This document shows positions 1 through 64,000 of a stretch of DNA of 64,000 nucleotides, one piece after another. A program made the translations under genes and the position numbers. The DNA comes from a virus: IMG/VR virus record IMGVR_UViG_3300025834_000005; one strand, 5' to 3'. The notes beneath the pieces were generated by a model. It saw only the letters and a list, made by a program, of their open reading frames with translations, had not been told where the DNA came from and made no database searches. Each line of letters opens with the position of its first letter. Positions within the stretch are counted from its first letter, which is position 1.

Positions 1-678
1 AGAGATACTGATCACGTTAAATTAATAGCTTGGAAGAACGAGACTGTGATGTATTCTAATAAAATGATACGTGACAGTTTATTTGGTGCTAATAGCGATA
101 TAGTTGAGATTAACGACCTTTTAATGGGCTATCGAAGTATTGGCGATAAAAGTCGGTTATATAATATTATTGAGAATTCGGCGGATTACAGAATTGTAAC
201 CAAATCTGATCTGGAACAAAGCGAATTGGATATATTCGGCTATTATGTCAAGCTACGTGAAAATACAGGCTTTGGAAGTTACACATTCCGAGACGTTTTC
301 ATTGTAGATACCAATGACGTGAGTAACATGCATTTATATGCTGAATATCATGACTTTTTCAGAGATATGGCAAGTAAAAATAAAAAACTATGGACTAAAT
401 ATTACGATTTTAGACGTAATAATATGATTCTACGCAACATCACTGAATTCAGAAATGGTACTTTACGTGGACGTAAGGATATTATTGTAAAAGATTTGGA
501 TTATGGATTTGCTATCACAGGTCATAAATCACAAGGTAGTACCTATAAGAATGTTTTCATTCTTGAGGATGATATTGACGAAAACTGGTCTATTAAAGAA
601 CGAAATCAGATAAAATACGTTGCTATGACACGACCATCGAAGTCTGCAACCATTTTAACATCAAATGCGATGGATTAA
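1..678 (+). CDS. SF1 Dda/RecD-like DNA helicase, C-terminal part (5' end outside window)
   Basis: Frame 1 is open from nt 1 (..LIAWKNETV.. precedes the listed Met at 46). C-terminal helicase motifs 'GFAITGHKSQGSTYKNVFI' and 'YVAMTRPSKSATIL' are typical of Dda/RecD (UvrD_C_2) helicases. Confidence 0.75.
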   Translation, partial: RDTDHVKLIAWKNETVMYSNKMIRDSLFGANSDIVEINDLLMGYRSIGDKSRLYNIIENSADYRIVTKSDLEQSELDIFGYYVKLRENTGFGSYTFRDVFIVDTNDVSNMHLYAEYHDFFRDMASKNKKLWTKYYDFRRNNMILRNITEFRNGTLRGRKDIIVKDLDYGFAITGHKSQGSTYKNVFILEDDIDENWSIKERNQIKYVAMTRPSKSATILTSNAMD

Positions 679-693
679 TATGAAATACTTCAA

Positions 694-701
694 TATTTTT
701 G
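694..701 (+). promoter_or_regulatory. candidate host-type -7 promoter element TATTTTTG (TAnnTTTG)
   Basis: Matches the Bacteroidota sigma-A -7 consensus TAnnTTTG. Lies in the 74-nt gap between the helicase and the HD gene, 51 nt upstream of the ATG at 753. Confidence 0.35.
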
Positions 702-752
702 TAACCTTTTGTATTAAATTACGTATAACATAGAAAATATAAAAATTTAAAC

Positions 753-1520
753 ATGGATTCACTAAAATATTGCGTGATTTGCGACAGATATCCTATTGAG
801 ATTGATTTGTGTAAAGAAGAGGCTGATATTAGGTGTTATGAACATCAAAACAAAACAGACTGTTTCACGCATTCATATGTCTCAATTCAGAACATAAGTT
901 CTCTCGGAGAATGTTTAATGAGTGAGATATATAAGATTAAAGCACGTTTAATCTTAAAACCTGAAAACATCGCAGAAGACCGAATTATAGCTGATTACGA
1001 TTTTTATTCACATATATTTGATGGTGAAGCAAGGCGTGGACACCCAGAGGGAGCTATTATTAATCATATTGTTGAAGTTTTTGATAATATTAACCTGTAC
1101 TCAGTCGGAAATGATGAAAGAAGATTATTGAGACTGATCGCACTAATTCATGATAGTTTCAAGTATAAAGTAGATCGAAGCAAACCGAGAGTCGATGAAA
1201 ACCATCATGGTGCTATCGCAAAAAACTTCGCTCTTAAGTATATCACTGGCTTAAGGACTTTGTTCGTAATTGAAGAACATGATGTAGCGTACAATGTGTG
1301 GCGTAGTGGCTCTAAAGGCGGCTGGGAACAAGCAACAAAAAGAGCAGTGGCGTTAATTAAAAAGCTTGACGCACTCGATGTGCTTGATCTGTATGTTAAA
1401 TTCTACCAATGTGATAATGAAACTGGTGATAAAACTCATGAATGTTTCGCATGGTTCTTAAATTTAGTTAATGAATATAAAAAAAGAAATAAAAATGAAA
1501 AAACAAATTTGTTCTATTAA
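753..1520 (+). CDS. HD-domain phosphohydrolase-like protein with N-terminal Cys/His cluster
   Basis: 'GHPEGAIINH' ... 'LIALIHDSFKYK' ... 'NHHG' ... 'EEHD' gives the H..HD..H..D spacing of the HD superfamily. The HPEG-x4-H / HDxxK pattern recalls HD domains attached to tRNA nucleotidyltransferases. The N-terminus has a CVIC..C..C.H cluster. Confidence 0.5.
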   Translation: MDSLKYCVICDRYPIEIDLCKEEADIRCYEHQNKTDCFTHSYVSIQNISSLGECLMSEIYKIKARLILKPENIAEDRIIADYDFYSHIFDGEARRGHPEGAIINHIVEVFDNINLYSVGNDERRLLRLIALIHDSFKYKVDRSKPRVDENHHGAIAKNFALKYITGLRTLFVIEEHDVAYNVWRSGSKGGWEQATKRAVALIKKLDALDVLDLYVKFYQCDNETGDKTHECFAWFLNLVNEYKKRNKNEKTNLFY

Positions 1521-1929
1521 GCATTTCGAAAGAATGCTTAAACAATTCGGGAAAAAAGCATGCACACAAATAATCAATAAGATTTTATTTGTTGATAAAA
1601 AATATCCTGATTCTGAATTTTTATCAATAAGTAATTTTCTCGGAGGATACACTGATTTTTGTGCCAACGATTTGGAATCACTATTTTTAAAATTACTAAA
1701 CGACCAATTCAAATCAAACACGTTTAAAACCAAATCAGGCGTTTCTATAGCGTATATTGATTCAGTGGTTGAGGTGAACTATACAGTTGAAGACGAGAAT
1801 CACAACAGATTAAAATCAATCGATAGTGAGGTATGGCCAGACAAAAAGTACATCACTTTTAGAATATATCGTAAAAAGACAAGAAAGAAACTATTGGTTA
1901 GATGGTCTGTCCCAATGACATGGATTTAA
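1471..1929 (+). CDS. hypothetical protein
   Basis: ORF with phage-like K/N/D/E-rich composition. Overlaps the previous gene by 50 nt, so the real start may be ATG 1495 (MKKQ..) or 1534. No motif recognised. Confidence 0.45.
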   Translation: MNIKKEIKMKKQICSIKHFERMLKQFGKKACTQIINKILFVDKKYPDSEFLSISNFLGGYTDFCANDLESLFLKLLNDQFKSNTFKTKSGVSIAYIDSVVEVNYTVEDENHNRLKSIDSEVWPDKKYITFRIYRKKTRKKLLVRWSVPMTWI

Positions 1930-1977
1930 GTATAATGTCCAAAATAAAGTTTTAAGTGTAAATTAAAAATAAAAAAA

Positions 1978-3345
1978 ATGAATGTTGATTTAAGTGTAAA
2001 CAAACTCGTGGTATATCAGTCAGCCACAAAAGAGTTTAAAGGGTTTCTAATAAAAACCGATGGCTTGTATAGTATTAAGGTGATCGAGTCAACAAAAGGC
2101 AAGATTAAGGTTGATAGCACATATAAGCTTAATAGTAATGAACTGGATTATCTGAACCAGTCCGAATACCCTAAACTGATGGCTGTAAGCATGAGGTCAT
2201 GGCATTATCATCTGGTAAAATATGTTCTGGGTAGCGGAGCACCAACGCCAGAAACAATGCGTAATGGCTGTCCATATTTCTGGCTGTTTATATTTTCACT
2301 ATTTGTATGCACATTTGTTTTCATCGGTAGCATGATCAAAAAGGTCGCAATGTTATTTGATAGCGGAATACAGAAATTTTTCGACGTATTGATCGACCAT
2401 TGGCTTTTAAATGTGGGTGAAAGTGAAATGTATGATTATGCACAGAATGATGGCGATTATTACAAGCCAAATTATTTTACGAAAGCCATTTCAGGTAATA
2501 AATATAATGTTTTTGATAAATTTGTGTTACTTAAATATGGTATAGATAAAAATACGGATTCAGCCTTATACATGCAAAAGAATAATGAGTTATTTGAAAA
2601 ATGGAAAGCATGGCGTAAAGAGGAGAATGAATATGCTGAAAAAAATAGAGCCGAATATCAGAAAAATCTTGCTAAAAAGAAGATTAAGGATGCCAAATGG
2701 GAAGCAAGAATGAAACCTATAAACAACGCATTTGCAAATGCCTCAAATAGCATGTCAAATTTCTTTAACAAAATTCACGATGCTTTCACTGTCAATGCTA
2801 ATATCATAAAAAATACCAAAAAGATTGTAGGATTTCTTGTAACTGTTTTCCTATTAGCAACTTCATTTATAGTCGCATCGATTATATCATATCTATTAGT
2901 CATGCTCTTTGAGGGTGCAGCAAATAATATCGGCACTATTTTAATGGTATTAGGTTATTCAGGTGTTTTTATAGCTTTAGTTCTCGTGTTACTATTCATT
3001 TATTTTGTTCTCGATGCTTTCGCTAAAGACTGTATGAAAAATAAAAATACATGGTATTCTAAATTCCTACGTTCAGCTATCTTTAGTCCTATCGCAATTG
3101 CTGGGATATTCATATTAAGAGTTATATACTATATTATAATACTACCTTTGAAATTCGTTGTATATGATTTTCTCTGGAAAATAGTATGTGTAGCGATCAT
3201 AGCTGGCTCAGCAGTGGGAATATTCAATCTGATATTAAACTCTGGAGGTATCTTCTCAGATTACTTTAAAGCAAGTTATAGTGATTACTGCCCTGGAATT
3301 GAGTGGATTGACACGGAAGACGAAGTAAAAAATAATAAAAAATAA
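1978..3345 (+). CDS. multi-pass membrane protein, unknown function
   Basis: Soluble N-terminal ~90 aa, then a hydrophobic helix (FWLFIFSLFVCTFVFIGS), a K/E-rich coiled-coil-like segment (EKWKAWRKEENEYAEKNRAEYQKNLAKKKIKDAKWE), and at least 5 further hydrophobic helices to the C-terminus. Confidence 0.6.
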   Translation: MNVDLSVNKLVVYQSATKEFKGFLIKTDGLYSIKVIESTKGKIKVDSTYKLNSNELDYLNQSEYPKLMAVSMRSWHYHLVKYVLGSGAPTPETMRNGCPYFWLFIFSLFVCTFVFIGSMIKKVAMLFDSGIQKFFDVLIDHWLLNVGESEMYDYAQNDGDYYKPNYFTKAISGNKYNVFDKFVLLKYGIDKNTDSALYMQKNNELFEKWKAWRKEENEYAEKNRAEYQKNLAKKKIKDAKWEARMKPINNAFANASNSMSNFFNKIHDAFTVNANIIKNTKKIVGFLVTVFLLATSFIVASIISYLLVMLFEGAANNIGTILMVLGYSGVFIALVLVLLFIYFVLDAFAKDCMKNKNTWYSKFLRSAIFSPIAIAGIFILRVIYYIIILPLKFVVYDFLWKIVCVAIIAGSAVGIFNLILNSGGIFSDYFKASYSDYCPGIEWIDTEDEVKNNKK

Positions 3346-3349
3346 AAAC

Positions 3350-3928
3350 ATGTATACATTTCTATTAGTATCATTAGTAACAATCATAGTCTCGGCATGC
3401 TTCTTCAAAGGAAGTATGTCATGGGACAAAAAATTTCTAATCATAGGTATAATTGCCTTCGTAACTATGGTATCATTCGTTGTGACAGATTTATCCACAA
3501 GGGATAAAAAGAAAACTGTAATTTCTTACAATTCTATTCACGAGTTATTTAGTATTAAATGCAAAACAGATAGTATAGACACTGTTAAGAATTTTGTTTT
3601 ATATACCAATTTAAATTCGGATTCGATTATATATAAAACGGCTGTAAACACACACATTGTTTTTGCACAGATAGGTAGCGATACAATGGTCTATTACATG
3701 AAAAACGATGGTAAGATCACATCTAAATATCTGAAGGATATTTATTTTAGAAAAGACACCACGAATAAAGCATATCACATGATAAAAACAGCGTTATATG
3801 ATCGTGAGTTGAATAACTGGTATAATCCATTCACATTGAACGCATACTTATCAGAGATCGTACTGGTATTACCATCAAATGAATTCGATATGATTCCAAA
3901 AAGTCTTATTAAACCAGAAAAATTTTAA
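3350..3928 (+). CDS. membrane-anchored protein, unknown function
   Basis: Two N-terminal hydrophobic helices (LLVSLVTIIVSACFF, LIIGIIAFVTMVSFVV) followed by a soluble domain. Starts 5 nt after the previous stop. Confidence 0.55.
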   Translation: MYTFLLVSLVTIIVSACFFKGSMSWDKKFLIIGIIAFVTMVSFVVTDLSTRDKKKTVISYNSIHELFSIKCKTDSIDTVKNFVLYTNLNSDSIIYKTAVNTHIVFAQIGSDTMVYYMKNDGKITSKYLKDIYFRKDTTNKAYHMIKTALYDRELNNWYNPFTLNAYLSEIVLVLPSNEFDMIPKSLIKPEKF

Positions 3929-3930
3929 AT

Positions 3931-4185
3931 ATGAAAACAAGTTTACTAAAAGTTGTTCTCTGCAAAGAGAGACTACATTGGAATAGGGTTATTGAGATAT
4001 ATGGTAAATTTGACAATATTCTCTCCAAAATGATAGCTGGTACGATTGTATCATTATTATTCACTGTAGGGCATTATTTTCATGTTGTGATGCATGTTTT
4101 ATACGAATTAGTTCTATATGTATTTTATCGTGATGCATTCAAGGGCAATTTGATCAAACTTGCCAATACCTGTAATACAAAATAA
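3931..4185 (+). CDS. small hypothetical membrane protein
   Basis: 84-aa ORF packed 3 nt after the previous stop. Central hydrophobic stretch (MIAGTIVSLLFTVGHYFHVVMHVLYELVLYVF). Confidence 0.45.
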   Translation: MKTSLLKVVLCKERLHWNRVIEIYGKFDNILSKMIAGTIVSLLFTVGHYFHVVMHVLYELVLYVFYRDAFKGNLIKLANTCNTK

Positions 4186-4208
4186 AATTGTCCATAATTA
4201 AAAATAAC

Positions 4209-4243
4209 GAAACGCTAATAGCTATAAAGGTTGTTAGCGTTTC
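4209..4243 (+). terminator. stem-loop (10-bp stem gaaacgctaa/ttagcgtttc, 15-nt loop), weak terminator candidate
   Basis: Perfect inverted repeat 4209-4218 / 4234-4243 in the 78-nt gap after the 3931-4185 ORF. No clear U-tract follows. Confidence 0.4.
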
Positions 4244-4263
4244 TCATAATACATAAATAAGCC

Positions 4264-4482
4264 ATGATTAAATCATTATTAACATATTTGTTTCTACTAT
4301 TCATTGAGTCGATAGTTATAGCCGCAATTATTTTTGTTATATCTTACTATCCATTACAAAATGAATTTGCTATTCACGTTAAATATATTAACTTTGTATA
4401 TTTAACGTTTGGATTTAAAATAATGTCAACAAATTTTATCGCTTTAATGAGTGCGATAGATGCACAAGAAAAACAAGAATAA
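4264..4482 (+). CDS. small hypothetical membrane protein
   Basis: 72-aa ORF with two hydrophobic segments (LLTYLFLLFIESIVIAAIIFVISYY; FVYLTFGFKIMSTNFIALMSAI). Confidence 0.5.
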   Translation: MIKSLLTYLFLLFIESIVIAAIIFVISYYPLQNEFAIHVKYINFVYLTFGFKIMSTNFIALMSAIDAQEKQE

Positions 4483-4484
4483 TT

Positions 4485-4700
4485 ATGAGATACAGTAAAG
4501 ACAGTTCAAGAATCACCGTCAAATATATTGACGCAAATACAGAGGATACGATATTCGAAATTCCTAATAGGAATCATACGAATATCGGTGAGCTATTTTC
4601 AGATTTCTATGCCAGTTCAATCATGGAAAACGAAATTAAGGATGGTAAATTTCCTAAAAAAATAATAATTTTAGCGGCAATCGAATTAACGCTCAACTAA
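4485..4700 (+). CDS. hypothetical protein
   Basis: 71-aa ORF packed 3 nt after the previous stop. No motif recognised. Confidence 0.45.
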   Translation: MRYSKDSSRITVKYIDANTEDTIFEIPNRNHTNIGELFSDFYASSIMENEIKDGKFPKKIIILAAIELTLN

Positions 4701-4701
4701 G

Positions 4702-5016
4702 ATGATAAATAAGCTAAATCGGTGTAGATTTAAGTCCTTTATGTCAGAGCACACTAAGGACGGAGGTAAAATTCCTCAAAAGTATGCTTTAACAGAGTTG
4801 GTCAAAGAATGTATAATATCCAAAGACTATAAGATATATTTTGGTGGCGGTTATGAATATGGGACGAAAAATGCCATAAATAAATATGATGTTGTTTGTT
4901 ACATCAACATGACTGGTGACCCATTCTTCATGGTATGTATGGATAATGAGGATGGCGATTTTTGCACATTGTTCTGCTGCAACTCAGATTGCGAATTTGA
5001 AAAAATAGAAATTTAA
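4702..5016 (+). CDS. hypothetical Cys-rich protein
   Basis: 104-aa ORF, tightly packed. C-terminal half has 8 Cys (..VVCYIN..MVCMDNEDGDFCTLFCCNSDCEF..). Confidence 0.45.
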   Translation: MINKLNRCRFKSFMSEHTKDGGKIPQKYALTELVKECIISKDYKIYFGGGYEYGTKNAINKYDVVCYINMTGDPFFMVCMDNEDGDFCTLFCCNSDCEFEKIEI

Positions 5017-5020
5017 ATAT

Positions 5021-5326
5021 ATGAGAACAAGATTAATAACAGGTCATGTTGAGCATTACTCACCTGACGAACCAAGCAAAGAACTTGGAATAATGATGAA
5101 TTATAATATCGACGGAAAATCAATCAGATTCGAATCGACGTTACCGTATATTTTCAAAAACGGTAATTATATCTTTTTTGAAACATTGTTAACAATGTTC
5201 GATTACTACTTAAACGGTAATGTTTATCTTAAACGTGCATATCTACCAGAAGCTGAATTTGACGCATATTTCGATGCGGAATTCATAGATGGATTATTTA
5301 AAGATAAACTCGAATGGATGGAATAA
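5021..5326 (+). CDS. hypothetical protein
   Basis: 101-aa ORF, last gene of the plus-strand block, followed directly by a strong terminator. Confidence 0.5.
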   Translation: MRTRLITGHVEHYSPDEPSKELGIMMNYNIDGKSIRFESTLPYIFKNGNYIFFETLLTMFDYYLNGNVYLKRAYLPEAEFDAYFDAEFIDGLFKDKLEWME

Positions 5327-5360
5327 AAAAAGGGAGCAAATTAATTTGCTCCCTTTTTTT
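5325..5360. terminator. bidirectional rho-independent terminator at the convergent strand switch
   Basis: aaaaaaa-GGGAGCAAA-ttaa-TTTGCTCCC-ttttttt. A 9-bp GC-containing stem (5332-5340 / 5345-5353) is flanked by an A-run and a T-run, between convergent genes ending at 5326 (+) and 5377 (-). Confidence 0.8.
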
Positions 5361-5376
5361 GTACAATGTCCTTTCA

Positions 5377-6126
5377 TTATATCATCCTGAGATCATTCAT
5401 TAATTGCATAGCAAGATTAACCTTTGTCATAGACTGCATAGAAGCCCAACTAATAACCTTATCATTATCAGCCTCAATATTTGCCCAATAAAACATAGAA
5501 GCGTCAACCTCATTAAAAATTTCAACAGTCTTCTTTAATCCTAAGAATTCGGATATTATCATTAAATTAGCGGATACAGCACCCCCAAATTTCCACACTT
5601 CCTCAACATCAACAATATTATCACCCTCCCAAGGTTTTGATGATAAAGACTCCTTCAAGATTGCTGGCAACTCAACAGGCTTACTAAATTTACTTCGGTT
5701 AACCATATACCTTTTAATTAAAAATGGTATTCTCATCTTTGATAAATTAAAGCCGCAAATTGCTGGAAACTTTGTGCCAGCTTCACCACATGAATTTAAG
5801 TAGTCAAAAAATGCTTCGATAACGATATCCTCATTAGGACTTGCAACCTTTTTAAAATTTCTTTTTACCTCACCGTTCACCATCGTCATAGTGCCATACG
5901 AAATCGACACTATTTTACACAACTCAGGGCATCTAACAGCGGCTCTCTCATAAGGCAGATTATAATCATCCCTATAATTAGTCCTGATCTCCATCCACTG
6001 GTCATACAAGCCTTTATTACCCTTCTCAAGTGCATCTAATGTCGGGTATTCCAATACACTATCTATCGATACAAATAGCATATTATAAATGCTTGCACGA
6101 TTAAAAACTGTCTTAAATAAGTCCAT
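5377..6126 (-). CDS. hypothetical protein; possible RNase H-fold / PolB-exonuclease-like layout without obvious catalytic residues
   Basis: Segment order ('LFVSIDSV', 'KIVSISYG', 'ICGFNLSKMRIPFLIKR', 'FLGLKK') resembles predicted PolB-related 3'-5' exonucleases. DxE / NxxxFD / YxxxD acidic residues are not evident. Confidence 0.3.
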   Translation of the reverse strand: MDLFKTVFNRASIYNMLFVSIDSVLEYPTLDALEKGNKGLYDQWMEIRTNYRDDYNLPYERAAVRCPELCKIVSISYGTMTMVNGEVKRNFKKVASPNEDIVIEAFFDYLNSCGEAGTKFPAICGFNLSKMRIPFLIKRYMVNRSKFSKPVELPAILKESLSSKPWEGDNIVDVEEVWKFGGAVSANLMIISEFLGLKKTVEIFNEVDASMFYWANIEADNDKVISWASMQSMTKVNLAMQLMNDLRMI

Positions 6127-6151
6127 ATTTATAATTAATTTTTTATTTTTA

Positions 6152-6159
6152 CAAAGATA
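6152..6159 (-). promoter_or_regulatory. candidate host-type -7 element TATCTTTG (TAnnTTTG)
   Basis: Reverse complement of caaagata, with 25 nt between the motif and the ATG at 6126. Confidence 0.4.
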
Positions 6160-6161
6160 AG

Positions 6162-6169
6162 GTATTTAT
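6162..6169 (+). promoter_or_regulatory. GTATTTAT motif in plus orientation, immediately upstream of the lone plus-strand ORF 6175-6639
   Basis: Same octamer as the minus-strand upstream motif, but only 5 nt from the ATG at 6175. Lies back-to-back with the TATCTTTG element of the divergent gene. Confidence 0.3.
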
Positions 6170-6174
6170 ATGAA

Positions 6175-6639
6175 ATGGACAAGAAAATTACACCCACATC
6201 TACAAATATTTCCAAAGGTTTTTGGAGTGATATTTTAACTGATAATAACTCATACAGATTTAGTATGACTAAAGTCGGCTCTCTTATTGGTCTGCTTATG
6301 ATGTTTATCGTAATCATGGCTTCCACAGTTATTATGGTTGATAAAAAGGAAATAGACCATGTGTTAATCGTAGAAATAATCGGTTTCACCTTAACAGCCA
6401 TTGGGTATAAAAATGGTTTCGGCTTTAATGTTAGTAACAAGATTGGGAGTATGGATGCTGAGACTATTAACTCCATAAACGCCATAAATAACAATAATAA
6501 TGGCGTCGCAGGTGTTAATAATGCTATGCCTAAAATGCCATCAATGCCAAATGTGACAGCAATGGCAAATATTCCGATTGTTATGAGTGATATGCCACCA
6601 GATGGCTCAAAAATAGAGGAATCTCAAACTAACCAATAA
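6175..6639 (+). CDS. small membrane protein with Asn-rich and Met/Pro-rich tail
   Basis: Two hydrophobic helices (VGSLIGLLMMFIVIMASTVIMV; VLIVEIIGFTLTAIGY). K/N/D-rich composition and codon pattern match neighbouring genes. Preferred over the antisense ORF 6135-6494, which is nearly devoid of charged residues. Confidence 0.5.
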   Translation: MDKKITPTSTNISKGFWSDILTDNNSYRFSMTKVGSLIGLLMMFIVIMASTVIMVDKKEIDHVLIVEIIGFTLTAIGYKNGFGFNVSNKIGSMDAETINSINAINNNNNGVAGVNNAMPKMPSMPNVTAMANIPIVMSDMPPDGSKIEESQTNQ

Positions 6640-7042
6640 TAAATTTGATTAGTTTGAGGATAAATGATTTGTTTTTCTCTTTCACACTCACATATATCTC
6701 ACTAATTTCAGCAAGATCATAGTTTAATAGACTATACTCCTGATAATCCTTCGAATGCTTTAATATATATTGAATACATTCAAGTCTTTTATCCTCTGAT
6801 AATTTTCTCTTTATTTCCATATTTTTCACATATGTGTCGCCAAAGCCTTCAATATCATTAGCAAACATTTTCATCGAGCGTTGATTCTCGCCCTTAATCT
6901 GCTTAATTTCGGCGGCATACATGCTCTTTGAGACTGGCTTATCAGCACCAATCTCAATAACTTCTTCTAATAATTCACGATCTTCATCGCTTAAATTTGA
7001 TTTAGGCTTTGGTATTTGATTTGGGTTCTGATTTTGTGTCAT
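6629..7042 (-). CDS. hypothetical protein
   Basis: 137-aa ORF overlapping the upstream gene by 41 nt (start may be further downstream). No motif recognised. Confidence 0.5.
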   Translation of the reverse strand: MTQNQNPNQIPKPKSNLSDEDRELLEEVIEIGADKPVSKSMYAAEIKQIKGENQRSMKMFANDIEGFGDTYVKNMEIKRKLSEDKRLECIQYILKHSKDYQEYSLLNYDLAEISEIYVSVKEKNKSFILKLIKFIIG

Positions 7043-7427
7043 CTACAATAGGTTTAAATGATGTTTCACGCATGTCATCGAGTTCCTTATAAAACTGATT
7101 AGCTTTATTCTCGAAGGTGCTTTTAAAGTTTTCCATTTTCTTTGCGAATAAGGCTTCCTTTTCAGCTATTTTTTTATTAGTGTTTATTAATAACTTCATA
7201 AAATCAACCAAAGTTCCAAGACCAACATCTGATTTCGCTGGTGCTAAGATCACAATCTTACCGTTTTCATCGTCGCTAACAATTTCACACGCCACAAACT
7301 GATTACCAGCAATAGCCCATTTAGCTGGTATACCAACTTCTAACTCATACCATCCGACTTCAGTATTACGTGTTATCGAGATTAAATAGCCATCTAATGG
7401 CTCTAACATTTTTTCTATTCTGTCCAT
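7002..7427 (-). CDS. hypothetical protein
   Basis: 141-aa ORF preceded by the GTATTTAT motif with 18-nt spacing. Confidence 0.55.
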   Translation of the reverse strand: MDRIEKMLEPLDGYLISITRNTEVGWYELEVGIPAKWAIAGNQFVACEIVSDDENGKIVILAPAKSDVGLGTLVDFMKLLINTNKKIAEKEALFAKKMENFKSTFENKANQFYKELDDMRETSFKPIVDDTKSEPKSNTKA

Positions 7428-7429
7428 AA

Positions 7430-7630
7430 TTATAATATAAAGCTAATAAATACGCCGATTGATATCCATAAAATCATTTTTTCAACACCAGTCATAACAA
7501 ACTTGGTATCGTTTCCGAAATATATTTTACTGTAAGCTTTAATTAAGATGTCGATAATAATATGTATAATATATATTATCGACATTATAAACATAAACTG
7601 GTAAATTTCTGCGAGAATTCCTATAATCAT
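7430..7630 (-). CDS. small hypothetical two-helix membrane protein
   Basis: 66 aa, two hydrophobic helices (IIGILAEIYQFMFIMSIIYIIHIIIDILI; MILWISIGVFISFIL). Confidence 0.45.
   Translation of the reverse strand: MIIGILAEIYQFMFIMSIIYIIHIIIDILIKAYSKIYFGNDTKFVMTGVEKMILWISIGVFISFIL
7446..7453 (-). promoter_or_regulatory. GTATTTAT upstream motif (candidate phage-specific promoter element)
   Basis: Plus strand reads ataaatac. Lies 18 nt upstream of the ATG at 7427 and overlaps the last codons of the preceding small ORF. Confidence 0.4.
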
Positions 7631-7642
7631 TTTTATTTGTTT

Positions 7643-7861
7643 TTATTTTTCTAAATCATTAGATACAACATCCTTAAAATAATGATCAACCATATCTATT
7701 TTTGAATTTATTAGTATAATTTCACCAAGAATTTCACTAATTTTATCGATTTTAGCACGATAGCCATGAGCCGATGAATTTATATAATCATGCAGTTCAA
7801 CCTCAGCCAGATATTTATCTGTTGATAGCTTACTCAATATATCATACTTAATATTAATCAT
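7643..7861 (-). CDS. hypothetical protein
   Basis: 72-aa ORF in the co-directional array. No motif recognised. Confidence 0.45.
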   Translation of the reverse strand: MINIKYDILSKLSTDKYLAEVELHDYINSSAHGYRAKIDKISEILGEIILINSKIDMVDHYFKDVVSNDLEK

Positions 7862-7906
7862 TTTTTTTGTAAAAGTATATAATATTTATCAATTATACAA
7901 GTACTT

Positions 7907-8338
7907 TCACACTTTTTCGAGTAATTTTTTTTTCAAAACCAATGACTTATCAAACTTAACATATACTTCGACAAGTAAATTCATATCATAACCCACTTTA
8001 TTAAACTTATAGTTGAAAATACTTCTCCAAAACTTATCAAGCTTATTAATATCTATTGAAGACTTATCTGTACAGGTATTAGAATTATAGATATGTAACT
8101 CATAAAACGAATAGAAATAAGTTCTAAGATCATCGTTATCGGCAAACATCATATTTTCCTTAGCGAATGACTTACACACCTCATTATAACACCAATTATA
8201 ATGATTGTATTTATCATTCTTATCATTTAACGTTTTAGAGTCTAAATAATAATCATAAATCTTATGCAATAAATTTATCGTAAAATCACGATAAAGTTCT
8301 ACTCTCATGATAACAATTTTTACTTTCTGTTCAGCCAT
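7907..8338 (-). CDS. hypothetical protein
   Basis: 143-aa ORF, first gene after a 172-nt intergenic region containing a terminator and a TAnnTTTG element. Confidence 0.55.
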   Translation of the reverse strand: MAEQKVKIVIMRVELYRDFTINLLHKIYDYYLDSKTLNDKNDKYNHYNWCYNEVCKSFAKENMMFADNDDLRTYFYSFYELHIYNSNTCTDKSSIDINKLDKFWRSIFNYKFNKVGYDMNLLVEVYVKFDKSLVLKKKLLEKV

Positions 8339-8372
8339 TATATATTTTTTTACTTTTGTCTTTTATTCGTGG

Positions 8373-8380
8373 CAAATATA
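8373..8380 (-). promoter_or_regulatory. candidate host-type -7 element TATATTTG (TAnnTTTG)
   Basis: Reverse complement of caaatata, with 34 nt between the motif and the ATG at 8338, downstream of the 8430-8473 terminator. Confidence 0.4.
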
Positions 8381-8429
8381 ATACAAAATATCCGAAATAC
8401 AACCATTACGAGTTAAAATATTTATAAAC

Positions 8430-8473
8430 AAAAAAAAGGATATTTAATTATAAATAGTTATAATTAAATATCC
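8430..8473 (-). terminator. rho-independent terminator
   Basis: 16-bp perfect stem ggatatttaattataa / ttataattaaatatcc (8438-8453 / 8458-8473) with a 4-nt loop. On the minus strand it is followed by 8 T (A-run 8430-8437). Lies 38 nt after the stop of the 8511-10328 gene. Confidence 0.75.
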
Positions 8474-8510
8474 CTGATAATTTGTTAGAATTATAGTCTG
8501 TATTCTGTTA

Positions 8511-10328
8511 TCAGATTCTTGTGTTATTTCTCATGTCCACAAAATCAGATGATTGATACTCAAATAAGTGTTTCATCTTATCTAAAGATTCGTTAACAAC
8601 TGCTTTTTCGGTGGTATTCTCGCTCAACATTTTACTTTTCTCAACAACGAAAATGTTTTTGGTAGCATCAACATAATAATCATATGATACGATTAGATCA
8701 GCAACGCCTTCATTAACGCCAATTTTACGAGTAGTTGAATCCAATTTATTTGTATACGTATTGCCTAATCCATTAAGATTTAATGCAAACCAATTAGATT
8801 CAGCCTTTTTTGCTTCATTGGCTTCATTTAACGTGAAGTCAATGATGTGTGACTTACCAAAGTCATCAAAATATTTACCGCTCATAAAAGACTCATTTAC
8901 TTTAGCCGTATTCGTAGGCTGTGAATCTTTGTTATACATAGGCTGATTATGACGCATGTCCAATTTCTTCAATCTCATTTCATAATTTTTATCGCCCATA
9001 TCCGTTTTCATACGGTCTTCGAACTTCTTATCAGGTTTAATCGAATAGTCCAAATCGCCAAGACCTAATCTATAGCTATCAACCTCTTCTTGTTCATCAG
9101 TGCTAAGATTTCGTTTTGGAATTTCGTTACCCTTTTCGTTAGCCGAATTACCAACATTTTCAAGAGCATTTCCCTTAGTTTTCTTAATAACATCCTTTTC
9201 AATATCGGAACTAAGTTTTTTAGGGTCTTTAATATCAGTTTGTTGATCTTTCCACTGTAATTCTTTCTCCACATTGATGATTTCTTTAGTACCACTATGC
9301 TGCATATCCTGTTTAAAGTTTTTAGCGTTGTCAGTACCCATTCTATCAACATTCACCAGCGATGGTGTTCTCTTATCTTCTGATATATTTTTTAAACCTG
9401 TTTGTTGTTCGCTTAACTGAGTTAGCTCTGCGTCTAATTCATTTAAAATATCGTTTTCGCTCATATCTTGTTTTGTTTTTTTATTTTCACTCATTGGTGC
9501 AGAAGCTCCGCCGCCATTCATACCTCTCTCAATACCGCCACCCTCTGTTCCGATAGGCTGTTTAGTTGCCATACTATCAGGATTGGTGTCGAGCATGGAA
9601 ACCTCACTAACTTTTTCTTTCTCGTCAACATTACCACCAATATTAGCAGTATCCCATTTATGTGTTTTCATTTGTTTGTTAATCACATTAAGGTCTGAAT
9701 TGCTCATATTTTTTGTCTCATTACCGTAAGCATCAGAATTGTTACCAATGCTCGCCAATGTACTTTCTCTGTTGAATTGCTCATCTAAAATATTGATATA
9801 ATCAGCAAATACAGACGCATTTATTAGATAATTCTCCTGTATAACAGTACCATTAGGAAAAATGGGTTTACGAACTGGTGATAATGACGAATTACCTAAT
9901 AAGTCGCCATTTGGTGACCAAGCCGAAGGGCTTGAGTATGCGCCAGAACTACTTGAGTCTGTTTCATCGATCTCTGTCGCTGTTTTACCAGCTTTATCAG
10001 CTATCTTTTCAATCGCATCGTTTTTTAGTTTATTAATTCCTGATTTATCACGTCTTTTCTTTTCTTTTGGAATAGCCATCTTATATTTCTGAAGAAATTT
10101 AGGACTATTTAGAATATAATCATTGAATATAATATTCATAATAGTTTCGTTATAATGATATCCGTACTTTTCTTCACCGTTTACAGACATATCGTCATAT
10201 ATGGAAGTCAACTTAGGATCAGAGAACACAAGTGTCTCCATTTTTCCAAGCGAAAATATCTTCTTTTTTAACGATTGTTCCTTTTCGTTTAATAAGTTGT
10301 CAATCTCATTTATGTTCATTTTGTTCAT
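8511..10328 (-). CDS. large hypothetical protein (605 aa), low-complexity N/S/K/D/E-rich
   Basis: Long uninterrupted ORF with no enzymatic motif recognised. Composition suggests a disordered or scaffold-like or internal virion protein (speculative). Confidence 0.55.
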   Translation of the reverse strand: MNKMNINEIDNLLNEKEQSLKKKIFSLGKMETLVFSDPKLTSIYDDMSVNGEEKYGYHYNETIMNIIFNDYILNSPKFLQKYKMAIPKEKKRRDKSGINKLKNDAIEKIADKAGKTATEIDETDSSSSGAYSSPSAWSPNGDLLGNSSLSPVRKPIFPNGTVIQENYLINASVFADYINILDEQFNRESTLASIGNNSDAYGNETKNMSNSDLNVINKQMKTHKWDTANIGGNVDEKEKVSEVSMLDTNPDSMATKQPIGTEGGGIERGMNGGGASAPMSENKKTKQDMSENDILNELDAELTQLSEQQTGLKNISEDKRTPSLVNVDRMGTDNAKNFKQDMQHSGTKEIINVEKELQWKDQQTDIKDPKKLSSDIEKDVIKKTKGNALENVGNSANEKGNEIPKRNLSTDEQEEVDSYRLGLGDLDYSIKPDKKFEDRMKTDMGDKNYEMRLKKLDMRHNQPMYNKDSQPTNTAKVNESFMSGKYFDDFGKSHIIDFTLNEANEAKKAESNWFALNLNGLGNTYTNKLDSTTRKIGVNEGVADLIVSYDYYVDATKNIFVVEKSKMLSENTTEKAVVNESLDKMKHLFEYQSSDFVDMRNNTRI

Positions 10329-10343
10329 ATTAGTTTAATATAA

Positions 10344-10556
10344 TTATTTAATGTCTGTCTTCCAAAAATCTTTTTTCTGCCATAATACTTTGAATATGGA
10401 TTCCATAGAATTTTTTATAGTTCTAATCATTTCGTCTCTGGCTGGGTTATTTTTCTTATTAAGTGCTTTACCAACCTCTTTATTCAGAGATTCATCAGAG
10501 AATTTACGCAATTCATCTTTTATAATTCTTTTTATGTCTTCCTCAGTAATTGCCAT
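10344..10556 (-). CDS. hypothetical protein (start revised to MAITEEDIK..)
   Basis: The listed start at 10586 would place the GTATTTAT motif (10577-10584) inside the ORF. The ATG at 10556 lies 20 nt downstream of the motif. Confidence 0.5.
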   Translation of the reverse strand: MAITEEDIKRIIKDELRKFSDESLNKEVGKALNKKNNPARDEMIRTIKNSMESIFKVLWQKKDFWKTDIK

Positions 10557-10572
10557 AATTTGTACGTATTCA

Positions 10573-10613
10573 ATATATAAATACATTAACTTTGAATAAA
10601 CGTATTTATATAT
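10573..10613. repeat. 12-bp perfect inverted repeat atatataaatac / gtatttatatat with 17-nt spacer
   Basis: Arms at 10573-10584 and 10602-10613. One arm is the GTATTTAT upstream motif. Lies in the gap between genes ending at 10636 and starting at 10556. Confidence 0.7.
10577..10584 (-). promoter_or_regulatory. GTATTTAT upstream motif
   Basis: 20 nt upstream of the ATG at 10556. Confidence 0.45.
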
Positions 10614-10635
10614 CGCATTTAAATGCTTAATGCCT

Positions 10636-11427
10636 TTACTTTAATGCTCTGCCTATAAAATATCCACCTACAAGTGCTGTTGGGGTTATAATTAGCATCT
10701 TATTCTTACCAATCGATATACCTGCTCGCTGTATGAAGTTCGGTTTAACGGTTTTCTTATCTAATTGAGGTATCGCATAACTAACAATATCAAATGTCTT
10801 AAAATACTTATTACTGTTCGATACGCTAAATGCCACAGGATTACCTTCCCTCACATTATCTTTCCATAGGAAGTCAATGTATTGAGTATTGATCAAATCG
10901 AACTGATTAAACCTAATTGCTGGCTTATTCGAGGCGTTTAAAGCCTTTACGTTCATAACATCAATGTTGTACTTGATATAGCTTGTACTATCCTTAAAAC
11001 CCACTCTATTATTCAATGAATCCACTGTTACCACTGGATTGCTAAGAGAATCAATTATCACATGTGTCTCGATCAACGCTGCTGCTATTACGGTGTAATC
11101 TTTCTCGGCTTTCTTCACTCTCGCAAGCAAATTCTTTTCATTTGATGTGAGATTATTGTTTTTATCTGTAAGCCCCTTAATTGTACCTTGTAGCGTTAAT
11201 TTTTCGGCAACAATCTCTTTATAAGAGTTTACATGAAATTGAATCGTATCGACCAAAGCATTCTTTAATTTTGTCTCTGTATCAAGCTTTTCCTTTAAAT
11301 TACCAACTCTATTTGAATAGAGCATCCATCCGCCGCCTATTAATACTATAAGAGCTATGACAATTATAATTATCTGCCCTACGTTAATCGTGACTACACG
11401 AGTTGTCTCTGTTGTTGATACTGCCAT
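10636..11427 (-). CDS. N-terminally membrane-anchored coiled-coil protein
   Basis: Single N-terminal TM (IIIIVIALIVLIGGGWMLY) followed by a K/E/L-rich heptad-like region, then a beta-rich C-terminal domain. Near the amidase-like gene, so a lysis accessory role is possible. Confidence 0.5.
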   Translation of the reverse strand: MAVSTTETTRVVTINVGQIIIIVIALIVLIGGGWMLYSNRVGNLKEKLDTETKLKNALVDTIQFHVNSYKEIVAEKLTLQGTIKGLTDKNNNLTSNEKNLLARVKKAEKDYTVIAAALIETHVIIDSLSNPVVTVDSLNNRVGFKDSTSYIKYNIDVMNVKALNASNKPAIRFNQFDLINTQYIDFLWKDNVREGNPVAFSVSNSNKYFKTFDIVSYAIPQLDKKTVKPNFIQRAGISIGKNKMLIITPTALVGGYFIGRALK

Positions 11428-11438
11428 AATATTACGTT

Positions 11439-11903
11439 TTATTGATTATTATTTGTGTCTCCTAAATTTTCAATCCAGTATTTATTAAACTTATCGTAAT
11501 TCGATTCAAGTCTACTGGTTATATCGGTATTAGCCTCATTGTCCTTGTTAAAGGCATCGGAATATTTAAATTCGACGCCAGTGGTATTTTCCACAGGCGG
11601 AACAGTGTACGTAAATTCGATCTCATTATTGATTACGCCACCCCAGAATACGAAATCGTCATAAACTTCAAGCTCATAATAATCAATTGAAACGTTAATA
11701 TCTTGGAATAATCCGTCGATAATATTCTGCTCTCTCTCCTGATCGCCCTGAGTAGCTTTATTCACTCTTTCAGCGTCAGCATTATCAATGGTGACATCCT
11801 CATTAAGTTTTCTGGTGATCTTTAACATGTCACGCATTGTCATGTCAATCTTTTCGCCTTTATTGAAGTGCTCCATTATCTTGGAAATTCTATTGATATT
11901 CAT
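11439..11903 (-). CDS. hypothetical acidic protein
   Basis: 154-aa ORF preceded by the GTATTTAT motif with 15-nt spacing. Confidence 0.5.
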   Translation of the reverse strand: MNINRISKIMEHFNKGEKIDMTMRDMLKITRKLNEDVTIDNADAERVNKATQGDQEREQNIIDGLFQDINVSIDYYELEVYDDFVFWGGVINNEIEFTYTVPPVENTTGVEFKYSDAFNKDNEANTDITSRLESNYDKFNKYWIENLGDTNNNQ

Positions 11904-11918
11904 AGTTAATAATTTATT

Positions 11919-11926
11919 ATAAATAC
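11919..11926 (-). promoter_or_regulatory. GTATTTAT upstream motif
   Basis: 15 nt upstream of the ATG at 11903, directly after the stop of the amidase-like gene. Confidence 0.45.
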
Positions 11927-12526
11927 TTATTTTCTTAATAGTTTAGTAAATTTAGGAATATCAAAATGCGGAATGCAATATGCATCAATATCAAAATAAT
12001 TACTTTTAAAAACAATACCTTTAGACTTATTAATATCCTTATGATAAAAGTCAAAAGAAATACACACAGGCTCGATGTTAAACTTATCGCATAAGTATAA
12101 TGATAATTCGGCTGTTGACTCCATTTGCTCTATGGTGATCTCTTCCCAATAATAATATCCATAATACTTCATTTCAACAATATTACCACCACAAATCTCA
12201 TTCAGATGATTATGCAACCCAAATTCATCCTTTATAAGAGCACCCATGTTTTCCATAACAATACTAATATTATTCTTATTACTGGATTCAATACCCAAGA
12301 ACTTGCTATAATACTTAGGATTATAATGCTCGTAAATCGTACCGTCTCGACCTACAGTATAGGTGTTCCATTCTTTACATACACCATTATCTTTATTAGC
12401 TAATCTAACCAATTGATTATGATCATTTCTATTAGATATGTCTAATATAATCTGATCCTTAGCCGTTTCGCTACTGATATAATTTTTACAAGTAGCTGGA
12501 AAATCTTCAATATTAATGTTAATCAT
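11927..12526 (-). CDS. PGRP / Amidase_2-like protein (possible N-acetylmuramoyl-L-alanine amidase endolysin)
   Basis: 'YTVGRDGTIYEHY', 'NNISIVMENMG', 'ITIEQMESTAELSLYLCDKFNI' and 'YCIPHFDIPKF' follow the order of T7-lysozyme/PGRP amidase blocks. The expected first Zn-ligand His appears as Asp (IILDIS). Confidence 0.45.
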   Translation of the reverse strand: MININIEDFPATCKNYISSETAKDQIILDISNRNDHNQLVRLANKDNGVCKEWNTYTVGRDGTIYEHYNPKYYSKFLGIESSNKNNISIVMENMGALIKDEFGLHNHLNEICGGNIVEMKYYGYYYWEEITIEQMESTAELSLYLCDKFNIEPVCISFDFYHKDINKSKGIVFKSNYFDIDAYCIPHFDIPKFTKLLRK

Positions 12527-12792
12527 ATTTTATATTTTTGTAAAATTTTTTCATACATTTCAAGAGTATCCCAGCCACCAGCAATCCATACAATATCCTC
12601 ATATTTAACCGAGTATTTTGTATGATCTGGTCTCTCTTTAACATCTAAAAGCATTCTTGCGCTTCCTGACATTAAATAGCTGGGTCTTTTTCTGCCTATT
12701 ACATACGTATCATCATCTATACTCTGAATATGTTTATCATGTAAGATTTCTATACCATCTATAACACCCAACCTCGGCTTATTTTTTACCAT
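12523..12792 (-). CDS. hypothetical protein
   Basis: 89-aa ORF coupled to its neighbours by a 1-nt overlap upstream and a 4-nt overlap downstream. Confidence 0.5.
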   Translation of the reverse strand: MVKNKPRLGVIDGIEILHDKHIQSIDDDTYVIGRKRPSYLMSGSARMLLDVKERPDHTKYSVKYEDIVWIAGGWDTLEMYEKILQKYKI

Positions 12793-15700
12793 TATAATGT
12801 GTTTATTGTTAATGTTGATATTTCATTCTCATCTAATTGAACATTGATTACATAATCAGGGTTAATCTCGTGATTATGCTCAATAACCAATACTTTTTGC
12901 ATGTTATCCTTAATTAATTGAAGGATTTCGTTAAATTCCTCGATACTATCGGCACTCAGTTTACCCATAACCTCATCAAGCATGAATATAGTTGGCTTTA
13001 CCTTAGCATTAATTTGATTTAAAGCGAATTTTAAAACAATAGCAGAAAATGTACGTTCCTTACCTGATGCGCTAATGCAGTCAATCACAGCTAACGGACG
13101 GCTATTATAAGCCAATTTAGGTCTAAGATCATCTAAGTCCAGCCATACTTTGAACGCCGACACAGATAAAATACTTGCAAGTGTGTTGTTAATTTTAGGT
13201 ATAATATAATTAACAAGCATCTGTCTTGGGATTCCGTCTCTATGAACACATTTAATGTATAAAGCATAAACATTATCAACATGTTCTTGTGCTTTGAATA
13301 ATTTTACAAGAGACTCTGTTTGAACTATCTTACTATTCGAATCGTTAATAGCTAAACGTTTATTATATATATTAGACTGTACAACCTTTAAATCGTCAGC
13401 ATATTTCTGTATTTTTGCGTCAGCCTGTTTAATACGTTCGCTTAGTTTCTTATTTTCATCAATCTGAATAATATTCTCACCATATCTTATGATTTTCTGA
13501 CCGATAATGTCAAGCTCAAGTTCATTAGTTCTGATATACAGCGGTATCCTTTCAAGCTCGTCAGCCAATTTCAAACGAAGCATATAATCATTCTTGTCGT
13601 TATTTAAAACACCTATCTCAGCAAGAACTCCAACCATTGTAAGACTAATAACTTCGATTTGTTCTTTAACAATATTGATTTCAGCATTTAGTCCGACTAT
13701 ACTATCTTTAAGAGCTATAATGTCTACACTCTCATAGTTTTTAATCGTGTCGGCAATTGAGAACATTTCTGTTTTTAGATCACTTATTTTTTGTTTTATA
13801 TGTTCATTATCCTGAGCAACACTCTGATGACATGTTGGACATGTGTGCTCCGTTGTTCCCTGTTTAAAGCCAATAAGTTCATTTTTAATCTTTAAACCGT
13901 CTCTCTTAAGATTTACAATTTTGCCGTTGATTATCTCAATTTCATGATCTTTTCTACTTATAGTACTTTCAAAATCCTTAATCTTTAATTTAAGGGCATA
14001 TTCTGAATTTCTATGTGTATCTTTTTGAGCAACTAATTCATTGTATCGTGCCTCATCATAAGTATTTTTCAACTCGGACATGCTTTTTTCGATAATTTCA
14101 ATACGCTTATAATAATCGCTAATAGTTATCTTGTATTTCTCAGCACTTCTATTAGCCTGTTCAATATCCATATTATAGATTTCATCATCTATTTTATGCA
14201 TATCTTTATGTAAGGTATCGACATATTTCCTACCGTTACTCATTGAGTTCTCAATTTCGACAACTGTAACCGATTCTAACTCCGTTAATTGTAACTCCAA
14301 TTCGGATATAGAATTTTTAAGTCTTAGAATTTCGTTATCAGAGTTCTCAACATTGCAGTTTATACGCCCCTTTTCGGCTAATCTTTTCTGATTCTTTTTA
14401 CATGCATCGAGTTTTTTATCAAATATGTCAAGTCCACTATCGAATAATAGCGAATCGATGAATGTTGACATATCGTTCGACAATATCTTATTAAGAGTAT
14501 CGGCAGTTGTAACAACAATACGCATAAAATTATCATAACTACCAATCAAAGACTCTATAATTTTCTGAGTCTTTATTCTCTGGTCACCGCTCATATTATC
14601 CAATGAGTTCTGATCATTCATTTCGTCATCAGGTGACGCCATCAGATAATAATTCAATGTTGTTGGAGCACCGTTTATAGCACCGTCCTTAGACCTTGTA
14701 ATGGTTGTCCTCTTTTTTATTCCATAATATTCAGAATTATAATCAAATACCATGTAAGCATCGCAAAAAGTAGCACCGTTTCTATTGTTAACATATCGTG
14801 AATCGCCGAATTTAACACGACCCTCAGTTTCGAGTGATTTGTTATATAGAATGTATGAGATTAATTTAATAAGAGTTGTCTTCCCAGCTGTATTCTTACC
14901 GACAATCTGAAATAAGCCGTTAAGTTCTCTCCAATCAATATCAATAGTCTCATAAGAGGCAAAGTTTCTGCCACCGAATTTAATGATATTGAAATTTCCG
15001 CCCACATCATCAGTATGATCGATTTCGCCTGAAATAATATCATCAAGATCAATAACATCTTTAATTGTTGCAGCCTCAATACCCATAGCATCTAAATGCT
15101 CTGTGAATATCGCTTGTTGGACTGTGGTTTCGTTAATACTTACAAGCGTAACGTCTTCGCTTACAACAATTTTATTATCAATAATGAAGTCGCTTTTATT
15201 AGATACAGACGTAATATTGGGGTATTTGCCTTTAATATAAGCCACCAGCTTATTCTCATTGATCGAAGTTCTAACATATGGTAATGTTTTCCATATAAAT
15301 CTGACCTTCATAAAGGTTGTAGGCTCGTCAATTTCAATGTCAATATCATCAAAATCAACATATGATGATATGATAATGTTTTTAAATGAATAATCGTTAG
15401 CTATAGGCTTTTCAATTACGGTAGATTTTTCTACATTCCATAATAAATAGCCATGAAAATTATCGTCACCCTCACCAAAATCCTGTGCAATAAGCGATGA
15501 CGGATATGACCCGAATAATGCGTTATTTTTATAAAAATATTGCTTTTTGTGAATATCACCAAGAAATAATAGGTCACCATTAAAATCGCCCAAGTTCCTT
15601 AATGTCTTTTTTGTCATTTCAAAACCTGTTACTGTTTGACAGCCGTTTATAGGGTCATGAAATAAGTCAATATACACTCTATTAGGGTCTTTATTGGCGA

Positions 15701-16142
15701 CAAGTTCTATACCAGTTTTAGTAGTCCAAGGTGAGTTTGAAGATGAACCATGATGCCATACGCACCATGTAATATTTTCATCGTCAATAAAGCCTGTTGT
15801 ATCGTAATAAATAATGTTCTTATTATGTAATGTGTCTACGATGGCTTTAACAGAATCCACTCTTTGAGGATTAATTCTTTTAAAGTCGTGATTACCACGC
15901 ACAATTCGAACTGGTGCAATTAATGCTAACTGATCTAAAAGATCAGATGCAAGTATAAGCTGTTCGCCCTCAAGATGTAGATAATCGTGAACAAGGTCAC
16001 CGTTTATCATGATACGAGAAGGTTTATCCTTTCTTAATGATTTATATAAATTTGCAAAAACAGATGCATACTCTACGTTTCTCGTTGGTATGTTCCTAAG
16101 ATGTATATCAGCTATTTGCGCTACCGTTATTATTTGTCCCAT
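12792..16142 (-). CDS. fused Mre11/SbcD-like nuclease and Rad50/SbcC-like ATPase (single 1116-aa polypeptide)
   Basis: N-terminal calcineurin-type phosphoesterase motifs 'ADIHLRN', 'NGDLVHD', 'RGNHD', 'LGDIH'. These are followed by Walker A 'GKNTAGKTT', a long coiled coil with Zn-hook 'CPTCHQ', signature-like 'SASGKERT', Walker B 'IFMLDEVMGKL' and H-loop 'VIEHNHE'. Confidence 0.85.
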   Translation of the reverse strand: MGQIITVAQIADIHLRNIPTRNVEYASVFANLYKSLRKDKPSRIMINGDLVHDYLHLEGEQLILASDLLDQLALIAPVRIVRGNHDFKRINPQRVDSVKAIVDTLHNKNIIYYDTTGFIDDENITWCVWHHGSSSNSPWTTKTGIELVANKDPNRVYIDLFHDPINGCQTVTGFEMTKKTLRNLGDFNGDLLFLGDIHKKQYFYKNNALFGSYPSSLIAQDFGEGDDNFHGYLLWNVEKSTVIEKPIANDYSFKNIIISSYVDFDDIDIEIDEPTTFMKVRFIWKTLPYVRTSINENKLVAYIKGKYPNITSVSNKSDFIIDNKIVVSEDVTLVSINETTVQQAIFTEHLDAMGIEAATIKDVIDLDDIISGEIDHTDDVGGNFNIIKFGGRNFASYETIDIDWRELNGLFQIVGKNTAGKTTLIKLISYILYNKSLETEGRVKFGDSRYVNNRNGATFCDAYMVFDYNSEYYGIKKRTTITRSKDGAINGAPTTLNYYLMASPDDEMNDQNSLDNMSGDQRIKTQKIIESLIGSYDNFMRIVVTTADTLNKILSNDMSTFIDSLLFDSGLDIFDKKLDACKKNQKRLAEKGRINCNVENSDNEILRLKNSISELELQLTELESVTVVEIENSMSNGRKYVDTLHKDMHKIDDEIYNMDIEQANRSAEKYKITISDYYKRIEIIEKSMSELKNTYDEARYNELVAQKDTHRNSEYALKLKIKDFESTISRKDHEIEIINGKIVNLKRDGLKIKNELIGFKQGTTEHTCPTCHQSVAQDNEHIKQKISDLKTEMFSIADTIKNYESVDIIALKDSIVGLNAEINIVKEQIEVISLTMVGVLAEIGVLNNDKNDYMLRLKLADELERIPLYIRTNELELDIIGQKIIRYGENIIQIDENKKLSERIKQADAKIQKYADDLKVVQSNIYNKRLAINDSNSKIVQTESLVKLFKAQEHVDNVYALYIKCVHRDGIPRQMLVNYIIPKINNTLASILSVSAFKVWLDLDDLRPKLAYNSRPLAVIDCISASGKERTFSAIVLKFALNQINAKVKPTIFMLDEVMGKLSADSIEEFNEILQLIKDNMQKVLVIEHNHEINPDYVINVQLDENEISTLTINTL

Positions 16143-16160
16143 TATTAATTATATATTTTG

Positions 16161-16168
16161 CAAATGTA
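16161..16168 (-). promoter_or_regulatory. candidate host-type -7 element TACATTTG (TAnnTTTG)
   Basis: Reverse complement of caaatgta, with 18 nt between the motif and the ATG at 16142, in the 61-nt gap after the sigma-factor gene. Confidence 0.4.
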
Positions 16169-16203
16169 TGTATTATTTATGATACCCACAACAATATTTC
16201 GTG

Positions 16204-16755
16204 TTAATCGAGAATCAAATGCTTATTAGCCTTATGATTTTTCAACACGGTCTTAATATAGTTAATTTTATTAGCTATACACGTGCTTGTTGTGTTAAAT
16301 TCTTTGCCTATCTCATGGTAATTATATCCGTCAAGATATTTCATACTTAACATAGTGTAATCATCATTTGAGATTTGCTTCGAAATGAAATCTAAGCTAT
16401 TATTTGTCTCATATTCAATATAATCATTAGTACTTGTTGTTGTTCTTAAATTCCTACAAATTGCTCTTCGAACATTATTATCTCTAACGATATTTCTCAT
16501 ATGATTATTAGTTATAGTAAAAACCCATGTTCTAAAATCAGATTTCTTCTCGTCGTATTTAGCTAAATTTGAGAAAATTTTAATCATAATATCCGCAACA
16601 TAATCATCGATACAATCTTCCATTTGATTGTACTTATCATATTTAGCGTGAATAAACTGTTTTATCTGTTTTTTATATTTGAAGTAAATGAGTTGTTCGG
16701 AATTTTTATTCCCTTTTAAAATATTTTGTATATGGATCGTATCTTTCTGATTCAT
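16204..16755 (-). CDS. sigma-70 family (ECF-like) RNA polymerase sigma factor
   Basis: Region 2-like 'DDYVADIMIKIFSNLAKYDEKKSDFRTWVFTITNNHMRNIVRD' and region 4.2 HTH-like 'LSMKYLDGYNYHEIGKEFNTTSTCIANKINYIKTVLK'. 183 aa is typical of the two-domain ECF type. Confidence 0.7.
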   Translation of the reverse strand: MNQKDTIHIQNILKGNKNSEQLIYFKYKKQIKQFIHAKYDKYNQMEDCIDDYVADIMIKIFSNLAKYDEKKSDFRTWVFTITNNHMRNIVRDNNVRRAICRNLRTTTSTNDYIEYETNNSLDFISKQISNDDYTMLSMKYLDGYNYHEIGKEFNTTSTCIANKINYIKTVLKNHKANKHLILD

Positions 16756-17749
16756 GCATTTTTGTTATAAAATAATCATTTATTGTCAGCGACCTCAAAC
16801 TATACAAAGCTTCGGCAACCCTCTCGTCGCCCTGAAAACGTCTCATTTCATCTAAGTCGTCATTATTTGGCAATGCGATTAATTTTACTTTATCCTCACA
16901 ATCAATATATATTGTATGAAGTTTGTAAAATAATTCAACACTGTTTTTATAAGCATCAGGGTCTAATAATATTACAATATTGGGTTTCAGTTCTTTAATT
17001 TTCATAAATAATGCATCGGATATGGTTTTACCGAGCATTGGTGTTGTATTAATTGGGAGTGTAAGCATTTCAAAAGCACCTTCAACAACATATAATGTCA
17101 TATCCCAATTTATCATACCCTCATTGAATATGATTCTTGATTTGTCGGACTTGGGATTATCATACGGTTTGATCTTGAATTTGCCATTACCTTTATCGTA
17201 ATTTCTGGCTACAAAATAGTTGACGATACCATTTTTATCATAAGATGGAATTATGATTCGTTTTTTATATTTACCCTCAATACAAAATCCGATGCCAAAT
17301 TTAATTAAAAGACTTCTATCGATTTTACGCTCATTAATCATATAATTATACGCTTCAAAATGAGCAACATTCGAGGCATCCATTTTTGAAAATGGAATCA
17401 TTTCCTCTGGAAGTTCCACAGGAACATATTCAACTTCTTCTTCCTCATAATCATCATACCCAGCATATGAAGCATTATATATTTTATATAGGTCATAATC
17501 GATTTTAGAGCCATATAAATGAACAAGTTTTCCTAAGCTACCGCTGAACTTAGGGTCGTCACACTTCCAGCATCTAAACATTCGCCTTGCGGTGTTTATT
17601 TCGAGATTTGTTTTACCATCGGAAAATGCTAAGCCTTCATTCTCCTGACATCTTGGGCAATTGACCTGAACCTGTTCAGATACATTTAAGCCCTTGGCGT
17701 CTGGAAACATGCCTTGTATTATACTATGAAATTCTTGCCCTCTAATCAT
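16706..17749 (-). CDS. DNA primase (Zn-ribbon + TOPRIM)
   Basis: Zn ribbon 'CPRCQ..x21..RCWKCD'; TOPRIM 'YVVEGAFEMLTL' (Glu) and 'VILLDPDA' (DxD). The 3' end overlaps the sigma-factor ORF by 50 nt. Confidence 0.8.
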   Translation of the reverse strand: MIRGQEFHSIIQGMFPDAKGLNVSEQVQVNCPRCQENEGLAFSDGKTNLEINTARRMFRCWKCDDPKFSGSLGKLVHLYGSKIDYDLYKIYNASYAGYDDYEEEEVEYVPVELPEEMIPFSKMDASNVAHFEAYNYMINERKIDRSLLIKFGIGFCIEGKYKKRIIIPSYDKNGIVNYFVARNYDKGNGKFKIKPYDNPKSDKSRIIFNEGMINWDMTLYVVEGAFEMLTLPINTTPMLGKTISDALFMKIKELKPNIVILLDPDAYKNSVELFYKLHTIYIDCEDKVKLIALPNNDDLDEMRRFQGDERVAEALYSLRSLTINDYFITKMHESERYDPYTKYFKRE

Positions 17750-17764
17750 GCAACAAAAATAAGT

Positions 17765-17805
17765 AAAAAATACCTGAAATCAAAATCATTTCAGGTATTT
17801 TTTTT
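17765..17805. terminator. rho-independent terminator (bidirectional form)
   Basis: aaaaaa-TACCTGAAA-tcaaaatca-TTTCAGGTA-tttttttt. Stem at 17771-17779 / 17789-17797. Lies 4 nt after the stop of the 17809-18408 gene (minus strand). Confidence 0.75.
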
Positions 17806-17808
17806 ACA

Positions 17809-18408
17809 CTAATATTGTTCGTCAGTAAAAGTCTTATAGTCTTTAAGGTATGGAAACATTTCGATCAACCTATTCATAAAGCCTCTGGGATTAATGATAA
17901 AATTCGTACCCCATTTATGATGCATATCCTGTAATTCGGTAAATAGATCAACAGTTTTCTGTTTCAAAATATCCTCATCACCCAACGAATCATAATTATT
18001 ATAAGTAACTCCGTCATCTGTTGGCTGAACATAAACGCCGTTAGTTGCCTTTGCTAATTGAATTCTAAGCTGTTCAGACTCTTCGGTAAGCCTTTCAACC
18101 TGTTCCTCAAGCCACAATCTATTATCATCATTCTTATTAATATATTTTGTAGCATCTGTTTGTATTGTGACAGGTTCAACCTTTTTTGTGCTCAGATCAA
18201 CATCCAAACATAAGCTATTAACCAATTCTTTAGCTTTTCTTGCACGTTCAGCCTCAGCATCAACTGGTTTTACAATTTCAGCTGGTTTAACTTCGGGGTT
18301 TTTAACTGCTTTTTGAACTGGTTTTGGTGTTGGCTTGCTCTCAGCTTTGGGTTTACTTGTTCCTTTTGCTAATTTAAGTAAGCCTTTATTAGAAGTAATA
18401 TCTTTCAT
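17809..18408 (-). CDS. hypothetical protein with Lys/Pro-rich N-terminus
   Basis: 199-aa ORF. N-terminal 'KPKAESKPTPKPVQKAVKNPEVKPAEIVKP' low-complexity segment and a central coiled-coil-like 'LWLEEQVERLTEESEQLRIQL'. Preceded by GTATTTAT with 18-nt spacing. Confidence 0.55.
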   Translation of the reverse strand: MKDITSNKGLLKLAKGTSKPKAESKPTPKPVQKAVKNPEVKPAEIVKPVDAEAERARKAKELVNSLCLDVDLSTKKVEPVTIQTDATKYINKNDDNRLWLEEQVERLTEESEQLRIQLAKATNGVYVQPTDDGVTYNNYDSLGDEDILKQKTVDLFTELQDMHHKWGTNFIINPRGFMNRLIEMFPYLKDYKTFTDEQY

Positions 18409-18426
18409 TTTTTATATAATTTTATA

Positions 18427-18434
18427 ATAAATAC
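18427..18434 (-). promoter_or_regulatory. GTATTTAT upstream motif
   Basis: 18 nt upstream of the ATG at 18408, downstream of the 18466-18503 terminator. Confidence 0.45.
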
Positions 18435-18465
18435 TATAAAAGTATAAATAAGTATACTAAGTAAT

Positions 18466-18503
18466 AAAAAAAACCCATTAAATATTTCTACTTAATGGGT
18501 TTT
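18466..18503 (-). terminator. rho-independent terminator
   Basis: Stem acccattaa / ttaatgggt (18473-18481 / 18492-18500) with a 10-nt loop. The A-run 18466-18472 becomes the U-tract on the minus strand. Lies 29 nt after the stop at 18532. Confidence 0.7.
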
Positions 18504-18531
18504 AGATCATAAACAACTCTATGTTAAGAAT

Positions 18532-20070
18532 TTATTCAGGTATATTTGAATTTAAATGCGCAACTAATCCGAGTTTATCATTCCATATGAAAGCATCGGC
18601 GGCTTTAACTGCTCCAATGAAACCTTTCTTATGATGCCATTCCTCAGTACCTGTTAATGATGATAAGTAACGTATAATAACGCCTTGTTCCTCATTAATA
18701 ACAGTGTCTCTGTTGAAATCAACGCCATGTCTGTAAGTTTTCTTTCTATGTTGGTGACCTAAATGCCATTCATGAAATCTTGTCTCACTCCACATTTTCT
18801 TAGATTCAATATCATTTGCCATAATTAATGGTAATGATGCTTCTTTTTCTTCGCTACCATGAGTAAAACCAAGTAATACTTCATGATATTTATAATATTT
18901 ACGTGGCGATGCACCGTTATCAATTGTCACCTGTGTGTCGTTATTAAACCATGCTTTTAGAACCGAGCCAAGATAAAAACTTCTTTCAAAGTCGTGATTT
19001 CCAGGGATTACAAGGACATCAATCGGAACTCCTTGTTCTTTCAACAAATAAATTGCGTCAGCTAATAAGGTAACTCCAACCTCAAATGTTTTCTGCCAGC
19101 GTAAATCTTCGTCCTGTTGTGTACCATGAGTTGTTGTATTGTTCATGTTATCACTATTGAAAAAGTCATTGCCGATAGGAAATAGAATACGTTCGTATTT
19201 GAATGTAGAGGCGTGTTTAAGCAACTTATTAATAGCATACATAAAACGTTCACGTGCTATCTTTGTATCGTAATTTTCACCTGTTTCGCCGTTCCAACCT
19301 AATTTTCCAATGTGAAGGTCGAATAAAGATATTTCCAACAAGTTGTGATCCTCATTAGGGTCGTTTGATATTGTTTTTACGTCTACTTGGGGTACGGTGT
19401 ATTTGCTAATTACGCCTTCAATTATTTCACCGACATTAATGGCTTTGAAAAGAGGCATGTTTCTTTCAAGTCTTGCTTTAACTTGAAAATTCTGAGCAGT
19501 AACTGGCGTCATTGTTTTAAATGATGTTACATCCCATTTATTAACAGTATAATCTTTAACAGCCCACATTTCCATATCAACCTCTGCGGCTTTCAATAGT
19601 TCGTCAAGTGTTTTAATATGTCCATTGGGATAGTTACTGCCATTTTTCCAGTCAATATCAGCGACATTCCCCTGTACTTCGAATTTAAGCTGTTCATTAG
19701 TGGCGACAGGTAAATCTGTTGGTTTAGATTGCTTCACATCCTTGTTAAGCGTAATTACTGGACTATATTGTCCAGATGGAACGCCATTAGGACAATATGA
19801 ATTATCTCCATATACAGGCATATTATTCGTAGTAATAGTGGCTTCGATTTTACAGACCTTTTCTAAATATTCATCATACTTATCCATGAATAGTTTATAA
19901 TCTTGCAGTGCTATTGTTTTTTTATTGAATTTATCGATAACCTTACGTTTCACATTTTTAACATATGTATCAGCGTATCCTGATTTGATCGATGCTGTGG
20001 TAAGTGATATGTTATTATTGATTGCGGAATCAATAACCTCAATTCCTTTTAATATTCTATCTCTAATCAT
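18532..20070 (-). CDS. calcineurin-like metallophosphoesterase with ~230-aa N-terminal extension
   Basis: C-terminal half has the full motif set 'LFDLHIGK' (DxH), 'GNDFFNSD' (GDxxD-type), 'IPGNHDFE' (GNHD/E), 'GFTHGSEE' (H), 'HLGHQH' (GHxH). The N-terminal region is unassigned. Confidence 0.75.
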   Translation of the reverse strand: MIRDRILKGIEVIDSAINNNISLTTASIKSGYADTYVKNVKRKVIDKFNKKTIALQDYKLFMDKYDEYLEKVCKIEATITTNNMPVYGDNSYCPNGVPSGQYSPVITLNKDVKQSKPTDLPVATNEQLKFEVQGNVADIDWKNGSNYPNGHIKTLDELLKAAEVDMEMWAVKDYTVNKWDVTSFKTMTPVTAQNFQVKARLERNMPLFKAINVGEIIEGVISKYTVPQVDVKTISNDPNEDHNLLEISLFDLHIGKLGWNGETGENYDTKIARERFMYAINKLLKHASTFKYERILFPIGNDFFNSDNMNNTTTHGTQQDEDLRWQKTFEVGVTLLADAIYLLKEQGVPIDVLVIPGNHDFERSFYLGSVLKAWFNNDTQVTIDNGASPRKYYKYHEVLLGFTHGSEEKEASLPLIMANDIESKKMWSETRFHEWHLGHQHRKKTYRHGVDFNRDTVINEEQGVIIRYLSSLTGTEEWHHKKGFIGAVKAADAFIWNDKLGLVAHLNSNIPE

Positions 20071-20087
20071 TATTTATTAATTTTGTG

Positions 20088-20095
20088 CAAAAATA
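20088..20095 (-). promoter_or_regulatory. candidate host-type -7 element TATTTTTG (TAnnTTTG)
   Basis: Reverse complement of caaaaata, with 17 nt between the motif and the ATG at 20070, in a 62-nt gap. Confidence 0.4.
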
Positions 20096-20132
20096 ATTTA
20101 TTTATTCGTATAAAACAAGTAAAATTATAAAT

Positions 20133-20438
20133 CTATATGAATGTATTACCCATTAAGCGTAAATTTTTTATAGATTCATCGATAATTTTACAGTTCTTTA
20201 TGAAGTCAACTTCCTCAGATATAGATAAATCAAACCACTCGCCATTTTGCCGAGCATGCATATATTTATTATGCAACCCAGCTTCTATTAATGATGCGTT
20301 TGATGACTCATATGATTCAATCATCCTTAGTTTCTCTGGGTTGCCAGTGTTTAGTTGATCAATTCTTTTATTAGGGTTAATAGATATTCCTATCTTATAC
20401 TTTCCGTCATTAGACCTAATCAAATATACTTTTTTCAT
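20133..20438 (-). CDS. T5orf172 / MUG113-type GIY-YIG superfamily domain protein
   Basis: 'VYLIRSNDGKYKIGISINPNKRIDQLNTGNPEKL...EAGLHNKYMHARQNGEWFDL' matches the YKIG-x-T/S...R...L...P......E..lH..f......EWF pattern of T5orf172 domains. Confidence 0.7.
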   Translation of the reverse strand: MKKVYLIRSNDGKYKIGISINPNKRIDQLNTGNPEKLRMIESYESSNASLIEAGLHNKYMHARQNGEWFDLSISEEVDFIKNCKIIDESIKNLRLMGNTFI

Positions 20439-21047
20439 TTATTTTATTATTCCAATTATTTTCAATCCAGCATATCCAACACAATATGAGTCACTCATAT
20501 CATAATTAATATCCTTTATTTTACCGTTCTTATCAAGTATCCACTCGATATGAGGCTCTAATCTCGCAACTTTTTGACGAATATATTCTTTTTTCTGATC
20601 CTTCCAAGCAGCTGGGAACGATAATACTTCGACAATAATACCTTTTTTCTTCTCAGAGTGTACGAATTCAGATAAGAAAAGTTTCCTACTATCAGCAACG
20701 GATATCTTCATGGCATACACATCAAATACTTCATGTAGAATATAACGACACATACCATTGAAACTGTGTAGCAAAGCAACTGTAAAAGCGTTATTACTTC
20801 CGCCGATAGGTTCTTCGATCACAATATTGACAATAGTTCCATTTAATTCAGTCTCAATCCTTTTTTTATAGGCTATACAATAATTTTTGAAATTATTAGC
20901 CTTGTGAATATCTCTGGTTTCTTTCGGGACGGACTTTTCGACATTCAATATTAAATGCTTCATTTCGATCAGCTTACCTTCCGAATTCCATAATGCAGAC
21001 CCAACATTAGTTGTTGATAAATCTAACGACCATATATATTTTTCCAT
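20439..21047 (-). CDS. RuvC-like Holliday junction resolvase
   Basis: Candidate catalytic tetrad in RuvC order: 'WSLDLSTTNVG' (D), 'VIEEPIGG' (E), 'YDMSDSYCVGYAG' (DxxD). Confidence 0.6.
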   Translation of the reverse strand: MEKYIWSLDLSTTNVGSALWNSEGKLIEMKHLILNVEKSVPKETRDIHKANNFKNYCIAYKKRIETELNGTIVNIVIEEPIGGSNNAFTVALLHSFNGMCRYILHEVFDVYAMKISVADSRKLFLSEFVHSEKKKGIIVEVLSFPAAWKDQKKEYIRQKVARLEPHIEWILDKNGKIKDINYDMSDSYCVGYAGLKIIGIIK

Positions 21048-21049
21048 TT

Positions 21050-21250
21050 TTAGATTTTTTTAGATTTATCAAGTTCTTCAGTTAATTCATTACATTGCTT
21101 AGGATTATAAAGGTATAAAGCGATTAAATCACTCACTACCGATCCGATTTTCAAACCCCTACCCATACAATAAAGCTTCAATTTACCATGAAGTTTTCCA
21201 TCAATTATAATTGATTTTTGTTTATTTTTATCATCTTTTATAGTATTCAT
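21050..21250 (-). CDS. hypothetical protein
   Basis: 66-aa ORF preceded by GTATTTAT with 15-nt spacing. Confidence 0.45.
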   Translation of the reverse strand: MNTIKDDKNKQKSIIIDGKLHGKLKLYCMGRGLKIGSVVSDLIALYLYNPKQCNELTEELDKSKKI

Positions 21251-21265
21251 TATATATATTTAAAA

Positions 21266-21273
21266 ATAAATAC
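21266..21273 (-). promoter_or_regulatory. GTATTTAT upstream motif
   Basis: 15 nt upstream of the ATG at 21250, in a 56-nt gap. Confidence 0.45.
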
Positions 21274-21306
21274 TTGTAATTTATAAAAAAATATAAAAAT
21301 TTACAC

Positions 21307-21855
21307 TTATTTATGAAATAGTATGTTTTTTAATTCACTCTCAATGCTATTCGCTCTTTTAAACGCATCCATTTCATATTCACGGTTTTCATAAGGAACT
21401 TCGAATAAATGTATAGTATCGTTCATCCATATGTTATACTTATCTGATACTGATGGCGATGGCACTATTAAAAAGCCTTTTTCCATCTGGTCAAAATGAA
21501 CCAACTCATGTGATAGTAACGAGTATATATTATATTCTTTATATTTTGATGATATGTATATGTTGTAAGTATGGTTAACATACTCAACTTTGGTGATGAA
21601 GCCATATATTTGAATATTGTCACCGTTAAATACCTTTGGCATGTAAAATACATTAAAAGTAGCTGTATCATACTTCAATATCTTATTAACGATGGTCATG
21701 ATAATAGTATCGGCTAACTTAGCATCAGTATAATTATTTATAACGATTGCCGTTGGGAATTGAAGAACTGCTCTCTTTTTAGGCTTGCTTGTGAAGATTA
21801 TAATAGCGATTATTATTAAGATTATCGCTATTATTAAGTACCAAATTTTTTTCAT
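21307..21855 (-). CDS. membrane-anchored protein with HExxH motif (putative Zn metallopeptidase)
   Basis: N-terminal TM 'IWYLIIAIILIIIAIIIF' and 'LLSHELVHFDQ' (HExxH). Confidence 0.4.
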   Translation of the reverse strand: MKKIWYLIIAIILIIIAIIIFTSKPKKRAVLQFPTAIVINNYTDAKLADTIIMTIVNKILKYDTATFNVFYMPKVFNGDNIQIYGFITKVEYVNHTYNIYISSKYKEYNIYSLLSHELVHFDQMEKGFLIVPSPSVSDKYNIWMNDTIHLFEVPYENREYEMDAFKRANSIESELKNILFHK

Positions 21856-21866
21856 ATGTAATTTAA

Positions 21867-22589
21867 TTAAAAGTCTATTCCAAATACAAGTGTTCTTGCT
21901 ATTGATGAATCTTTAGAAACTGGATAATTTAACTTAGCTATTGCTACAAGCTCTTTGTCAGAATTATATATGCCCACTTCGGATATCATTAACGTAGATA
22001 ATCCATCCCATGTTTTATTAGTTGTTATATTAAATTCATTCAAAGGCAAATGTATATCTATCTCAGTGCAATGTGCAATCGCTTCAATATGCGTCTTAAC
22101 ATTACCAAAGAAAATTTCCTCGTCGCCAAAATTCAAAGTGCTACCATTAATAAAAGGTGTTGAATAGTCAATATAGCCTAAATCATAGTAGTCAGCCTCA
22201 GTGTATCTATTTAAAGATATTTTAAAAATGGTTTGAATTAAATTAACAGCTAAAATATCGTCCCCAGCGGTATAAAATTTAATCTGATCTGTAACAGGAT
22301 ATATTCTCCACTCTTTTGAGTCGGCGATAACATCATTCAAGCTATTGAATGATGAATTATCAACAACCTGAATAAGAATCTCCATTTGTTTAGCTCTATA
22401 GCCTATAACGCCACTACTATCGGTTAGAAATTTAAAGTCATTAATATCCTCGAAATACAAACTAACATCCTTATTAAAAGGAGTGTCAATCTGCATTTTA
22501 TTTATATAGTTACAGTGAATCGCATCACCGTAACCATATTTAACGTCTGTTAAGAATCTATAAGAAAAAAATACTGTATGTCCTGTCAT
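21867..22589 (-). CDS. hypothetical structural-module protein
   Basis: 240-aa ORF directly downstream of the fibre-like gene. No motif recognised. Confidence 0.45.
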   Translation of the reverse strand: MTGHTVFFSYRFLTDVKYGYGDAIHCNYINKMQIDTPFNKDVSLYFEDINDFKFLTDSSGVIGYRAKQMEILIQVVDNSSFNSLNDVIADSKEWRIYPVTDQIKFYTAGDDILAVNLIQTIFKISLNRYTEADYYDLGYIDYSTPFINGSTLNFGDEEIFFGNVKTHIEAIAHCTEIDIHLPLNEFNITTNKTWDGLSTLMISEVGIYNSDKELVAIAKLNYPVSKDSSIARTLVFGIDF

Positions 22590-22605
22590 TTTATATTTGT
22601 TTTAT

Positions 22606-25029
22606 TTATGCTGGTGGGCAACTAAATGGATCGCCAGAAACTCTTGTAACGCTTATGTTTGTACCCAACATTGGGTCGAAGAGATATCCGCTTGTTACAA
22701 CGTAAAATACGCCTGTCGCTCCCTCAACCCTCATACCATCGCTTAGATCATTCGTTGGTCGAGGCCCTGTGTAATAGGTAGTACCGTTTGGAATACATTT
22801 TGATAACGCATGCCAATATTGCCGAGGCGCAGCCGTAGTTGTGGGTGCTAATGTTGTTGTAGTTATCGGCGTTGTTGTACAATCAACATAAGCACCATCA
22901 ATACAATTTTTACCCCAGATATCACTACATATAATAGATGTTGCACCAAAATCAACTATGGCTGAGACTATTGTTACAATTGCTGAGCCTGATTTTGCAT
23001 TTAAACCGCCAACACAATCAATCTGAGCATCAACTTTAATCATGCTGATGTTCGTAATACCTGTGATAACAATACTTCCAGATGATGTTTGCACATCAGA
23101 CTGTTCAGTAGGAAAATTACCGCCGCTTACAGTTGCTGTAACAGTGTCTCGTTCAATCCAATTAACGCCATTATCGATGCTATATAACATTCTTGTGGTC
23201 GCCTGATTAGCGTCAGCACCGCTTGTGCCCACATTATCACACGATGCATCAATCACGTAATCCAACGTCACTGTAAATGTTTGACCAAGCGAATTTAACT
23301 CTTCGATAACACCGCCAGAATTAAAGAAATGTATTCGACTTACTGGTGCTACCGTTGTAGGTGCTAACGTGGTTGTAGGTGCTACAGTTGTGGTTGCAGG
23401 TGACAATGTTGTGGTTGCAGGTGGCAATGTTGTCGTTGTGGTTGTTGTGGTTGGCGGCAATGTTGTCGTTGTGGTAACTGGTTGAATTATTGTAACAGTG
23501 TTACCAGTTACTTTACAATCATGTACGCCAAGATCATATAAATATGACGAATATACACCACCTGTCAAATTTGTTAAAGTAATACCAGAAGCTAAAATAG
23601 GCTGGAAGTAAATTCTATTAGAACCCTCATAAACTTCAAGTAATAAGGTTGAATCCGATACATTCTGTATATTATATACACTTAACGTACCGTCACCGTA
23701 TATAGTTGGTGTATTGCCGCTAACCTCGAAAGATGCTTGACATGATGGACAGTTACTTATAACGCTGTTAAGTCCAACACGATAATCAGGTAGAGTCCAT
23801 GATCTATTTGCCTTGTAAGACATTGCAAATAATAATTCCTGATCTTCAATTACGAATAGTTTTAAATTATTCAATATTTTGCCAACGATATTATTATTAT
23901 CATCGGCTAAGTCATAATATGCTGTATTTAAGCCATCAAGTTTTTTTGACGCTCCAAATGCTTTTAAATTAACACCAAGGGTTGTACCACTGGCTTTATG
24001 CCACATTATTGTTGGAATATATAATTCAGGTGTGTTTCTGTAAAAACCCTCACCATATTGATTTGACGGCGAAGAATTTGTATAATGAATAACACCCATT
24101 TTTCTTATAATAGCACTCTGATTCTGAATATATGAGACAAAACCAGCATATTCAGAGGTTTTAAATTCTGGATATTTAGTAGTTCCAGTTATAGCACCAG
24201 CAATATTTTCAGTGTATAAGATAGACATTTTCCAATAAGGAAATGCAGGCATATCGCACTGAGCATTACTATAAAAAGACAAAACAGCATCTGATAGGTA
24301 ATCAACAGAGTCGTAAATCGTTGAGCCGCTATATGAATTATAGAATACTATTACACCTGCATAGCTGCCAACGCCATCATTAATATAACTCGGTAACGAT
24401 CTATCGACAGTAACCTCCAAATCATCACCACTCAATGTACCACTTATTACATCTTCAATTTTATAGAATAGATACGGCTTAGGATTTGTTATTTCGACAG
24501 TATTATTTAAAGTGTCACCATTATGGTTATTCATTTTTATCATAACCATATCACCAATGGATGGTTCAGGAGAACCCACTACATAGTTTACAGATTTATA
24601 TAGCTTTAATGTATTACTACCTATTAATTCGCTTAATAATACTTTAGCATTAGGCTGTTTAACATATTCAGTGCTCGTTTTAATGGTTACTGTCCCACCG
24701 CTATCAATATTAAAAAATCCCACTGAATCAATAGTATTCTCAACGATCATCGGATATGACGGTACACTTGTTATAGCATTGAATTCAGTGCTTCCACTTG
24801 TATTTGTGATAAATGATATTAAATCAGGATTCTTATCGGCTGGTCTTAAAATAGAAGGCGAATATGTCGGGTCAAATACCGTCGAAGCTTTAATTAGATT
24901 ATAATCAATCTCACTATCGCCAACAGCAAAATAATCAAAAGTTAACTTACCTTTTGATAGTAATTCTCTCCCTTTTGTTGTTAATTTTATACTTAATACT
25001 GTGGGATCATTTTTTTCAATAAATGCCAT
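22606..25029 (-). CDS. tail fibre / receptor-binding-type structural protein with Thr/Pro-rich linkers
   Basis: 807 aa, beta-rich and S/T/G/N-rich. Two linkers ('TTTTTLPPTTTTTTTTLPPATTTLSPATTTVAPTTTLAPTTVAP' and 'TTTPITTTTLAPTTTAAP') separate C-terminal modules. Located in the baseplate/fibre gene block. Confidence 0.55.
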   Translation of the reverse strand: MAFIEKNDPTVLSIKLTTKGRELLSKGKLTFDYFAVGDSEIDYNLIKASTVFDPTYSPSILRPADKNPDLISFITNTSGSTEFNAITSVPSYPMIVENTIDSVGFFNIDSGGTVTIKTSTEYVKQPNAKVLLSELIGSNTLKLYKSVNYVVGSPEPSIGDMVMIKMNNHNGDTLNNTVEITNPKPYLFYKIEDVISGTLSGDDLEVTVDRSLPSYINDGVGSYAGVIVFYNSYSGSTIYDSVDYLSDAVLSFYSNAQCDMPAFPYWKMSILYTENIAGAITGTTKYPEFKTSEYAGFVSYIQNQSAIIRKMGVIHYTNSSPSNQYGEGFYRNTPELYIPTIMWHKASGTTLGVNLKAFGASKKLDGLNTAYYDLADDNNNIVGKILNNLKLFVIEDQELLFAMSYKANRSWTLPDYRVGLNSVISNCPSCQASFEVSGNTPTIYGDGTLSVYNIQNVSDSTLLLEVYEGSNRIYFQPILASGITLTNLTGGVYSSYLYDLGVHDCKVTGNTVTIIQPVTTTTTLPPTTTTTTTTLPPATTTLSPATTTVAPTTTLAPTTVAPVSRIHFFNSGGVIEELNSLGQTFTVTLDYVIDASCDNVGTSGADANQATTRMLYSIDNGVNWIERDTVTATVSGGNFPTEQSDVQTSSGSIVITGITNISMIKVDAQIDCVGGLNAKSGSAIVTIVSAIVDFGATSIICSDIWGKNCIDGAYVDCTTTPITTTTLAPTTTAAPRQYWHALSKCIPNGTTYYTGPRPTNDLSDGMRVEGATGVFYVVTSGYLFDPMLGTNISVTRVSGDPFSCPPA
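22826..22877 (-). repeat. coding Thr/Pro/Ala linker (low-complexity codon repeat)
   Basis: Encodes TTTPITTTTLAPTTTAAP. Confidence 0.8.
23344..23478 (-). repeat. coding Thr/Pro linker with imperfect tandem DNA repeats
   Basis: Repeated gttgtggttgcaggtg / ggcaatgttgtcgttgtgg units encoding TTTLPP/ATTTxxP repeats. Confidence 0.8.
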
Positions 25030-25044
25030 ATATTCTATTTTTTA

Positions 25045-25052
25045 ATAAATAC
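25045..25052 (-). promoter_or_regulatory. GTATTTAT upstream motif
   Basis: 15 nt upstream of the ATG at 25029 (807-aa fibre-like gene). Confidence 0.45.
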
Positions 25053-25067
25053 TATAAACTTTAATAG

Positions 25068-25322
25068 TTATGTGATTGAATCTGCCAAAAGACTATCAAT
25101 ATCCTTTTTTGATTCAACTCCAACGTAATTTAAAAAATTAAGTACACGAAATTCATAGTCTGCATCTGAAAGAGCAGCCGCACTATCCATTGTTAATGCT
25201 ATAAACGTTACATTATCAAATACAAAAGCACCCATTAAATCATACGAGCTGGAAGTATACTTTCCGCCAATACAATGACTTCTCAAATCTGTTAACGTTA
25301 ATAAATATTTTCGATTACCCAT
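25068..25322 (-). CDS. hypothetical protein
   Basis: 84-aa ORF between the GT-A-like gene and the fibre gene. Confidence 0.45.
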   Translation of the reverse strand: MGNRKYLLTLTDLRSHCIGGKYTSSSYDLMGAFVFDNVTFIALTMDSAAALSDADYEFRVLNFLNYVGVESKKDIDSLLADSIT

Positions 25323-25327
25323 ATAGT

Positions 25328-26248
25328 TTAAAATATTAAATTTTTAAAGTTTATCTCAGTTTCTTTAATCTCTTTCACGTAATTGTATGAACAGTGTTTC
25401 TCGCTACAGCTAATACTCTTATTAAAAGGAGATAATTGGTGAGCTGTTTTCATAAATAGCACACCATTATTCTCGGTAACGCCAGCATTATGAAATATCT
25501 GGCATTCATACCATCTATGAATACCGTCAGTAGCCCATGCAAAATCAAGACCTTTATCAATTTTAACCTCGTGATTAAAATATATTGCATTCCATAAAAC
25601 AGCCCACATATCAGCAGTCCAAGCCTGTATAGGATAATTTGGTGAATATATTTTAGACGTTGACACCATATATTCGTACAATGTCTCGGAATCTCTTTCA
25701 CATTTTCTCCAAAATTCAGCATCAACATTTTTTATCATATATTGTGCACCGCCAGCATTTTTATCATTACTCTCAATAACAGATGGCGATACGCCAACAA
25801 TATCACACATACCCTTAAATAACTCAACGCTTTTACTTTTTATATAATTACTATCAATGTATGAACGTGTATCACTAAGATACCATATATTATCATGATC
25901 ATACTTACTTAAGTCCATTTTCTCAGTAAATATAACATCAGGGTCTGTAAAGAAAAATGTCTCTTTATTTAAAAATGGAAACATTTCAAAGAATTGAGCT
26001 AATATATTATGCCTAAATGATACACCGTATTTAGTATTTTTACGCTGATCTTCATAGAAATGAAAGTTACATTTGATTGAACTATCAGCAGCTATTTTCA
26101 ACATATTGTTGTTATACTTAGCTCCCTTGTGCTTTCCTACAACGTATATAACATCTTGCTCAATCCCTAATTTTCTAAAATTATTTATCTGAACCAAAAT
26201 CTGCCATACATAGTAATTATTATCTGGTAATGCTATTAATATCTTCAT
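25328..26248 (-). CDS. putative GT-A-type glycosyltransferase (weak)
   Basis: Rossmann-like N-terminus 'MKILIALPDNNYYVWQ..' and a DxD-like 'FFFTDPDVIF'. Assignment rests on motif resemblance only. Confidence 0.35.
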   Translation of the reverse strand: MKILIALPDNNYYVWQILVQINNFRKLGIEQDVIYVVGKHKGAKYNNNMLKIAADSSIKCNFHFYEDQRKNTKYGVSFRHNILAQFFEMFPFLNKETFFFTDPDVIFTEKMDLSKYDHDNIWYLSDTRSYIDSNYIKSKSVELFKGMCDIVGVSPSVIESNDKNAGGAQYMIKNVDAEFWRKCERDSETLYEYMVSTSKIYSPNYPIQAWTADMWAVLWNAIYFNHEVKIDKGLDFAWATDGIHRWYECQIFHNAGVTENNGVLFMKTAHQLSPFNKSISCSEKHCSYNYVKEIKETEINFKNLIF

Positions 26249-26258
26249 AAATTAATTT

Positions 26259-29200
26259 TTATACTGATGGTGTTAATGTGTCATTGCCGTTTATGTATCC
26301 TAAACCTGTTGAAATCGTGTATGTTAATGTTGCAACACGATCACCACTACTAAGTGCTTTAACAGGATAACCTGTAGAAAGCACAACTGTTGAGGTTGAA
26401 TCGATATTATACGTACTTGTATATCCAGTATTTATAAAATTATATCCAGTACCCGTATCAGCCTGTCTAATCATTGTACCGCCTTTATATAAGGATGCTG
26501 CGACATTTACGGCTGTAGTGCCACTCACGCCATACCAAAATGCTCTCGCATCGACTACAATTGTATCTTCTAACGGATACAATGTTTTAAAATTTATTAA
26601 ATCGATTTTTACAGCCTCAAAACCAATACCCATATTATCGCCACCCCATGTTAGAATTGGAATTCCTGTTGAGGGATAAATAGTCCTTCCTGACCCAGAT
26701 GACCCAGATGGAACGCCCCATCCAAGATAATCTTGCTGAGTTGATTGTCCAATATTAGGACTAACAATTCGAGTCCTTGTATCTAAATCACTACCATCGG
26801 TAAATTGATAGGTTAATACCATATAATCAGCATCAAATACAAATGCGCCAACTATTGTTGAACCTGTTACTGAGCATCCCATACTATCAGTAACCATAAT
26901 CATAATTTCTGATCCACCTGATAAGCCTGTAGATGTGTTAGTTGCCGATGAACTATTTAAAGTATACTGACCAACACTCCAAACATAATCATATGGAGAT
27001 GATCCTCCAACAACTGCTACGGTTGCCGTTCCGTCAGAAGCACCAACAGTGGTTGGGTTTGTTGATGTGAACGATATAGTCATAGGATTACTCACACATG
27101 GCGATACTGTTGTGGTGGTTGTGGTGGTTGTGGTGGTTACAACATCGTCAAGCCATTCGTATAACGGCATAGGCTGTAATTTTTTTATAATACTGCCATC
27201 ATCGCCAAGATATTTGAAATTGTAATCAGTATTAAAAACCGTAGCATTTTCAGTATCGCCAGATAATGCGATCATGCCCATATAAGCACCTCTACGATAA
27301 GCGAATTTCTGTTTCGTAAACATACTGTTTCGAACAATCATGCCACTTTTTCTTAATATAATTGTCGGTGATAATAATTTGTCAACGAATTTATGAAAGA
27401 AAGCATTATATTTGTTAAGGAATGCATATAGATTTGAAAAAGTATAGCCATTGGAGTGATTCAGATCATCAACCTGCGATAGTCCATTTTTTAAATAATC
27501 CAAATAAACTTTCAGCAAAGATGGATACCATCCGCCTTTGCCGTCTGTAATTGTTTTACGATTCTTAGCATTAATTAAATTTTTCTGAGTCTGATCAATA
27601 AAATCCATGAATGATAATTGTGTTATATTATCAATACCGTATACCTTATAGGTATTTAAATAATAAACACTAAAAACGGTATAATGTGCGATTGGTTGTG
27701 TTAACACAATCTTATAAGGATTAGATATATCCATATAATAATCACTATTAACGGCAAGACCAATACCGTTCATCAATATTTTTATATCACTTGGCTTATT
27801 TACCCTGTAATTAATCATTAAAACATACTTACCAATGGTGGTATCGAAGAATACTTTACTATTATCACTTGAGTTATAGTAAAGTATTTCATTATCCATA
27901 TTGACTGTATTATTTGAAACTATCACAAATGTAACCTGAACAATAGGGTCTATAATAAGGTAATCAGTAAAGAATGAATTCAGTATCAGTATCTGCGTAG
28001 GGTCACTCGGATTAATCTTATAATCACCATCAATTCCTGTTCCAGTTCCAGCATTTATCAATTCAATACCGTTAATTGTTAGCTGAACCTTTCCATTAGG
28101 TTCTGATGGTAGTTGTAGAATTGTTCCCACAGCATTTGCAGATACTCTTGTTGAAATATATCTAACAAGTGTATCATTGGCTACCAAACTATTTTTATAG
28201 ATGTATGTTATCTCAACAACATCATCACTTCCAGATACAGGATTGTTTAAAGTAACGACATTTCCAGATAATGAATAGTCAATGTCATATGATGTAGTGC
28301 CAGTATTTCCACTTCTATTGGTACTTAATAGAATACCGTTAAATCTAACCTCAACATCACCCTCTGGCATATAAGGCAACGTAAATACAGTGTCGCTATT
28401 ACTATGATCTAATGATAAATTTATAAAAAAATTAGAATCTGGAATAGCATTTGTTTTAGCATATGAAAACATATCATACTCAATACCTCTGGCAACGTCT
28501 AATCCGACATCGACTTCTTTGGTATTTAAAACAAGTCTACTATCTTCCTGATAATATTGAGGAGTTGACTGATGTGAACGAATTGTCTCGCCAGACTGTA
28601 CCCATGATTTTTTATTATCAATTGTCTGATAAAGATCAAAGCCAGCTTTTCTAAAAACATTCATATAATCCTGTCCACTATCCGTATTACCAGACACCTG
28701 AAAATAGAAGTCATTAGTTTCCAAAGGCGCAACAGGATATCCGTTAACATCAAATGGTAATGAATTCGTAGGATAATTCTGTTTTATTCTTAATGGTGAA
28801 TTTTCTGCGGGGTTAATTTTACCATCAACAGTATAAACATATTCAGTTATATTAATAAATGGCTCAGGAATACCTATAAGTAAAAATATAGACTTGATAG
28901 CATCCCTTGTGCCTTTTGATTTCCAATAATAGTTGGTGTTAATTAAAATTCGTCTCCAAACCTCGATATCTATTTCAAGAGGCAATAAATCGGAATTTAA
29001 ATTTCTTTCCTTATCATCAACAGATAATAAGCTATTCATTAAATCAACCTCATTGGTAATTGGGAAATAATCCCAGCCAAATGTTTGAGCTAAATTTGAA
29101 ACGAATGCATCAGGAACATTGTCCTTCTTATCATATGACACACGATTAACATACTGTAACGAATCCACAAATATTCTGAGTTGATCAAACTCATAGCCAT

Positions 29201-30257
29201 AAGTCCTTAATAATTTAGTGATTTTATTATTATCAGTTAAATCATAAGCTTTTAGTGATGATGTTGTCAAAAATCTGGCAATTAAGTCAGTTTTTATAGC
29301 ATCAAATTTACCGCCAATATTTAATAATGCCTCTAAAAATTGCTTATAAGGCATATTATTTATGTCTATATTATAGCCATCAATGGTAGGCCATATCAAG
29401 TTACTGTTAATATATTCAATCTCGCCATCATCATTTATTGATGGATTATTTACAGTGAATGAAAAACCTTTATCAACCCTCTCTGATAACATATATCTCT
29501 CATAATCCTTCAAGCCAAGTCTATATTCATCGAATACATTAACATTTGGCTTTATATGGAAGTCAAACTTACCATAAGCTGAATTATTTGTAAACTCAAA
29601 AGGATTGCCTTCTGCTGTGATAATTATAAAATCGTTTACAGAATCGTATCCTGTAAAACTTGTTATCTTATATGAATTTTCGGAATTGAATGTAGACCAT
29701 ATTGCGTATTTCTCAAATGATATGCAAACATTACTTAATTCAGTACCTGTATAGTGTGTGCTAAAGTCACTGTTATATGTTAAATTAAATTTACTATCTA
29801 TAACAGATACAGGCACTTTGAAGGTTGAGGTATTGCTTATTGGGTCGAATAAATAATCATAATATGTTACGATTTGACTCCTATCCTTCTGTGAATTAGA
29901 GAACAAGCTACCTGGGAAATTACTGATTATGTTTTGCACAGCAAATCTAAAATACTCATAAGCAGAGCCAAATCTAATATATTTATTTATGTCAGATTTT
30001 TCTAAATTTAATTTTATCTCATTGGTGTTAGAGAAAATTAAATCGGATTGTGTTTTGGTAACGCCGAGGGTCTCCAATGTGATAGGCTTTACGAATCCGC
30101 TCAGCTTATTACTATGATTGACAGTTCTTTTGTTATCGAAATTTGAAGTAACTCTAAACTTACCGAATGAAAAAATGGTTTCAGATGTAATGTTATTAAA
30201 GTTTCCACCATTGACATTCTGATCCTGATTATATGTTAAAACTCTTTTTATAGCCAC
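26259..30257 (-). CDS. giant (1332 aa) baseplate/fibre-associated structural protein with poly-Thr linker and SprB-type repeat; GTG start
   Basis: Uninterrupted 4-kb ORF with start codon GTG (cac at 30255-30257). Has a 10xThr linker, then 'TNPTTVGASDGTATVAVVGGSSPYDYVWS' (SprB-repeat pattern G.sDG..tV.v.GG..PY.Y.WS), then a C-terminal 'DLDTRT...TWGGDN' beta-domain. Confidence 0.6.
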   Translation of the reverse strand: MAIKRVLTYNQDQNVNGGNFNNITSETIFSFGKFRVTSNFDNKRTVNHSNKLSGFVKPITLETLGVTKTQSDLIFSNTNEIKLNLEKSDINKYIRFGSAYEYFRFAVQNIISNFPGSLFSNSQKDRSQIVTYYDYLFDPISNTSTFKVPVSVIDSKFNLTYNSDFSTHYTGTELSNVCISFEKYAIWSTFNSENSYKITSFTGYDSVNDFIIITAEGNPFEFTNNSAYGKFDFHIKPNVNVFDEYRLGLKDYERYMLSERVDKGFSFTVNNPSINDDGEIEYINSNLIWPTIDGYNIDINNMPYKQFLEALLNIGGKFDAIKTDLIARFLTTSSLKAYDLTDNNKITKLLRTYGYEFDQLRIFVDSLQYVNRVSYDKKDNVPDAFVSNLAQTFGWDYFPITNEVDLMNSLLSVDDKERNLNSDLLPLEIDIEVWRRILINTNYYWKSKGTRDAIKSIFLLIGIPEPFINITEYVYTVDGKINPAENSPLRIKQNYPTNSLPFDVNGYPVAPLETNDFYFQVSGNTDSGQDYMNVFRKAGFDLYQTIDNKKSWVQSGETIRSHQSTPQYYQEDSRLVLNTKEVDVGLDVARGIEYDMFSYAKTNAIPDSNFFINLSLDHSNSDTVFTLPYMPEGDVEVRFNGILLSTNRSGNTGTTSYDIDYSLSGNVVTLNNPVSGSDDVVEITYIYKNSLVANDTLVRYISTRVSANAVGTILQLPSEPNGKVQLTINGIELINAGTGTGIDGDYKINPSDPTQILILNSFFTDYLIIDPIVQVTFVIVSNNTVNMDNEILYYNSSDNSKVFFDTTIGKYVLMINYRVNKPSDIKILMNGIGLAVNSDYYMDISNPYKIVLTQPIAHYTVFSVYYLNTYKVYGIDNITQLSFMDFIDQTQKNLINAKNRKTITDGKGGWYPSLLKVYLDYLKNGLSQVDDLNHSNGYTFSNLYAFLNKYNAFFHKFVDKLLSPTIILRKSGMIVRNSMFTKQKFAYRRGAYMGMIALSGDTENATVFNTDYNFKYLGDDGSIIKKLQPMPLYEWLDDVVTTTTTTTTTTVSPCVSNPMTISFTSTNPTTVGASDGTATVAVVGGSSPYDYVWSVGQYTLNSSSATNTSTGLSGGSEIMIMVTDSMGCSVTGSTIVGAFVFDADYMVLTYQFTDGSDLDTRTRIVSPNIGQSTQQDYLGWGVPSGSSGSGRTIYPSTGIPILTWGGDNMGIGFEAVKIDLINFKTLYPLEDTIVVDARAFWYGVSGTTAVNVAASLYKGGTMIRQADTGTGYNFINTGYTSTYNIDSTSTVVLSTGYPVKALSSGDRVATLTYTISTGLGYINGNDTLTPSV
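26975..27100 (-). other. SprB-type repeat unit within the 1332-aa protein
   Basis: The GxSDGxxTVxVxGGxxPYxYxWS pattern is characteristic of the Flavobacterium SprB gliding-adhesin repeat. Confidence 0.55.
27108..27137 (-). repeat. 10 consecutive Thr codons; (tgtggtggt)x3 at 27111-27137
   Basis: ACC ACC ACA repeated on the coding strand. Confidence 0.9.
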
Positions 30258-30296
30258 AGTTTTGCTTTTTTAATAAATACATAAAAAAGCAAAACT
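30258..30296 (-). terminator. 14-bp stem hairpin (agttttgctttttt / aaaaaagcaaaact) enclosing the GTATTTAT motif in its loop
   Basis: Arms at 30258-30271 / 30283-30296 with an 11-nt loop containing the motif. Lies between the stop at 30311 and the GTG start at 30257. Candidate terminator/attenuator or palindromic operator. Confidence 0.5.
30273..30280 (-). promoter_or_regulatory. GTATTTAT upstream motif
   Basis: 15 nt upstream of the GTG at 30257. Confidence 0.45.
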
Positions 30297-30310
30297 TAAT
30301 GGCGTGAAAA

Positions 30311-31213
30311 TTATATACCTTCAGGTATTATCTGGGTGGCATCAATGTTATCAACTCGTTTTCTTTTTGCTTCTAACGATACAGATTTTGTAATATCATC
30401 CTCATAGGTTAATAAGTCATACTGAGTCCTAATAATACCCTCACCATCGTATAACGTTAATATACCATTATCAACATCCTTTAGTTGATTTCCAAGTAAC
30501 ACATCCGATAAGGTCTGGACTGTATTTTCAACAAATTCAACCTCAATTGACACTGGCGTAAAATTTGTATTAGATAGGATTATATATTGCGATGGTATGC
30601 CTATAAATGGTAATACATTAGGCTTGATCTCTGAAGGACTACTTGGCGTCAACTGAAGAAATATAAGTGTACCAGAGTCGTCTAATCGATATCTGATAGC
30701 TTTTTGTGATGTTGAGCCTACATTCTCCTGAACAGGCACAACCTTATTTGAGGTTACAACAGTTCTTGTGACGTTTCTAAGTTTTGTGAGGTCTTGATTG
30801 ATATACTCAATTCTATAACCCTGTAAAGCATTATTCGATTTTAAAGCCGATGATGTTAATAATGTTGAATCAATTATAATACCTTTAGTTGTTGGCATTG
30901 CTGATAATACACCGCAATCCAATATAGGTATAATGTAAGATTTAGGCTTTAAATATATTGTATATATCCCCTTTTGATTAAAAATAGATGCTGGTAATTT
31001 TAGATTATACATTCCCTCTATAAGATTTTCCATACCAGATACATATTCGCTATCAGTGGTTGAGATCGTACAGTACTCTAAAACAGATGCTGAGGGAACG
31101 GATACCATTAAAGTATTGCTTGTTTCTCTATTTGATACGAAATTATAATAAACGCTAATATCATCAATACTAACATCGGATGATCTTATTGCGCCAGTTA
31201 CACCTATACTCAT
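30311..31213 (-). CDS. hypothetical structural-module protein
   Basis: 300-aa ORF between baseplate genes and the giant fibre gene, preceded by GTATTTAT with 16-nt spacing. Confidence 0.5.
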   Translation of the reverse strand: MSIGVTGAIRSSDVSIDDISVYYNFVSNRETSNTLMVSVPSASVLEYCTISTTDSEYVSGMENLIEGMYNLKLPASIFNQKGIYTIYLKPKSYIIPILDCGVLSAMPTTKGIIIDSTLLTSSALKSNNALQGYRIEYINQDLTKLRNVTRTVVTSNKVVPVQENVGSTSQKAIRYRLDDSGTLIFLQLTPSSPSEIKPNVLPFIGIPSQYIILSNTNFTPVSIEVEFVENTVQTLSDVLLGNQLKDVDNGILTLYDGEGIIRTQYDLLTYEDDITKSVSLEAKRKRVDNIDATQIIPEGI

Positions 31214-31229
31214 AAACTATTATTTGTTA

Positions 31230-31237
31230 ATAAATAC
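31230..31237 (-). promoter_or_regulatory. GTATTTAT upstream motif
   Basis: 16 nt upstream of the ATG at 31213, in the 32-nt gap. Confidence 0.45.
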
Positions 31238-31245
31238 GACAATTA

Positions 31246-31917
31246 TTATATATTATTAATGATATTAAAAAATCCACCACCCACATATGTCTCAAGCTGT
31301 AATATGCTATCAATATGCTCAAGTCTATAGACAGAGTCGAAAACGCTAATATTTTGACGATCAATAAACACATCACTAATAATATTGGGTTCTGTAGCCA
31401 AACCAACAATTAAATCATCGGTATAAATAATCTCATCGTTAACAACCATTATTCCCATCGTTAATCGCTGATTCATAGCATTACTAAGAGACTCAGCGAA
31501 ATCAGGCGATGTATATCCCATACCCTGAAAATTAGCCACCGTAACATTATTAAGTTTGTTATCGATATATTGGATATTATCAATATAATAAACGATATGA
31601 GTGCCGTCATCTGATACCACGCCAGTACCACCTGTTATCGGTCTGATAATGTAATAGTCACTTAATGTAGCCGCTGTTGCTGGAGCATATTTAGTTAATT
31701 CTGAAAGTCTTGACTGAACAGTAGCTCCCGATATAAAGCATGTTGTACCAGAAAATGATGTTGTGGCTGATAAGGGCGGCTCATTATAAACCAAATCTGT
31801 TGTTAAGCATATATTAAAGCTATAAACAGCATCTAAATCATCAACAAATTTAAAAGTACCGTCGTTATTAAACTCCTGTTTTACTTTCCACAATATTTTC
31901 TTCTTAATCAATTCCAT
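31246..31917 (-). CDS. hypothetical structural-module protein
   Basis: 223-aa ORF with a 1-nt overlap with the Baseplate_J-like gene. Confidence 0.5.
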   Translation of the reverse strand: MELIKKKILWKVKQEFNNDGTFKFVDDLDAVYSFNICLTTDLVYNEPPLSATTSFSGTTCFISGATVQSRLSELTKYAPATAATLSDYYIIRPITGGTGVVSDDGTHIVYYIDNIQYIDNKLNNVTVANFQGMGYTSPDFAESLSNAMNQRLTMGIMVVNDEIIYTDDLIVGLATEPNIISDVFIDRQNISVFDSVYRLEHIDSILQLETYVGGGFFNIINNI

Positions 31918-33752
31918 TAAATATCAGTTCTTTTTCTTAAATACACTCTAATATCCTTTTCAGGGTATTTTATTTCGAACATTGAGTCAGGGTCAGAATA
32001 AATAGCATTGTTAATGATCGTTATTTCGCCTGTAGAGGTGTTAGTAATTGCTTGTGAAACTGGATTTACAGAATAAACTCCGCCAACCTTATTATAAATT
32101 TTCATACTTATAACATTGTTAACGCCGCTAATATTATTTATAGTGTTGTTTAGTTTACCTAAGAATATATCCTCATTCATTTCATGATCATTTATATTAA
32201 AATATGTTGTAACTGCGTTAATAATATTGTTAGCGATCTGATTATCTGATAACGTATTAACGTAAACATCAATATCAATAGCTAAATTGTATATTCTGCC
32301 ATCCTTTATCTCAACATAATCGTTAACCATTCTAAACCCACTTAAATACTCAGCAATATTCTCCTTTAAGATGGTGTTACTGGTGTTAGATAATTTACCG
32401 TCAGAACCAATTCCGATCATACTTGCAACAACCTTATTATTTAATTCATAAACATTTACCCTAAATGGTGAACCGAATTTTCCAGACATCTTATATAATT
32501 GAACAGCATAATCGGATAATCCGACACATCTATTCTGACCTGAATAATTATATCTTACAAGTTCCCTTATCTGTTCTATCGATAATCCGTCATTACCGCC
32601 TATGGCTGCTATTGGGTTATTAACCTTTAAGCTCTTTGAAACAGCTGTATTAAAGTCTTGACGTGATCCATTTGATTTTAAATTGTATGAGCCAAGCTGA
32701 TTTAAAGCACTTGCACCAATATTCGTATCTGAACCACCGCCTGATCTAAACTTAACATATAATGTGTAGTTTTCTTTTAGTTTATCGCCAAGAGCTGTGT
32801 TGTTGAGGAAATTATCGAGAAAACTCTTATTAGTAACGCCATTTTTTATGAATCCATTTTTAAATGTATCGACGTCGCTATCACCAGAACCGAAAATAAT
32901 TCTGCAATAGCCGTCAGATGTAAATTCCTTAATAAATTTCTTATTAATGTCAATCCACATTCCATTCTTTATATCGCCAGTAGATATACTACTATTCTCA
33001 ACAAATATTTTTGGCTGGGCTAAATACTCAACTTCATAATATCTAAATAAGCCAATTGCATCGCCGCTATTAAACTCGTCATTTGTTGGGTTGCTTGGGT
33101 TTGACGTTCCTTCCTTTAATATTATGCTCTCAATTTCGATAATGTCTCTATCAGGTAATGTTACACTGAAAAATGGCACAACGTCAGAGCTATTTATAAC
33201 CCTTTTAAACACTGTTGTTGATCCGTTGATGACTATCTCCCTTTTTGTAATGTTGTAGCTAATTATATTGCCATTTGTGTCGTAATTAGGTATGATCGAT
33301 CTATTAGGGTCACCTAAATTGCTAATTGGCGAACTCCAATCAATAACATCCTGTGTTTCGAATATCTTACCGCCACCCATAATTTGAGCACCTATAGCCA
33401 GAGTTGGGTAATACGATGCATCGGGTTTATCACCCAATACAGGGACATCAACCGAAAAATCGACAATGGTGACTGATGGTCTTTTATTTGGAATATTAAA
33501 TCCCATATTTTTAGCGATATCAATCATAGATTTTCTCAACTGTGCATTCTCAAGAGTAGTTTCCTGATATGCCCTATCAATGTTCATCGATAGGTTATTA
33601 TTAACACCAGCATTAATATCTATAAGCATTGCGCCAACACTCGAATCCATAAAATCACTAAGCACTTCGGGATATTGTTGTTTTATGTATGCTATTAAAT
33701 CGGTTTTGATATCGCCAAATGTTTTACTTGAATATCTTATAATATTTGTCAT
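31917..33752 (-). CDS. baseplate wedge protein, Baseplate_J (T4 gp6 / P2 gpJ)-like
   Basis: N-terminal 'FGDIKTDLIAYIKQQYPEVLSDFMDSSVGAMLIDINAG...LENAQLRKSMIDIAKNMGF' layout resembles Baseplate_J. Sits immediately downstream of the gp25-like gene, the canonical order. Confidence 0.5.
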   Translation of the reverse strand: MTNIIRYSSKTFGDIKTDLIAYIKQQYPEVLSDFMDSSVGAMLIDINAGVNNNLSMNIDRAYQETTLENAQLRKSMIDIAKNMGFNIPNKRPSVTIVDFSVDVPVLGDKPDASYYPTLAIGAQIMGGGKIFETQDVIDWSSPISNLGDPNRSIIPNYDTNGNIISYNITKREIVINGSTTVFKRVINSSDVVPFFSVTLPDRDIIEIESIILKEGTSNPSNPTNDEFNSGDAIGLFRYYEVEYLAQPKIFVENSSISTGDIKNGMWIDINKKFIKEFTSDGYCRIIFGSGDSDVDTFKNGFIKNGVTNKSFLDNFLNNTALGDKLKENYTLYVKFRSGGGSDTNIGASALNQLGSYNLKSNGSRQDFNTAVSKSLKVNNPIAAIGGNDGLSIEQIRELVRYNYSGQNRCVGLSDYAVQLYKMSGKFGSPFRVNVYELNNKVVASMIGIGSDGKLSNTSNTILKENIAEYLSGFRMVNDYVEIKDGRIYNLAIDIDVYVNTLSDNQIANNIINAVTTYFNINDHEMNEDIFLGKLNNTINNISGVNNVISMKIYNKVGGVYSVNPVSQAITNTSTGEITIINNAIYSDPDSMFEIKYPEKDIRVYLRKRTDI

Positions 33753-33766
33753 TGTATATTTTTATA

Positions 33767-34159
33767 TTAAAATTTTAATGTTAGGGTATCGGGTTCTGAA
33801 AATGTATCGTCCATATACACGAAGCTGATATTAACAACTATCTGGTCATCGCTGAGAGAATTATCTGTGTCTGATCTTGAAAATGTCACACTCTTAATTG
33901 TTATATTCGGCATGTATTTGGATACAGTCCTTTTTATTTCCTCCAGAATATCTGTCGCTGTTGTGTCGTCATTAGGCTCAAACAAATATTTTTCTAAGTT
34001 TGTGCCATAGTCTGAATCATAATATCTCTCGCCTTTTTGGGTTAACAGTAATAACATTAAATCGGAAGTATACGCATCCTTTGTCACTCTGTTTAATTCA
34101 AAAAAGGTATTAGTAATATTATTATCAATAATTGGAAATTTTATGTTATATGCACCCAT
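33767..34159 (-). CDS. baseplate wedge protein, GPW/gp25-like
   Basis: 'LMLLLLTQKGERYYDSDYGTNLEKYLFEPNDDTTATDILEEIKRTVSKYMPNITI' matches the gp25 family pattern T.kGER...p.fG..l..llFeP........i...i...l..yeP.i. Size of 130 aa is typical. Confidence 0.7.
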   Translation of the reverse strand: MGAYNIKFPIIDNNITNTFFELNRVTKDAYTSDLMLLLLTQKGERYYDSDYGTNLEKYLFEPNDDTTATDILEEIKRTVSKYMPNITIKSVTFSRSDTDNSLSDDQIVVNISFVYMDDTFSEPDTLTLKF

Positions 34160-34173
34160 TCAATAGTTTTTAT

Positions 34174-34181
34174 ATAAATAC
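34174..34181 (-). promoter_or_regulatory. GTATTTAT upstream motif
   Basis: 14 nt upstream of the ATG at 34159, directly downstream of the 34186-34216 terminator. Confidence 0.5.
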
Positions 34182-34185
34182 AAAC

Positions 34186-34216
34186 AAAAAAAAATCCTAA
34201 TTCATTGAATTAGGAT
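34186..34216 (-). terminator. rho-independent terminator
   Basis: Stem atcctaattc / gaattaggat (34194-34203 / 34207-34216) with a 3-nt loop. The 9-A run 34186-34194 gives the U-tract on the minus strand. Lies 28 nt after the stop at 34244. Confidence 0.75.
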
Positions 34217-34243
34217 TTTTCGATATTTTTAAACTATTTACGA

Positions 34244-34708
34244 TCAAGCTTTTGGTTTACGACCACGTTTAATGCCCTTTTCGGCTTTTAACTGTGTTTC
34301 TTCGTCACGAATTTTATCATAAACGCTTTTTACAGACTCTTTGAATGTGATAACCTTGTCGTCACCAAATTTCTTTAAGACACCTGTAAATGTGGTAAAG
34401 TCTGGTTTGTTAAGCGAAACAGCGTCAGTGTCGGATACTGATACACCTGCCAAGCATTCATGCAATGCGATTTTCTGAAATTCAGGAGTTAACATATCAA
34501 ATGCTTTTTCGTTAATAACGATAGCAAAATCGACGCCCTCTGATAACAATACTACTAAATCATTATTTCTAACGATTTTGGTAAGTTCTTTCTGAGTTAC
34601 ATTACAAAGTAACTTAAACACTAACCAACTTGGTAAAGAAGTTTCCTCAACCACCGAATCGAACAATTGTTCTAATTCATCACTTGCTTTTTCAAAATGT
34701 GTTGCCAT
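34244..34708 (-). CDS. hypothetical protein with basic C-terminal tail
   Basis: 154 aa ending 'KGIKRGRKPKA' (AT-hook-like). 'IALHECLAG' is not an intact HExxH. Confidence 0.45.
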   Translation of the reverse strand: MATHFEKASDELEQLFDSVVEETSLPSWLVFKLLCNVTQKELTKIVRNNDLVVLLSEGVDFAIVINEKAFDMLTPEFQKIALHECLAGVSVSDTDAVSLNKPDFTTFTGVLKKFGDDKVITFKESVKSVYDKIRDEETQLKAEKGIKRGRKPKA

Positions 34709-34741
34709 ACAAATATATATAATTATTAAAATTTAACGATA

Positions 34742-34749
34742 CAAAAGTA
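34742..34749 (-). promoter_or_regulatory. candidate host-type -7 element TACTTTTG (TAnnTTTG)
   Basis: Reverse complement of caaaagta, with 33 nt between the motif and the ATG at 34708. The same TATACTTTTGTA context occurs at 52055 and 55002. Confidence 0.4.
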
Positions 34750-34767
34750 TAATAAATTTATCTCAAA

Positions 34768-35217
34768 TCAAAGCATTTTTTCATATTTATCTTTAATTTC
34801 AAGTAAAGATGTTTGAAACTCTTTGCCACCATTCTCTAAATCAGGTGTTAACGACTCAATATAAGCTAATATATTTTTTACCATTTCAATGACATTGGCT
34901 TTGGCTAAGTCAATCGCAGCGATTTCCTGTGTAAGATCATCGTCCATTTGAAATGCCTGAGCAAGTCTTGACAACGCAGCATCAGCATCCTGTAATTTCT
35001 TAATCTCTGCCTCATATGATACGCTTGCGGCATTAGCCGTAGCAGCATCCACTGCTGGTAGATTTTTCTGAATAGTTTCAAGCTTCTCTTTAATCTGCTC
35101 AAGATTGCCTAATTTACTCTCCGACAACTCAGCTATTTTATTTATATTCGCTGCTGATTTCGAATTGAAATCACCCTTTTCTAAGGACTCTTTCAAATTA
35201 TCTAAAAAATAACTCAT
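34768..35217 (-). CDS. hypothetical coiled-coil protein
   Basis: 149 aa, A/E/K/L-rich heptad-like sequence throughout. Confidence 0.5.
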   Translation of the reverse strand: MSYFLDNLKESLEKGDFNSKSAANINKIAELSESKLGNLEQIKEKLETIQKNLPAVDAATANAASVSYEAEIKKLQDADAALSRLAQAFQMDDDLTQEIAAIDLAKANVIEMVKNILAYIESLTPDLENGGKEFQTSLLEIKDKYEKML

Positions 35218-35658
35218 TTATTTTAAAAAGTTTTTTACTAATTTATATGCGTCATAATCGAAATCAACATTAGGGCATTGATTCAAATCTATTAATTTAA
35301 CATTCATATCACACTCAAGTTCCATAAATGTTGTATAGTCCGCATATAAATCCGTATGCTTTTTCTTATCCTCTTCGGACAAATTTTCAAAACCTAAACG
35401 GAATCGTGCCTCAATTGATTTATCAATCGTATCTAATTCTTTTCCGATATTTTCATCAGCAAACTTAAAAATTGCCTTTTCAAGGTTTTTCAATTCTGGC
35501 GATATACTTTTCTCGATAGACGCAATCTCCTTTGATATAATCTCTTCTATTTCATTCAATTTTTTACTGTAATAGGTGTTTGAAATTTTATTCACCCTAC
35601 CATAAGCGATTAATTTACTAAAATCATCGCTAAGCGTTTTCACATCATTATATTTCAT
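35218..35658 (-). CDS. hypothetical protein
   Basis: 146-aa ORF abutting its neighbours (0-1 nt spacers). Confidence 0.5.
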   Translation of the reverse strand: MKYNDVKTLSDDFSKLIAYGRVNKISNTYYSKKLNEIEEIISKEIASIEKSISPELKNLEKAIFKFADENIGKELDTIDKSIEARFRLGFENLSEEDKKKHTDLYADYTTFMELECDMNVKLIDLNQCPNVDFDYDAYKLVKNFLK

Positions 35659-35659
35659 A

Positions 35660-36598
35660 TTATCTTACCTCTTTTATTTCTTTTACCATGAACTTAAACA
35701 CATCATAAATGTTATCGTCATTCTTATCTTTAGTTGTGATTCTCTTTACAAAGCTATGGATTTTATAGCCTATAAGTTTACCATAAGTATCCTTTACAAA
35801 CACTTGATCAATATTTATAAGGTCTTTAACTATTTTAGAGTCATCAGCAAGTTTAATCGAGCCGTATTTAGCTGGTATGAAAAATTCAAGCCTAAGCAAT
35901 TCGCTCCCAATTGTTTTCACATGCATAATCTCTGTCAGCTGTTCAATCTTATTCAATGTTTCGGTTTCCCTGAGACATTTTATAGGGAATTCAAGTTGTT
36001 TGGATAATGTTGGGGCGTCATTTAGGATGAATTTATCAGCTTCAACTTCTGTCATAATATCCACAGATTTTGAGAATCCGATTTCAAACGGAGTATTATT
36101 ATAAATATACTCAATCTGATATTCATCGTCATCTGTTCGTCTATCATTATACTCGCCGTTTATAACCTCTTCAAGGGTTTTGCCTGAATTCTTGTTTTTT
36201 TCATCGAAAAAACCAAAATGTTCATATCTACGACCCCATTTATCCTTTTTACCGAAATTCATACCATGACGGTCAGTTGCCGCTGCAACCTGAAAAGGTG
36301 TGGATTTCTTTCTAAATTCATCGCTTTTCTTTAGAATCTCGTAGTACTCTTTAGTGTATTTCTCGTCCTCAGTACCATTATAGAACGATTCAAGTGTGTT
36401 ATTTCTATGACGATGTCTTTGTATCTTTTTATAACCCTCAGATACAGCGTGATCGATTGGTTTAAAAATTAGCTCATCGGCATAGCTTAATGCCATGCCG
36501 ATTCTAATTGCTATACTGTAAAATATATTTCTAATCCAATTAATCATTTTTTGTTGCGATTTTTTTATAAATCTCGACTCGTTTATTTGTAACGTCAA
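35660..36598 (-). CDS. hypothetical protein
   Basis: 312-aa ORF. The listed start overlaps the GT gene by 59 nt. The alternative ATG at 36547 gives an 8-nt ATGATTAA overlap. Confidence 0.5.
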   Translation of the reverse strand: MTLQINESRFIKKSQQKMINWIRNIFYSIAIRIGMALSYADELIFKPIDHAVSEGYKKIQRHRHRNNTLESFYNGTEDEKYTKEYYEILKKSDEFRKKSTPFQVAAATDRHGMNFGKKDKWGRRYEHFGFFDEKNKNSGKTLEEVINGEYNDRRTDDDEYQIEYIYNNTPFEIGFSKSVDIMTEVEADKFILNDAPTLSKQLEFPIKCLRETETLNKIEQLTEIMHVKTIGSELLRLEFFIPAKYGSIKLADDSKIVKDLINIDQVFVKDTYGKLIGYKIHSFVKRITTKDKNDDNIYDVFKFMVKEIKEVR

Positions 36599-37910
36599 TC
36601 AAATTGAAAGCAGTTTTAAAGTCGTTATGCAGTTGAGTTCCTAACTTCTCTCTAAGGTCTTTATCGAGAATAAGTCTCTTTAAATACTTAGCCCAAAATT
36701 TATTTGAGTTCTTTTGCGATGGAATCAAAATACAATTCTCCATATGTCTGCCATCAACATTATATGTTGGAATATCACTACATACAATTGGTAAACCCCT
36801 TGTCCAACACTCAACCTGTTTAAGATTCGATTTCATTCTGTTAAACAGGTTATCGGCTAATGGTGCTATAACAATATCTGTCTCATTTAACACATTTGCA
36901 TAAACATTAACCTTTTGAGTCCATCTTCTTGCATAATTACCCTCATTAGGATAGGTGTGATTCCTATCATATTTTTTCAAAAATGATAGATATTCCTTAT
37001 CCTTAATAATTCTATTATTATCTGTCAATATTTCCTCATAAAGATAATACGATGATTCTTGAGGTGTGATAGGTCTTTCTGTTTTCACAAAAACATTTTC
37101 AGGATACTTATCCCTTAATTCTTGTGGTAACTCATTAATATCAGAAATATCACCCTTATTAGCATTAATAAGCTTAATAATCTTATTATTATATAATTTA
37201 CGTTCTTGAAGTTCTTTACCGAATTCCTGATTGAATTTAATATCGGTTTGATTGCCATTAATGTCCCAGCCAGCCAAAATGATCTTAAACTTATCCTTTG
37301 TCAAGGAATCAGCATTTAAAATGTTTACCACGCCATTTAATTGAGTTAAATCGCCATGATGTGAAGAGCCACCCATATAAGTTATTCTGATTTTACCATC
37401 AGGGTCGGGTGTCCTGTTATTAACAAATTGATCCATAGATGTTGGGTCAACTGAATTAGGAATCACAAATACATTATCCTTTCCACTTAATTTTCGCAAT
37501 TCGACAGCGAATAATTCAGTTGTCGTTGTGACATAATCAGCATTCTTTACAGCAAGTTCGATATACTGTTGAAGTCTGTTATGTATATAAAAGTCATGCA
37601 AAGGATGTGATTCGGGTAATTGCCAGAAGTCATCAACGTCTAATATAAGTACAGTACCAGCTTCTTTTAAAGCCTTACGGAAACTTGGGTATTTTCTTGG
37701 GTTATATAATTCTTTATGATAATGAATTATATCAAACGACGTAAGATAATCTATAATGTTTGGTTCTTCAAAATTAATATTAGGATTAATTTCTACTATA
37801 AACTCATCACTATGATTTCTATCAACCTCCATTGCTGGGGTCAGGGTTCTATAATAATTAATGCCTGCGACATCGGTATTATAAAACAGTATTTTTAGCT
37901 TTTTTTCCAT
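36540..37910 (-). CDS. GT-B fold (group-1-like) glycosyltransferase
   Basis: N-terminal 'KILFYNTDVAGINYYR', central 'ITYMGGSSHHGDL', and C-terminal 'IAPLADNLFNRMKSNLKQVECWTRGLPIVCSDIPTY' resembling the GT1 E/K-x7-E-type donor-binding helix and G-x-P-v-i-x-s block. Confidence 0.5.
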   Translation of the reverse strand: MEKKLKILFYNTDVAGINYYRTLTPAMEVDRNHSDEFIVEINPNINFEEPNIIDYLTSFDIIHYHKELYNPRKYPSFRKALKEAGTVLILDVDDFWQLPESHPLHDFYIHNRLQQYIELAVKNADYVTTTTELFAVELRKLSGKDNVFVIPNSVDPTSMDQFVNNRTPDPDGKIRITYMGGSSHHGDLTQLNGVVNILNADSLTKDKFKIILAGWDINGNQTDIKFNQEFGKELQERKLYNNKIIKLINANKGDISDINELPQELRDKYPENVFVKTERPITPQESSYYLYEEILTDNNRIIKDKEYLSFLKKYDRNHTYPNEGNYARRWTQKVNVYANVLNETDIVIAPLADNLFNRMKSNLKQVECWTRGLPIVCSDIPTYNVDGRHMENCILIPSQKNSNKFWAKYLKRLILDKDLREKLGTQLHNDFKTAFNLIDVTNKRVEIYKKIATKND

Positions 37911-37991
37911 AATTAAATAATATTGTATCTTTATTGCAAAGTAACAATATTATTTTGACATAACAAAGCGTTTTCTAAAGAAATATAATAA

Positions 37992-38306
37992 TTATCGTAT
38001 TTTTTTAGTTATTGATGGTTTTTCAACAACCACAGGCTCCACAGGTACTAACTGTTTATAAACAGTACTAACATTTGATAACATTTCAGACCTACTGGCT
38101 TCGGATACAGATATCATATTCTTAGCTCTTAGCTTATGAATTGATATGGGTAATGCGCTTATTTCAATAAATAATGTTTCGCCAGCATTTAATGGTTTAC
38201 TCTGTTTCTCCATGTTATTCACATAATCAATTAATACAAGACTATTAAATCCTTGCTGTCTCTTATCAATTTTATTCGTTGTATTTGTAATTTTATATAT
38301 TCCCAT
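37992..38306 (-). CDS. hypothetical protein
   Basis: 104-aa ORF downstream of the ParB-like gene. Confidence 0.45.
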   Translation of the reverse strand: MGIYKITNTTNKIDKRQQGFNSLVLIDYVNNMEKQSKPLNAGETLFIEISALPISIHKLRAKNMISVSEASRSEMLSNVSTVYKQLVPVEPVVVEKPSITKKIR

Positions 38307-38317
38307 AGCTTTTTTTT

Positions 38318-39112
38318 TTAAAATCCTTGTATTAATATTTCACCGTATTTGATTCCATCAAATCCATATTTTTTAGCCTTTTCAGCGATTGCTTTACATT
38401 TCAAATTAAACTCACTAATATTATTCTCTTGTGAAATAGCATTAAAGTTTACATGAGGAAACCATATCCTCGCTAATACATCCACAGGATTCTGACTGCT
38501 TTTATAAGAGACACCCAATTTATCAGTATCTAAAATATTGTCGAACTCAATTTCATATTTTTTCATACCCTCTTTAGGTGATAATGTGAAAAAATTGCCG
38601 TTAGTTGAATTATCCTTAAAATTATCTTTACGATAACCTATAAGTTTAACAACGTTCATCGAATCGCCGTCAATATCAGCCTCCTCAATAGTACCCTCAA
38701 TAGAATCTAAAAAACTATTCGGAACATTGCTATTCTCAGCTTCCTTTTGTTGATCGTAATCATATATATCCTGTATTTTATTTAAAAGTCTACAAGCATT
38801 TTTATGATCAAGGTCTACAAGTACGGCTTTAATAGTTTTCTTACCAGCATATAGCGACTTAACAAGTCTATGATGACCATCGAGAACGAATAATTCATTA
38901 TTAATCCAAATAGGATTTTCATCGTCATCGATATTTGCATCATCAACCTCATGTGAAAAAGTAATACCCTGTAAAGCTTTTAATATTGAAGGATTGATGT
39001 CAATAATTCTACCGTTCACCCCTTCAGCACCAAGTTTATCGATAACGATATCAAATGGAGCATTTACTTGAGGTAAATACGATGGTCTATGTTGCATGTC
39101 TATTGTACTCAT
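38318..39112 (-). CDS. ParB/sulfiredoxin-like N-terminal domain protein with C-terminal half resembling the ART-like module of the neighbouring giant protein
   Basis: 'FVLDGHHRLVKSLYAGKKTIKAVLVDL' is the DGxHR core of ParB-like nuclease domains. C-terminal 'GNFFTLSPKEGMKKY' and 'KKYGFDGIKYGE' parallel 'GIYFTESEEEAHMYG' and 'SKLGFDGQLINKEYGG' in ORF 39138-43361. Confidence 0.55.
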   Translation of the reverse strand: MSTIDMQHRPSYLPQVNAPFDIVIDKLGAEGVNGRIIDINPSILKALQGITFSHEVDDANIDDDENPIWINNELFVLDGHHRLVKSLYAGKKTIKAVLVDLDHKNACRLLNKIQDIYDYDQQKEAENSNVPNSFLDSIEGTIEEADIDGDSMNVVKLIGYRKDNFKDNSTNGNFFTLSPKEGMKKYEIEFDNILDTDKLGVSYKSSQNPVDVLARIWFPHVNFNAISQENNISEFNLKCKAIAEKAKKYGFDGIKYGEILIQGF

Positions 39113-39137
39113 GATTATAAATAGTTACTTTTTAAAT

Positions 39138-42100
39138 TTAAACTGGTACTTCCGTAACACGTCCTATTAGAAATAGAGGTTTACGATAAGGTATCCATTT
39201 TTTCAGATCATTTGACATTTTCGCAGTTGCCCCATTATTATCGTTTACAGCAAGAGTTATATGTCTATTATCATTAATAGACCCGAATCCAGAGACGCCA
39301 ACAGCCATAACATTTTCATCAATGGCATAACTCTCGACCTTTAATCTAAGTGTATATCCTAAATATTTCTCATAAAAACTGTCAATCTCTCCGAAATTAA
39401 TTGTCATATGATCACATATAAGTTCAGTGCCACCAGAGGCATTTGTTCTATATTGATTATAATCATCTGGAATCAAATCAGCGAAAGCGTTGCGTAATTT
39501 ATTGATTGATTTATCATCAAGAACAACGGCTGAATATTTTACAAGCTTTTTCTTACTCATTGGGTTTACGGAACTTAGTTCATTAACAGACTCCTCAACA
39601 AATTTATCGTTGGGTTTTACAAATTTATAAAAATCTGGATAATAATTATATTGAGGATTTCTTTTTTTAAAATTTCTTAAATTAGCTATTAACGAGCCAT
39701 CATTCTCATACTCATCATTCATTATCTCATATTGAGCATCACCTAAGCCAAATCCATTGGTTAGACCGATCCTATGCATCAACGTGTATTTTTTTAAGTT
39801 CTCTGTTGAGTAAATCTCGTTACCGCTTGTAAACAATCCAATATTCTCAGCCATTCTTGAATGCGTAAAATATTTATCCTGTAGAGCAACGTAAATGTTA
39901 CCGCTTGGGTCACCAATTGCTCGAACGTCAGCATCAAAATTAGCCAATGATCGTGGATTCTTATATATCGCAATACGATCACTTTTAGTGTCTAAAACAT
40001 ATGCCATAGGCTTTTCTTCCTGTGTCTGCAAATGTGTTTTATACTCTTTTTCAAATTCATCATCCTGATCAGGAATTCCGAATTTATTTGCAGCATATTT
40101 ATCGCCAACGCCTTCTTGGGTAATCTTGGTATCGTTAATTGGTTTATTATCGCTCTTAATATCTAAAAAATATCTATCATAATACCTAAACTGTGAGTTT
40201 TTTTGAATCAGTTTTTTAAATATCTTCAACATAACTATTCTACGATCACTTTCGTCAGCATTTACATAACTACTGGTTGTATCGCTAAGTCCGAATGTAT
40301 TAGTATTACCAACACGATTAAGAAGTAAAAATCGATCAAGATTATCATAAAAACTATCATCGGTAACAGCAAATTTTAAAGCTACCGCCATTTCGCCATG
40401 AATGAAATTACCATTCTTCTGAGCAACATAAATATTACCATAAACATCAGCAATGGCACGTGTAGATTGATCAAAATTACTTAAAGATTGCGGATTTTTA
40501 TATATCCCCACATTTTCACGTATATTATTTACATTATCATAATTTTTAACATATGCTACAGGTTTTTCAGACATTAGTAGGTTATGAAGCTTATAATCCT
40601 TTTCAAACTCGTCATCAGGGTCTGGGATACCAAATTTCTTTTCAGCGTATTTATCTCCGACGCCCTCTTGTTCAAGAGATTCCTGTAAGTTAAAGTTTTC
40701 GCTTGTAGCGTCAGGAACTTTACTAACCATATTTGTAATAGTAATTATAGCTGGATTATACGCTATAATATGTCTAACGCCACCATATTCCTTATTAATT
40801 AGTTGTCCATCAAAACCCAGCTTTGACATGCCTTGAATAAATAATCTGGGCTGATGTCTAAAAAAATCAACCCATATTTGTTGGTATAAATCCTTCTCGT
40901 TATCAGCGTACTCTGACATCATTGAAATCGCTTTAGCAAGTCCTCTGTTTGGGTTTATATCATAATTCTGAGCATCTTCCTTCCATTGAGGAGACATTTT
41001 AATTAAAGATGACATCATAGAGACCGATACAACCTTCTTATTTGCTGCGTTCGTCATCTTACGAGGTCTTAATACAACAGAATAAATATATTCACCATAC
41101 ATATGAGCCTCTTCTTCGGATTCGGTGAAGTAAATTCCAGGGCCTTCTTGATCGGTTGCATTTTCCTTACCGACAAATTCATCAGTAAACTTATCAAATT
41201 TATGCTTACTACCATGATACATAACATATTCGCCACCTTTTATAGTTTCATTTAAAGGTTCATCAGTACCATCTGGTGTGGGTTTATTATCAGAACTAAT
41301 GTATTTTAAAATATCCTCACGATTATTTTTCAGCTTATCAGTGTATATCTTCAATAAAATTTCCTTAAATTTATTCTTTATTTGTTCACCCCTAAAACCA
41401 AGATTCATAAGATCATTACCGTTTACAGGTAAATCTGCATTTGACTTTGGATACTTACCTGACAATAATTCGTCGCAAGCCATTTTTATAGACTTAGGTA
41501 TTATGTTTGACTTTAAAGACTCTGGATATGTTGCGTACATATTATAAGCAATTGATCTGGCTTTATATATGTTTACAGTATTGCCCTCTGAATCGAATGC
41601 AAACTTCAATGCTTTTATTTCCTTATAGGTGTTTATCTCACCACGCAATTTAGTTTTATAGAATTCATCGGGAGCATCTATAGTGTCGCCAATTAACAGG
41701 TAAATAAATTCGCCCATTGTTTTAGCATTCCTAAATAACTCAGCCTTAGAATTGAAATCAACCATTGGGTTAACTCCGAATAATTGTTTGTATATACCTG
41801 TCTCAACCAAAAGATTTGCACCGATTAAATGATCGCCCTTTTGGACTATTTTATCGAATTCAGTTAATATTCTCTCTGATGGTATTTCTCTTATCTTCGA
41901 AACGCTACCCTGAATAGCTTTCATGGTTTCAGGTTCGATTGTAAAACCAAATCTTGAAGCCATCTGAACAGCACGAAGCATACGCAAAGGGTCTTCGGTA
42001 AAAGCCGAAGGATCGACCATTCGAATAATTTTATTACGAATATCATCAACACCGCCAAAAGGGTCAATAACATTACCCTCAATATCGTTAGCTATCGCAT

Positions 42101-43361
42101 TGATTGTTAGGTCACGTCTACGTAAATCATCCTCAATTGGTAATGCATGATCTGATTTTGTCTCAATGCCCTTATGACCACCAGCACCTGTTGCTGTGTC
42201 GGTTCGTGGTATAGCAACATCAATATCCTCTGTACTACCAGTTGGTTTGAATTTCAGAACTCCAAATGATTTGCCCACAAGGTTTACTTGTCCATATTTA
42301 CCAAGTATCTGTTCAAGAGTGTCCATAGGAACGCCTGTGATCATAATATCAAGGTCTTTAGACTCTTTACCTAAATATTTATCACGCACAGCACCGCCAA
42401 CAGAGTATATCTTTCCGCCGAGCTTATTAATCTCAGCAGTGAAAGGTATTTGATCTAAACTATATATTTCGGCTTCATTCAAACTATTACCACTGGTTAT
42501 ATGCGCTTCCAATTCTTTTTTTAGCTCATCAAAATAAAAATCAATGCTTTCACCATCAAGGTCTGTGAAATTACCGTTAACGTCTCTGGCGATTCCGCCA
42601 TTATCATCCCTTTTAAAATATTTATGAATCCAGCCTTGCTGAGACATCATTCCTAAATGATTAACCTTCTGCTGTATTTCGTCAACATAATCGGATAATA
42701 CCATATTACCATTTCTATAGCCAAATTCACGAATAGCTTTAATATCTTTAGCCATTTCTATTTTAAAAGCAGGTAAATCCCTGTTTTTCACGGCAATCTC
42801 CAAAGGCTCTAACAATTTTAAAACCATTTCACTGAATTCGCTATCGCTTGGGTCTACAGATTCGTCAATCGGATTCTTTTTAAAACGAGACTTAATATAA
42901 TTGTTAATAGATTTATCGGTATAGCCAAGTAATTTACCCACTTCCACAGCCTCTTCTGGTGTTGTATCAGCAGCATAGCCATTATGAGCATTCATGTGAT
43001 CACGAAGCTTTAACGCATTTGCCTTATTAGTATAAATAATAAATGATTTTGTACCGTCCTTTCTAATGATAGGAATCGCATTAATGTTATGCATTGATAA
43101 ATTATTCCTAACATCAGCATCAAGATTATTCATAAGTAATAATCCCACGTCTCGTTTACCGTTTATTAATGTATTTACAGTTCCATCAGCACCGTAAGCC
43201 TCACTTGCATCAATTTCCTCATTAACAATTGAACTAATTTTCAGATTGTTCATATCACCCTGATTACATGCGGCAGATTTACCGTTAAGTTTCCCTAACT
43301 TGCATTTATCTTTAACCTCAACTGTTGAGCTATTTTTCATCCAAGATATAATTCTTTTCAT
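39138..43361 (-). CDS. 1407-aa multi-domain 'polyvalent' protein: unknown N-domain + class-II tRNA nucleotidyltransferase + ART-like module + 2 x unknown repeat domain + 2H phosphoesterase
   Basis: Single uninterrupted ORF. Domain motifs are listed in the sub-features below. Confidence 0.8.
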   Translation of the reverse strand: MKRIISWMKNSSTVEVKDKCKLGKLNGKSAACNQGDMNNLKISSIVNEEIDASEAYGADGTVNTLINGKRDVGLLLMNNLDADVRNNLSMHNINAIPIIRKDGTKSFIIYTNKANALKLRDHMNAHNGYAADTTPEEAVEVGKLLGYTDKSINNYIKSRFKKNPIDESVDPSDSEFSEMVLKLLEPLEIAVKNRDLPAFKIEMAKDIKAIREFGYRNGNMVLSDYVDEIQQKVNHLGMMSQQGWIHKYFKRDDNGGIARDVNGNFTDLDGESIDFYFDELKKELEAHITSGNSLNEAEIYSLDQIPFTAEINKLGGKIYSVGGAVRDKYLGKESKDLDIMITGVPMDTLEQILGKYGQVNLVGKSFGVLKFKPTGSTEDIDVAIPRTDTATGAGGHKGIETKSDHALPIEDDLRRRDLTINAIANDIEGNVIDPFGGVDDIRNKIIRMVDPSAFTEDPLRMLRAVQMASRFGFTIEPETMKAIQGSVSKIREIPSERILTEFDKIVQKGDHLIGANLLVETGIYKQLFGVNPMVDFNSKAELFRNAKTMGEFIYLLIGDTIDAPDEFYKTKLRGEINTYKEIKALKFAFDSEGNTVNIYKARSIAYNMYATYPESLKSNIIPKSIKMACDELLSGKYPKSNADLPVNGNDLMNLGFRGEQIKNKFKEILLKIYTDKLKNNREDILKYISSDNKPTPDGTDEPLNETIKGGEYVMYHGSKHKFDKFTDEFVGKENATDQEGPGIYFTESEEEAHMYGEYIYSVVLRPRKMTNAANKKVVSVSMMSSLIKMSPQWKEDAQNYDINPNRGLAKAISMMSEYADNEKDLYQQIWVDFFRHQPRLFIQGMSKLGFDGQLINKEYGGVRHIIAYNPAIITITNMVSKVPDATSENFNLQESLEQEGVGDKYAEKKFGIPDPDDEFEKDYKLHNLLMSEKPVAYVKNYDNVNNIRENVGIYKNPQSLSNFDQSTRAIADVYGNIYVAQKNGNFIHGEMAVALKFAVTDDSFYDNLDRFLLLNRVGNTNTFGLSDTTSSYVNADESDRRIVMLKIFKKLIQKNSQFRYYDRYFLDIKSDNKPINDTKITQEGVGDKYAANKFGIPDQDDEFEKEYKTHLQTQEEKPMAYVLDTKSDRIAIYKNPRSLANFDADVRAIGDPSGNIYVALQDKYFTHSRMAENIGLFTSGNEIYSTENLKKYTLMHRIGLTNGFGLGDAQYEIMNDEYENDGSLIANLRNFKKRNPQYNYYPDFYKFVKPNDKFVEESVNELSSVNPMSKKKLVKYSAVVLDDKSINKLRNAFADLIPDDYNQYRTNASGGTELICDHMTINFGEIDSFYEKYLGYTLRLKVESYAIDENVMAVGVSGFGSINDNRHITLAVNDNNGATAKMSNDLKKWIPYRKPLFLIGRVTEVPV
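39141..39548 (-). other. domain: 2H phosphoesterase-like (two HxT motifs), aa ~1272-1407
   Basis: 'LICDHMTINFG' and 'DNRHITLAVND' are spaced ~49 aa apart in a ~135-aa C-terminal domain, the H-x-T/S-x duplication that defines LigT/CPDase/Acb1-type 2H enzymes. Confidence 0.6.
39627..40118 (-). repeat. internal protein-domain duplication, copy B (aa ~1082-1245)
   Basis: 'EGVGDKYAANKFGIPDQDDEFEKEYKTH..EKPMAYV..IYKNPRSLANFDADVRAIGDPSGNIYVA..'. Period ~183 aa relative to copy A. Confidence 0.8.
40164..40670 (-). repeat. internal protein-domain duplication, copy A (aa ~898-1066)
   Basis: 'EGVGDKYAEKKFGIPDPDDEFEKDYKLH..EKPVAYV..IYKNPQSLSNFDQSTRAIADVYGNIYVA..'. Confidence 0.8.
40752..41234 (-). other. 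domain: ART-like (polyvalent-protein ADP-ribosyltransferase-type) module, aa ~710-870
   Basis: 'VMYHGSKHKFDKFTDEF..GPGIYFTESEEEAHMYGEYIYSV' and the distal 'GFDGQLI..GGVRHIIAYNP' fit my recollection of the H-G-S/T ... G-x-Y-F-T ... pattern of ART domains found in phage polyvalent proteins. Confidence 0.4.
41292..42462 (-). other. domain: complete class-II nucleotidyltransferase (CCA-adding enzyme / poly(A) polymerase family), aa ~300-690
   Basis: 'GGAVRDKYLGKESKDLDIMITG' (GGxVRD...DxD), 'RRDLTINAIA', 'EDPLRMLRAVQMASRFGF', and tail-domain-like 'LPVNGNDLMNLGFRGEQIKNKFKEILLKIYTDKLKNNREDILKYI'. Confidence 0.8.
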
Positions 43362-43379
43362 GTAATTAGATTGTATTTG

Positions 43380-44015
43380 TTATTTTAATTCTGCCGCAGC
43401 TTTTGCCTTTGCCTTCTGATTTGTTTGAATTTCCTGAATAATATCGATTACCATTCTACGAAGAACCTCACGACTATCGACCAAGCCTTGTTTAATTCTC
43501 TCAGCACTATACATTTCAAGTAAAGTCGAGTTTACAGTATTTTCCATTATTGCACCTAAATTAACTGTAAGGTATTCATTTACAAGTTGTTCAATATTAC
43601 CAGAATTAGTCGGGTTATTCTGAATTTTCGACTTAATCTCTGGCGATGCAAACTCGCTAATACTTTCAGCTAAAGTCCTATTTTTCTTGCCAAAGGATTC
43701 AAATAACTGTTCATCCCTATCAGCAGTTGTATTGTTATTTGGTCTCCTGACAGGAGACTGGATATTATCAGGAGTCTCTGTTAATATTTTTTTATATTCA
43801 TTTTTCAATGTGTCAGGGTCTTTTTTCTCAGCCAGTAATTCAATTACCTTTGTGGCGTGAGACGGACGACCAGTTTCACGTGATTTCAAAAGACCATTAA
43901 GGAAAAAATCCTTAGCTGTACCCTTTTCAGTCATACCCATTTCAGTATTTCTGGCTACTTGTCTTTCGTCAATTTCTTTTCGCAAACCGTTTAAATCAAT
44001 GTTGCTTTTTGTCAT
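43380..44015 (-). CDS. hypothetical protein
   Basis: 211-aa ORF immediately upstream of the giant gene. No motif recognised. Confidence 0.5.
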   Translation of the reverse strand: MTKSNIDLNGLRKEIDERQVARNTEMGMTEKGTAKDFFLNGLLKSRETGRPSHATKVIELLAEKKDPDTLKNEYKKILTETPDNIQSPVRRPNNNTTADRDEQLFESFGKKNRTLAESISEFASPEIKSKIQNNPTNSGNIEQLVNEYLTVNLGAIMENTVNSTLLEMYSAERIKQGLVDSREVLRRMVIDIIQEIQTNQKAKAKAAAELK

Positions 44016-44048
44016 AAAATATTTAATTTAATTTAAGCTATCATCAAT

Positions 44049-44909
44049 TTATTTAGATTTGAGACTATCGAAATATTTGACAGCTTTGTTATGTATATCG
44101 TTACGAAAGGTTTTATTATTTATTACTTTCGGCACATTTAATTTCAGATAGAGGTCGTTAAGATTACCTATAATGGATTCTTTAGGAACTCTTGTATCAT
44201 TCGCATTTCGCAAAGATACACCTTTTTTATCAGATACTACTATAAAATTCCTCGCTGGCTTATGTTTTACTTTGGTAACCACATTAAAAAAGTCTTTAAT
44301 ATCATTTGGGGTGGCTTCCTTTCGAATCATATCCAATGGCTCTTCAGCACCTTGAACAGGTTTAATAGGCTCGATCTTAGTAATTTCGCTGCCATTATCT
44401 GTTTCAGTATCCTCAATATCATTGCCATTACCTACATTTACAGATGCCATTATTCCGCCTGTCATTTGCTTATCGTCAGCATTATATTTATTAGGAATAT
44501 CCTCTGGAGCAACACTAAAATGTTTACCAGTGGGTAAAGCGGATGTTATATATTCCAGCTTAAACAATCTCCATGCAGGCTTACTGCTTGTCTTATTAGT
44601 CTCCCTGTTTGTATGATTCTGGTATTCATGATCAATTCTACGATTAGGGTCTCCAAAAGAGTCACTTGAACCGCTTTCTTGCCACGCCCTTACAGCGAGA
44701 CTACCATCGGACAATGTACCTAAAACGAAAGGTTTGATAATACGATACCCTTTCATCGCTGTATCAGGCGACGCATAGTAAATGTATAAGTACTTATTAT
44801 TCTCAATAGCTTCGAGAAAAATATTTGCACTCACACCCTCATTCAGCATGCCTCTAAAAGTCTGAATGTTTTCAAAAAGTATATTTAATTCATTTAATAC
44901 CATATACAT
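44049..44909 (-). CDS. hypothetical protein
   Basis: 286-aa ORF. 'GYRIIKPFVLGTLSDGSLAVRAWQ...WRLFKLEYI' is only vaguely WYL/SH3-barrel-like. Confidence 0.45.
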   Translation of the reverse strand: MYMVLNELNILFENIQTFRGMLNEGVSANIFLEAIENNKYLYIYYASPDTAMKGYRIIKPFVLGTLSDGSLAVRAWQESGSSDSFGDPNRRIDHEYQNHTNRETNKTSSKPAWRLFKLEYITSALPTGKHFSVAPEDIPNKYNADDKQMTGGIMASVNVGNGNDIEDTETDNGSEITKIEPIKPVQGAEEPLDMIRKEATPNDIKDFFNVVTKVKHKPARNFIVVSDKKGVSLRNANDTRVPKESIIGNLNDLYLKLNVPKVINNKTFRNDIHNKAVKYFDSLKSK

Positions 44910-45151
44910 TACGCATTTGATGAATTATATTCACCAGTGCCAGAACTATATTTATTTTTAGCTAATGCACCCTTTCTTTTATCGATATCGGTTTTACTTC
45001 CGATTGATTTATTAAGTTCACCTTTACCGTGATCGTCGCCGTCAGATAATGCACGTGAATTAGTTTGATCATATTCTTTAGACTTTGAGAATGTGCTAAA
45101 TTTTAAATTTGCTTCTCTAAATTCTTTGCTAATTTCTTCTAATCTGCTCAT
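44909..45151 (-). CDS. hypothetical protein
   Basis: 80-aa ORF with a 1-nt overlap with the downstream gene. Confidence 0.45.
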   Translation of the reverse strand: MSRLEEISKEFREANLKFSTFSKSKEYDQTNSRALSDGDDHGKGELNKSIGSKTDIDKRKGALAKNKYSSGTGEYNSSNA

Positions 45152-45169
45152 AATTAATATTTTATTTGT

Positions 45170-45871
45170 TTATTTATAATTTGTAAAACATATTGATATA
45201 TACTCAATTAAATTTGGAACAGTCTCCATTTTTTGTATCTCTTGCATTGTATACCATCCATATGCTGTATGTTCGCCATTTAATTTAACATCCGAATCAT
45301 CGCCATTAAAACGATCAGCGAATATATGCTCGACATTTAACACATCGTCATATGTTCTTTCAATTGTTAATCTTTTTATAATATTGTCAAGTTTAATTCC
45401 AGTTTCCTCATAAACCTCACGTTTACATGCATCCTCTGGTGATTCATCATCCTCTATTTTACCGCCAGCCAAACCATATTTACCAGCAGCCCAACAGTTC
45501 TCGCCTCTTTTTAAAAGCAGAAATTTATTATCCTTATTGGCGATAACACCGAGTGCATTCTCCTGTTTGTTTAAGTTTTCAGATTCATTTAAAGCACCTA
45601 TATTAATCTTTCTTGCTGAATTTAGACTATTATCAACATATTTTTGCATGTCAACGCCACCAGCTAATAAATATTGAACATCATTAGCACCCATTCCAGC
45701 CATATCATGTTTGAGCCTTTTTAATGCTTGGTATGTTAATGTCCTATTTTTTAGAATATACTTAGCCCTACGAATCCCATCGCTGTCAGGATATCTTGTA
45801 ATCGCAGCACTGATGATATTTAAAACATCTTTAGGTACTACGAAATTTTTGCCGTATAGTTCACTATTCAT
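45170..45871 (-). CDS. Nudix hydrolase with ~100-aa N-terminal extension
   Basis: Nudix box 'GGKIEDDESPEDACKREVYEETGI' (Gx5Ex7REUxEExGU). Confidence 0.8.
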   Translation of the reverse strand: MNSELYGKNFVVPKDVLNIISAAITRYPDSDGIRRAKYILKNRTLTYQALKRLKHDMAGMGANDVQYLLAGGVDMQKYVDNSLNSARKINIGALNESENLNKQENALGVIANKDNKFLLLKRGENCWAAGKYGLAGGKIEDDESPEDACKREVYEETGIKLDNIIKRLTIERTYDDVLNVEHIFADRFNGDDSDVKLNGEHTAYGWYTMQEIQKMETVPNLIEYISICFTNYK

Positions 45872-46464
45872 TTAGCCTCTATTAAGTTTTTTAGTTTATC
45901 TTTTGATTTGTTATCTAATCTATTAATCAGTCCAGCTAATTTTGAAACGCTTTTGTCTGACATATCATGATCATTAGTCTTTGCTGATAGAAAATTTTCA
46001 GGTTTTTTTTCGATAATAATATCCTCGTCAACAACTGATTCGTCAACACTCTTTGGCTTACTTTCGAATTTTTTTACAATCTCTTTAGCATACACCTCAA
46101 AATATTTTACAACATCCTTGGAGATCGTTTCCTTTTCAGTATAAATTCTATAGTCATTTTTCAGATTATTTGGATTTTTATAGTAGTATTTCATGATTTC
46201 TTCATAGAATTTACGAAGAATATCTAAAGTATCTGTCAAGTCTTTATTCTTCTCGTCAGAACCCTCGCCCTCAAAGAATGGTAGCATGACAGAACCAAAA
46301 TATCCCATCATGCTATCACCAAACGGCTGATGTCCCACAGCCATATTATAATCTGTAATTTTTTTCGATACAGTGCTCATATTAGAACCTGTTTTTGGCG
46401 TGTTATCGTTGCCTATCAGACTCCCATCGCTATCTATAACCTCATTTATAAGACTAACTTTCAT
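45868..46464 (-). CDS. hypothetical protein
   Basis: 198-aa ORF with a 4-nt overlap with the Nudix gene, preceded by GTATTTAT with 19-nt spacing. Confidence 0.5.
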   Translation of the reverse strand: MKVSLINEVIDSDGSLIGNDNTPKTGSNMSTVSKKITDYNMAVGHQPFGDSMMGYFGSVMLPFFEGEGSDEKNKDLTDTLDILRKFYEEIMKYYYKNPNNLKNDYRIYTEKETISKDVVKYFEVYAKEIVKKFESKPKSVDESVVDEDIIIEKKPENFLSAKTNDHDMSDKSVSKLAGLINRLDNKSKDKLKNLIEAK

Positions 46465-46483
46465 GATTATTAAGTAATTTAAT

Positions 46484-46491
46484 ATAAATAC
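46484..46491 (-). promoter_or_regulatory. GTATTTAT upstream motif
   Basis: 19 nt upstream of the ATG at 46464, in the 49-nt gap after the polymerase gene. Confidence 0.45.
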
Positions 46492-46513
46492 TTAATTCTT
46501 AATAATAATTCAT

Positions 46514-49500
46514 TTAAAATGAATCCACATCAATCACATCAGTATCATCAGGTCGAGCATCAGCCTCTATGCCCTCAATAAAGGTGTCAAGCATTGATAA
46601 ACCTTCGTCACCATAAGCTACAACAAACTCCTCAAGTTTCTTAAACTCTAAACTGAACTGCTTCTTAAATTTAGCATAATATCGAACTCTTTTATTGTTC
46701 TTATTCTCTATAAATAATTCCTTATCAGTTTTCTCACTTATTGAAGCCTTTAAATTCTTTAACTTATCTTCGACTGATTTACGCTTCTCTTCGATCATCA
46801 ATTCGGTTTCTGATTTAGGAACGTCCTTAACCTCTTTAACCATTTTTATATAAGAACCGTTATGAAATCCTACCCAATACTGTAAGTTATTCTTTATTAG
46901 TATGTAATCGCCTTTAACATGTTTTTCGTTAATAGATTTAATCAAAGGCTTCCCAGCATCAATCATTTTCTGATTAACAAATTTCAATGCACTCTCATAA
47001 ACATCAAAGTATACCATATTTTCAGGAGTAACATGAAAGCCATCCCAAATCAATCGTGGGTCATAGCCAGTTTTATTCCAGAATATTGCCTCACGATCTT
47101 CAAGCTGTAACGATTCTTCGATACTATCCAAAGGATAACTATCGAGAGTTAACTCATGATCCATGAATACATTCTTTTTCAATTCCTCAATAACAACACT
47201 TTTACCAAATGTGTCTTTGGTTTTTTTCTTAACGATCTTCGCAAGAATCTGTCCAGATATTTCGGGATTAAATCCAGCTAACAGGATAGCAACCCTTTTA
47301 TTAAAAGCGGCTAAGTATTTCTGAACGTTATAGTCACCTGTCATATTAGGATTCATCGCTAAATCAGATGCATGTATAAGCTTTGAGTATAACTCACCAG
47401 TCTTTTCATCCCTACCCGAACTACTATCAGCAACCTTTTTGCCTGTATTAATCTGATAGACAACGCTATCAATCTCAGGCTCTGGTGGCATATAATTAGA
47501 TATTAACTTCATTTTCTGTTCGATTGACCAGCCTTTAGCAGAATTATCGAGATTTAACTCGTCAAAATGCTCATTAAAAAGTTCAGAGGCAATATGGTTA
47601 CGTTCCTCAATTAAGAGTTCCATATGAGCTTGTTTAGGCTTTTTAGAACCATTTTTAGTATTACCTCTATTAATGTACTGGTCTAATTTAACCTTAACCT
47701 TATTCTTACTCGCAATCTTTTTCATTGGGATTTGTTGATAATATAATTGATCAACATAATCATAATAGTAGTTTACAAAATCAACACCCCTACCGTGAAG
47801 AACCATATCAAGTCCTTTATCTATGAATTCCTCAATATACTCGGACATTACCTTTGATTTAATAGTAACGCCGACCATCTTGATTTTCTCCTTCATCTTA
47901 CCAGATTTCTTATCCTTTGATTCGGACATGATGGCATAGTTATTTCTCGATAAATTCAAGCATGATATAAATTCACCATCATTATCAACACTGATATAAC
48001 TTTGTTTTTCACGAATTTTTGCAGCAATTTGTTCCTGATCATTATATTTATCGATCAAGGCAGTGATACCAGTTTTACCCTTGAATTTCCATGCTTCCTC
48101 AATAGGAATAGGAACTTCAACCATATAATCCAAAACATCAACATTATCGCCGATAATTATATTAGTGGTATCAGGTATTTGAAAGTTCACACCGTCAGTA
48201 ATAGCTAACAAAGGAACGCACTTATAATCACTAAACCACGCAATAGCATGTCTAAGATGAAGCCTACCAGTACATGTGATACGTGCAGCACAGATATTAT
48301 CTGACCAGTTAAATGATACACCTGAACCTAAAGCACCGAATAATGAGTTATTTAAAATCTTGATAGGTAATTGCTTAATCTTAAACATTTTTCTATCCTC
48401 AGTCGTAAGAGTCTGATTAGTATACTTATGATAAGTATCATGGTCGATCTGACTTAAGATATATACCTCTTCTTCGTTAATTTCATCACTATTCGCCAGT
48501 TTTTTATAGATATTTCTGGTTGTAGTTAAATAAAATAGCATCTTTTTAATAACGCCAGTAATGTCAAAGATCGGAAAGATATCATCGGTTAACTGAATCA
48601 TAGGATACAGTGAAGCGTAGTCAATTTTCACCCATCTTCTGGTAAAACCAGTTCTAAAACACCTTGAAAGTCCGCCTGAAAACCCTTCCTTCTTTTCAGA
48701 ATATGGTATAGCAACACCATTATCATAACTCCATGCTGTCAACAGTAAGTTCCAGATTGATGCAGTTCCCATAGTACAAACACGCTGATATGTGGTTGGC
48801 ACAATTTTAGCAAGCATGAACGATGATTGATTATACAATTCATCGACTTGTTCGGTTTCCCATAAGTCATCAAGAAGATACTGCTTGATAATACTCTGAC
48901 CATCAATAAGCTTAAACATCTTACGAGGAATAGCCTCAGCTTTAAGCCATACTACGAATTCTTTATTATCAGCAAACAGCTTCTTTTTAGCGTCATTATA
49001 TTGATCATCGGTATAATTACCCCTATTAAGCTGTAAACTATATAATTCGCCTCCAACTTCCTGTAATTCAGCTGGAATTTCAATATAAGCATTATTATCA
49101 TCAATGAAAAAAAGTTTATTATCGTAATAAAAATCAGATATAACATCACCCTCAACATACATTCTATTCGCTTTAGCAATGCCCTCATGTTTTGATATAT
49201 ATTTCAGCTTTGTGTTCTTAATTTCAGTATTAACAGCCGCTGTCCTTTTTGCCGCATGCATAATATCGATAATCGAATAACCCCACATTTCAGTAGCAAC
49301 ATATTTATCAGATACGTTACCGTATTTTACTGAGACATTAGGTCTTCTTTTGATAGGCGTACTACGTTTATCAACAGCCATTGGGATTCCAGATAAATCC
49401 ATGTTTAATATCTCGGCTCTTCCTAATATAAAGTCAAAGTCAAAGTTTTCAGAATTATAGCCACATATAACAGCTGGCTGTAGATACATTAAAAGGTTGA

Positions 49501-50203
49501 AAAAATCCTGAATAAGGTTTCGCTCTTCTTGGTCATCATCCTTTTTCTTAGCTTCAAGAATGATCTCAAAGCCACGATTATCACGAACACCGATAGCGAA
49601 CATTCGTTTCAACTGATATTTTAAACCAGTTGTCTCGATATCGAAGACTACTTTATGAACGTCCTTATATTCCTCAAATCCTTTGAATAGTCTTGATTTT
49701 GTGGACATAAAAAACTGTTCGGTAGTTCTCGGAGAAAAGAAAAGATCACGGTATAAGTAAACTGGTTCATCCCTCTCATCTTTAATAACCCTACCACGCT
49801 CATCTTTCAATTTTTCATATGGATTAACATTCGCATCCTTTAAGAAATTAACAATTGAGTTGTATGACTTGTTACTCGTAAGCTTATAGCAATAGCCATC
49901 AATTAGTCGTCGCTGATTACCTGTCTCAAGTTTAGTGATCTCAACGCCATATTGAGCCAGCTTATTCTCAAGCAAATCAGGCATTTGGCTAAATAAATTA
50001 ACACCATTTTTCTCCAAATCCTTACAAAACATAAACGGTTGGTATTGTATTTTCGCAATCCTCGGTTTTGTGTTCGGCTCATGTATTACACATTCAGCGT
50101 AGTTGAAATTAGGGTTTGTCTCAACGTTTACAATATATTTTAAATCGTCATTATAGCCCTCAAGAAAGCCTTTTATCTCGCTTAAAACAGCTGCTTTATC
50201 CAT
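46514..50203 (-). CDS. family B DNA polymerase (1229 aa) with 3'-5' exonuclease domain
   Basis: ExoI 'VFDIETTG', ExoII 'GYNSENFDFDFI', ExoIII 'YLLDDLWE', motif A 'IDYASLYPM', motif B 'KILNNSLFGALG', motif C position 'LLAITDGVNF'. Confidence 0.9.
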   Translation of the reverse strand: MDKAAVLSEIKGFLEGYNDDLKYIVNVETNPNFNYAECVIHEPNTKPRIAKIQYQPFMFCKDLEKNGVNLFSQMPDLLENKLAQYGVEITKLETGNQRRLIDGYCYKLTSNKSYNSIVNFLKDANVNPYEKLKDERGRVIKDERDEPVYLYRDLFFSPRTTEQFFMSTKSRLFKGFEEYKDVHKVVFDIETTGLKYQLKRMFAIGVRDNRGFEIILEAKKKDDDQEERNLIQDFFNLLMYLQPAVICGYNSENFDFDFILGRAEILNMDLSGIPMAVDKRSTPIKRRPNVSVKYGNVSDKYVATEMWGYSIIDIMHAAKRTAAVNTEIKNTKLKYISKHEGIAKANRMYVEGDVISDFYYDNKLFFIDDNNAYIEIPAELQEVGGELYSLQLNRGNYTDDQYNDAKKKLFADNKEFVVWLKAEAIPRKMFKLIDGQSIIKQYLLDDLWETEQVDELYNQSSFMLAKIVPTTYQRVCTMGTASIWNLLLTAWSYDNGVAIPYSEKKEGFSGGLSRCFRTGFTRRWVKIDYASLYPMIQLTDDIFPIFDITGVIKKMLFYLTTTRNIYKKLANSDEINEEEVYILSQIDHDTYHKYTNQTLTTEDRKMFKIKQLPIKILNNSLFGALGSGVSFNWSDNICAARITCTGRLHLRHAIAWFSDYKCVPLLAITDGVNFQIPDTTNIIIGDNVDVLDYMVEVPIPIEEAWKFKGKTGITALIDKYNDQEQIAAKIREKQSYISVDNDGEFISCLNLSRNNYAIMSESKDKKSGKMKEKIKMVGVTIKSKVMSEYIEEFIDKGLDMVLHGRGVDFVNYYYDYVDQLYYQQIPMKKIASKNKVKVKLDQYINRGNTKNGSKKPKQAHMELLIEERNHIASELFNEHFDELNLDNSAKGWSIEQKMKLISNYMPPEPEIDSVVYQINTGKKVADSSSGRDEKTGELYSKLIHASDLAMNPNMTGDYNVQKYLAAFNKRVAILLAGFNPEISGQILAKIVKKKTKDTFGKSVVIEELKKNVFMDHELTLDSYPLDSIEESLQLEDREAIFWNKTGYDPRLIWDGFHVTPENMVYFDVYESALKFVNQKMIDAGKPLIKSINEKHVKGDYILIKNNLQYWVGFHNGSYIKMVKEVKDVPKSETELMIEEKRKSVEDKLKNLKASISEKTDKELFIENKNNKRVRYYAKFKKQFSLEFKKLEEFVVAYGDEGLSMLDTFIEGIEADARPDDTDVIDVDSF

Positions 50204-50240
50204 TTATTCTTTTATTAGTTAATTTTACACTTATCATCGC

Positions 50241-52031
50241 TCACAAATATTTATTTTTAATTCTATTAATAACATCGCTAAAAACCGATTCGGTTGCCTT
50301 GGATTCATATATCTCATTATCCATAACAATCGTTATCTCCCTTCTCTTACCCTCAATAGCGTCATAAACATATTCATCAATACTATCACGAACAATCGTT
50401 GGGTATATATTGACAACGTCTTTTTGACCAATTCTGTGACATCTATCGGCAACCTGATCATACTCGCCCACAGAATAGGGAAGAGACATTATAATCATTT
50501 TACTCGCTGCTGTGAGTGTTAATCCATAATTAGCTGTTTGTATTGTAGCTAAAAATATTTTTATATCACTCTGAGGGTCTTGAAATTGCTTTTTAAATTC
50601 CTCTCTTTCCTCTACAGTTTGATCACCTGTGTGCAGCACTGCAATATTACCATAAATTTTCTTAAACTCATGCAAACTTTCCTTAAAATAATCAACAATA
50701 ATTACCTTCTCGCCTGTTTCAAGTATAGAGTCGACAATTTCTGTGACAGATTTAATCTTAAAGCCAGCTGTTAATTGTCTAAGCCTAAGCATTGTAGTTA
50801 GGTGATTTTTTGCTGGGTTTGCGAAAATTTCGGTTGCGACATTTTTTTCAACATCCTCATAAATTTTCATTTCAGCATCACTAAGCTCGAATATCGTCTT
50901 CTGATAAATCTTATCGGGTAAGTCTTTTAATACCTCTGATTTTCGTTTCCTATGAGTGTACGGTGAAATTTTATAATATAATTCTTCAAGTCTTTTTTCT
51001 CCATCGGTATCAGTTTTCCATCCGAAACCGCCGATCTCATATGTCATCCCACAATAATACTCATAGAAATGCTTCTTAGTAGCAAAATCGAGAGGAGATA
51101 TTTGATTTAAAACGGAATACAACTCATATGCCCTGTTTGGTGCTGGAGTACCAGATAAATAAATCTTACTCGGTTTATTATCTGTAAAGATTTTTTCATT
51201 AAAAATCCTCTTATAATTCTGGTACGTGTTTGTATCTGTGTTTTTAAGCTTCTGGCATTCGTCGCATATCACAGCATTAATACTACCTATTTTTAATTTC
51301 TCCCACTTATGTAACATCTTTGTTTTATCACTTGGGTTGAAGAAATCATAATTAGTAATTATATATTTTGCCTCATCTATCGTACATGTGTTTCTCTTCC
51401 AATTAACAATATATGCTTTACTATTAGTAAAGTTCGTAACCTCATTATAGTAATTGAATTTAAGTGAGTTTGGAGTTACAACGATTACCTTTTTAAACTT
51501 ATTCATTTCAACGTAAAGTATTGAGCTTAATGTCTTACCTAAACCCATTTCATGCGAAATTAAAGCACTTCTCGTTTCATTCATAAACATAGCAGCGATG
51601 ATCTGATGTGGATACAGCTTAATAGGTATTTTTATCAATGCATGCATTTGCTCCGAATAATTCACATAAGTTGTCTCAAGCTCAATTTTAAACTTATCCC
51701 ATATGATTTTTTTAGCCTCAAGATCAGCAATAAGACTCAATTTATCAACCTCAATCTTCTCATGTTTCTTATACATATCGATGAAAACCTTACGGCTGTC
51801 CATAGAACCAAAATCGAAATGAATATACTCAGAACCTTTAAAACCTTTTATTAATGTGATTAGTCCGTCAACACTTACGTCCCAACATACTTTAGCTGGA
51901 TTCCATTTACGATCACTCGCATCAAGTTCTTTAATTTTATCTTTCAACTCCTCATTGTACATGAATTTAACGTAATACCATGATCTTCTGGGTATACGTT
52001 CGCAAAATACAATTAATTTAAAATCTGACAT
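50241..52031 (-). CDS. SNF2-family helicase/ATPase (start revised to MSDFKLIVF..)
   Basis: Motif I 'HEMGLGKT', II 'VICDECQKLKN', III 'LSGTPAPNR', VI 'QVADRCHRIGQ'. The ATG at 52031 is used because the 18-codon extension to 52085 would cover a terminator and a promoter-like element. Confidence 0.85.
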   Translation of the reverse strand: MSDFKLIVFCERIPRRSWYYVKFMYNEELKDKIKELDASDRKWNPAKVCWDVSVDGLITLIKGFKGSEYIHFDFGSMDSRKVFIDMYKKHEKIEVDKLSLIADLEAKKIIWDKFKIELETTYVNYSEQMHALIKIPIKLYPHQIIAAMFMNETRSALISHEMGLGKTLSSILYVEMNKFKKVIVVTPNSLKFNYYNEVTNFTNSKAYIVNWKRNTCTIDEAKYIITNYDFFNPSDKTKMLHKWEKLKIGSINAVICDECQKLKNTDTNTYQNYKRIFNEKIFTDNKPSKIYLSGTPAPNRAYELYSVLNQISPLDFATKKHFYEYYCGMTYEIGGFGWKTDTDGEKRLEELYYKISPYTHRKRKSEVLKDLPDKIYQKTIFELSDAEMKIYEDVEKNVATEIFANPAKNHLTTMLRLRQLTAGFKIKSVTEIVDSILETGEKVIIVDYFKESLHEFKKIYGNIAVLHTGDQTVEEREEFKKQFQDPQSDIKIFLATIQTANYGLTLTAASKMIIMSLPYSVGEYDQVADRCHRIGQKDVVNIYPTIVRDSIDEYVYDAIEGKRREITIVMDNEIYESKATESVFSDVINRIKNKYL

Positions 52032-52054
52032 GAATGTGTGAATATGTGTGGGTA

Positions 52055-52062
52055 CAAAAGTA
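52055..52062 (-). promoter_or_regulatory. candidate host-type -7 element TACTTTTG (TAnnTTTG)
   Basis: Reverse complement of caaaagta, with 23 nt between the motif and the ATG at 52031, immediately after the 52066-52094 terminator. Confidence 0.45.
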
Positions 52063-52065
52063 TAC

Positions 52066-52094
52066 AAAAAAAACGTAAACCACAACAGTTTACG
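52066..52094 (-). terminator. rho-independent terminator
   Basis: Minus strand reads CGTAAAC-tgttgtg-GTTTACG-tttttttt (stem 52074-52080 / 52088-52094, A-run 52066-52073). Lies 25 nt after the stop at 52119. Confidence 0.75.
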
Positions 52095-52118
52095 TTTTTC
52101 ATTGTCAAATATATTTTA

Positions 52119-52508
52119 TTAAATCACAGTTGTCTTTGTGATGGAATCAAAAACAGTAATTTTAATAACACCGCTATTCGGAATAGATATTTTCATAGGA
52201 AAATCCACGTTTAAAAAATCTAATTTAAACTCTCCGATAAAATTTCCTGTTTTAGCTGTATCATCCAAAGTAAAATTATACTCAATCGAATACTTTGGAA
52301 CAGCCAGATAATCATTATCATTTCGAAATTTAATACAGCCACTAACATTTGCTATTGCAAATTCATCAGTATCCTCATCATACATTGAGAATGTGACAGC
52401 TGCATTATTTATGTCATCATCAGAAATGCCATATTTATCTAAAAATTCCTGATCTACGGCGTACTTTAAGGTCGGAAGAGTACTATCCTTTTTTATAAAA
52501 AAATTCAT
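52119..52508 (-). CDS. hypothetical protein (start revised to MNFFIKKD..)
   Basis: The ATG at 52508 lies 17 nt downstream of GTATTTAT. The listed start at 52535 would include the motif in the ORF. Confidence 0.5.
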   Translation of the reverse strand: MNFFIKKDSTLPTLKYAVDQEFLDKYGISDDDINNAAVTFSMYDEDTDEFAIANVSGCIKFRNDNDYLAVPKYSIEYNFTLDDTAKTGNFIGEFKLDFLNVDFPMKISIPNSGVIKITVFDSITKTTVI

Positions 52509-52525
52509 AATATAAGTTCTTTTAT

Positions 52526-52533
52526 ATAAATAC
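52526..52533 (-). promoter_or_regulatory. GTATTTAT upstream motif
   Basis: 17 nt upstream of the ATG at 52508. Confidence 0.45.
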
Positions 52534-52538
52534 AAACA

Positions 52539-54326
52539 TTATACGTTTTTAGGGTCTATACCGCCTTTTATTACATTCTGTGTTTGTCTCGATTGCATCA
52601 AAAAAGCGTTTACATCGTCTTTTGTATTCTCAGACATATGCTTATCATTAAGATTAATAGTCTCTTGCTTTATTTCAGGTATCTCGACACTATTTACATT
52701 AATTTCAATCGTTGTGCTTATTCTTGCAGCGATCTCACTTGTAATACTTCGATCAGGCGGAATCTTATCATCCACAGGATCTGCTTCGATAAACGTTAAA
52801 CCCTCTTCTGGTATAGGTGTCACAACTAAAGGCTTTGGACTGTCGAGAACATTTGTGAGACCGTCATGTTCAAAATCATGTTCCATTTCAGTACCTGTTT
52901 TATTTTTAAAACTCTCAAACTTGTCATTTGTGGCATCAATTTTACTCTCTGTCAGTTTTAAACTTCTACTATATTTGTACATATAGTCTTCATCATTAAT
53001 AACAATATTCATTTTATCGTTATCAAAGATACAATCTTTAAATGTTTGACCATCCTTTGCGAATCTCGCCTTGATAATTCGAATGTTAGCCAAATTAGCA
53101 TCTTTAGATGCTGGTGGCTTAGCTACCGACATGAAAAAGTGTGCTTTCTGTAAACGTTTAATACTTCCGCCAGCTTGACTTGCTTCAACAAACTCGCTAT
53201 CTAAGCCAGCACGTGAACTCTGAATAGCAGACCACGCAGGTATATCTAAGTCAGCAGCAAGTGCTAAAAAAGATTTAACAATTTGCAACTCAGCTTCCGT
53301 TCTATCAGCAGATTTTTTATTAGGTTCAAGACAATCTAAATAGTCTAATACTAATAAGTCGAATTTTATGCCAGTTTTTTTCTCGTAACGTGTGATGAAA
53401 TTTTTCACGTCGTTCATAGTGGTATTTTCCTGACTCATTCGTTTTATAACGATTTTACCGCCAGTCTTTTTTGACACATATTCATAACACTTCTGTCGAA
53501 CCTCAACATTTCTATCATCCATTTCGCTCAATCCGATCTTAGACCATATAGCATAATGTTTTCTCTTTATCTGTGCCTCTGTATCCTCAAAAATAATTTG
53601 TAATACGTTTTTATCGACATCATATCCAGTATTTGCAATCTTCGTAAGCAAAGTACTCTTACCAACACCCGATGGTGTTAAAATTAAGCCTATTTCGCCC
53701 TTACCAAGTCCGCCACCAGTCAAAGCATCCAATACAACAACACCTGTTGGAATTACCTCTCTAAACTCTTTGCTTAGTACGTCATCTATATCTTCAAGAA
53801 CTTCAGTTCCATAATCCTCAACGTCGCCGATTTCAGATATTAAACGTATTTTCTCCTCAATAGCCGCTAATGTTTCCTTTTTACGGATTTCGCCATTTTT
53901 GGTTTTGTCGAGAATGAACTCACCGAGTTTCCTATATTCCTGTTGTTTAATGAAAAATGTGGTCTCTAATTGGATGGCTTCTCCATTGTGATCTATATCA
54001 CGGTTTAGAACTCTATCATTCCAATTTTGAATTCTTTTAATATTGGCGAATAATAACTCCTCTTCGATTAGATTGTTAGGAGTTTTAAACTTATTTATAG
54101 CAAATATTATACTATCATTTTGAAGATTTGGTGCTTTGGCGAACTCATTATAATAGTTAGTCATTATAATGAATAATCGCTTCATAGTGGGATCATCAAA
54201 ATACATTGCACTTAATCTTGGGAGTGTTCTGATGGCAAATTCAGGTTCTACCATTAATTGCCACATTAAATGCTGTTGAAATTCAGGCCCTAAGTATTTC
54301 GTCAGGGTATTTTCAATTTGTTCCAT
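52539..54326 (-). CDS. DnaB-like replicative DNA helicase with C-terminal extension
   Basis: RecA-type core with Walker A 'GLILTPSGVGKSTLL', Walker B 'FDLLVLDYLDCL' and 'WSAIQSSR'. Has a helical N-terminal domain and a ~150-aa extra C-terminal tail. Confidence 0.7.
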   Translation of the reverse strand: MEQIENTLTKYLGPEFQQHLMWQLMVEPEFAIRTLPRLSAMYFDDPTMKRLFIIMTNYYNEFAKAPNLQNDSIIFAINKFKTPNNLIEEELLFANIKRIQNWNDRVLNRDIDHNGEAIQLETTFFIKQQEYRKLGEFILDKTKNGEIRKKETLAAIEEKIRLISEIGDVEDYGTEVLEDIDDVLSKEFREVIPTGVVVLDALTGGGLGKGEIGLILTPSGVGKSTLLTKIANTGYDVDKNVLQIIFEDTEAQIKRKHYAIWSKIGLSEMDDRNVEVRQKCYEYVSKKTGGKIVIKRMSQENTTMNDVKNFITRYEKKTGIKFDLLVLDYLDCLEPNKKSADRTEAELQIVKSFLALAADLDIPAWSAIQSSRAGLDSEFVEASQAGGSIKRLQKAHFFMSVAKPPASKDANLANIRIIKARFAKDGQTFKDCIFDNDKMNIVINDEDYMYKYSRSLKLTESKIDATNDKFESFKNKTGTEMEHDFEHDGLTNVLDSPKPLVVTPIPEEGLTFIEADPVDDKIPPDRSITSEIAARISTTIEINVNSVEIPEIKQETINLNDKHMSENTKDDVNAFLMQSRQTQNVIKGGIDPKNV

Positions 54327-54355
54327 TATAAGTTATTGTGAAAGTAATATGTTAT

Positions 54356-54396
54356 AAAAAATCTGGCAACCGCTTATTGAATAAACAATTGCCAGA
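54356..54396 (-). terminator. candidate rho-independent terminator
   Basis: Stem tctggcaa / ttgccaga (54362-54369 / 54389-54396) with a 19-nt loop. The A-run 54356-54361 gives a U-tract on the minus strand. Lies after the stop at 54425. Confidence 0.5.
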
Positions 54397-54424
54397 ATTT
54401 TATATGTTTATGACCTTCTGTTAA

Positions 54425-54973
54425 TTAAATTGAGGCGTATTCCATTGCCTCGAAATTTTCCGAAATAAATACCATATCACATTTTTTTATATGATTGTAA
54501 ATTTCGTTTGTGACCGTTTTAACAGCATCTACGATATCAGTAGAATACCTACAGGTCGGGTTAAAACCATTAACATAAAATGTTCTTTCTACAATTGTTT
54601 TACCGTTTACATAAAAACCGATAGAACATGGCACACCTTTAATAGTTTTACCTTCAATCTGATAGGTTACTATAGAAGGATCATAGATAAGATCATTACG
54701 AATATCATCCTCATAAGAGTCAATTATGTCATTAGCATAATTGAAAAGATCATAATGTTTTTCTTCGCCAGTATATGCAAAAGTTTCATAATATCTTTTC
54801 GATAAAGCTTTTTGGAAAAGACCAATAGCTTTAGGTAGAATGTGACGAATGTTAATCGGATATCTAACCTCTGGTGAAAAGTCCGAAGCATCAATCATTT
54901 TTTCGCAAAGTAATATGTCACCCTGAAAAAGTGAAAACTTAAAAATCTTACTAAACTCGTTATCGTTACTCAT
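54425..54973 (-). CDS. hypothetical protein
   Basis: 182-aa ORF preceded by a TACTTTTG element. Confidence 0.5.
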   Translation of the reverse strand: MSNDNEFSKIFKFSLFQGDILLCEKMIDASDFSPEVRYPINIRHILPKAIGLFQKALSKRYYETFAYTGEEKHYDLFNYANDIIDSYEDDIRNDLIYDPSIVTYQIEGKTIKGVPCSIGFYVNGKTIVERTFYVNGFNPTCRYSTDIVDAVKTVTNEIYNHIKKCDMVFISENFEAMEYASI

Positions 54974-55001
54974 TATTTATATATTTAGAATTATTACGCT
55001 A

Positions 55002-55009
55002 CAAAAGTA
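55002..55009 (-). promoter_or_regulatory. candidate host-type -7 element TACTTTTG (TAnnTTTG)
   Basis: Reverse complement of caaaagta, with 28 nt between the motif and the ATG at 54973. Context TTTTGTATACTTTTGTA is near-identical to the site at 52055. Confidence 0.45.
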
Positions 55010-55038
55010 TACAAAAGAAATTAGAAATGAAAGTCTTT

Positions 55039-56091
55039 TTACTTTTTTCTTTGAGAATTTGTATAATTAGTTAAAAGTTGCTTCTCAAACATAACAACTG
55101 TATAAAAAGGCTCAAGATAATTAACAAAATTTCCGCCTGTGAATATCGTTAAAAAACCATCTTCTATCATCAACTTATACAGGTTCTTACTACCTCTATT
55201 AACAGGTGATAAGGGCATATCTAATTGAGCCAACTCTTCCTTTGCTTGATCGTTTAGAAATGGCTCAGATAGATTCGTAAGCAAATAATTAAGTTTAAGT
55301 CTATCAATGTTATTCAACAGATTCTCAAATATTTTTAAAGGCTTCTGCTTATTGATGATACGTTCTTCGTTAATCACTTTAGCACGTTGGCATATCTCAC
55401 GAACCGTTAATTTTCTGAATTTAATATCTGGAAAATGTTTTATTAATGCACCTTCTTTAATCCCTGCAATCCCTTGAATATTATCGGCAACATCGCCACC
55501 AATGATTTTCATAATCAAGCCATTAGAATAATGGTAATCAAAATCATAATGAAAATTAAGTTTAGTTGTCGGGTGAGGTAGATTCCCGAAAATGATAGTT
55601 ATATTATACTCAAGCAATTGGACAAAATCCCTATCATTTGTGAATAAGAATATTATCTCTTTTTTCGAGTTATACATACAATATGCTGCAATTAAATCAT
55701 CAGCCTCAATTTCATCAACCTCAATTTGACGTATAAATAGTTCCTCAATGTATTGTTGAATACGCTTTTTATTTTTTAAGATTGATTCGTCCTTAGCTTG
55801 TTCTCGTTTTATTTCAGCATCAGTTAACTCTATTTTTGTGTGCCACGATTTATCCTTACGATTAGCCTTATAAGCTCTATCGAGTCTATAACGATCAATA
55901 CCGCCGTTTTCACCGTCCCAACATACAACAACTTTATTTATCTGATGTTCTTTTATTAGCTTTCGAATTGTTGTTAGAAAACCATATAAACCACCAATTG
56001 ATCCAAAAGACGCTGTGTAAGCGTCTTTTGCACCAAAGTATGATCTTTTTAGAAGATAATTACCATCAACCAATAAAGTTCTAATTTCCAT
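55039..56091 (-). CDS. 5'-3' exonuclease / flap endonuclease (T4 RNase H-like, PIN + H3TH)
   Basis: 'LLVDGNYLLKRSYF', 'VVCWDGENGGIDRYRLDRAYKANR', 'IEADDLIAAY', 'TNDRDFVQL', 'GDVADNIQGIAGI'. Confidence 0.85.
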   Translation of the reverse strand: MEIRTLLVDGNYLLKRSYFGAKDAYTASFGSIGGLYGFLTTIRKLIKEHQINKVVVCWDGENGGIDRYRLDRAYKANRKDKSWHTKIELTDAEIKREQAKDESILKNKKRIQQYIEELFIRQIEVDEIEADDLIAAYCMYNSKKEIIFLFTNDRDFVQLLEYNITIIFGNLPHPTTKLNFHYDFDYHYSNGLIMKIIGGDVADNIQGIAGIKEGALIKHFPDIKFRKLTVREICQRAKVINEERIINKQKPLKIFENLLNNIDRLKLNYLLTNLSEPFLNDQAKEELAQLDMPLSPVNRGSKNLYKLMIEDGFLTIFTGGNFVNYLEPFYTVVMFEKQLLTNYTNSQRKK

Positions 56092-57179
56092 TAATCCTCT
56101 GTTGATATATCGTTAATCTCTTTTGATTCGAATGTGATATCGTCAGCTGTCATTGAATCGTCATTAAAGATATTCCTGAAATATAGAATATTTTTCTTCT
56201 TATACGCTTCAACGCCATCCTTGTAGATAAATCCATGAGGGGTTGAAATTACTTTCCCTTCCATAGAAATGCCACCCAAATCTCCGTCGACGTGATTTTT
56301 TGCAACGTTTACTCTCGCCTCAATACCATAATGGATTGTACGACCCTTGCTAATCGCTGAAATCTTACTTGTTCCGTGAGCAGCGATACCACCGAAGTGA
56401 TAAATAAGCCTTGAACCGAAATAAAATGTTTCTCCGCCTTTATGTTTAACGCCTCCGCCATTCATATTATCAATCCAAATTTTCTGGATAGCGATAACAG
56501 TGTTTGTGAATTCTTTATCAACCTTCCTACTATTTGGAATAGTATTGTTCAAGAAAGATAAGAAACTCTTTTCATAAGCATTAGCATTCCACATATTATT
56601 CTGTGAAGTTTCTTTAACCTGTGCATTAATCGTAGCATTACAGTTAAGCGTTCCGATTGAGTCGATAGCAAATACTATGTTACGTGGTAACAAGCCAGCT
56701 TCCTGATCATCAACGAATGAATACATACATTTAGCTAAGTCTTCAATTGAAGCCTCTCTACGGTCTTTATCTTGTTTCTTACCAAAGTTTTCAAGTAAAT
56801 ATTCATTATCAATTAAGATAAATTCGCCATCTAAGTCAAAACCCATTTTTGCGAGTCTTTCCATACCCATGTTATTCTCAGTATCGATAATAATTACCAA
56901 ATCACCGTCTTTTTGGGCTGAAACAATACCTTCGCATAATGCTGTAGACTTGCCTGTATTCGAAAATCCCCTACAAAGATTAACATAACCTTTCGCAAAT
57001 CCTGGCAATCCTGTCGCAGTTTCTAAGGCTGCTGACGATTTAATCCAGTATAAAGGCTTATCTGGAACATCTTCACATCCCTTTTTCTTTTTGAAATCAT
57101 TCAGCGAAAAATCTTTTTTTGCCGTAGGTTTTCTCACCGCTATATTAGGCGGTACTACATTTGCATCCTTCTCTTTCAT
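56091..57179 (-). CDS. RecA-family recombinase (UvsX/RecA-like)
   Basis: Walker A 'GFSNTGKSTAL', 'VIIIDTEN', Walker B-like 'IVFAIDSIGTL', 'GGETFYFGSRLIYHF'. 362 aa, located between FEN and SSB. Confidence 0.6.
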   Translation of the reverse strand: MKEKDANVVPPNIAVRKPTAKKDFSLNDFKKKKGCEDVPDKPLYWIKSSAALETATGLPGFAKGYVNLCRGFSNTGKSTALCEGIVSAQKDGDLVIIIDTENNMGMERLAKMGFDLDGEFILIDNEYLLENFGKKQDKDRREASIEDLAKCMYSFVDDQEAGLLPRNIVFAIDSIGTLNCNATINAQVKETSQNNMWNANAYEKSFLSFLNNTIPNSRKVDKEFTNTVIAIQKIWIDNMNGGGVKHKGGETFYFGSRLIYHFGGIAAHGTSKISAISKGRTIHYGIEARVNVAKNHVDGDLGGISMEGKVISTPHGFIYKDGVEAYKKKNILYFRNIFNDDSMTADDITFESKEINDISTED

Positions 57180-57202
57180 ATTATATATTATTTGTGTTTA
57201 AT

Positions 57203-57231
57203 AACATGGGATATTATTAGTATCCCATGTT
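57203..57231 (-). terminator. 11-bp stem hairpin (aacatgggata / tatcccatgtt), weak terminator
   Basis: Perfect inverted repeat with a 7-nt loop, 9 nt after the SSB stop. Lacks a clean U-tract. Confidence 0.4.
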
Positions 57232-57239
57232 ATATTTTA

Positions 57240-58487
57240 TTAAAACGGAAGTCCGTTCATTTCATCGTCATCGCCTTGGTCGTTTTCAGATGATTCCTGT
57301 TCATTTTTTACAACTGTGTTAGCTGAGGGGATAACTGAGGGAATAACTGAGGGAATAACTTCGGCTAATTTTTCAGCTTTAGGCTGTGTTGCTTCCTGTT
57401 CTTTAATCAAAGCAGCGGCAACATCTAAAGAGTTGTCAACATATGTGCCAACATCTTGTTTTGTTACGTTGCTAATGTTTACGCCATCCTCAATATCAGA
57501 AGCGTGTTGGAAGTTTTCGTCATCCGAATCATCGCTAAGTTTTCTTGTATTAGCCAATACCTCAAGATCAGGATGATTAGGGAATACCCAATGTTTATGT
57601 TCAGGGTCAGTATCTTCCCAATATGGACTGTTTCCCTCAACAATAAGTTCTAAGAACTGTGCAGCTGTAATTGCTGGTGCATTTTTAGGTTTAAATACTT
57701 CTCTCCATGTGATCGTATCGTCGAGCCATTGCTGTGCTACAATAGGGTCTGCATGTAAAGGAGATTTACCTTTTGTGGTGATAGCTGATACAGCTTTATA
57801 GGTGATACCCATAAATACGCTTTCGCCCATAGTGATTGAAATATCTGTACCGACATTTTCATCAGCGAAATGTACTTTATGCTGCTCACAGAAATCTTCA
57901 AGAGGTGGCATTAATTTGTCAAGAACGCCCTGATTCTTAAAGTTAAACTTAAATCTCCAGAATTTTACGCCATCTTTTTCCTGACCTTTGTCAATACCAC
58001 GAATAATATAAAATTGTTTCGCCTGCCATTGGGTCATTTCTTTGTAGAACTTGTCGTTAACCTCTCTGATGGCTGTTTGAGCAGGTGTCATGTTCTCCTT
58101 TTTAACGTATTTAATGGATTTATCCATTTTAGCCTCAGCTTTCTTAGCTTGATCACATAGAGGACAATAAGCTGGAATCATAACAGGATTACCGTTAAGG
58201 TCTAATACTGGATTACCATCTTTACCGATTTTCGGAACTGCTGGGTCATTGTGAGCTGGACAGTAAATAGTGCTGGTTTTCTTCAAGCCACCTTTAATGT
58301 TTACTGGAACTACGTGGAAGAATGCCGTTGCATAGAATAATTTACCTTTATAAGGTAAAATTCTAAAAATTTCTTTAGGCTTTCTTGGGACAAAATACTT
58401 GGCAAGTATTTCTTCTGCGGTTTTCTTTTTGTTCGTGCCTTGATTTTTTTGGTAATCAGCGAACATTTGTTTCAAATCATTTTCCAT
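57240..58487 (-). CDS. single-stranded DNA-binding protein, T4 gp32-like
   Basis: Zn-site-like 'CPAHND..x24..CPLCDQ', an OB-like core, and a long acidic C-terminal tail ending 'DDDEMNGLPF' (compare the bacterial SSB tip DDDIPF). Sits among replication/recombination genes. Confidence 0.6.
   Translation of the reverse strand: MENDLKQMFADYQKNQGTNKKKTAEEILAKYFVPRKPKEIFRILPYKGKLFYATAFFHVVPVNIKGGLKKTSTIYCPAHNDPAVPKIGKDGNPVLDLNGNPVMIPAYCPLCDQAKKAEAKMDKSIKYVKKENMTPAQTAIREVNDKFYKEMTQWQAKQFYIIRGIDKGQEKDGVKFWRFKFNFKNQGVLDKLMPPLEDFCEQHKVHFADENVGTDISITMGESVFMGITYKAVSAITTKGKSPLHADPIVAQQWLDDTITWREVFKPKNAPAITAAQFLELIVEGNSPYWEDTDPEHKHWVFPNHPDLEVLANTRKLSDDSDDENFQHASDIEDGVNISNVTKQDVGTYVDNSLDVAAALIKEQEATQPKAEKLAEVIPSVIPSVIPSANTVVKNEQESSENDQGDDDEMNGLPF
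57323..57358 (-). repeat. 12-bp tandem repeat x3 encoding (VIPS)x3 in the SSB tail
   Basis: ctgaggggataa ctgagggaataa ctgagggaataa on the plus strand. Confidence 0.9.
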
Positions 58488-58519
58488 TTTTTTGATATTA
58501 CAATTTATTACTTATTTTT

Positions 58520-58543
58520 CAATTTTTGTTACAATTTTTGTTT
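58520..58543. repeat. 12-bp tandem direct repeat caatttttgtta / caatttttgttt in the SSB leader region
   Basis: Two adjacent copies, plus a related 'ttacaattt' at 58498-58506, in the 145-nt gap upstream of the SSB gene. Confidence 0.7.
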
Positions 58544-58590
58544 CAGTACTTGTTTACTTTATACAAAAAATAAACTTATTTGAATTGATA

Positions 58591-58598
58591 CAAAGGTA
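58591..58598 (-). promoter_or_regulatory. candidate host-type -7 element TACCTTTG (TAnnTTTG)
   Basis: Reverse complement of caaaggta, with 103 nt between the motif and the SSB ATG at 58487 (long AT-rich leader). Confidence 0.35.
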
Positions 58599-58632
58599 AT
58601 ACTTTTTTATCAATTAGCAACTAATTTATTTT

Positions 58633-59988
58633 TTATTTCTTAATAATTCTAAATTTAACAACATTTTTTACAACGCTATTATTTCCAGATATTTGTTTAA
58701 TCTTTAAATAATAATCTTGAGGTATTAACCATGAGGTATTTAAATCAATCGAAAATTCGCTACCGATTTTATTCACCTTTGTGAATGGTATTATTTCAAG
58801 TTGTGCGTCCACACCTATTTGGGTGAATATGCCATACTCGAATTTTAAATCAGTCTTTTTCGACGGATAAAGGTCTCTCGTTTGTAATACAACATGTCTA
58901 AGATCGCCCTGTGTTATAACCTCATTTTCAAGAAGTCCATTGATACTAACGTAATAGTTATCGATATTCACAGTACTCTGATATAAATACTCAGAAAAAG
59001 ATTTTAAGTAGAATTTATTCTTAATTTTACTTGATTTTCCATTAATAATTACATTCCATTCATCATGAAATATAACGGCATCAGGGTAGTTAGTTGAACT
59101 CACAGCAATGTCAATTTTATATAAACCTTTGGTGATTGTTGTCACATTAGTACCAGATATATTATTGATTAATACGTTCTGGTAATCGTAAATATTTACG
59201 CTATCTATTGTAACACTATCACTTATATTTCTAAGGTCTAAATATAATGAATTATTCTTATCAAGATAGAAAGAGCTACGATCATCATCAACAAGATAGT
59301 TGAATTTAGTCTCAACATAAGGTACGTAATATGTGTTAGTGTCTTTGGCGTGAAATGCCACTGACTGCATATTAGTGGTAGTTCCAGTTTCGATAACATC
59401 CGAATATTTAATACCTAATCCGTATGAAACATCGGTATTATCAATAATTGAGTTAACATAATCTGTGATATCAATATCAATATCCTCAGTTCCGTTATCA
59501 AAGTCTTGATAGCCTATAACATCGCTACTATTACCGCTAAATGATCCACTGTTATTCCAAGGCTCTCCATTTTTTGCATTATTCCAATTACAAAGTTCAT
59601 CATTTGGTTTTAATTGATTTAAAATATCGAGGTTAAAATCATATTTATTTCCATCAAACCAATCCTGATTAATCTTGAAGAATTCAAGTCTAAAGCTTGA
59701 TGAACGCTGCATATCCAGTAAATATGTTCTTTTGCCTGCGTATTGTGCTGCATTTCTTATCGTATTTGTTAAATGCAAAGTATGACTCGAAATATCGCTT
59801 CTTATGTATGTGCCATCGCTAATTGACGATAATAAGTTGGTAAGGTCAATACTAAAAACGAAACGTGTAATCATGTTATTAACTCCGCCATGAATTAACT
59901 CAGTCACAGGGTTTTTGGCATTATTACTGTTATTAACATTAATTAATGTATCATTCTTACTAAAATATGATCTAAATTTTGCGGACAT
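58633..59988 (-). CDS. hypothetical protein (451 aa), beta-rich, possibly structural
   Basis: Long ORF, N/S/T/D/Y-rich. No enzymatic motif recognised. Confidence 0.5.
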   Translation of the reverse strand: MSAKFRSYFSKNDTLINVNNSNNAKNPVTELIHGGVNNMITRFVFSIDLTNLLSSISDGTYIRSDISSHTLHLTNTIRNAAQYAGKRTYLLDMQRSSSFRLEFFKINQDWFDGNKYDFNLDILNQLKPNDELCNWNNAKNGEPWNNSGSFSGNSSDVIGYQDFDNGTEDIDIDITDYVNSIIDNTDVSYGLGIKYSDVIETGTTTNMQSVAFHAKDTNTYYVPYVETKFNYLVDDDRSSFYLDKNNSLYLDLRNISDSVTIDSVNIYDYQNVLINNISGTNVTTITKGLYKIDIAVSSTNYPDAVIFHDEWNVIINGKSSKIKNKFYLKSFSEYLYQSTVNIDNYYVSINGLLENEVITQGDLRHVVLQTRDLYPSKKTDLKFEYGIFTQIGVDAQLEIIPFTKVNKIGSEFSIDLNTSWLIPQDYYLKIKQISGNNSVVKNVVKFRIIKK

Positions 59989-60012
59989 TCTTTTTATATT
60001 AATTTAAAATGC

Positions 60013-60438
60013 TTATTTTAAAGGGAAATTGCTGCCGAGTTTATTAGACTTAAATCCTAACAATACATCAGTTAACTGATCATCGTCAGATTTTTCAACC
60101 TCTTCAGGCTTATTAGTGTCAACCATTGCTTGACACTGAGCCATTTCTTCGGGATTCTCATCCGTACCATAGTATTTAGGGTCTTCTGTTAAATGATCAA
60201 ACACAATATCCAATGCAACCATAGGGTCTGAGGCATGTTCTCTTTCAACTGAAAGACCTTTTTTTATCTGATCTCTACTGAATTTAGATATATCAGCATT
60301 ATCGCCTTTTCCGCCATGAATCTCATCGCCAATAGCCTCTTTATCATCAATGATAGAATCAACTGTTTCTTCCTTGAGTGGCATACCAGCGACTTTATTC
60401 ATCATTTCCATTAAGGTATATCTTTTTATATTACTCAT
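60013..60438 (-). CDS. conserved hypothetical protein (DUF5661-like pattern)
   Basis: 'GGKGDNADISKFSRDQIKKGLSVEREHASDPMVALDIVFDHLTEDPKYY' fits the GG.ad....f....l..G..vE.EH......a..Ia.DHL.E.p.YY pattern, recalled from memory. Confidence 0.4.
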   Translation of the reverse strand: MSNIKRYTLMEMMNKVAGMPLKEETVDSIIDDKEAIGDEIHGGKGDNADISKFSRDQIKKGLSVEREHASDPMVALDIVFDHLTEDPKYYGTDENPEEMAQCQAMVDTNKPEEVEKSDDDQLTDVLLGFKSNKLGSNFPLK

Positions 60439-60850
60439 AAATTTCGTCGTTTATCTTACCAAATTCTCTTAATAATACGCCAGCTGTGGCATTTGCATCG
60501 TTTTCCTCATCACTACCTGTTTCGCCAGACTGTGCATTAATCTTACCTTGAAGATTTTGCTCGTGATGCGTTAATTCATGTCCTAACGTTCTTAAAATAT
60601 CAGCCAAGTTCCTATTTGCGCCAACAATACTGATAGTCATATCATAAGGAGAGTATCCACCAAACGAATGCATTTTTTTAGCTTCACCATCAGCATAAGT
60701 AATTTCGATTTTAGGTATGTTACCGCCTAAACCCAATCTCTTATCGGCAAAGGTAATAAATTCTTTGATTATTACATCCCTTTTATCCTGATCGCTATCT
60801 AATTTAATATTATTAACTTTTTCGAATATTTCAAATAGTTTATTCTTCAT
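60431..60850 (-). CDS. putative zincin-like metallopeptidase (HExxH)
   Basis: 'TLGHELTHHEQN' HExxH motif in a 139-aa protein. 8-nt overlap with the downstream gene. Confidence 0.45.
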   Translation of the reverse strand: MKNKLFEIFEKVNNIKLDSDQDKRDVIIKEFITFADKRLGLGGNIPKIEITYADGEAKKMHSFGGYSPYDMTISIVGANRNLADILRTLGHELTHHEQNLQGKINAQSGETGSDEENDANATAGVLLREFGKINDEIYE

Positions 60851-60853
60851 TTT

Positions 60854-61522
60854 TTACGTTAATCTATTGAAACTGTCTTTTATGTCATCGCTTTCAGGGA
60901 GATCATCAAAATTAGCTGCAAATGTACCATCCTCAAGCTCTTTAATACCTTTATCCTGATTATTTCTATCGAACCACGAATCAGACCAAAAGTCATTTAA
61001 ATTGAAGTAATAAGGGTATGAAACTTTAGATTTACTCATAAGTTTCTCAGAATTTGTAGGTTCTCTAACTTCCTCAACATCTGTATTTAAAACATCGAGT
61101 TTACCATTGATTTGATTAACAAAATTACTAAGGCTCTCCATTTGGTCATGGATTGATTTCATAGCAATTATATTACTTTTTATAATCTCATTCTGTAAAG
61201 AATTAACATCAGCCACAGGCTCTTGCGATACTGGCGGCATTGCCATTGGCTCAGGTGTTACCTGATCTTCTGGAGCTACTTGCTCAGGTTGTTCAGCTGG
61301 AGCACCTTCTGCTGGTGGTAGTTCTTCGGCTGGTGGCATATCAGGTTTTAAACCTTTTTGTGCTTCTTCACCTTCTTCATTAGATTCCTCATATAATTCA
61401 TCTGGTAAATTGTCAAACTCGTCATCATTACCCATTACCGATTTATATCTCGGAGATTCGCTTACGACATAAGTCATCTTATGGATCATTTTATCCAAAT
61501 TAGTAATAAGTTGTTTTTTCAT
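60854..61522 (-). CDS. hypothetical protein with Pro/Glu/Ala-rich central segment
   Basis: 222 aa. 'PDMPPAEELPPAEGAPAEQPEQVAPEDQVTPEPMAMPPVSQEP' low-complexity linker. Confidence 0.5.
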   Translation of the reverse strand: MKKQLITNLDKMIHKMTYVVSESPRYKSVMGNDDEFDNLPDELYEESNEEGEEAQKGLKPDMPPAEELPPAEGAPAEQPEQVAPEDQVTPEPMAMPPVSQEPVADVNSLQNEIIKSNIIAMKSIHDQMESLSNFVNQINGKLDVLNTDVEEVREPTNSEKLMSKSKVSYPYYFNLNDFWSDSWFDRNNQDKGIKELEDGTFAANFDDLPESDDIKDSFNRLT

Positions 61523-61532
61523 ATCTCGACTA

Positions 61533-61709
61533 TTAGTATTGTTCTCTCAATAATTGACGTCCATCTTCAACAAGGTACACTTTATCAACTCTTTCGATAA
61601 TTGAAAAGTTATTCTGAAGTATTACTTCTTTTTTGTTTTTCTTTTGAAGTTCTGTCATGCTTTCGTCTTCCATGAAGTTATCTAAAGCATTTCCTAAATC
61701 TTTATTCAT
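61533..61709 (-). CDS. small hypothetical protein (start revised to MNKDLGN..)
   Basis: The ATG at 61709 lies 16 nt downstream of GTATTTAT. The listed start at 61754 overlaps the upstream gene and includes the motif. Confidence 0.4.
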   Translation of the reverse strand: MNKDLGNALDNFMEDESMTELQKKNKKEVILQNNFSIIERVDKVYLVEDGRQLLREQY

Positions 61710-61725
61710 AGCAATATATTTTAAT

Positions 61726-61733
61726 ATAAATAC
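61726..61733 (-). promoter_or_regulatory. GTATTTAT upstream motif
   Basis: 16 nt upstream of the ATG at 61709. Confidence 0.45.
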
Positions 61734-61743
61734 TACAAGATAT

Positions 61744-62373
61744 TTATTTGGCAATTATGGTGACAATAAATCTTTTAAGTAAGTCGAATCCGTTGTATAT
61801 CTTATAATAACTCATATAAATATTTCCGTCAAAATCATCAATATATTCGTCACATCTATTTAATAGTTCAATACTAAATATGTCGAGATCAAATTTCAAA
61901 TAATTAAGTAGTTTTAAATTAACGCCAATAATCTCATTTTCGATTACCATATATAAACACTCATTTTTATATTTATAAATTCTATCGATTTTGTTAGGTA
62001 AAACGGATAAAAAATCATTAACGTTATGAATATTAAGGTATGTTGGGTCAAAATTAGTATAATTGAATCTTGAGGAGAAATATAATTCAGGTGCTTTATC
62101 AACAAAACCATTTACGCCAATAATACTCATAGACTTATACTCATTAAATGAAAATTCCCAATATAATTTATTAGGGATAATGCATTTACTTAAAATATCT
62201 GCGTTTATAATTATGTTATCATCATTACATGATTTCATAAATTTCCAGCCAACATATAATGTGGGTAAAGTTCTGTCAATATCTGTGTAACTAACAGGCT
62301 TCTGAATATAGTTTATATACTCAACTTGTGTGTGGTTCACAAGATTCTCGTAAACCACATTTGCGATTTTCAT
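61744..62373 (-). CDS. hypothetical protein
   Basis: 209-aa ORF downstream of the GT2 gene. Confidence 0.5.
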   Translation of the reverse strand: MKIANVVYENLVNHTQVEYINYIQKPVSYTDIDRTLPTLYVGWKFMKSCNDDNIIINADILSKCIIPNKLYWEFSFNEYKSMSIIGVNGFVDKAPELYFSSRFNYTNFDPTYLNIHNVNDFLSVLPNKIDRIYKYKNECLYMVIENEIIGVNLKLLNYLKFDLDIFSIELLNRCDEYIDDFDGNIYMSYYKIYNGFDLLKRFIVTIIAK

Positions 62374-62391
62374 AAATTCATTACTAAAAGG

Positions 62392-63894
62392 TTAAACAAC
62401 ATTGAAAAACTCGCCCAATATAAGTTTATTTTCGTTATAAAAAGGAACGAGGGTATTATAATAATCCTTATTCAAATTTTTTAATTTATTCTCGTTTTTA
62501 TTTCGTGATACAGACTCAAGATGATATGCCACAGAATCGCATGCTGTTATATTTTTCAAGCCACTTATTAAGCATTTAAAGTTTAGTTCAACATCCTCAA
62601 AACATTCAATATAGTTTTCATTAAATTGTCCGAGAAAATTAAAAAGCTTTTTATTTATCATTAAAAACGCACCTGTATTACCAATCGATCTATAATTTAC
62701 ATGTGTTGAGTAATCATTTGTTTTATTCAAATCAACATGGGTGAGTCCTATATTGCCATTTTTATCTAATCTGGCATCGATTCCACAATGCTGGACAGAG
62801 CCATTTTCATAATGAAGTCTGATTCCAATAGTGCCTATAGCTCTACAATCTTCAAGATAAATTTGAACGCATCGACTTAATGCATCATTAAGCAGTTCAA
62901 TATCGTCATTACAAAATACAATAAGTTCTGTATCTTCTGATACATGATTCGTAACAACATCGTTATTAATCTTTGCAAAATTATAATAGTCGTATTTTAT
63001 AACACTAACATTATTAGTAATAAAATTGGTGTATTTATCGATTATTTCCTGATCACTACCTGTGTCAGCAATAATGATATTATAATTAAGGTAAAGAACA
63101 TTAAATTGCCATGACAATATATTATTTTTTAAGATTTCATAATTATTTTTTGTTGGTATAATTACGGTTACTTTAGGGTCTGTGTCTTTAGGTTTTATAT
63201 TTAAATCATCATACGATGGAGTAATTGACAAAGGTAGATCATCACCATATAACTTCACGAACTTCATTCTATTCTCGTCCCATTTAGGACTTGTCTGTCC
63301 CACAGATTTGTGAAGTATTCGTATTGTGGTAATAACGCCTATTTCAACATCGTTTAAATAGTTATCCAAACTGAATGAAATATCATAAAAATGAAACCCA
63401 TCAAATGTCTCGTTAAATCCTACGGTTTTGGATGGATCAACAGCCATAAAAACGCCATCAACTATAACAACATCCTGAATATTTTTAATAGGTGGTGAGA
63501 AATTACTAACCCATGTGTTAATTTCATCCGTATGTTCAACAATACCGAACATCGTATGTTTATCTTCCCACCATATACCAGACTTGGGCATTGACGTTGT
63601 TCCAGCTAAGCCTATAATACCGTAACCAGTGGTATTAAATTTAGCAAGCAATATTCGACCCCAATTGAGTGTCTTAAAAACAATGTCATTATGAATGAAG
63701 CATAAAATAGCATCTTTTGAGTTCGTCTCATCTAAAGCCCTATTATATAGTGACGTTAGTGAAAACTCATTAAAATTAGGAAAACATAATATTTCATGCT
63801 TTGAGCCTATCGTATTTTTAATATGCTGATCAAATGATCTATTAGTTGCATCATCATAATGCGATGAATATACCACAATAATTTTAGTCTTCAT
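62392..63894 (-). CDS. two-domain family-2-like glycosyltransferase
   Basis: Second half: 'KVTVIIPTKNNYEILKNNILS', 'IIIADTGSD', 'VFCNDDIEL' (DxD), typical of GT2. First half: 'KIIVVYSSHYDD...CFIHNDIVF', a second GT-A-like unit. Confidence 0.65.
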   Translation of the reverse strand: MKTKIIVVYSSHYDDATNRSFDQHIKNTIGSKHEILCFPNFNEFSLTSLYNRALDETNSKDAILCFIHNDIVFKTLNWGRILLAKFNTTGYGIIGLAGTTSMPKSGIWWEDKHTMFGIVEHTDEINTWVSNFSPPIKNIQDVVIVDGVFMAVDPSKTVGFNETFDGFHFYDISFSLDNYLNDVEIGVITTIRILHKSVGQTSPKWDENRMKFVKLYGDDLPLSITPSYDDLNIKPKDTDPKVTVIIPTKNNYEILKNNILSWQFNVLYLNYNIIIADTGSDQEIIDKYTNFITNNVSVIKYDYYNFAKINNDVVTNHVSEDTELIVFCNDDIELLNDALSRCVQIYLEDCRAIGTIGIRLHYENGSVQHCGIDARLDKNGNIGLTHVDLNKTNDYSTHVNYRSIGNTGAFLMINKKLFNFLGQFNENYIECFEDVELNFKCLISGLKNITACDSVAYHLESVSRNKNENKLKNLNKDYYNTLVPFYNENKLILGEFFNVV

Positions 63895-63907
63895 TCTATT
63901 ATCTTTA

Positions 63908-63915
63908 AGAAATAC
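63908..63915 (-). promoter_or_regulatory. one-mismatch variant of the upstream motif (GTATTTCT)
   Basis: 13 nt upstream of the ATG at 63894. Confidence 0.25.
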
Positions 63916-64000
63916 AAAATAAGACTAAATATTTCACATATGCAAGTAATTTATCTATTATTTATAATAAATTGTTCATAGTCCGCTTTTGCTTTAGATA

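Follow-up and report, generated by a model that had tools for sequence, protein, structure and literature searches.

Organization of the locus

The window analysed here is a 64,000-nt stretch of a 328 kb metagenomic contig from an uncultured jumbo phage, whose gene content resembles that of the "group 2" jumbo phages and which carries such T4-like functions as gp25, a gp6-like wedge protein, a UvsX-like recombinase and a family-B polymerase. Scattered along the window is a short element, in full a-GTATTTAT-W-N-N-A-A-A, with the 14-base core form GTATTTAT-NNN-AAA (the 14-mer). The sites discussed below and two neighbouring terminators are as follows.

6162-6175, plus strand: full 14-mer GTATTTATATGAAA; its last A (motif +13) opens the ATG of the plus-strand ORF 6175-6639
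7440-7453, minus strand: octamer lacking the AAA tail, GTATTTATTAGCTT, within the 3' end of ORF 7430-7630
10571-10584, minus strand: octamer with a non-canonical tail, GTATTTATATATTG, before a 70-aa gene (start 10556)
11913-11926, minus strand: 14-mer GTATTTATAATAAA, before a 154-aa gene (11439-11903), abutting the stop codon of the upstream amidase gene; kept in relative L005
18421-18434, minus strand: 14-mer GTATTTATTATAAA, before a 199-aa gene (17809-18408); kept in L005 and L006
18466-18503, minus strand: Rho-independent terminator, upstream of the 18421-18434 site
21260-21273, minus strand: 14-mer GTATTTATTTTTAA, before a 66-aa gene (21050-21250), with a RuvC-like resolvase gene next
25039-25052, minus strand: 14-mer GTATTTATTAAAAA, before an 807-aa gene (22606-25029)
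30267-30280, minus strand: 14-mer GTATTTATTAAAAA, before a 1332-aa gene (GTG start 30257); kept in L003 and L004
31224-31237, minus strand: 14-mer GTATTTATTAACAA, before a 300-aa gene (30311-31213); kept in L003 and L004
34168-34181, minus strand: 14-mer GTATTTATATAAAA, 14 nt before the gp25-like baseplate gene 33767-34159 (Pfam GPW_gp25); kept in L002 and L003
34186-34220, minus strand: Rho-independent terminator (hairpin and T-run), ending 4 nt before the promoter-like site of the gp25 gene
46478-46491, minus strand: 14-mer GTATTTATATTAAA, before a 198-aa gene (45868-46464), with the DNA polymerase gene just upstream
52520-52533, minus strand: 14-mer GTATTTATATAAAA, before a 129-aa gene (52119-52508), between DnaB-like and helicase genes
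61720-61733, minus strand: 14-mer GTATTTATATTAAA, before a 58-aa gene (61533-61709)
63902-63915, minus strand: variant GTATTTCTTAAAGA, 13 nt before a glycosyltransferase gene (62392-63894)

The twelve minus-strand octamers that a preliminary description of this DNA had assigned to start codons were all found where it had placed them and with the spacings it gave, as were both terminators it named and a one-mismatch copy, GTATTTCT, 13 nt before 63894 (at 63908-63915, within the variant above, which is a possible weak site). One of the twelve, the copy at 7446, lies within the end of an ORF and lacks the AAA extension, and is probably a chance copy. The further copies that had been collected by eye proved to be an incomplete set: same-strand intragenic copies at 54465 and 57811 had been missed, as had plus-strand copies at 6162, 10602, 11478, 26428 and 63031, and an opposite-orientation copy given as 40646-40653 exists, at 40647-40654. 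The gp25-like gene is served as had been described, while the "fibre" label attached to the 807-aa and 1332-aa genes goes no further than their position and a sub-threshold SprB repeat.

Some of the sites have a more complex setting. The 10571-10584 site forms the right half of a palindrome (10573-10613), the other half being the plus-strand copy at 10602-10609, and the palindrome is kept in L005. The 30267-30280 site occupies the loop and 3' arm of a conserved hairpin (30259-30295). The ORF behind the plus-strand site at 6162-6175 is membrane-protein-like and was also predicted by the contig's gene caller; its arrangement makes it a candidate for a leaderless transcript.

Frequency and placement of the motif

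An exhaustive count on both strands of the window gave 22 exact copies of GTATTTAT, 15 on the minus strand and 7 on the plus strand, as against a mean of 9.5 and at most 19 in 100 dinucleotide shuffles. Their placement is far from even: the 30 nt upstream of minus-strand starts make up 3.0% of the region, yet they wholly contain 12 of the 15 minus-strand copies. Of all 8-mers in the 40 nt before genes, GTATTTAT is the most frequent (12 of 59 genes, vs. about 0.35 expected from intergenic composition); the placement upstream of starts that had been noticed by eye holds on a complete count. The 14-mer occurs 9 times in the window, where 0.40 would be expected and shuffles give at most 2. Exact copies predominate, with only 5 of 92 one-mismatch octamers lying near starts.

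The conserved AAA lies 3-5 nt past the octamer in a fixed register, at motif positions +11 to +13; the looser downstream (A/T)(A/T)AAA noted earlier was right as to the AAA and is more exactly W-N-N-A-A-A. Among 39 non-redundant sites, A is found at +11, +12 and +13 in 33, 38 and 38 cases, respectively. No -35-like block was found with 11 sites and later with 39, as the preliminary description had also reported, and across positions -50 to -15 of the 39 sites the information content is everywhere below about 0.2 bit. The motif is a single short, highly conserved element that lies upstream of phage genes of a defined class, in the same orientation as these, and has no conserved -35 element with it.

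Conservation in relatives

At 8 orthologous sites the octamer is identical at 80 of 80 positions, while the flanks are 79-80% identical close by and 51-59% farther out. The site at 25039-25052 is kept before the ortholog (MAFIEK/MAFIDK...) in L003, L005, L022, L024 and L033, and that at 21260-21273 in L005, L006, L014, L022, L024, L027, L030 and L033. In 160 kb of relatives that share the sigma factor described below, the 14-mer occurs 36 times on the coding strand vs. 4 times antisense; in 122 kb of controls, which are few and more distant, the corresponding figures are 0 and 1, and the motif is absent from Flavobacterium phage immuto as well as from the other controls. The relatives' ECF-type sigma factors are 38-70% identical to the one encoded here, and the motif persists where the sigma is only 38-45% identical, a co-occurrence that is partly built in, all of the relatives having been retrieved via the sigma gene. 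The motif-bearing phages range from 23 to 36% in GC content and probably infect different hosts.

These counts bear directly on two further ideas: that A/T-rich DNA yields the motif by chance, and that it is a T4-type late promoter (TATAAATA) seen from the other strand. The intergenic DNA is indeed 82% A+T, and GTATTTATA reads TATAAATAC on the complementary strand, with the T4 late box inside it. The excess of both octamer and 14-mer over expectation, the perfect conservation of orthologous sites, and a 36:4 strand bias that follows gene orientation, with no plus-strand genes between 7000 and 64000 for a reversed promoter to serve, effectively refute both ideas.

Terminators, spacing and the presumed transcription start

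Several sites directly follow strong terminators. The site at 34174 begins 4 nt past a T-run, a layout also seen in L022, L025 and L030, and the hairpin at 34186-34220 is retained in L003 with a different stem sequence. At one orthologous gene, that following the 21260-21273 site, anything from 15 to 33 nt separates motif and ATG; the AAA keeps its register with the octamer and not with the ATG. The spacing distribution is bimodal, with a main cluster at 13-20 nt and no cases at 0-2 or 6-9 nt. In four cases the first ATG of the ORF has its A at motif +11, +12, +13 and +13, exactly on the conserved AAA; this argument for leaderless messages covers four cases and was noticed post hoc. In phage -10-only promoters of the T4 late and phiEco32 middle/late type the start lies about 5-8 nt past the element, and the AAA and these four ATGs give such a start indirect support here.

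An element so close to start codons (13-20 nt) and so strand-specific might instead act on RNA, as an endonuclease processing site, or as an operator for a translational repressor or activator near selected starts of polycistronic transcripts. Many of the sites do lie in very short intergenic gaps without a terminator, and that at 30273 sits in the loop of its conserved RNA hairpin. We consider such a role improbable. Several sites lie 4-25 nt past efficient-looking terminators, leaving no space for another promoter, so that little RNA would carry them; the AAA remains locked to the octamer at orthologous genes whose ATG moves; the bimodal spacing and the ATGs lying on +11 to +13 fit a 5' end made by initiation; and nuclease sites are rarely invariant over 11 positions. 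The placement after terminators and the variable ATG spacing, together with the finding that no copy is suitably placed on the coding strand of the small plus-strand genes that make up a block of about 15 kb, argue for action at the level of DNA.

Host-type promoters in the same genome

A second class of upstream signal is represented by the following boxes.

16161-16168, minus strand: host-type TAnnTTTG box TACATTTG, before an SbcCD-like gene
8373, 17754, 20088, 34710, 34742, 52055 and 55002 (starts): further TAnnTTTG boxes

The two signals are mutually exclusive for any one gene, save for a pseudo-copy at 17766. TAnnTTTG precedes replication and repair genes (as the preliminary description had noted for replication) and the sigma gene, while GTATTTAT precedes baseplate genes and ORFans. 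The early TAnnTTTG promoters and the missing Shine-Dalgarno sequences point to a host among the Bacteroidota.

It might be asked whether a host factor, either an alternative sigma or the host primary sigma acting on a variant -7 box, reads the motif instead of a phage factor. TATTTAT is partly like the TAnnTTTG frame (TA-nn-T-T), and flavobacterial hosts do have ECF sigmas with CGT-type -10 boxes (PMC9723704). The motif does not conform to a Bacteroidota sigmaA promoter, having A-T-W where T-T-G is required and needing a leading G; this invariant G and the A that replaces the TTTG core set it apart from all described sigmaA variants (PMC9723704). It is absent from immuto and the other controls, has neither a -33 TTTG nor another block upstream of it at any site, and is kept across phages of such different GC content. 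A host reader is thus very unlikely.

The phage-encoded sigma factor

A more attractive candidate is encoded within the window itself.

16204-16755, minus strand: ECF-type sigma factor gene, 183 aa (Pfam Sigma70_r2 and Sigma70_ECF, phrog_1740, PDB sigmaE)
16706-17749: primase-like gene, preceded by the host-type box TATTTTTG at 17754-17761

The sigma gene overlaps and follows the primase-like gene, and its position behind a host-type TAnnTTTG promoter suggests that the protein would be made before its presumed targets. No anti-sigma gene is evident next to it. The sigma2 domain is well supported (Pfam Sigma70_r2, E = 1e-8, above threshold), and in the AlphaFold model the N-terminal domain (pLDDT 75-91) superposes on region 2 of sigmaE with a TM score of 0.77-0.82; the structural matches to sigmaE region 2 include an entry titled engineered region 2 bound to GTAAAA. 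The Pfam ECF model spans residues 8-174 at 23.6 bits (cut-off 21.1), and the protein, at 183 aa, is too short to hold regions 1.1 or 3 as well. The segment LSMKYLDGYNYHEIG aligns weakly to sigmaE region 4, and the protein appears to keep a sigma4-like C-terminal domain, modelled with low confidence (pLDDT 32-58). As far as the examined part of the genome goes, T4 gp55-type late transcription, with its sigma2-only factor, does not describe this system, the sigma being closest to ECF sigmaE and the coding strand reading GTATTTAT rather than TATAAATA.

ECF sigmas normally require a -35 element. The bipartite promoter that would be cognate for such a sigma (-35 AAC-type and -10 CGT/GTC-type) was not found here; there is a -10-like element initiated by G-T-A, and no -35. 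This discrepancy lends some weight to the suggestion that the motif is a genuine promoter with another reader, either a phage RNA polymerase or a second, gp55-like sigma in the remaining 244 kb of the genome. The signal recalls phage-polymerase promoters in being strict (8+3 nt), in having a fixed, conserved initiation triplet and in lacking a -35, and 84 kb of the 328 kb was examined. No polymerase-like protein is found among those of the window and its 10 kb flanks. The host-type promoters and "group 2" gene content fit a class that uses phage sigmas with the host polymerase and has been described as lacking a polymerase of its own (PMC7824862). The motif also tracks the sigma clade down to 38% identity, and its G-T-A start fits the -10 logic of ECF sigmas and of gp36 (PMC12276001). 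On balance we regard another reader as unlikely, though less so than action on RNA or a host factor.

A probable phage-specific promoter class

About twelve genes have the motif upstream, and it is unaltered in distant relatives that have the unusual sigma in common, which makes it very probable that these phages have a middle/late promoter of their own. We put at roughly 70% the probability that a-GTATTTAT-W-N-N-A-A-A is a DNA-level, phage-specific, -10-only promoter used by the host RNA polymerase with the ECF-like sigma encoded at 16204-16755. Strand and position bias, conservation of orthologous sites amid drifting flanks, persistence in relatives and absence from controls, placement after terminators, exclusivity with TAnnTTTG and the host-type promoter of the sigma gene all support reading it as a promoter. 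The phage-specific promoter with short leaders proposed earlier is thus the best-fitting account across every computational test run, with promoter function, the start position and recognition by this sigma all inferred from sequence. The tentative term "late" fits in part: it suits the baseplate block, but small ORFs inside the replication module are also served, as is the SbcCD-like nuclease gene in relatives.

The infection might then proceed as follows. Host RNA polymerase with the host primary sigma would read the TAnnTTTG promoters, driving replication and repair genes and the primase-sigma operon. The ECF-type sigma would accumulate, bind the host core polymerase and direct it to GTATTTAT sites, where G-T-A would lie at about -13/-12 to -10, as in the -10 elements of ECF sigmas and phiEco32 gp36. 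The all-A/T stretch would melt, and transcription would begin on the near-invariant AAA at motif +11 to +13. The resulting mRNAs, leaderless or with A-rich leaders of 8-15 nt and no Shine-Dalgarno sequence, would suit a Bacteroidota host.

Some points speak against recognition by this sigma: a near-invariant triplet at +1 would be expected of a phage-polymerase promoter more than of a sigma-dependent one; the sigma appears to retain a sigma4-like domain, yet no -35 is detectable; and the other 244 kb or so of the genome could encode another sigma (e.g. gp55-like) or an RNA polymerase. A stronger version, in which an ECF-type sigma with a sigma4-like domain works without any -35, reads a 14-nt signal spanning -10, discriminator and +1, fixes initiation on the AAA and yields a class of leaderless or 8-15-nt-leader mRNAs, is offered tentatively and seems to us rather doubtful. 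If true, it would be a recognition mode not described for ECF sigmas, conserved in a deep, uncultured clade of Bacteroidota jumbo phages, and its lack of a -35 and leaderless messages would extend the known capabilities of such sigmas.

For an uncultured jumbo-phage clade lacking any isolate, in which hardly a gene can be annotated, the motif provides a regulatory map. With 14 nt one can sort host-polymerase (TAnnTTTG) units from phage-sigma units, pick out ORFans that are probable middle/late genes (for the virion or for lysis), correct start codons and recognize the clade in metagenomic data. Together with the sigma, the motif is also a candidate for an orthogonal promoter/sigma pair in Bacteroidota, a phylum short of genetic tools.

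Comparison with known systems

T4 late promoters carry the box TATAAATA, which gp55 recognizes together with gp33 and the gp45 clamp. The element described here shares with them an 8-bp, nearly invariant, A/T-only -10 element without a -35, located before virion genes such as those of the baseplate. It differs in that its coding strand reads the reverse complement of the T4 box and that its candidate sigma is of the two-domain ECF type, with no more than a weak structural likeness to gp55 (7d7c, E = 0.49).

Canonical bacterial ECF sigma promoters pair a -35 AAC with a -10 CGT or GTC. The likeness lies in the ECF-type sigma2 fold, in a -10 element starting G-T-(A/C), and in a model that superposes on sigmaE region 2 in its -10 DNA complexes; in contrast, the 39 sites here have no -35, and the conserved element is much longer. 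The primary-sigma promoters of Bacteroidota (-33 TTTG / -7 TAnnTTTG) likewise have an 8-nt box near the start site and mRNAs without Shine-Dalgarno sequences (PMC9723704), and they share this genome, serving other phage genes; sequence and served gene sets both differ.

A close parallel is phiEco32, whose middle/late promoters depend on gp36: this sigma reads tAATGTAtA as a lone element, transcription starts 6-8 bp further downstream, and the G at -11 is the first base to unwind (PMC8948821, PMC12276001). There, as would be the case here with the candidate reader, a phage-encoded ECF-related sigma redirects the host core polymerase to one conserved -10-region element that contains G-T-A and has no alignable -35, and the sigma gene itself is not late. 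Unlike phiEco32, a 77-kb podovirus, ours is a jumbo, myovirus-like phage of another host phylum, with the consensus GTATTTAT-NNN-AAA, a conserved AAA at the presumed start, leaders predicted to be extremely short or absent, a sigma with no detectable sequence relationship to gp36, and no identified gp79-like co-activator. Redirection of host polymerase to a -10-only promoter by a phage sigma is a well-known strategy, as in T4 gp55 and phiEco32 gp36; what is new here is the promoter sequence and the phage group, a finding that is solid rather than surprising.

Genome context and host

The window corresponds approximately to positions 66,304-130,303 of the metagenomic contig ena:ERZ27245488:k141_1156773, which at 328,453 bp therefore belongs to a jumbo phage, and has a GC content of 32%. 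A megablast search with 20 kb gave no match to cultured phages, none of which is closely related; at the protein level the best hits, about 27% identical, are to Flavobacterium phage immuto, a 484-kb uncultured phage, and Salinibacter and Nostoc phages, in whose genomes the motif described below is absent. The recognisable genes are:

Baseplate: gp25-like and gp6-like genes
Replication: family-B DNA polymerase, DnaB-like and other helicases, primase
Recombination and repair: UvsX-like recombinase, SbcCD-like nuclease, RuvC-like resolvase
Other: amidase; a sigma factor of 183 aa (16204-16755)

This gene content agrees with that of the 'group 2' jumbo phages, which lack an RNA polymerase of their own and encode sigma factors (PMC7824862). 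For most of the genes served by the motif, PHROGs and Pfam give no function. The minus-strand gene at 39138-43361 encodes an unusually large fusion of 1407 aa, in which residues 317-528 form a CCA-adding-like tRNA nucleotidyltransferase domain and further domains of unknown function include phrog_25279 at 714-880.

Shine-Dalgarno-like sequences precede only 3 of 68 genes and the leaders are 54% A, the same pattern as in Bacteroidota (PMC6847099, PMC9723704), from which we infer that the host belongs to that phylum. The box TAnnTTTG, known as the -7 box of the Bacteroidota primary sigma (PMC9723704), is enriched between genes in the sense direction: intergenic DNA makes up 3.6% of the sequence but holds 11 of 44 sense copies, compared with 4 of 38 antisense copies. 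The preliminary description had assigned this box to replication genes, and it is indeed found before the primase-sigma operon and the helicase-polymerase unit, as well as before the SbcCD-like gene and an exonuclease gene. It never shares a gene with the octamer GTATTTAT, save for a pseudo-copy at 17766; this sequence, GTATTTTT, was considered as a variant octamer site and rejected, because a terminator's 3' arm and T-run account for it. A scan with the sigma-70 consensus was uninformative (98 sites vs. 100 in shuffles).

An octamer enriched upstream of start codons

The octamer GTATTTAT had been reported before 12 start codons as a candidate phage-specific, perhaps late, promoter, and all 12 positions and spacings proved right. 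An exhaustive count gives 22 copies (15 minus-strand, 7 plus-strand), compared with a mean of 9.5 and a maximum of 19 in 100 dinucleotide-preserving shuffles; two sense intragenic copies (54465 and 57811) and five antisense copies had been overlooked, and one placed at 40646 lies at 40647. With a curated list of 59 minus-strand genes (5377 to 64000), 12 of the 15 minus-strand copies fall wholly within 30 nt upstream of a start, a zone that covers 3.0% of the region. Within the 40 nt that precede each start, no other 8-mer comes near the octamer in frequency (12 of 59 genes have it); about 0.35 copies would be expected from intergenic composition (82% A+T). Exact copies prevail, with just 5 of 92 one-mismatch copies lying within 40 nt upstream of a start; these five include the terminator arm at 17766 and GTATTTCT at 63908, the latter already noticed before the start at 63894. 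The copy at 7446, one of the original 12, lies inside the end of ORF 7430-7630 and has no AAA tail downstream; it was rejected as a promoter site and is probably a chance copy.

The consensus, derived from 11 window sites and then from 39 non-redundant sites of the window and its relatives, is a-GTATTTAT-W-N-N-A-A-A. Counting from G as 0, A is found at +11, +12 and +13 in 33, 38 and 38 of the 39 sites, respectively. No -35-like element was found, as had been suspected by eye: positions -50 to -15 carry no information at any point across the 39 sites. Between the octamer's last base and the ATG lie 13-20 nt, most often 16. The 14-mer GTATTTATNNNAAA, which joins the octamer to NNN-AAA, occurs 9 times in the window, compared with 0.40 expected and at most 2 in any shuffle; eight copies are minus-strand upstream sites. 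The individual sites with notable surroundings are:

6162-6175, plus strand: ninth 14-mer, ending on the ATG (at motif +13) of ORF 6175-6639, which encodes 154 aa with a membrane-protein-like translation and is also called by the contig's gene caller
10577, minus strand, and 10602, plus strand: octamer copies forming the two halves of a palindrome, conserved in relatives
18427, minus strand: octamer directly downstream of a strong hairpin-plus-T-run terminator
30259-30295, minus strand: hairpin of about 15 bp, with arms GTTTTGCTTTTTT...AAAAAAGCAAAAC and octamer 30273 in its loop, stopping 2 nt before the GTG start of a 1332-aa gene; conserved in L003, a relative
34174, minus strand: octamer 4 nt beyond the end of the T-run of a strong terminator

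ORF 6175-6639 is a lone plus-strand gene amid minus-strand genes, and its 14-mer stands back to back with the host-type box TATCTTTG of the divergent gene 5377-6126. The palindrome, at 10573-10613, is an inverted pair ATATATAAATAC-N-GTATTTATATAT with 12 bp, kept in the related locus L005; a tighter, imperfect one, GTATTTACATATAAATAC, occurs in L009, a flank of the same contig, at 6865-6882, before a lone minus-strand gene in a block of small plus-strand genes. These palindromes could be terminators, operators or bidirectional signals. The hairpin at 30259-30295 would form in RNA read through from upstream and not in RNA begun at the motif, so that it might tell two transcript types apart, or act on translation.

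A probable promoter acting at the level of DNA

The motif is best read as a promoter acting at the DNA level, judging by sequence statistics and conservation. An RNA processing site or a translational operator seems quite unlikely, given that the spacing to the start is variable and bimodal and that sites adjoin terminators; the preliminary description had pointed to terminators right before some sites, and those upstream of 34174 and 18427 bear this out. A promoter fits because sites so close to terminators would hardly exist in RNA, and because the AAA is locked to the octamer rather than to the ATG. Furthermore, a block of small plus-strand genes, about 15 kb long, has no correctly placed octamer on its coding strand, and the motif is therefore not a general translation signal. 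The block's left extension has a single exact copy, placed 13 nt ahead of the only minus-strand gene there, L009:6679-6861.

With the G of GTATTTAT at -11 to -13, transcription would start on the conserved AAA. Transcripts beginning at motif +11 to +13 would either be leaderless or carry a leader of at least about 8 nt, and a bimodal spacing is thus expected. Four first-in-ORF ATGs have their A on the motif, at +11, +12, +13 and +13, and the spacing distribution has none at 0-2 or 6-9, one at 10 and its main cluster at 13-20. This bimodality lends independent, if post hoc, support to the predicted start, and the mRNA of ORF 6175-6639 is a candidate leaderless transcript.

Conservation in relatives

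At all 8 orthologous sites in five related loci (L002-L006, protein identity about 69-70%) the octamer is identical (80 of 80 positions); the adjacent 20 nt before and 6 nt after it are 79-80% identical, and positions farther away 51-59%. The terminator before gp25 is retained in relatives with a changed stem sequence. The sigma family is rare, with 5 clusters among 5.8 billion proteins; a metagenome scan with the sigma alignment gave 29 loci, and IMG/VR holds only one relative bearing the sigma. The loci were collected by way of the sigma gene, so that the co-occurrence of motif and sigma in the counts below is partly built in.

Copies of the 14-mer by strand. Controls are loci with 23-26% identical sigma-like proteins, phage immuto and the 484-kb phage.
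Loci with sigma 38-70% identical, 160 kb: 36 coding strand, 4 antisense
Controls, 122 kb: 0 coding strand, 1 antisense

An origin by chance, or as a T4 late box of the other strand, is scarcely credible, being refuted by the counts and by the 36:4 orientation bias; the T4-type box was rejected on orientation. Curiously, GTATTTATA and TATAAATAC are reverse complements of each other. The octamer is the leading upstream k-mer in several loci with a 38-70% identical sigma, whose GC contents range over 23-36%, and the site is kept across the depth of the sigma clade at orthologs of the 807-aa, 66-aa and 154-aa genes. Before the 66-aa ortholog the octamer-NNN-AAA unit is constant, while the ATG lies at spacings between 15 and 33 nt. 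In some lineages the SbcCD-like gene carries the octamer motif in place of TAnnTTTG.

Distant relatives share a conserved copy, ...GGCAAT GTATTTAT ATAAAACCTTG..., with no ORF beginning within 45 nt of it and a TAnnTTTG-like box downstream (L022:6821, L024:6842, L025:835, L027:3597, L030:1786 and L033:6101); the window has no copy at this position. This copy may encode a conserved C-terminal peptide (...NVFI*), or it may belong with the box to a tandem of phage-type and host-type promoters ahead of the exonuclease gene. The immuto locus (vB_FspM_immuto_2-6A, MW353175.1 62372-104156), from a cultured but distantly related phage, is without GTATTTAT. About 14-20 of its 60 genes, most of them small, are preceded by a highly repeated block with the approximate sequence TATATTTAGGTATCAATAATTAAAA, which is probably that phage's own promoter class.

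The phage sigma as candidate reader

The phage sigma is the candidate for the reader. Its sequence matches Pfam Sigma70_r2 and an ECF model, both above threshold; its alignment with E. coli sigmaE is weak and takes in a region-4-like segment, LDGYNYHEIG. The N-terminal domain, confidently modelled, superposes on sigmaE region 2 with TM 0.77-0.82; confidence is low in the C-terminal half, because the model had 5 input sequences. Among the structure matches are entries of sigmaE region 2 bound to non-template DNA of the -10 element, and the title of one such entry describes an engineered region 2 bound to GTAAAA; T4 gp55 is a marginal match (E = 0.49). A precedent is on record in the phiEco32 sigma gp36, which reads a single element, tAATGTAtA; transcription starts 6-8 bp downstream of it, and the first base to unwind is its G at -11 (PMC8948821, PMC12276001).

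Another reader, either a phage RNA polymerase or a further sigma from the remaining 244 kb, would sit well with the conserved +1 triplet and the missing -35 element, but no RNA polymerase was found in the 84 kb of 328 kb examined and the motif tracks the sigma clade, making such a reader unlikely. Reading by a host sigma is very improbable, since the motif is missing from the control phages and is unlike the described sigmaA variants. With the phage sigma as reader, host sigmaA promoters would drive the replication genes and the sigma gene, and the phage sigma with host core polymerase would then read GTATTTAT-NNN-AAA, whose sites would drive baseplate and fibre-region genes and many ORFans. 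The proposed label 'late' has partial support: the motif serves the block of gp25/gp6 baseplate genes and the large genes downstream, but also small ORFs of the replication module and, in relatives, a nuclease gene; 'middle/late, phage-sigma-dependent' is safer.

Observations in the flanks of the window

About 5-8 kb to the left of the window start, L009:2316-3749 encodes a TROVE (Ro60-like) protein. Some 400 nt downstream of it, inside a geneless gap of 718 nt, a stretch of 124 nt (L009:4158-4281) matches the Rfam tRNA model at 42.6 bits, and ARAGORN calls no tRNA there; it could be a Y-RNA-like (YrlA-type) partner of the phage Ro60 homolog. Just to the right of the window, in the flank L008, the proteins encoded by 534-3005 (823 aa) and 3271-4932 (553 aa) have short C-terminal or internal domains common to many otherwise unrelated IMG/VR phages, about 45-65% identical over about 100 aa, which suggests exchangeable receptor-binding or fibre modules. 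Two anchor proteins used to search IMG/VR for sequence past the right edge matched unrelated phages only, through C-terminal domains held in common.

Comparison with known systems

No description of the motif was found in the literature searched, where the octamer string occurs only in unrelated primer sequences; what is new in this case is the consensus, along with the phage clade and the presumed host phylum. The system differs from the canonical bipartite ECF promoter in having no -35 element, and from the T4 gp55 system in both the type of sigma and the orientation of the box. Like the T4 late and phiEco32 middle/late promoters, it would be a -10-only element, with an A/T-rich box that hardly varies, read by a phage sigma.

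What the first reader, a model, noticed from the sequence alone, without database searches (positions are those of the whole stretch)
38318..43361. ParB-like gene plus a 1407-aa 'polyvalent' protein: candidate injected RNA-end-repair / counter-defence module
One uninterrupted 4224-nt ORF (39138-43361, minus strand) concatenates five parts in this order:
1. About 300 aa with no motif I recognise.
2. A complete class-II tRNA nucleotidyltransferase.
3. An ART-like module.
4. Two tandem copies of a ~170-aa unknown domain.
5. A C-terminal domain with two HxT motifs, the 2H phosphoesterase signature.

The next gene downstream (38318-39112) has a ParB/sulfiredoxin DGHHR core. Its C-terminal half looks like a paralogue of the ART-like module.

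Large phage proteins that chain ParB-like, ART, peptidase and nucleic-acid enzymes are a known class ('polyvalent proteins'). They are thought to enter the cell with the DNA and blunt host defence. I am not aware of a described member that pairs a CCA-adding-type enzyme with a 2H phosphoesterase.

Mechanistic logic (inference): a 2H enzyme can open the 2',3'-cyclic phosphate ends left by metal-independent tRNA nucleases, and a CCA enzyme can rebuild a trimmed 3' end. Together they would form a one-polypeptide tRNA 3'-end repair kit aimed at tRNA-targeting immunity.

Alternative reading: the 2H domain degrades cyclic-oligonucleotide immune signals (Acb1-like), and the ART-like module modifies a host factor.
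Basis: partly seen in the sequence, partly recalled or inferred. Interest (0 to 1): 0.9.

Follow-up and report, generated by a model that had tools for sequence, protein, structure and literature searches.

The report
Giant phage tRNA-tail repair multi-enzyme
An uncultured jumbo phage encodes a 1407-residue protein that fuses a tRNA CCA-adding enzyme to a cyclic-phosphate-opening 2H enzyme and several effector modules, one member of a large undescribed family that probably rebuilds tRNA 3' ends cut by bacterial immunity.

Summary
Both ORFs exist as described. Four of the five claimed parts of the 1407-aa protein hold up:
- a class II CCA-type nucleotidyltransferase with motifs A to E;
- an ART-PolyVal domain scoring above Pfam's cut-off;
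- two tandem repeats, 43% identical;
- a C-terminal 2H domain with two invariant HxT motifs. Its AlphaFold model matches CNPase and tRNA-ligase-CPD enzymes better than Acb1.

The 'unknown' N-terminus turns out to be an NleE-like fold.

The downstream gene has an invariant DGHHR motif but only weak ParB profile support. Its proposed relationship to the ART module is not supported statistically.

The main new result is that this protein is not a one-off. More than 100 relatives of 826-2405 aa, on viral contigs up to 365 kb, shuffle the same modules around the CCA core. Of these, 87/120 carry a 2H domain. Others add GNAT, NUDIX, a HAD phosphatase of 'Swiss Army Knife RNA repair' type, or an Acb1-like second 2H. 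The locus occupies a conserved slot between the replication and baseplate genes.

All five module types are preceded by [LIVMF]-x-E, which resembles prohead-protease cleavage sites.

Best reading: a tRNA 3'-end healing and rebuilding enzyme with add-on effectors. Packaging into the virion is unproven. I found no paper describing the family.

The parts
39138..43361 (-). Whole 1407-aa multi-domain ORF (stop codon included)
   Evidence: Identical protein P0001 on a 328-kb contig.
42837..43358 (-). N1 module, aa 2-175. NleE-like fold preceded by a Cys-x11-Cys-N-Q-G-D motif.
   Evidence: Present in 114-118 of 120 relatives. C20, C32 and N33 are invariant; Q34, G35 and D36 are conserved in at least 90%. 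AlphaFold model pLDDT 78.5. Top Foldseek PDB hit is 4r29 NleE: E 1.7e-3, probability 1.0, TM 0.44-0.47. Pfam NleE is sub-threshold here (E 0.018) but scores 27.3 bits against a cut-off of 27 in homologue P0028; 8 of 27 members hit.
42447..42836 (-). Lineage-specific linker, aa 176-305. It ends in L294-N-E296 just before the CCA module.
   Evidence: Essentially no match in relatives other than the identical P0001: coverage falls from 28 at residue 177 to 0 by residue 217. No Pfam hit.
41277..42446 (-). Class II tRNA nucleotidyltransferase (CCA-adding type), aa 306-695, comprising head, neck and a diverged body/tail.
   Evidence: Pfam PF01743 5.5e-24, PF12627 2.7e-14, weak PF13735. phrog_2244, tRNA nucleotidyltransferase, 4.5e-63. 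1miv at 3.9e-26, with GGAVRD..DLD, RRD, EDPLRMLRA and ERILTE aligned to the catalytic motifs.
40707..41264 (-). ART-PolyVal ADP-ribosyltransferase module, aa 700-885. Candidate H716 / Y744 / D851 triad.
   Evidence: PF18760, 33.9 bits against a cut-off of 31.2. phrog_25279 1.2e-21. 'yHGs', 'GIYFt' and 'LGyDG' are conserved in 15 aligned copies. The H-Y-D configuration of this clade is described in PMC5512222.
40128..40679 (-). R repeat 1, aa 895-1078. Unknown alpha/beta domain that opens with E-GVGDKYAEKKFGIPD.
   Evidence: 43% identical to R2, E 6e-46. 1-5 copies in 56-60 of 120 relatives. No Pfam, PHROG, PDB-sequence or cultured-phage match.
39588..40127 (-). R repeat 2, aa 1079-1258
   Evidence: As R1. 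The AlphaFold model of R2+2H has pLDDT 89.2. N1135, P1136, G1154, H1167, R1197 and F1204 are conserved in 28/28 copies, R1147 in 28/30 and D1151 in 27/28. No fold match appeared among the 50 hits listed for each library.
39141..39569 (-). 2H phosphoesterase of CPD/CNPase type, aa 1265-1407. HxT motifs at H1318 and H1367.
   Evidence: Both HxT motifs are invariant and sit at strand starts in the model. Pfam tRNA_lig_CPD matches 17/18 members, best 2.7e-8. Foldseek PDB: CNPase, E 1.7e-5, probability 1.0. BFVD: CroV protein 8e-8, Marseillevirus RNA ligase 1e-5, and Acb1 only at E 0.012.
38318..39112 (-). Conserved 264-aa two-domain protein. The N half is ParB/Srx-like; the C half (aa 150-264) is unknown.
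   Evidence: 346 homologues of about 271 aa at 47-78% identity. Conservation shown. Weak ParBc_2 (E 0.023, 15.3 bits against 23.6) and phrog_620 'ParB-like' at 6.7e-4. The two halves occur separately elsewhere. A CCA ORF lies upstream on the same strand in 64 of 68 IMG/VR loci.
38867..38881 (-). DGHHR motif, aa 78-82 of the 264-aa protein
   Evidence: D78, G79 and H81 invariant; H80 and R82 conserved in at least 90% of 30 homologues.
45170..45871 (-). Syntenic NUDIX hydrolase gene, four genes upstream. Functionally linked by gene fusion in relatives.
   Evidence: Pfam NUDIX in all four contexts examined. phrog_1198 4e-19. 39-40% identical to the NUDIX module fused at the N-terminus of giant homologues P0009 and P0017.

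Best explanation
The 1407-aa protein is the local version of a core but hypervariable multi-enzyme of an uncultured clade of phages with genomes of roughly 220-365 kb. Its fixed centre is a class II CCA-type tRNA nucleotidyltransferase. In most members this is joined to a 2H cyclic phosphodiesterase.

Proposed mechanism:
1. The 2H domain, of CNPase / tRNA-ligase-CPD type, opens 2',3'-cyclic phosphate ends left on tRNA 3' termini by metal-independent nucleases.
2. The remaining 2'-phosphate is cleared by another activity. Candidates are the ART module acting like Tpt1/KptA with NAD+, the unknown R repeats, or a host phosphatase. Relatives carry a HAD phosphatase instead.
3. The CCA enzyme rebuilds the trimmed C-C-A tail so that translation of phage proteins continues.

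Ends with a free 3'-OH, such as those left by a RuvC-type nuclease like Cas12a3 (cleavage chemistry from my own knowledge), would need only step 3.

The NleE-like N-terminal module, the ART-PolyVal module and the R repeats are add-on modules whose targets are unknown.

Shown here: the domain identities, conservation of the catalytic motifs, the family-wide CCA-2H linkage and the conserved locus. Inferred: the substrate (tRNA 3' ends), the order of the steps, who removes the phosphate, and the counter-defence role.
For: - CCA enzyme. Pfam, PHROG and PDB matches, with motifs A-E aligned to 1miv.
- 2H domain. Invariant HxT pairs. tRNA_lig_CPD in 17/18 members. Fold matches to CNPase and to giant-virus RNA-ligase proteins ahead of Acb1.
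- Coupling of the two. 87/120 closest relatives carry at least one 2H domain. 33 of 48 distinct complete CCA ORFs in IMG/VR loci carry one. Minimal two-domain CCA-2H proteins of 530-720 aa exist.
- Other RNA-end enzymes in relatives. HAD_SAK_1 ('HAD domain in Swiss Army Knife RNA repair proteins') occurs fused in P0117 and as a neighbouring gene next to P0059. NUDIX occurs fused in P0009 and P0017 and as a conserved neighbour here.
- No RNA ligase or polynucleotide kinase appears in any of the 120 architectures. This fits 3'-end repair rather than anticodon-loop repair.
- Precedent. The E. coli CCA enzyme carries an HD domain that removes 2',3'-cyclic phosphate in order to repair 3'p-tRNAs (PMC6961547).
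- The route from 2H to 2'-phosphate to a KptA-type ART is described for phages (PMC9503650).
- Solo homologues of the ART module sit inside the tRNA gene clusters of phages GAP32 and Munch.
Against: - There is no biochemical evidence of any kind.
- Nucleotide specificity (CCA, A-only or poly(A)) cannot be read from the sequence. Poly(A) polymerases score almost as well: 3aqm at 4e-24.
- No recognisable phosphatase is present in this particular protein, so the step between 2H and CCA has no assigned enzyme.
- ART-PolyVal belongs to a clade predicted to modify proteins, not RNA (PMC5512222). It occurs in only 19/120 relatives.
- No tRNA genes lie in the 64-kb window.
- About half of the protein (N1, linker, R1, R2) has no assigned activity.
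- A housekeeping role in maturing phage tRNAs is not excluded.
Confidence: 0.55

Rival explanations
1. Head-packaged, injected polyvalent polyprotein. The protein would be made late, loaded into the capsid and cut by the prohead protease at [LIVMF]-x-E junctions into separate modules (NleE-like, CCA, ART, R, 2H), which enter the cell with the DNA. This concerns delivery, so it is compatible with the repair function rather than exclusive of it.
For: - ART-PolyVal and 2H are listed components of phage polyvalent proteins, and ParB-like genes accompany them (PMC5512222).
- The family shows extensive module shuffling and copy-number variation.
- The gene lies about 5 kb upstream of baseplate wedge genes on the same strand, with no terminator-like site between them. 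T4 Alt-type packaged ARTs show the same association with baseplate genes (PMC5512222).
- All five module types are preceded by [LIVMF]-x-E at a fixed offset: N1 79/107, CCA 47/100, ART 12/27, R 39/62, 2H 23/55. The background is 2.7% per position, and the best single offset in controls is 3-5%.
- The prohead proteases of T4, phiKZ, 201phi2-1 and SPN3US all cut after Glu in a three-residue motif (PMC5694885).
Against: - No MuF, portal fusion, zincin metallopeptidase or capsid-targeting sequence was detected.
- The gene directly follows the replication genes DnaB, SNF2 and PolB.
- The junction motif could simply be the conserved N-cap of each module. In the model it continues into a helix.
- In the window's own R repeats the -3 residue is E or T, not hydrophobic.
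- No prohead protease was identified in the window.
- There is no proteomic evidence.
Confidence: 0.3
2. Housekeeping tRNA maturation. The CCA enzyme would complete phage-encoded or host tRNAs lacking an encoded CCA, and would maintain the tRNA pool during a long jumbo-phage infection. The fused modules would be unrelated passengers.
For: - Solo CCA enzymes are common in jumbo phages (PMC7824862; 506 phage records).
- Some clade members have only a solo CCA of about 400 aa at this locus.
- The closest GenBank phage hit, LR756504, is a solo CCA of 394 aa.
- The CCA module is by far the most conserved part, at 48-62% identity.
Against: - A pure maturation role does not explain why 72% of relatives fuse a cyclic phosphodiesterase.
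- It does not explain why HAD, NUDIX, ART and GNAT modules gather on the same polypeptide.
- It does not explain the rapid shuffling of architectures, which is typical of conflict genes.
Confidence: 0.2
3. Signal degradation. The C-terminal 2H domain would act like Acb1, hydrolysing cyclic oligonucleotide immune messengers (CBASS, type III CRISPR), while the ART module modifies a host protein. The CCA enzyme would be functionally independent.
For: - Acb1 has a 2H-type fold, and two Acb1 proteins appear among the viral fold matches (ranks 12 and 19, E 0.012 and 0.049).
- Iyer et al. proposed that the 2H domains of polyvalent proteins act on nucleotide signals or as RNases rather than in ligase-coupled repair (PMC5512222).
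- 39/120 relatives carry a second 2H type that hits the Pfam Acb1 and 2_5_RNA_ligase2 models.
Against: - The window's 2H type hits only tRNA_lig_CPD in Pfam (17/18 members) and never Acb1.
- Its best structural matches are CNPase and giant-virus RNA-ligase proteins, at E-values 3-5 orders of magnitude better than Acb1.
- 15 relatives carry both 2H types in one protein, which argues that they do different jobs.
Confidence: 0.1
4. Host takeover by RNA tailing. The nucleotidyltransferase would act as a poly(A) or poly(C) polymerase that marks host RNAs for decay or blocks tRNA acceptor ends, in the manner of MenT-type toxins.
For: - Bacterial poly(A) polymerases score nearly as well as CCA enzymes (3aqm 4e-24 against 1miv 4e-26).
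- The body/tail region that dictates substrate choice is diverged, with PF13735 at only E 0.0056.
- Nucleotidyltransferase toxins that extend tRNA acceptor ends are known (PMC11541572).
Against: - The top matches are CCA enzymes, including the PHROG 'tRNA nucleotidyltransferase' family at 4.5e-63.
- In relatives the tail matches tRNA_NucTran2_2 over 13-148 of 149 profile positions.
- Fusion to end-healing enzymes fits repair better than damage.
Confidence: 0.07

Closest known systems
Multifunctional CCA-adding enzyme of E. coli (Cca: class II NTase + HD phosphohydrolase domain)
   Same: One polypeptide joins a class II CCA-adding enzyme to a phosphoesterase that resolves 2',3'-cyclic phosphate ends, so that damaged tRNA 3' termini can be rebuilt (PMC6961547). 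The NTase head and neck are homologous.
   Different: The phosphoesterase here is an unrelated fold, 2H instead of HD, and no HD domain was detected. The protein is more than three times longer, carrying NleE-like, ART-PolyVal and R modules. It is phage-encoded and highly variable in architecture.
Phage polyvalent proteins (Iyer, Burroughs, Anand, de Souza, Aravind 2017)
   Same: A large phage protein chains unrelated catalytic domains. It contains ART-PolyVal (the commonest modifying domain of the class) and a 2H domain, with a ParB/Srx-like gene next door. Relatives add GNAT, as polyvalent proteins do. Module shuffling is extreme.
   Different: The hub domains that define the published network (zincin metallopeptidase, MuF, SNF2, methylase, ArdC-N) are absent. 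The only Pol-beta NTases in that paper are minimal versions from conjugative elements, predicted to modify proteins. A CCA-type enzyme as the constant core is not described there. Packaging is untested.
Fungal/plant tRNA ligase (Trl1) CPD domain and vertebrate CNPase
   Same: The C-terminal domain shares the 2H fold and the two HxT motifs. Its best Pfam model is tRNA_lig_CPD and its best solved fold is CNPase. Both are enzymes that open 2',3'-cyclic phosphates to 2'-phosphates (own knowledge; also PMC9503650).
   Different: The domain is much shorter, about 140 aa with the HxT motifs only 49 residues apart. It has no ligase or kinase partner, and it scores below Pfam's cut-off in the window copy (20.7-20.9 bits against 23).
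'Swiss Army Knife' RNA repair proteins / T4 Pnk-Rnl tRNA repair
   Same: The idea is the same: several RNA-end-healing activities combined to undo nuclease damage to tRNA during conflict. Relatives carry the HAD_SAK_1 domain named after those proteins.
   Different: No ligase or kinase occurs anywhere in the family. The system therefore addresses the 3' terminus, not breaks in the anticodon loop. The original paper describing the Swiss Army Knife proteins could not be read here.
NleE/OspZ cysteine methyltransferase effectors
   Same: The N-terminal module's best fold match is NleE, and the Pfam NleE model reaches its cut-off in homologue P0028.
   Different: Identity is about 20% and TM about 0.45. 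An extra Cys-x11-Cys-NQGD segment precedes the core, and in many relatives a whole GNAT domain separates this segment from the NleE-like core. SAM-binding residues were not checked, so an enzymatic role is unproven.

Membership tests
Class II tRNA nucleotidyltransferase (CCA-adding / poly(A) polymerase superfamily) | Head domain with motif A (GGxVRD ... DxD catalytic carboxylates) | tested here: met
   G322-G-A-V-R-D and D336-L-D338 align with GGAVRD...DVD of 1miv. PF01743 covers 1-126 of 126 profile positions at 5.5e-24.
Class II tRNA nucleotidyltransferase (CCA-adding / poly(A) polymerase superfamily) | Motifs B (RRD), D (EDxxR nucleotide-selecting template) and E, plus the neck domain | tested here: met
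   DLRRRDLTINA, EDPLRMLRAV and ERILTEFDK align with the same motifs of 1miv and 6ibp. PF12627 at 2.7e-14.
Class II tRNA nucleotidyltransferase (CCA-adding / poly(A) polymerase superfamily) | tRNA-binding body/tail domain | tested here: inconclusive
   PF13735 scores only E 0.0056, 17.1 bits against a cut-off of 27, over aa 639-687. It does better in relatives: P0031 at 2.2e-5 covering 13-148 of 149 positions.
Class II tRNA nucleotidyltransferase (CCA-adding / poly(A) polymerase superfamily) | Specificity for adding C-C-A to tRNA, as opposed to A-only, CC-only or poly(A) | not testable with these tools
   CCA enzymes and poly(A) polymerases score within two orders of magnitude of each other. 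An enzyme assay is needed.
2H phosphoesterase superfamily | Two H-x-T/S motifs | tested here: met
   H1318-M-T and H1367-I-T. Both His and both Thr are invariant in 17 of 17 homologues.
2H phosphoesterase superfamily | Bilobed alpha+beta 2H fold with the HxT motifs on strands | tested here: met
   The AlphaFold model has pLDDT 89 and both motifs sit at strand starts (E240-245 and E289-295 of the model). Foldseek: CNPase at E 1.7e-5 with probability 1.0, LigT at rank 50.
2H phosphoesterase superfamily | Profile match above the curated threshold | tested here: inconclusive
   The window copy scores 20.7-20.9 bits against a cut-off of 23 for tRNA_lig_CPD. Relatives pass: P0042 at 25.2 bits, best member 2.7e-8. 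A profile search against PDB sequences found nothing.
Acb1 (anti-CBASS 2H phosphodiesterase) | Match to the Acb1 family model or closest fold | tested here: not met
   No Acb1 hit for any of the 18 members of this 2H type. Acb1 structures appear only at E 0.012 and 0.049, behind RNA-ligase-type proteins. A different 2H module in relatives does hit PF23474.
ART-PolyVal (Tox-ART-HYD2 clade ADP-ribosyltransferases) | Family profile above the gathering score | tested here: met
   PF18760: 33.9 bits against 31.2, aa 709-871.
ART-PolyVal (Tox-ART-HYD2 clade ADP-ribosyltransferases) | H (strand 1) - Y (strand 2) - D (strand 5) active-site configuration | tested here: inconclusive
   H716 ('YHGS'), Y744 ('GIYFT') and D851 ('LGFDG') are conserved across 15 copies. 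No structure was predicted for this module, so the strand assignment is unverified.
Phage polyvalent proteins (Iyer et al. 2017) | Several functionally unrelated catalytic domains in one phage polypeptide, connected to the published domain network | tested here: met
   CCA NTase, ART-PolyVal, 2H and an NleE-like module sit in one ORF. ART and 2H are network members.
Phage polyvalent proteins (Iyer et al. 2017) | Presence of, or fusion to, the hub processing and packaging domains (zincin MPTase, MuF) | tested here: not met
   No such Pfam hit in the window protein or in the precomputed domains of 120 relatives.
Phage polyvalent proteins (Iyer et al. 2017) | Late / virion-gene neighbourhood | tested here: inconclusive
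   The gene sits between the replication genes (DnaB, SNF2, PolB) and the baseplate wedge genes about 5 kb downstream. This arrangement is conserved in four genomes.
Phage polyvalent proteins (Iyer et al. 2017) | Packaging in the virion and injection | not testable with these tools
   Virion proteomics is needed. The only lead is the [LIVMF]-x-E junction motif.
ParB/sulfiredoxin superfamily (264-aa neighbour) | Conserved active-site arginine in a DGxHR-type motif | tested here: met
   D78-G-H-H-R82: D78, G79 and H81 invariant, H80 and R82 conserved in at least 90% of 30 homologues.
ParB/sulfiredoxin superfamily (264-aa neighbour) | Significant profile or structural match to ParB/Srx domains | tested here: inconclusive
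   ParBc_2 scores E 0.023, 15.3 bits against 23.6, and only 2 of 30 members hit. phrog_620 'ParB-like' at 6.7e-4. No PDB sequence match.
NleE-like methyltransferase fold (N-terminal module) | Fold and profile similarity to NleE | tested here: inconclusive
   Top Foldseek hit is 4r29 at E 1.7e-3 with probability 1.0, but TM is only 0.44-0.47. Pfam NleE scores 15.1 bits here and 27.3 against 27 in P0028; 8 of 27 members hit. Cofactor-binding residues were not examined.
E. coli-type multifunctional CCA enzyme | C-terminal HD phosphohydrolase domain | tested here: not met
   No HD-domain hit in the whole-protein or segment scans. The resemblance is functional only.

The most novel reading that the evidence does not exclude
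The protein is a capsid-loaded polyprotein that the prohead protease cuts at the [LIVMF]-x-E junctions preceding every module. It would deliver a ready-made tRNA-tail repair kit with the DNA: a 2H cyclic phosphodiesterase, a phosphate-clearing ART or R module and a CCA-adding enzyme. This would pre-empt immunity that cuts the universal CCA end of tRNAs, such as Cas12a3 or HEPN-type nucleases. It would be the 'yet unknown means of resistance' called for in PMC12851939, and a new cleavage-based solution to the polyvalent-protein delivery problem that needs no built-in metallopeptidase.
Probability: 0.15. Interest if true: 0.88.

Novelty: new variant of a known kind. Interest (0 to 1): 0.68.

Why it matters
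tRNA has become a major known target of anti-phage immunity. The recently described Cas12a3 cuts the universal CCA tail, and its authors state that this cannot be bypassed with viral tRNAs and that the viral answer is unknown (PMC12851939).

A whole clade of uncultured jumbo phages keeps, in a fixed genomic slot, a rapidly reshuffled protein built around a CCA-adding enzyme plus end-healing enzymes. That is a concrete, testable candidate for the viral answer.

The family also offers:
- two widespread modules of unknown function (the R repeat and the NleE-like N1 module) whose partners point to RNA-end chemistry;
- a possible RNA-directed role for an ART-PolyVal subfamily;
- a possible protease-site grammar for releasing modules from a phage polyprotein.

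If the protein turns out to be only a housekeeping CCA enzyme with passenger domains, the interest is modest.

Tried and rejected
1. ParB-protein C-half as an ART paralogue. BLASTP gave E 0.044. hhalign of the family alignments gave P 0.008 over 16 columns, covering only the shared 'GyDG' motif. None of 30 members hits the ART-PolyVal model. Remote relatives of the C half have no Pfam hit. I rejected it as unsupported. The four short motifs are collinear, so very remote homology is not excluded.

2. Identity of the R repeat. Nothing was found in Pfam at E up to 10, PHROGs, a profile search of PDB sequences, hhalign against ART, N1, 2H and ParB-C, or tblastn against cultured phages. The Foldseek lists for PDB and BFVD were filled by 2H matches, because the model also contained the 2H domain. 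R therefore stays unknown. In hindsight a model of R alone would have been the better use of a prediction job.

3. A profile search of the 2H alignment against PDB sequences found only noise. The fold search was needed to confirm the domain.

4. Near-identical DNA, or any full-length relative, in 50,697 GenBank phage records: none. Only the CCA and ART modules have cultured-phage homologues.

5. The Burroughs and Aravind 2016 RNA-repair paper, source of the 'Swiss Army Knife' term, is not held.

6. The promoter and terminator scan was uninformative in this AT-rich DNA.

7. Immediate adjacency of the giant gene and the ParB-like gene is not general, at only 4 of 64 loci. Linkage within 6 kb is general.

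Full report
**1. The observation**

The ORF listing shows an ATG-started ORF of 1407 aa at 39138-43361(-) and one of 264 aa at 38318-39112(-), separated by 25 nt. Both lie in a long run of minus-strand genes in DNA of about 32% G+C. An identical protein, called from Met8, is on record on a 328,453-bp metagenomic contig. Arg3 is conserved in homologues, so Met1 at 43361 is the likelier start. Neither start has a Shine-Dalgarno sequence.

**2. Anatomy of the 1407-aa protein**

(a) aa 2-175, module 'N1'.
- It recurs in 114-118 of the 120 best homologues.
- C20, C32 and N33 are invariant; Q34, G35 and D36 are conserved in at least 90%.
- The AlphaFold model has pLDDT 78.5. Its top PDB fold match is the cysteine methyltransferase effector NleE (4r29; E 1.7e-3, probability 1.0, TM 0.44-0.47).
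- Pfam NleE is sub-threshold here (E 0.018). It reaches 27.3 bits against a cut-off of 27 in homologue P0028, and 8 of 27 members hit.
- In many relatives another domain, such as GNAT, sits between the Cys motif and the NleE-like core.

(b) aa 176-305 is a lineage-specific linker.

(c) aa 306-695 is a class II tRNA nucleotidyltransferase.
- PolyA_pol head scores 5.5e-24 and PolyA_pol_RNAbd 2.7e-14. phrog_2244 'tRNA nucleotidyltransferase' scores 4.5e-63.
- The best solved relative is the CCA-adding enzyme 1miv (3.9e-26). GGAVRD/DLD, RRD, EDPLRMLRA and ERILTE align to its catalytic motifs.
- The body/tail is diverged. PF13735 is weak here and better in relatives.
- Poly(A) polymerases score nearly as well, so nucleotide specificity is open.

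(d) aa 700-885 is ART-PolyVal.
- It scores 33.9 bits against a cut-off of 31.2.
- H716, Y744 and D851 are conserved. They fit the H-Y-D configuration described for this clade (PMC5512222).

(e) aa 895-1078 and 1079-1258 are two copies of the 'R' domain.
- They are 43% identical, E 6e-46.
- R occurs in 1-5 copies in about half of the relatives.
- It folds confidently, with block pLDDT mostly above 90.
- N1135, P1136, G1154, H1167, R1197 and F1204 are conserved in 28/28 copies, with R1147 at 28/30 and D1151 at 27/28.
- It matches nothing in Pfam, PHROGs, PDB sequences, the other modules or cultured phages.

(f) aa 1265-1407 is a compact 2H phosphoesterase.
- Both HxT motifs are invariant and sit at strand starts in the model.
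- tRNA_lig_CPD matches 17 of 18 members, best 2.7e-8.
- Foldseek against PDB gives CNPase catalytic domains at E 1.7e-5, probability 1.0.
- Against viral models the best hits are a CroV protein (8e-8) and a Marseillevirus 'RNA ligase' (1e-5). Acb1 appears only at E 0.012.

**3. The neighbouring 264-aa protein**

- It is far more conserved than the giant protein: 346 homologues of about 271 aa at 47-78% identity. The DGHHR motif is conserved, with D78, G79 and H81 invariant and H80 and R82 in at least 90%.
- Support for a ParB/Srx assignment is weak. ParBc_2 scores 15.3 bits against 23.6, phrog_620 scores 6.7e-4, and there is no PDB sequence match.
- A search of 1.84 billion representative proteins shows that its two halves are independent domains.
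- The N half also occurs fused to Zeta-toxin/AAA_33 kinases, a LigD 3'-phosphoesterase and a cytidylyltransferase. The C half occurs in proteins with no Pfam hit.
- The proposed paralogy of the C half with the ART module is not supported.

**4. It is a family, not a singleton**

- The 120 best homologues are 826-2405 aa long and come from contigs up to 357 kb.
- Local mapping finds CCA in 120, N1 in 118, at least one 2H in 87, R in 60, GNAT in 28, ART in 19, HAD_SAK_1 in 4 and NUDIX in 2. Of the 2H-bearing proteins, 63 have the CPD type, 39 have an Acb1/LigT-like type and 15 have both. Module order is shuffled.
- No RNA ligase or polynucleotide kinase appears.
- Gene order around the locus is conserved in four examined genomes: SNF2, PolB, x, NUDIX, three small genes, the giant gene, (optional inserts), the ParB-like gene, then about five genes and the gp25/gp6-like baseplate wedge.
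- In 80 IMG/VR loci fetched through the ParB-like gene, 64 of the 68 with enough upstream DNA have a CCA ORF on the same strand within 6 kb.
- In some genomes the giant gene is split into an N1-containing gene plus a CCA-2H gene of 530-720 aa or a solo CCA of about 400 aa. 33 of 48 distinct complete CCA ORFs include a 2H domain.
- The syntenic NUDIX gene at 45170-45871 is 39-40% identical to NUDIX modules fused to two giant homologues.
- The clade has no cultured relative. The ParB-like protein, N1, R and 2H have no tblastn match in 50,697 phage records, and PolB has only remote ones. The nearest GenBank phage CCA, in LR756504, is a solo enzyme of 394 aa.

**5. Mechanism**

The constant CCA core, its frequent fusion to a cyclic phosphodiesterase of the type that yields 2'-phosphate/3'-OH ends, the stand-alone CCA-2H versions, the HAD 'RNA repair' phosphatase and NUDIX add-ons, and the absence of ligase or kinase all point to the healing and rebuilding of tRNA 3' termini.

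- A direct precedent is the E. coli CCA enzyme. Its HD domain removes 2',3'-cyclic phosphate so that 3'p-tRNAs can be repaired (PMC6961547). Here an unrelated fold fills that role.
- The unassigned step is removal of the 2'-phosphate. The published phage logic is 2H, then 2'-P, then a KptA-type ART using NAD+ (PMC9503650).
- ART-PolyVal might play that part. Solo homologues of this ART sit inside the tRNA gene clusters of phages GAP32 and Munch. However, its clade is predicted to modify proteins, and it is present in only 19/120 relatives. This step is therefore inference.
- The Acb1-like reading is disfavoured for this 2H type. It is plausible for the second 2H type found in relatives.

**6. 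Delivery**

- Against it: no MuF, metallopeptidase or portal link was found.
- For it: ART-PolyVal, 2H and GNAT are shared with the polyvalent class. The gene lies upstream of baseplate genes with no terminator-like site between them.
- An unexpected regularity also favours it. Each of the five module types is preceded at a fixed offset by [LIVMF]-x-E: N1 79/107, CCA 47/100, ART 12/27, R 39/62, 2H 23/55. The background is 2.7% per position, and controls reach at most 5% at any single offset.
- In the window protein the candidate sites are L-N-E296, L-N-E705, (E-Q-E899, T-Q-E1083) and V-N-E1260.
- The prohead proteases of T4, phiKZ, 201phi2-1 and SPN3US all cut after Glu in a three-residue motif (PMC5694885). 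Processing of a packaged polyprotein is therefore conceivable. The motif may equally be a structural N-cap of each module.

**7. Comparison and novelty**

- The polyvalent-protein paper lists ART, 2H, GNAT and ParB but no CCA-type enzyme.
- The jumbo-phage survey mentions only solo CCA enzymes.
- Four literature searches found no description of CCA-centred giant proteins.
- The concept of a CCA enzyme joined to a cyclic-phosphate phosphoesterase, and of multi-enzyme RNA repair in phages, is known. I therefore rate this a new variant of a known kind.
- It gains interest from the 2026 report that Cas12a3 cuts tRNA CCA tails and that the viral counter-measure is unknown (PMC12851939).

**8. Verdict**

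The repair reading is favoured, the ParB/ART paralogy is rejected, and packaging is unproven.
- Confidence is about 0.9 in the domain assignments, about 0.55 in the tRNA-3'-end repair role and about 0.3 in packaging and processing.

Noticed in passing
window 39138-43361 (aa E296, E705, E899, E1083, E1260) and the 120 homologues P0001-P0120: Every module type (N1, CCA, ART, R, 2H) is preceded at a fixed offset by [LIVMF]-x-E, mostly phi-N/D/T-E. It occurs in 42-74% of copies, against a background of 2.7% per position. The motif resembles the after-Glu cleavage motifs of T4, phiKZ and SPN3US prohead proteases. It could mark processing sites or be a shared N-cap.
   Followed up: partly
L086 (Cronobacter phage GAP32, GAP32_436) and L088 (Salmonella phage Munch, CPT_Munch_453): Solo proteins of about 200-230 aa, homologous to the ART module at 30-33% identity, sit inside the tRNA gene clusters of these 350-kb cultured phages. 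In Xanthomonas phage XaC1 (L087) the homologue instead lies next to a virion structural protein, with NUDIX genes nearby.
   Followed up: partly
window 45170-45871 (-): A NUDIX hydrolase gene is conserved four genes upstream of the giant gene in all four genomes examined. It is 39-40% identical to NUDIX modules fused to the N-terminus of giant homologues P0009 and P0017, which is a gene-fusion link.
   Followed up: yes
L004 (contig JAKQOL010000224.1) 12928-16185: In one relative, five extra genes lie between the giant gene and the ParB-like gene. They include an ArdC-N-like protein (weak Pfam hit) and a stand-alone HAD_SAK_1 phosphatase. The slot therefore accepts additional conflict or repair genes.
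   Followed up: no
P0350, P0351, P0363, P0333 (remote relatives of the N half of the 264-aa protein): The DGHHR-containing N-terminal domain also occurs fused to Zeta-toxin/AAA_33 P-loop kinases, a LigD-type 3'-phosphoesterase and a cytidylyltransferase. These partners suggest nucleotide or nucleic-acid-end chemistry rather than chromosome partitioning.
   Followed up: partly
window 12792-16142 (-) and 18532-20070 (-): SbcC-like (1116 aa) and SbcD/Mre11-like (512 aa) genes lie downstream of the baseplate block. The SbcC-like ORF also has an N-terminal match to a metallo-phosphoesterase PHROG.
   Followed up: no
window 26259-30257 (-), 31917-33752 (-), 33767-34159 (-): A baseplate block: a gp25-like and a gp6-like wedge subunit, followed by a GTG-started 1332-aa ORF in which only the last 180 aa match a PHROG of unknown function. 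It may be a fibre or baseplate protein.
   Followed up: no
window 35660-36598 (-) and 36540-37910 (-): A 456-aa glycosyltransferase-like gene (phrog_7162, 3.7e-42) overlaps by 59 nt a TTG-started 312-aa ORF. The gene calls on the source contig give 295 aa for that ORF, so the TTG start is probably too far upstream.
   Followed up: no
whole window 1-64000: No tRNA genes occur in 64 kb. Nearly all genes from 5.4 kb onward are on the minus strand, and GC skew is steadily negative. The starts examined have no Shine-Dalgarno-like sequence. The phage clade has no relative among GenBank phage records.
   Followed up: partly
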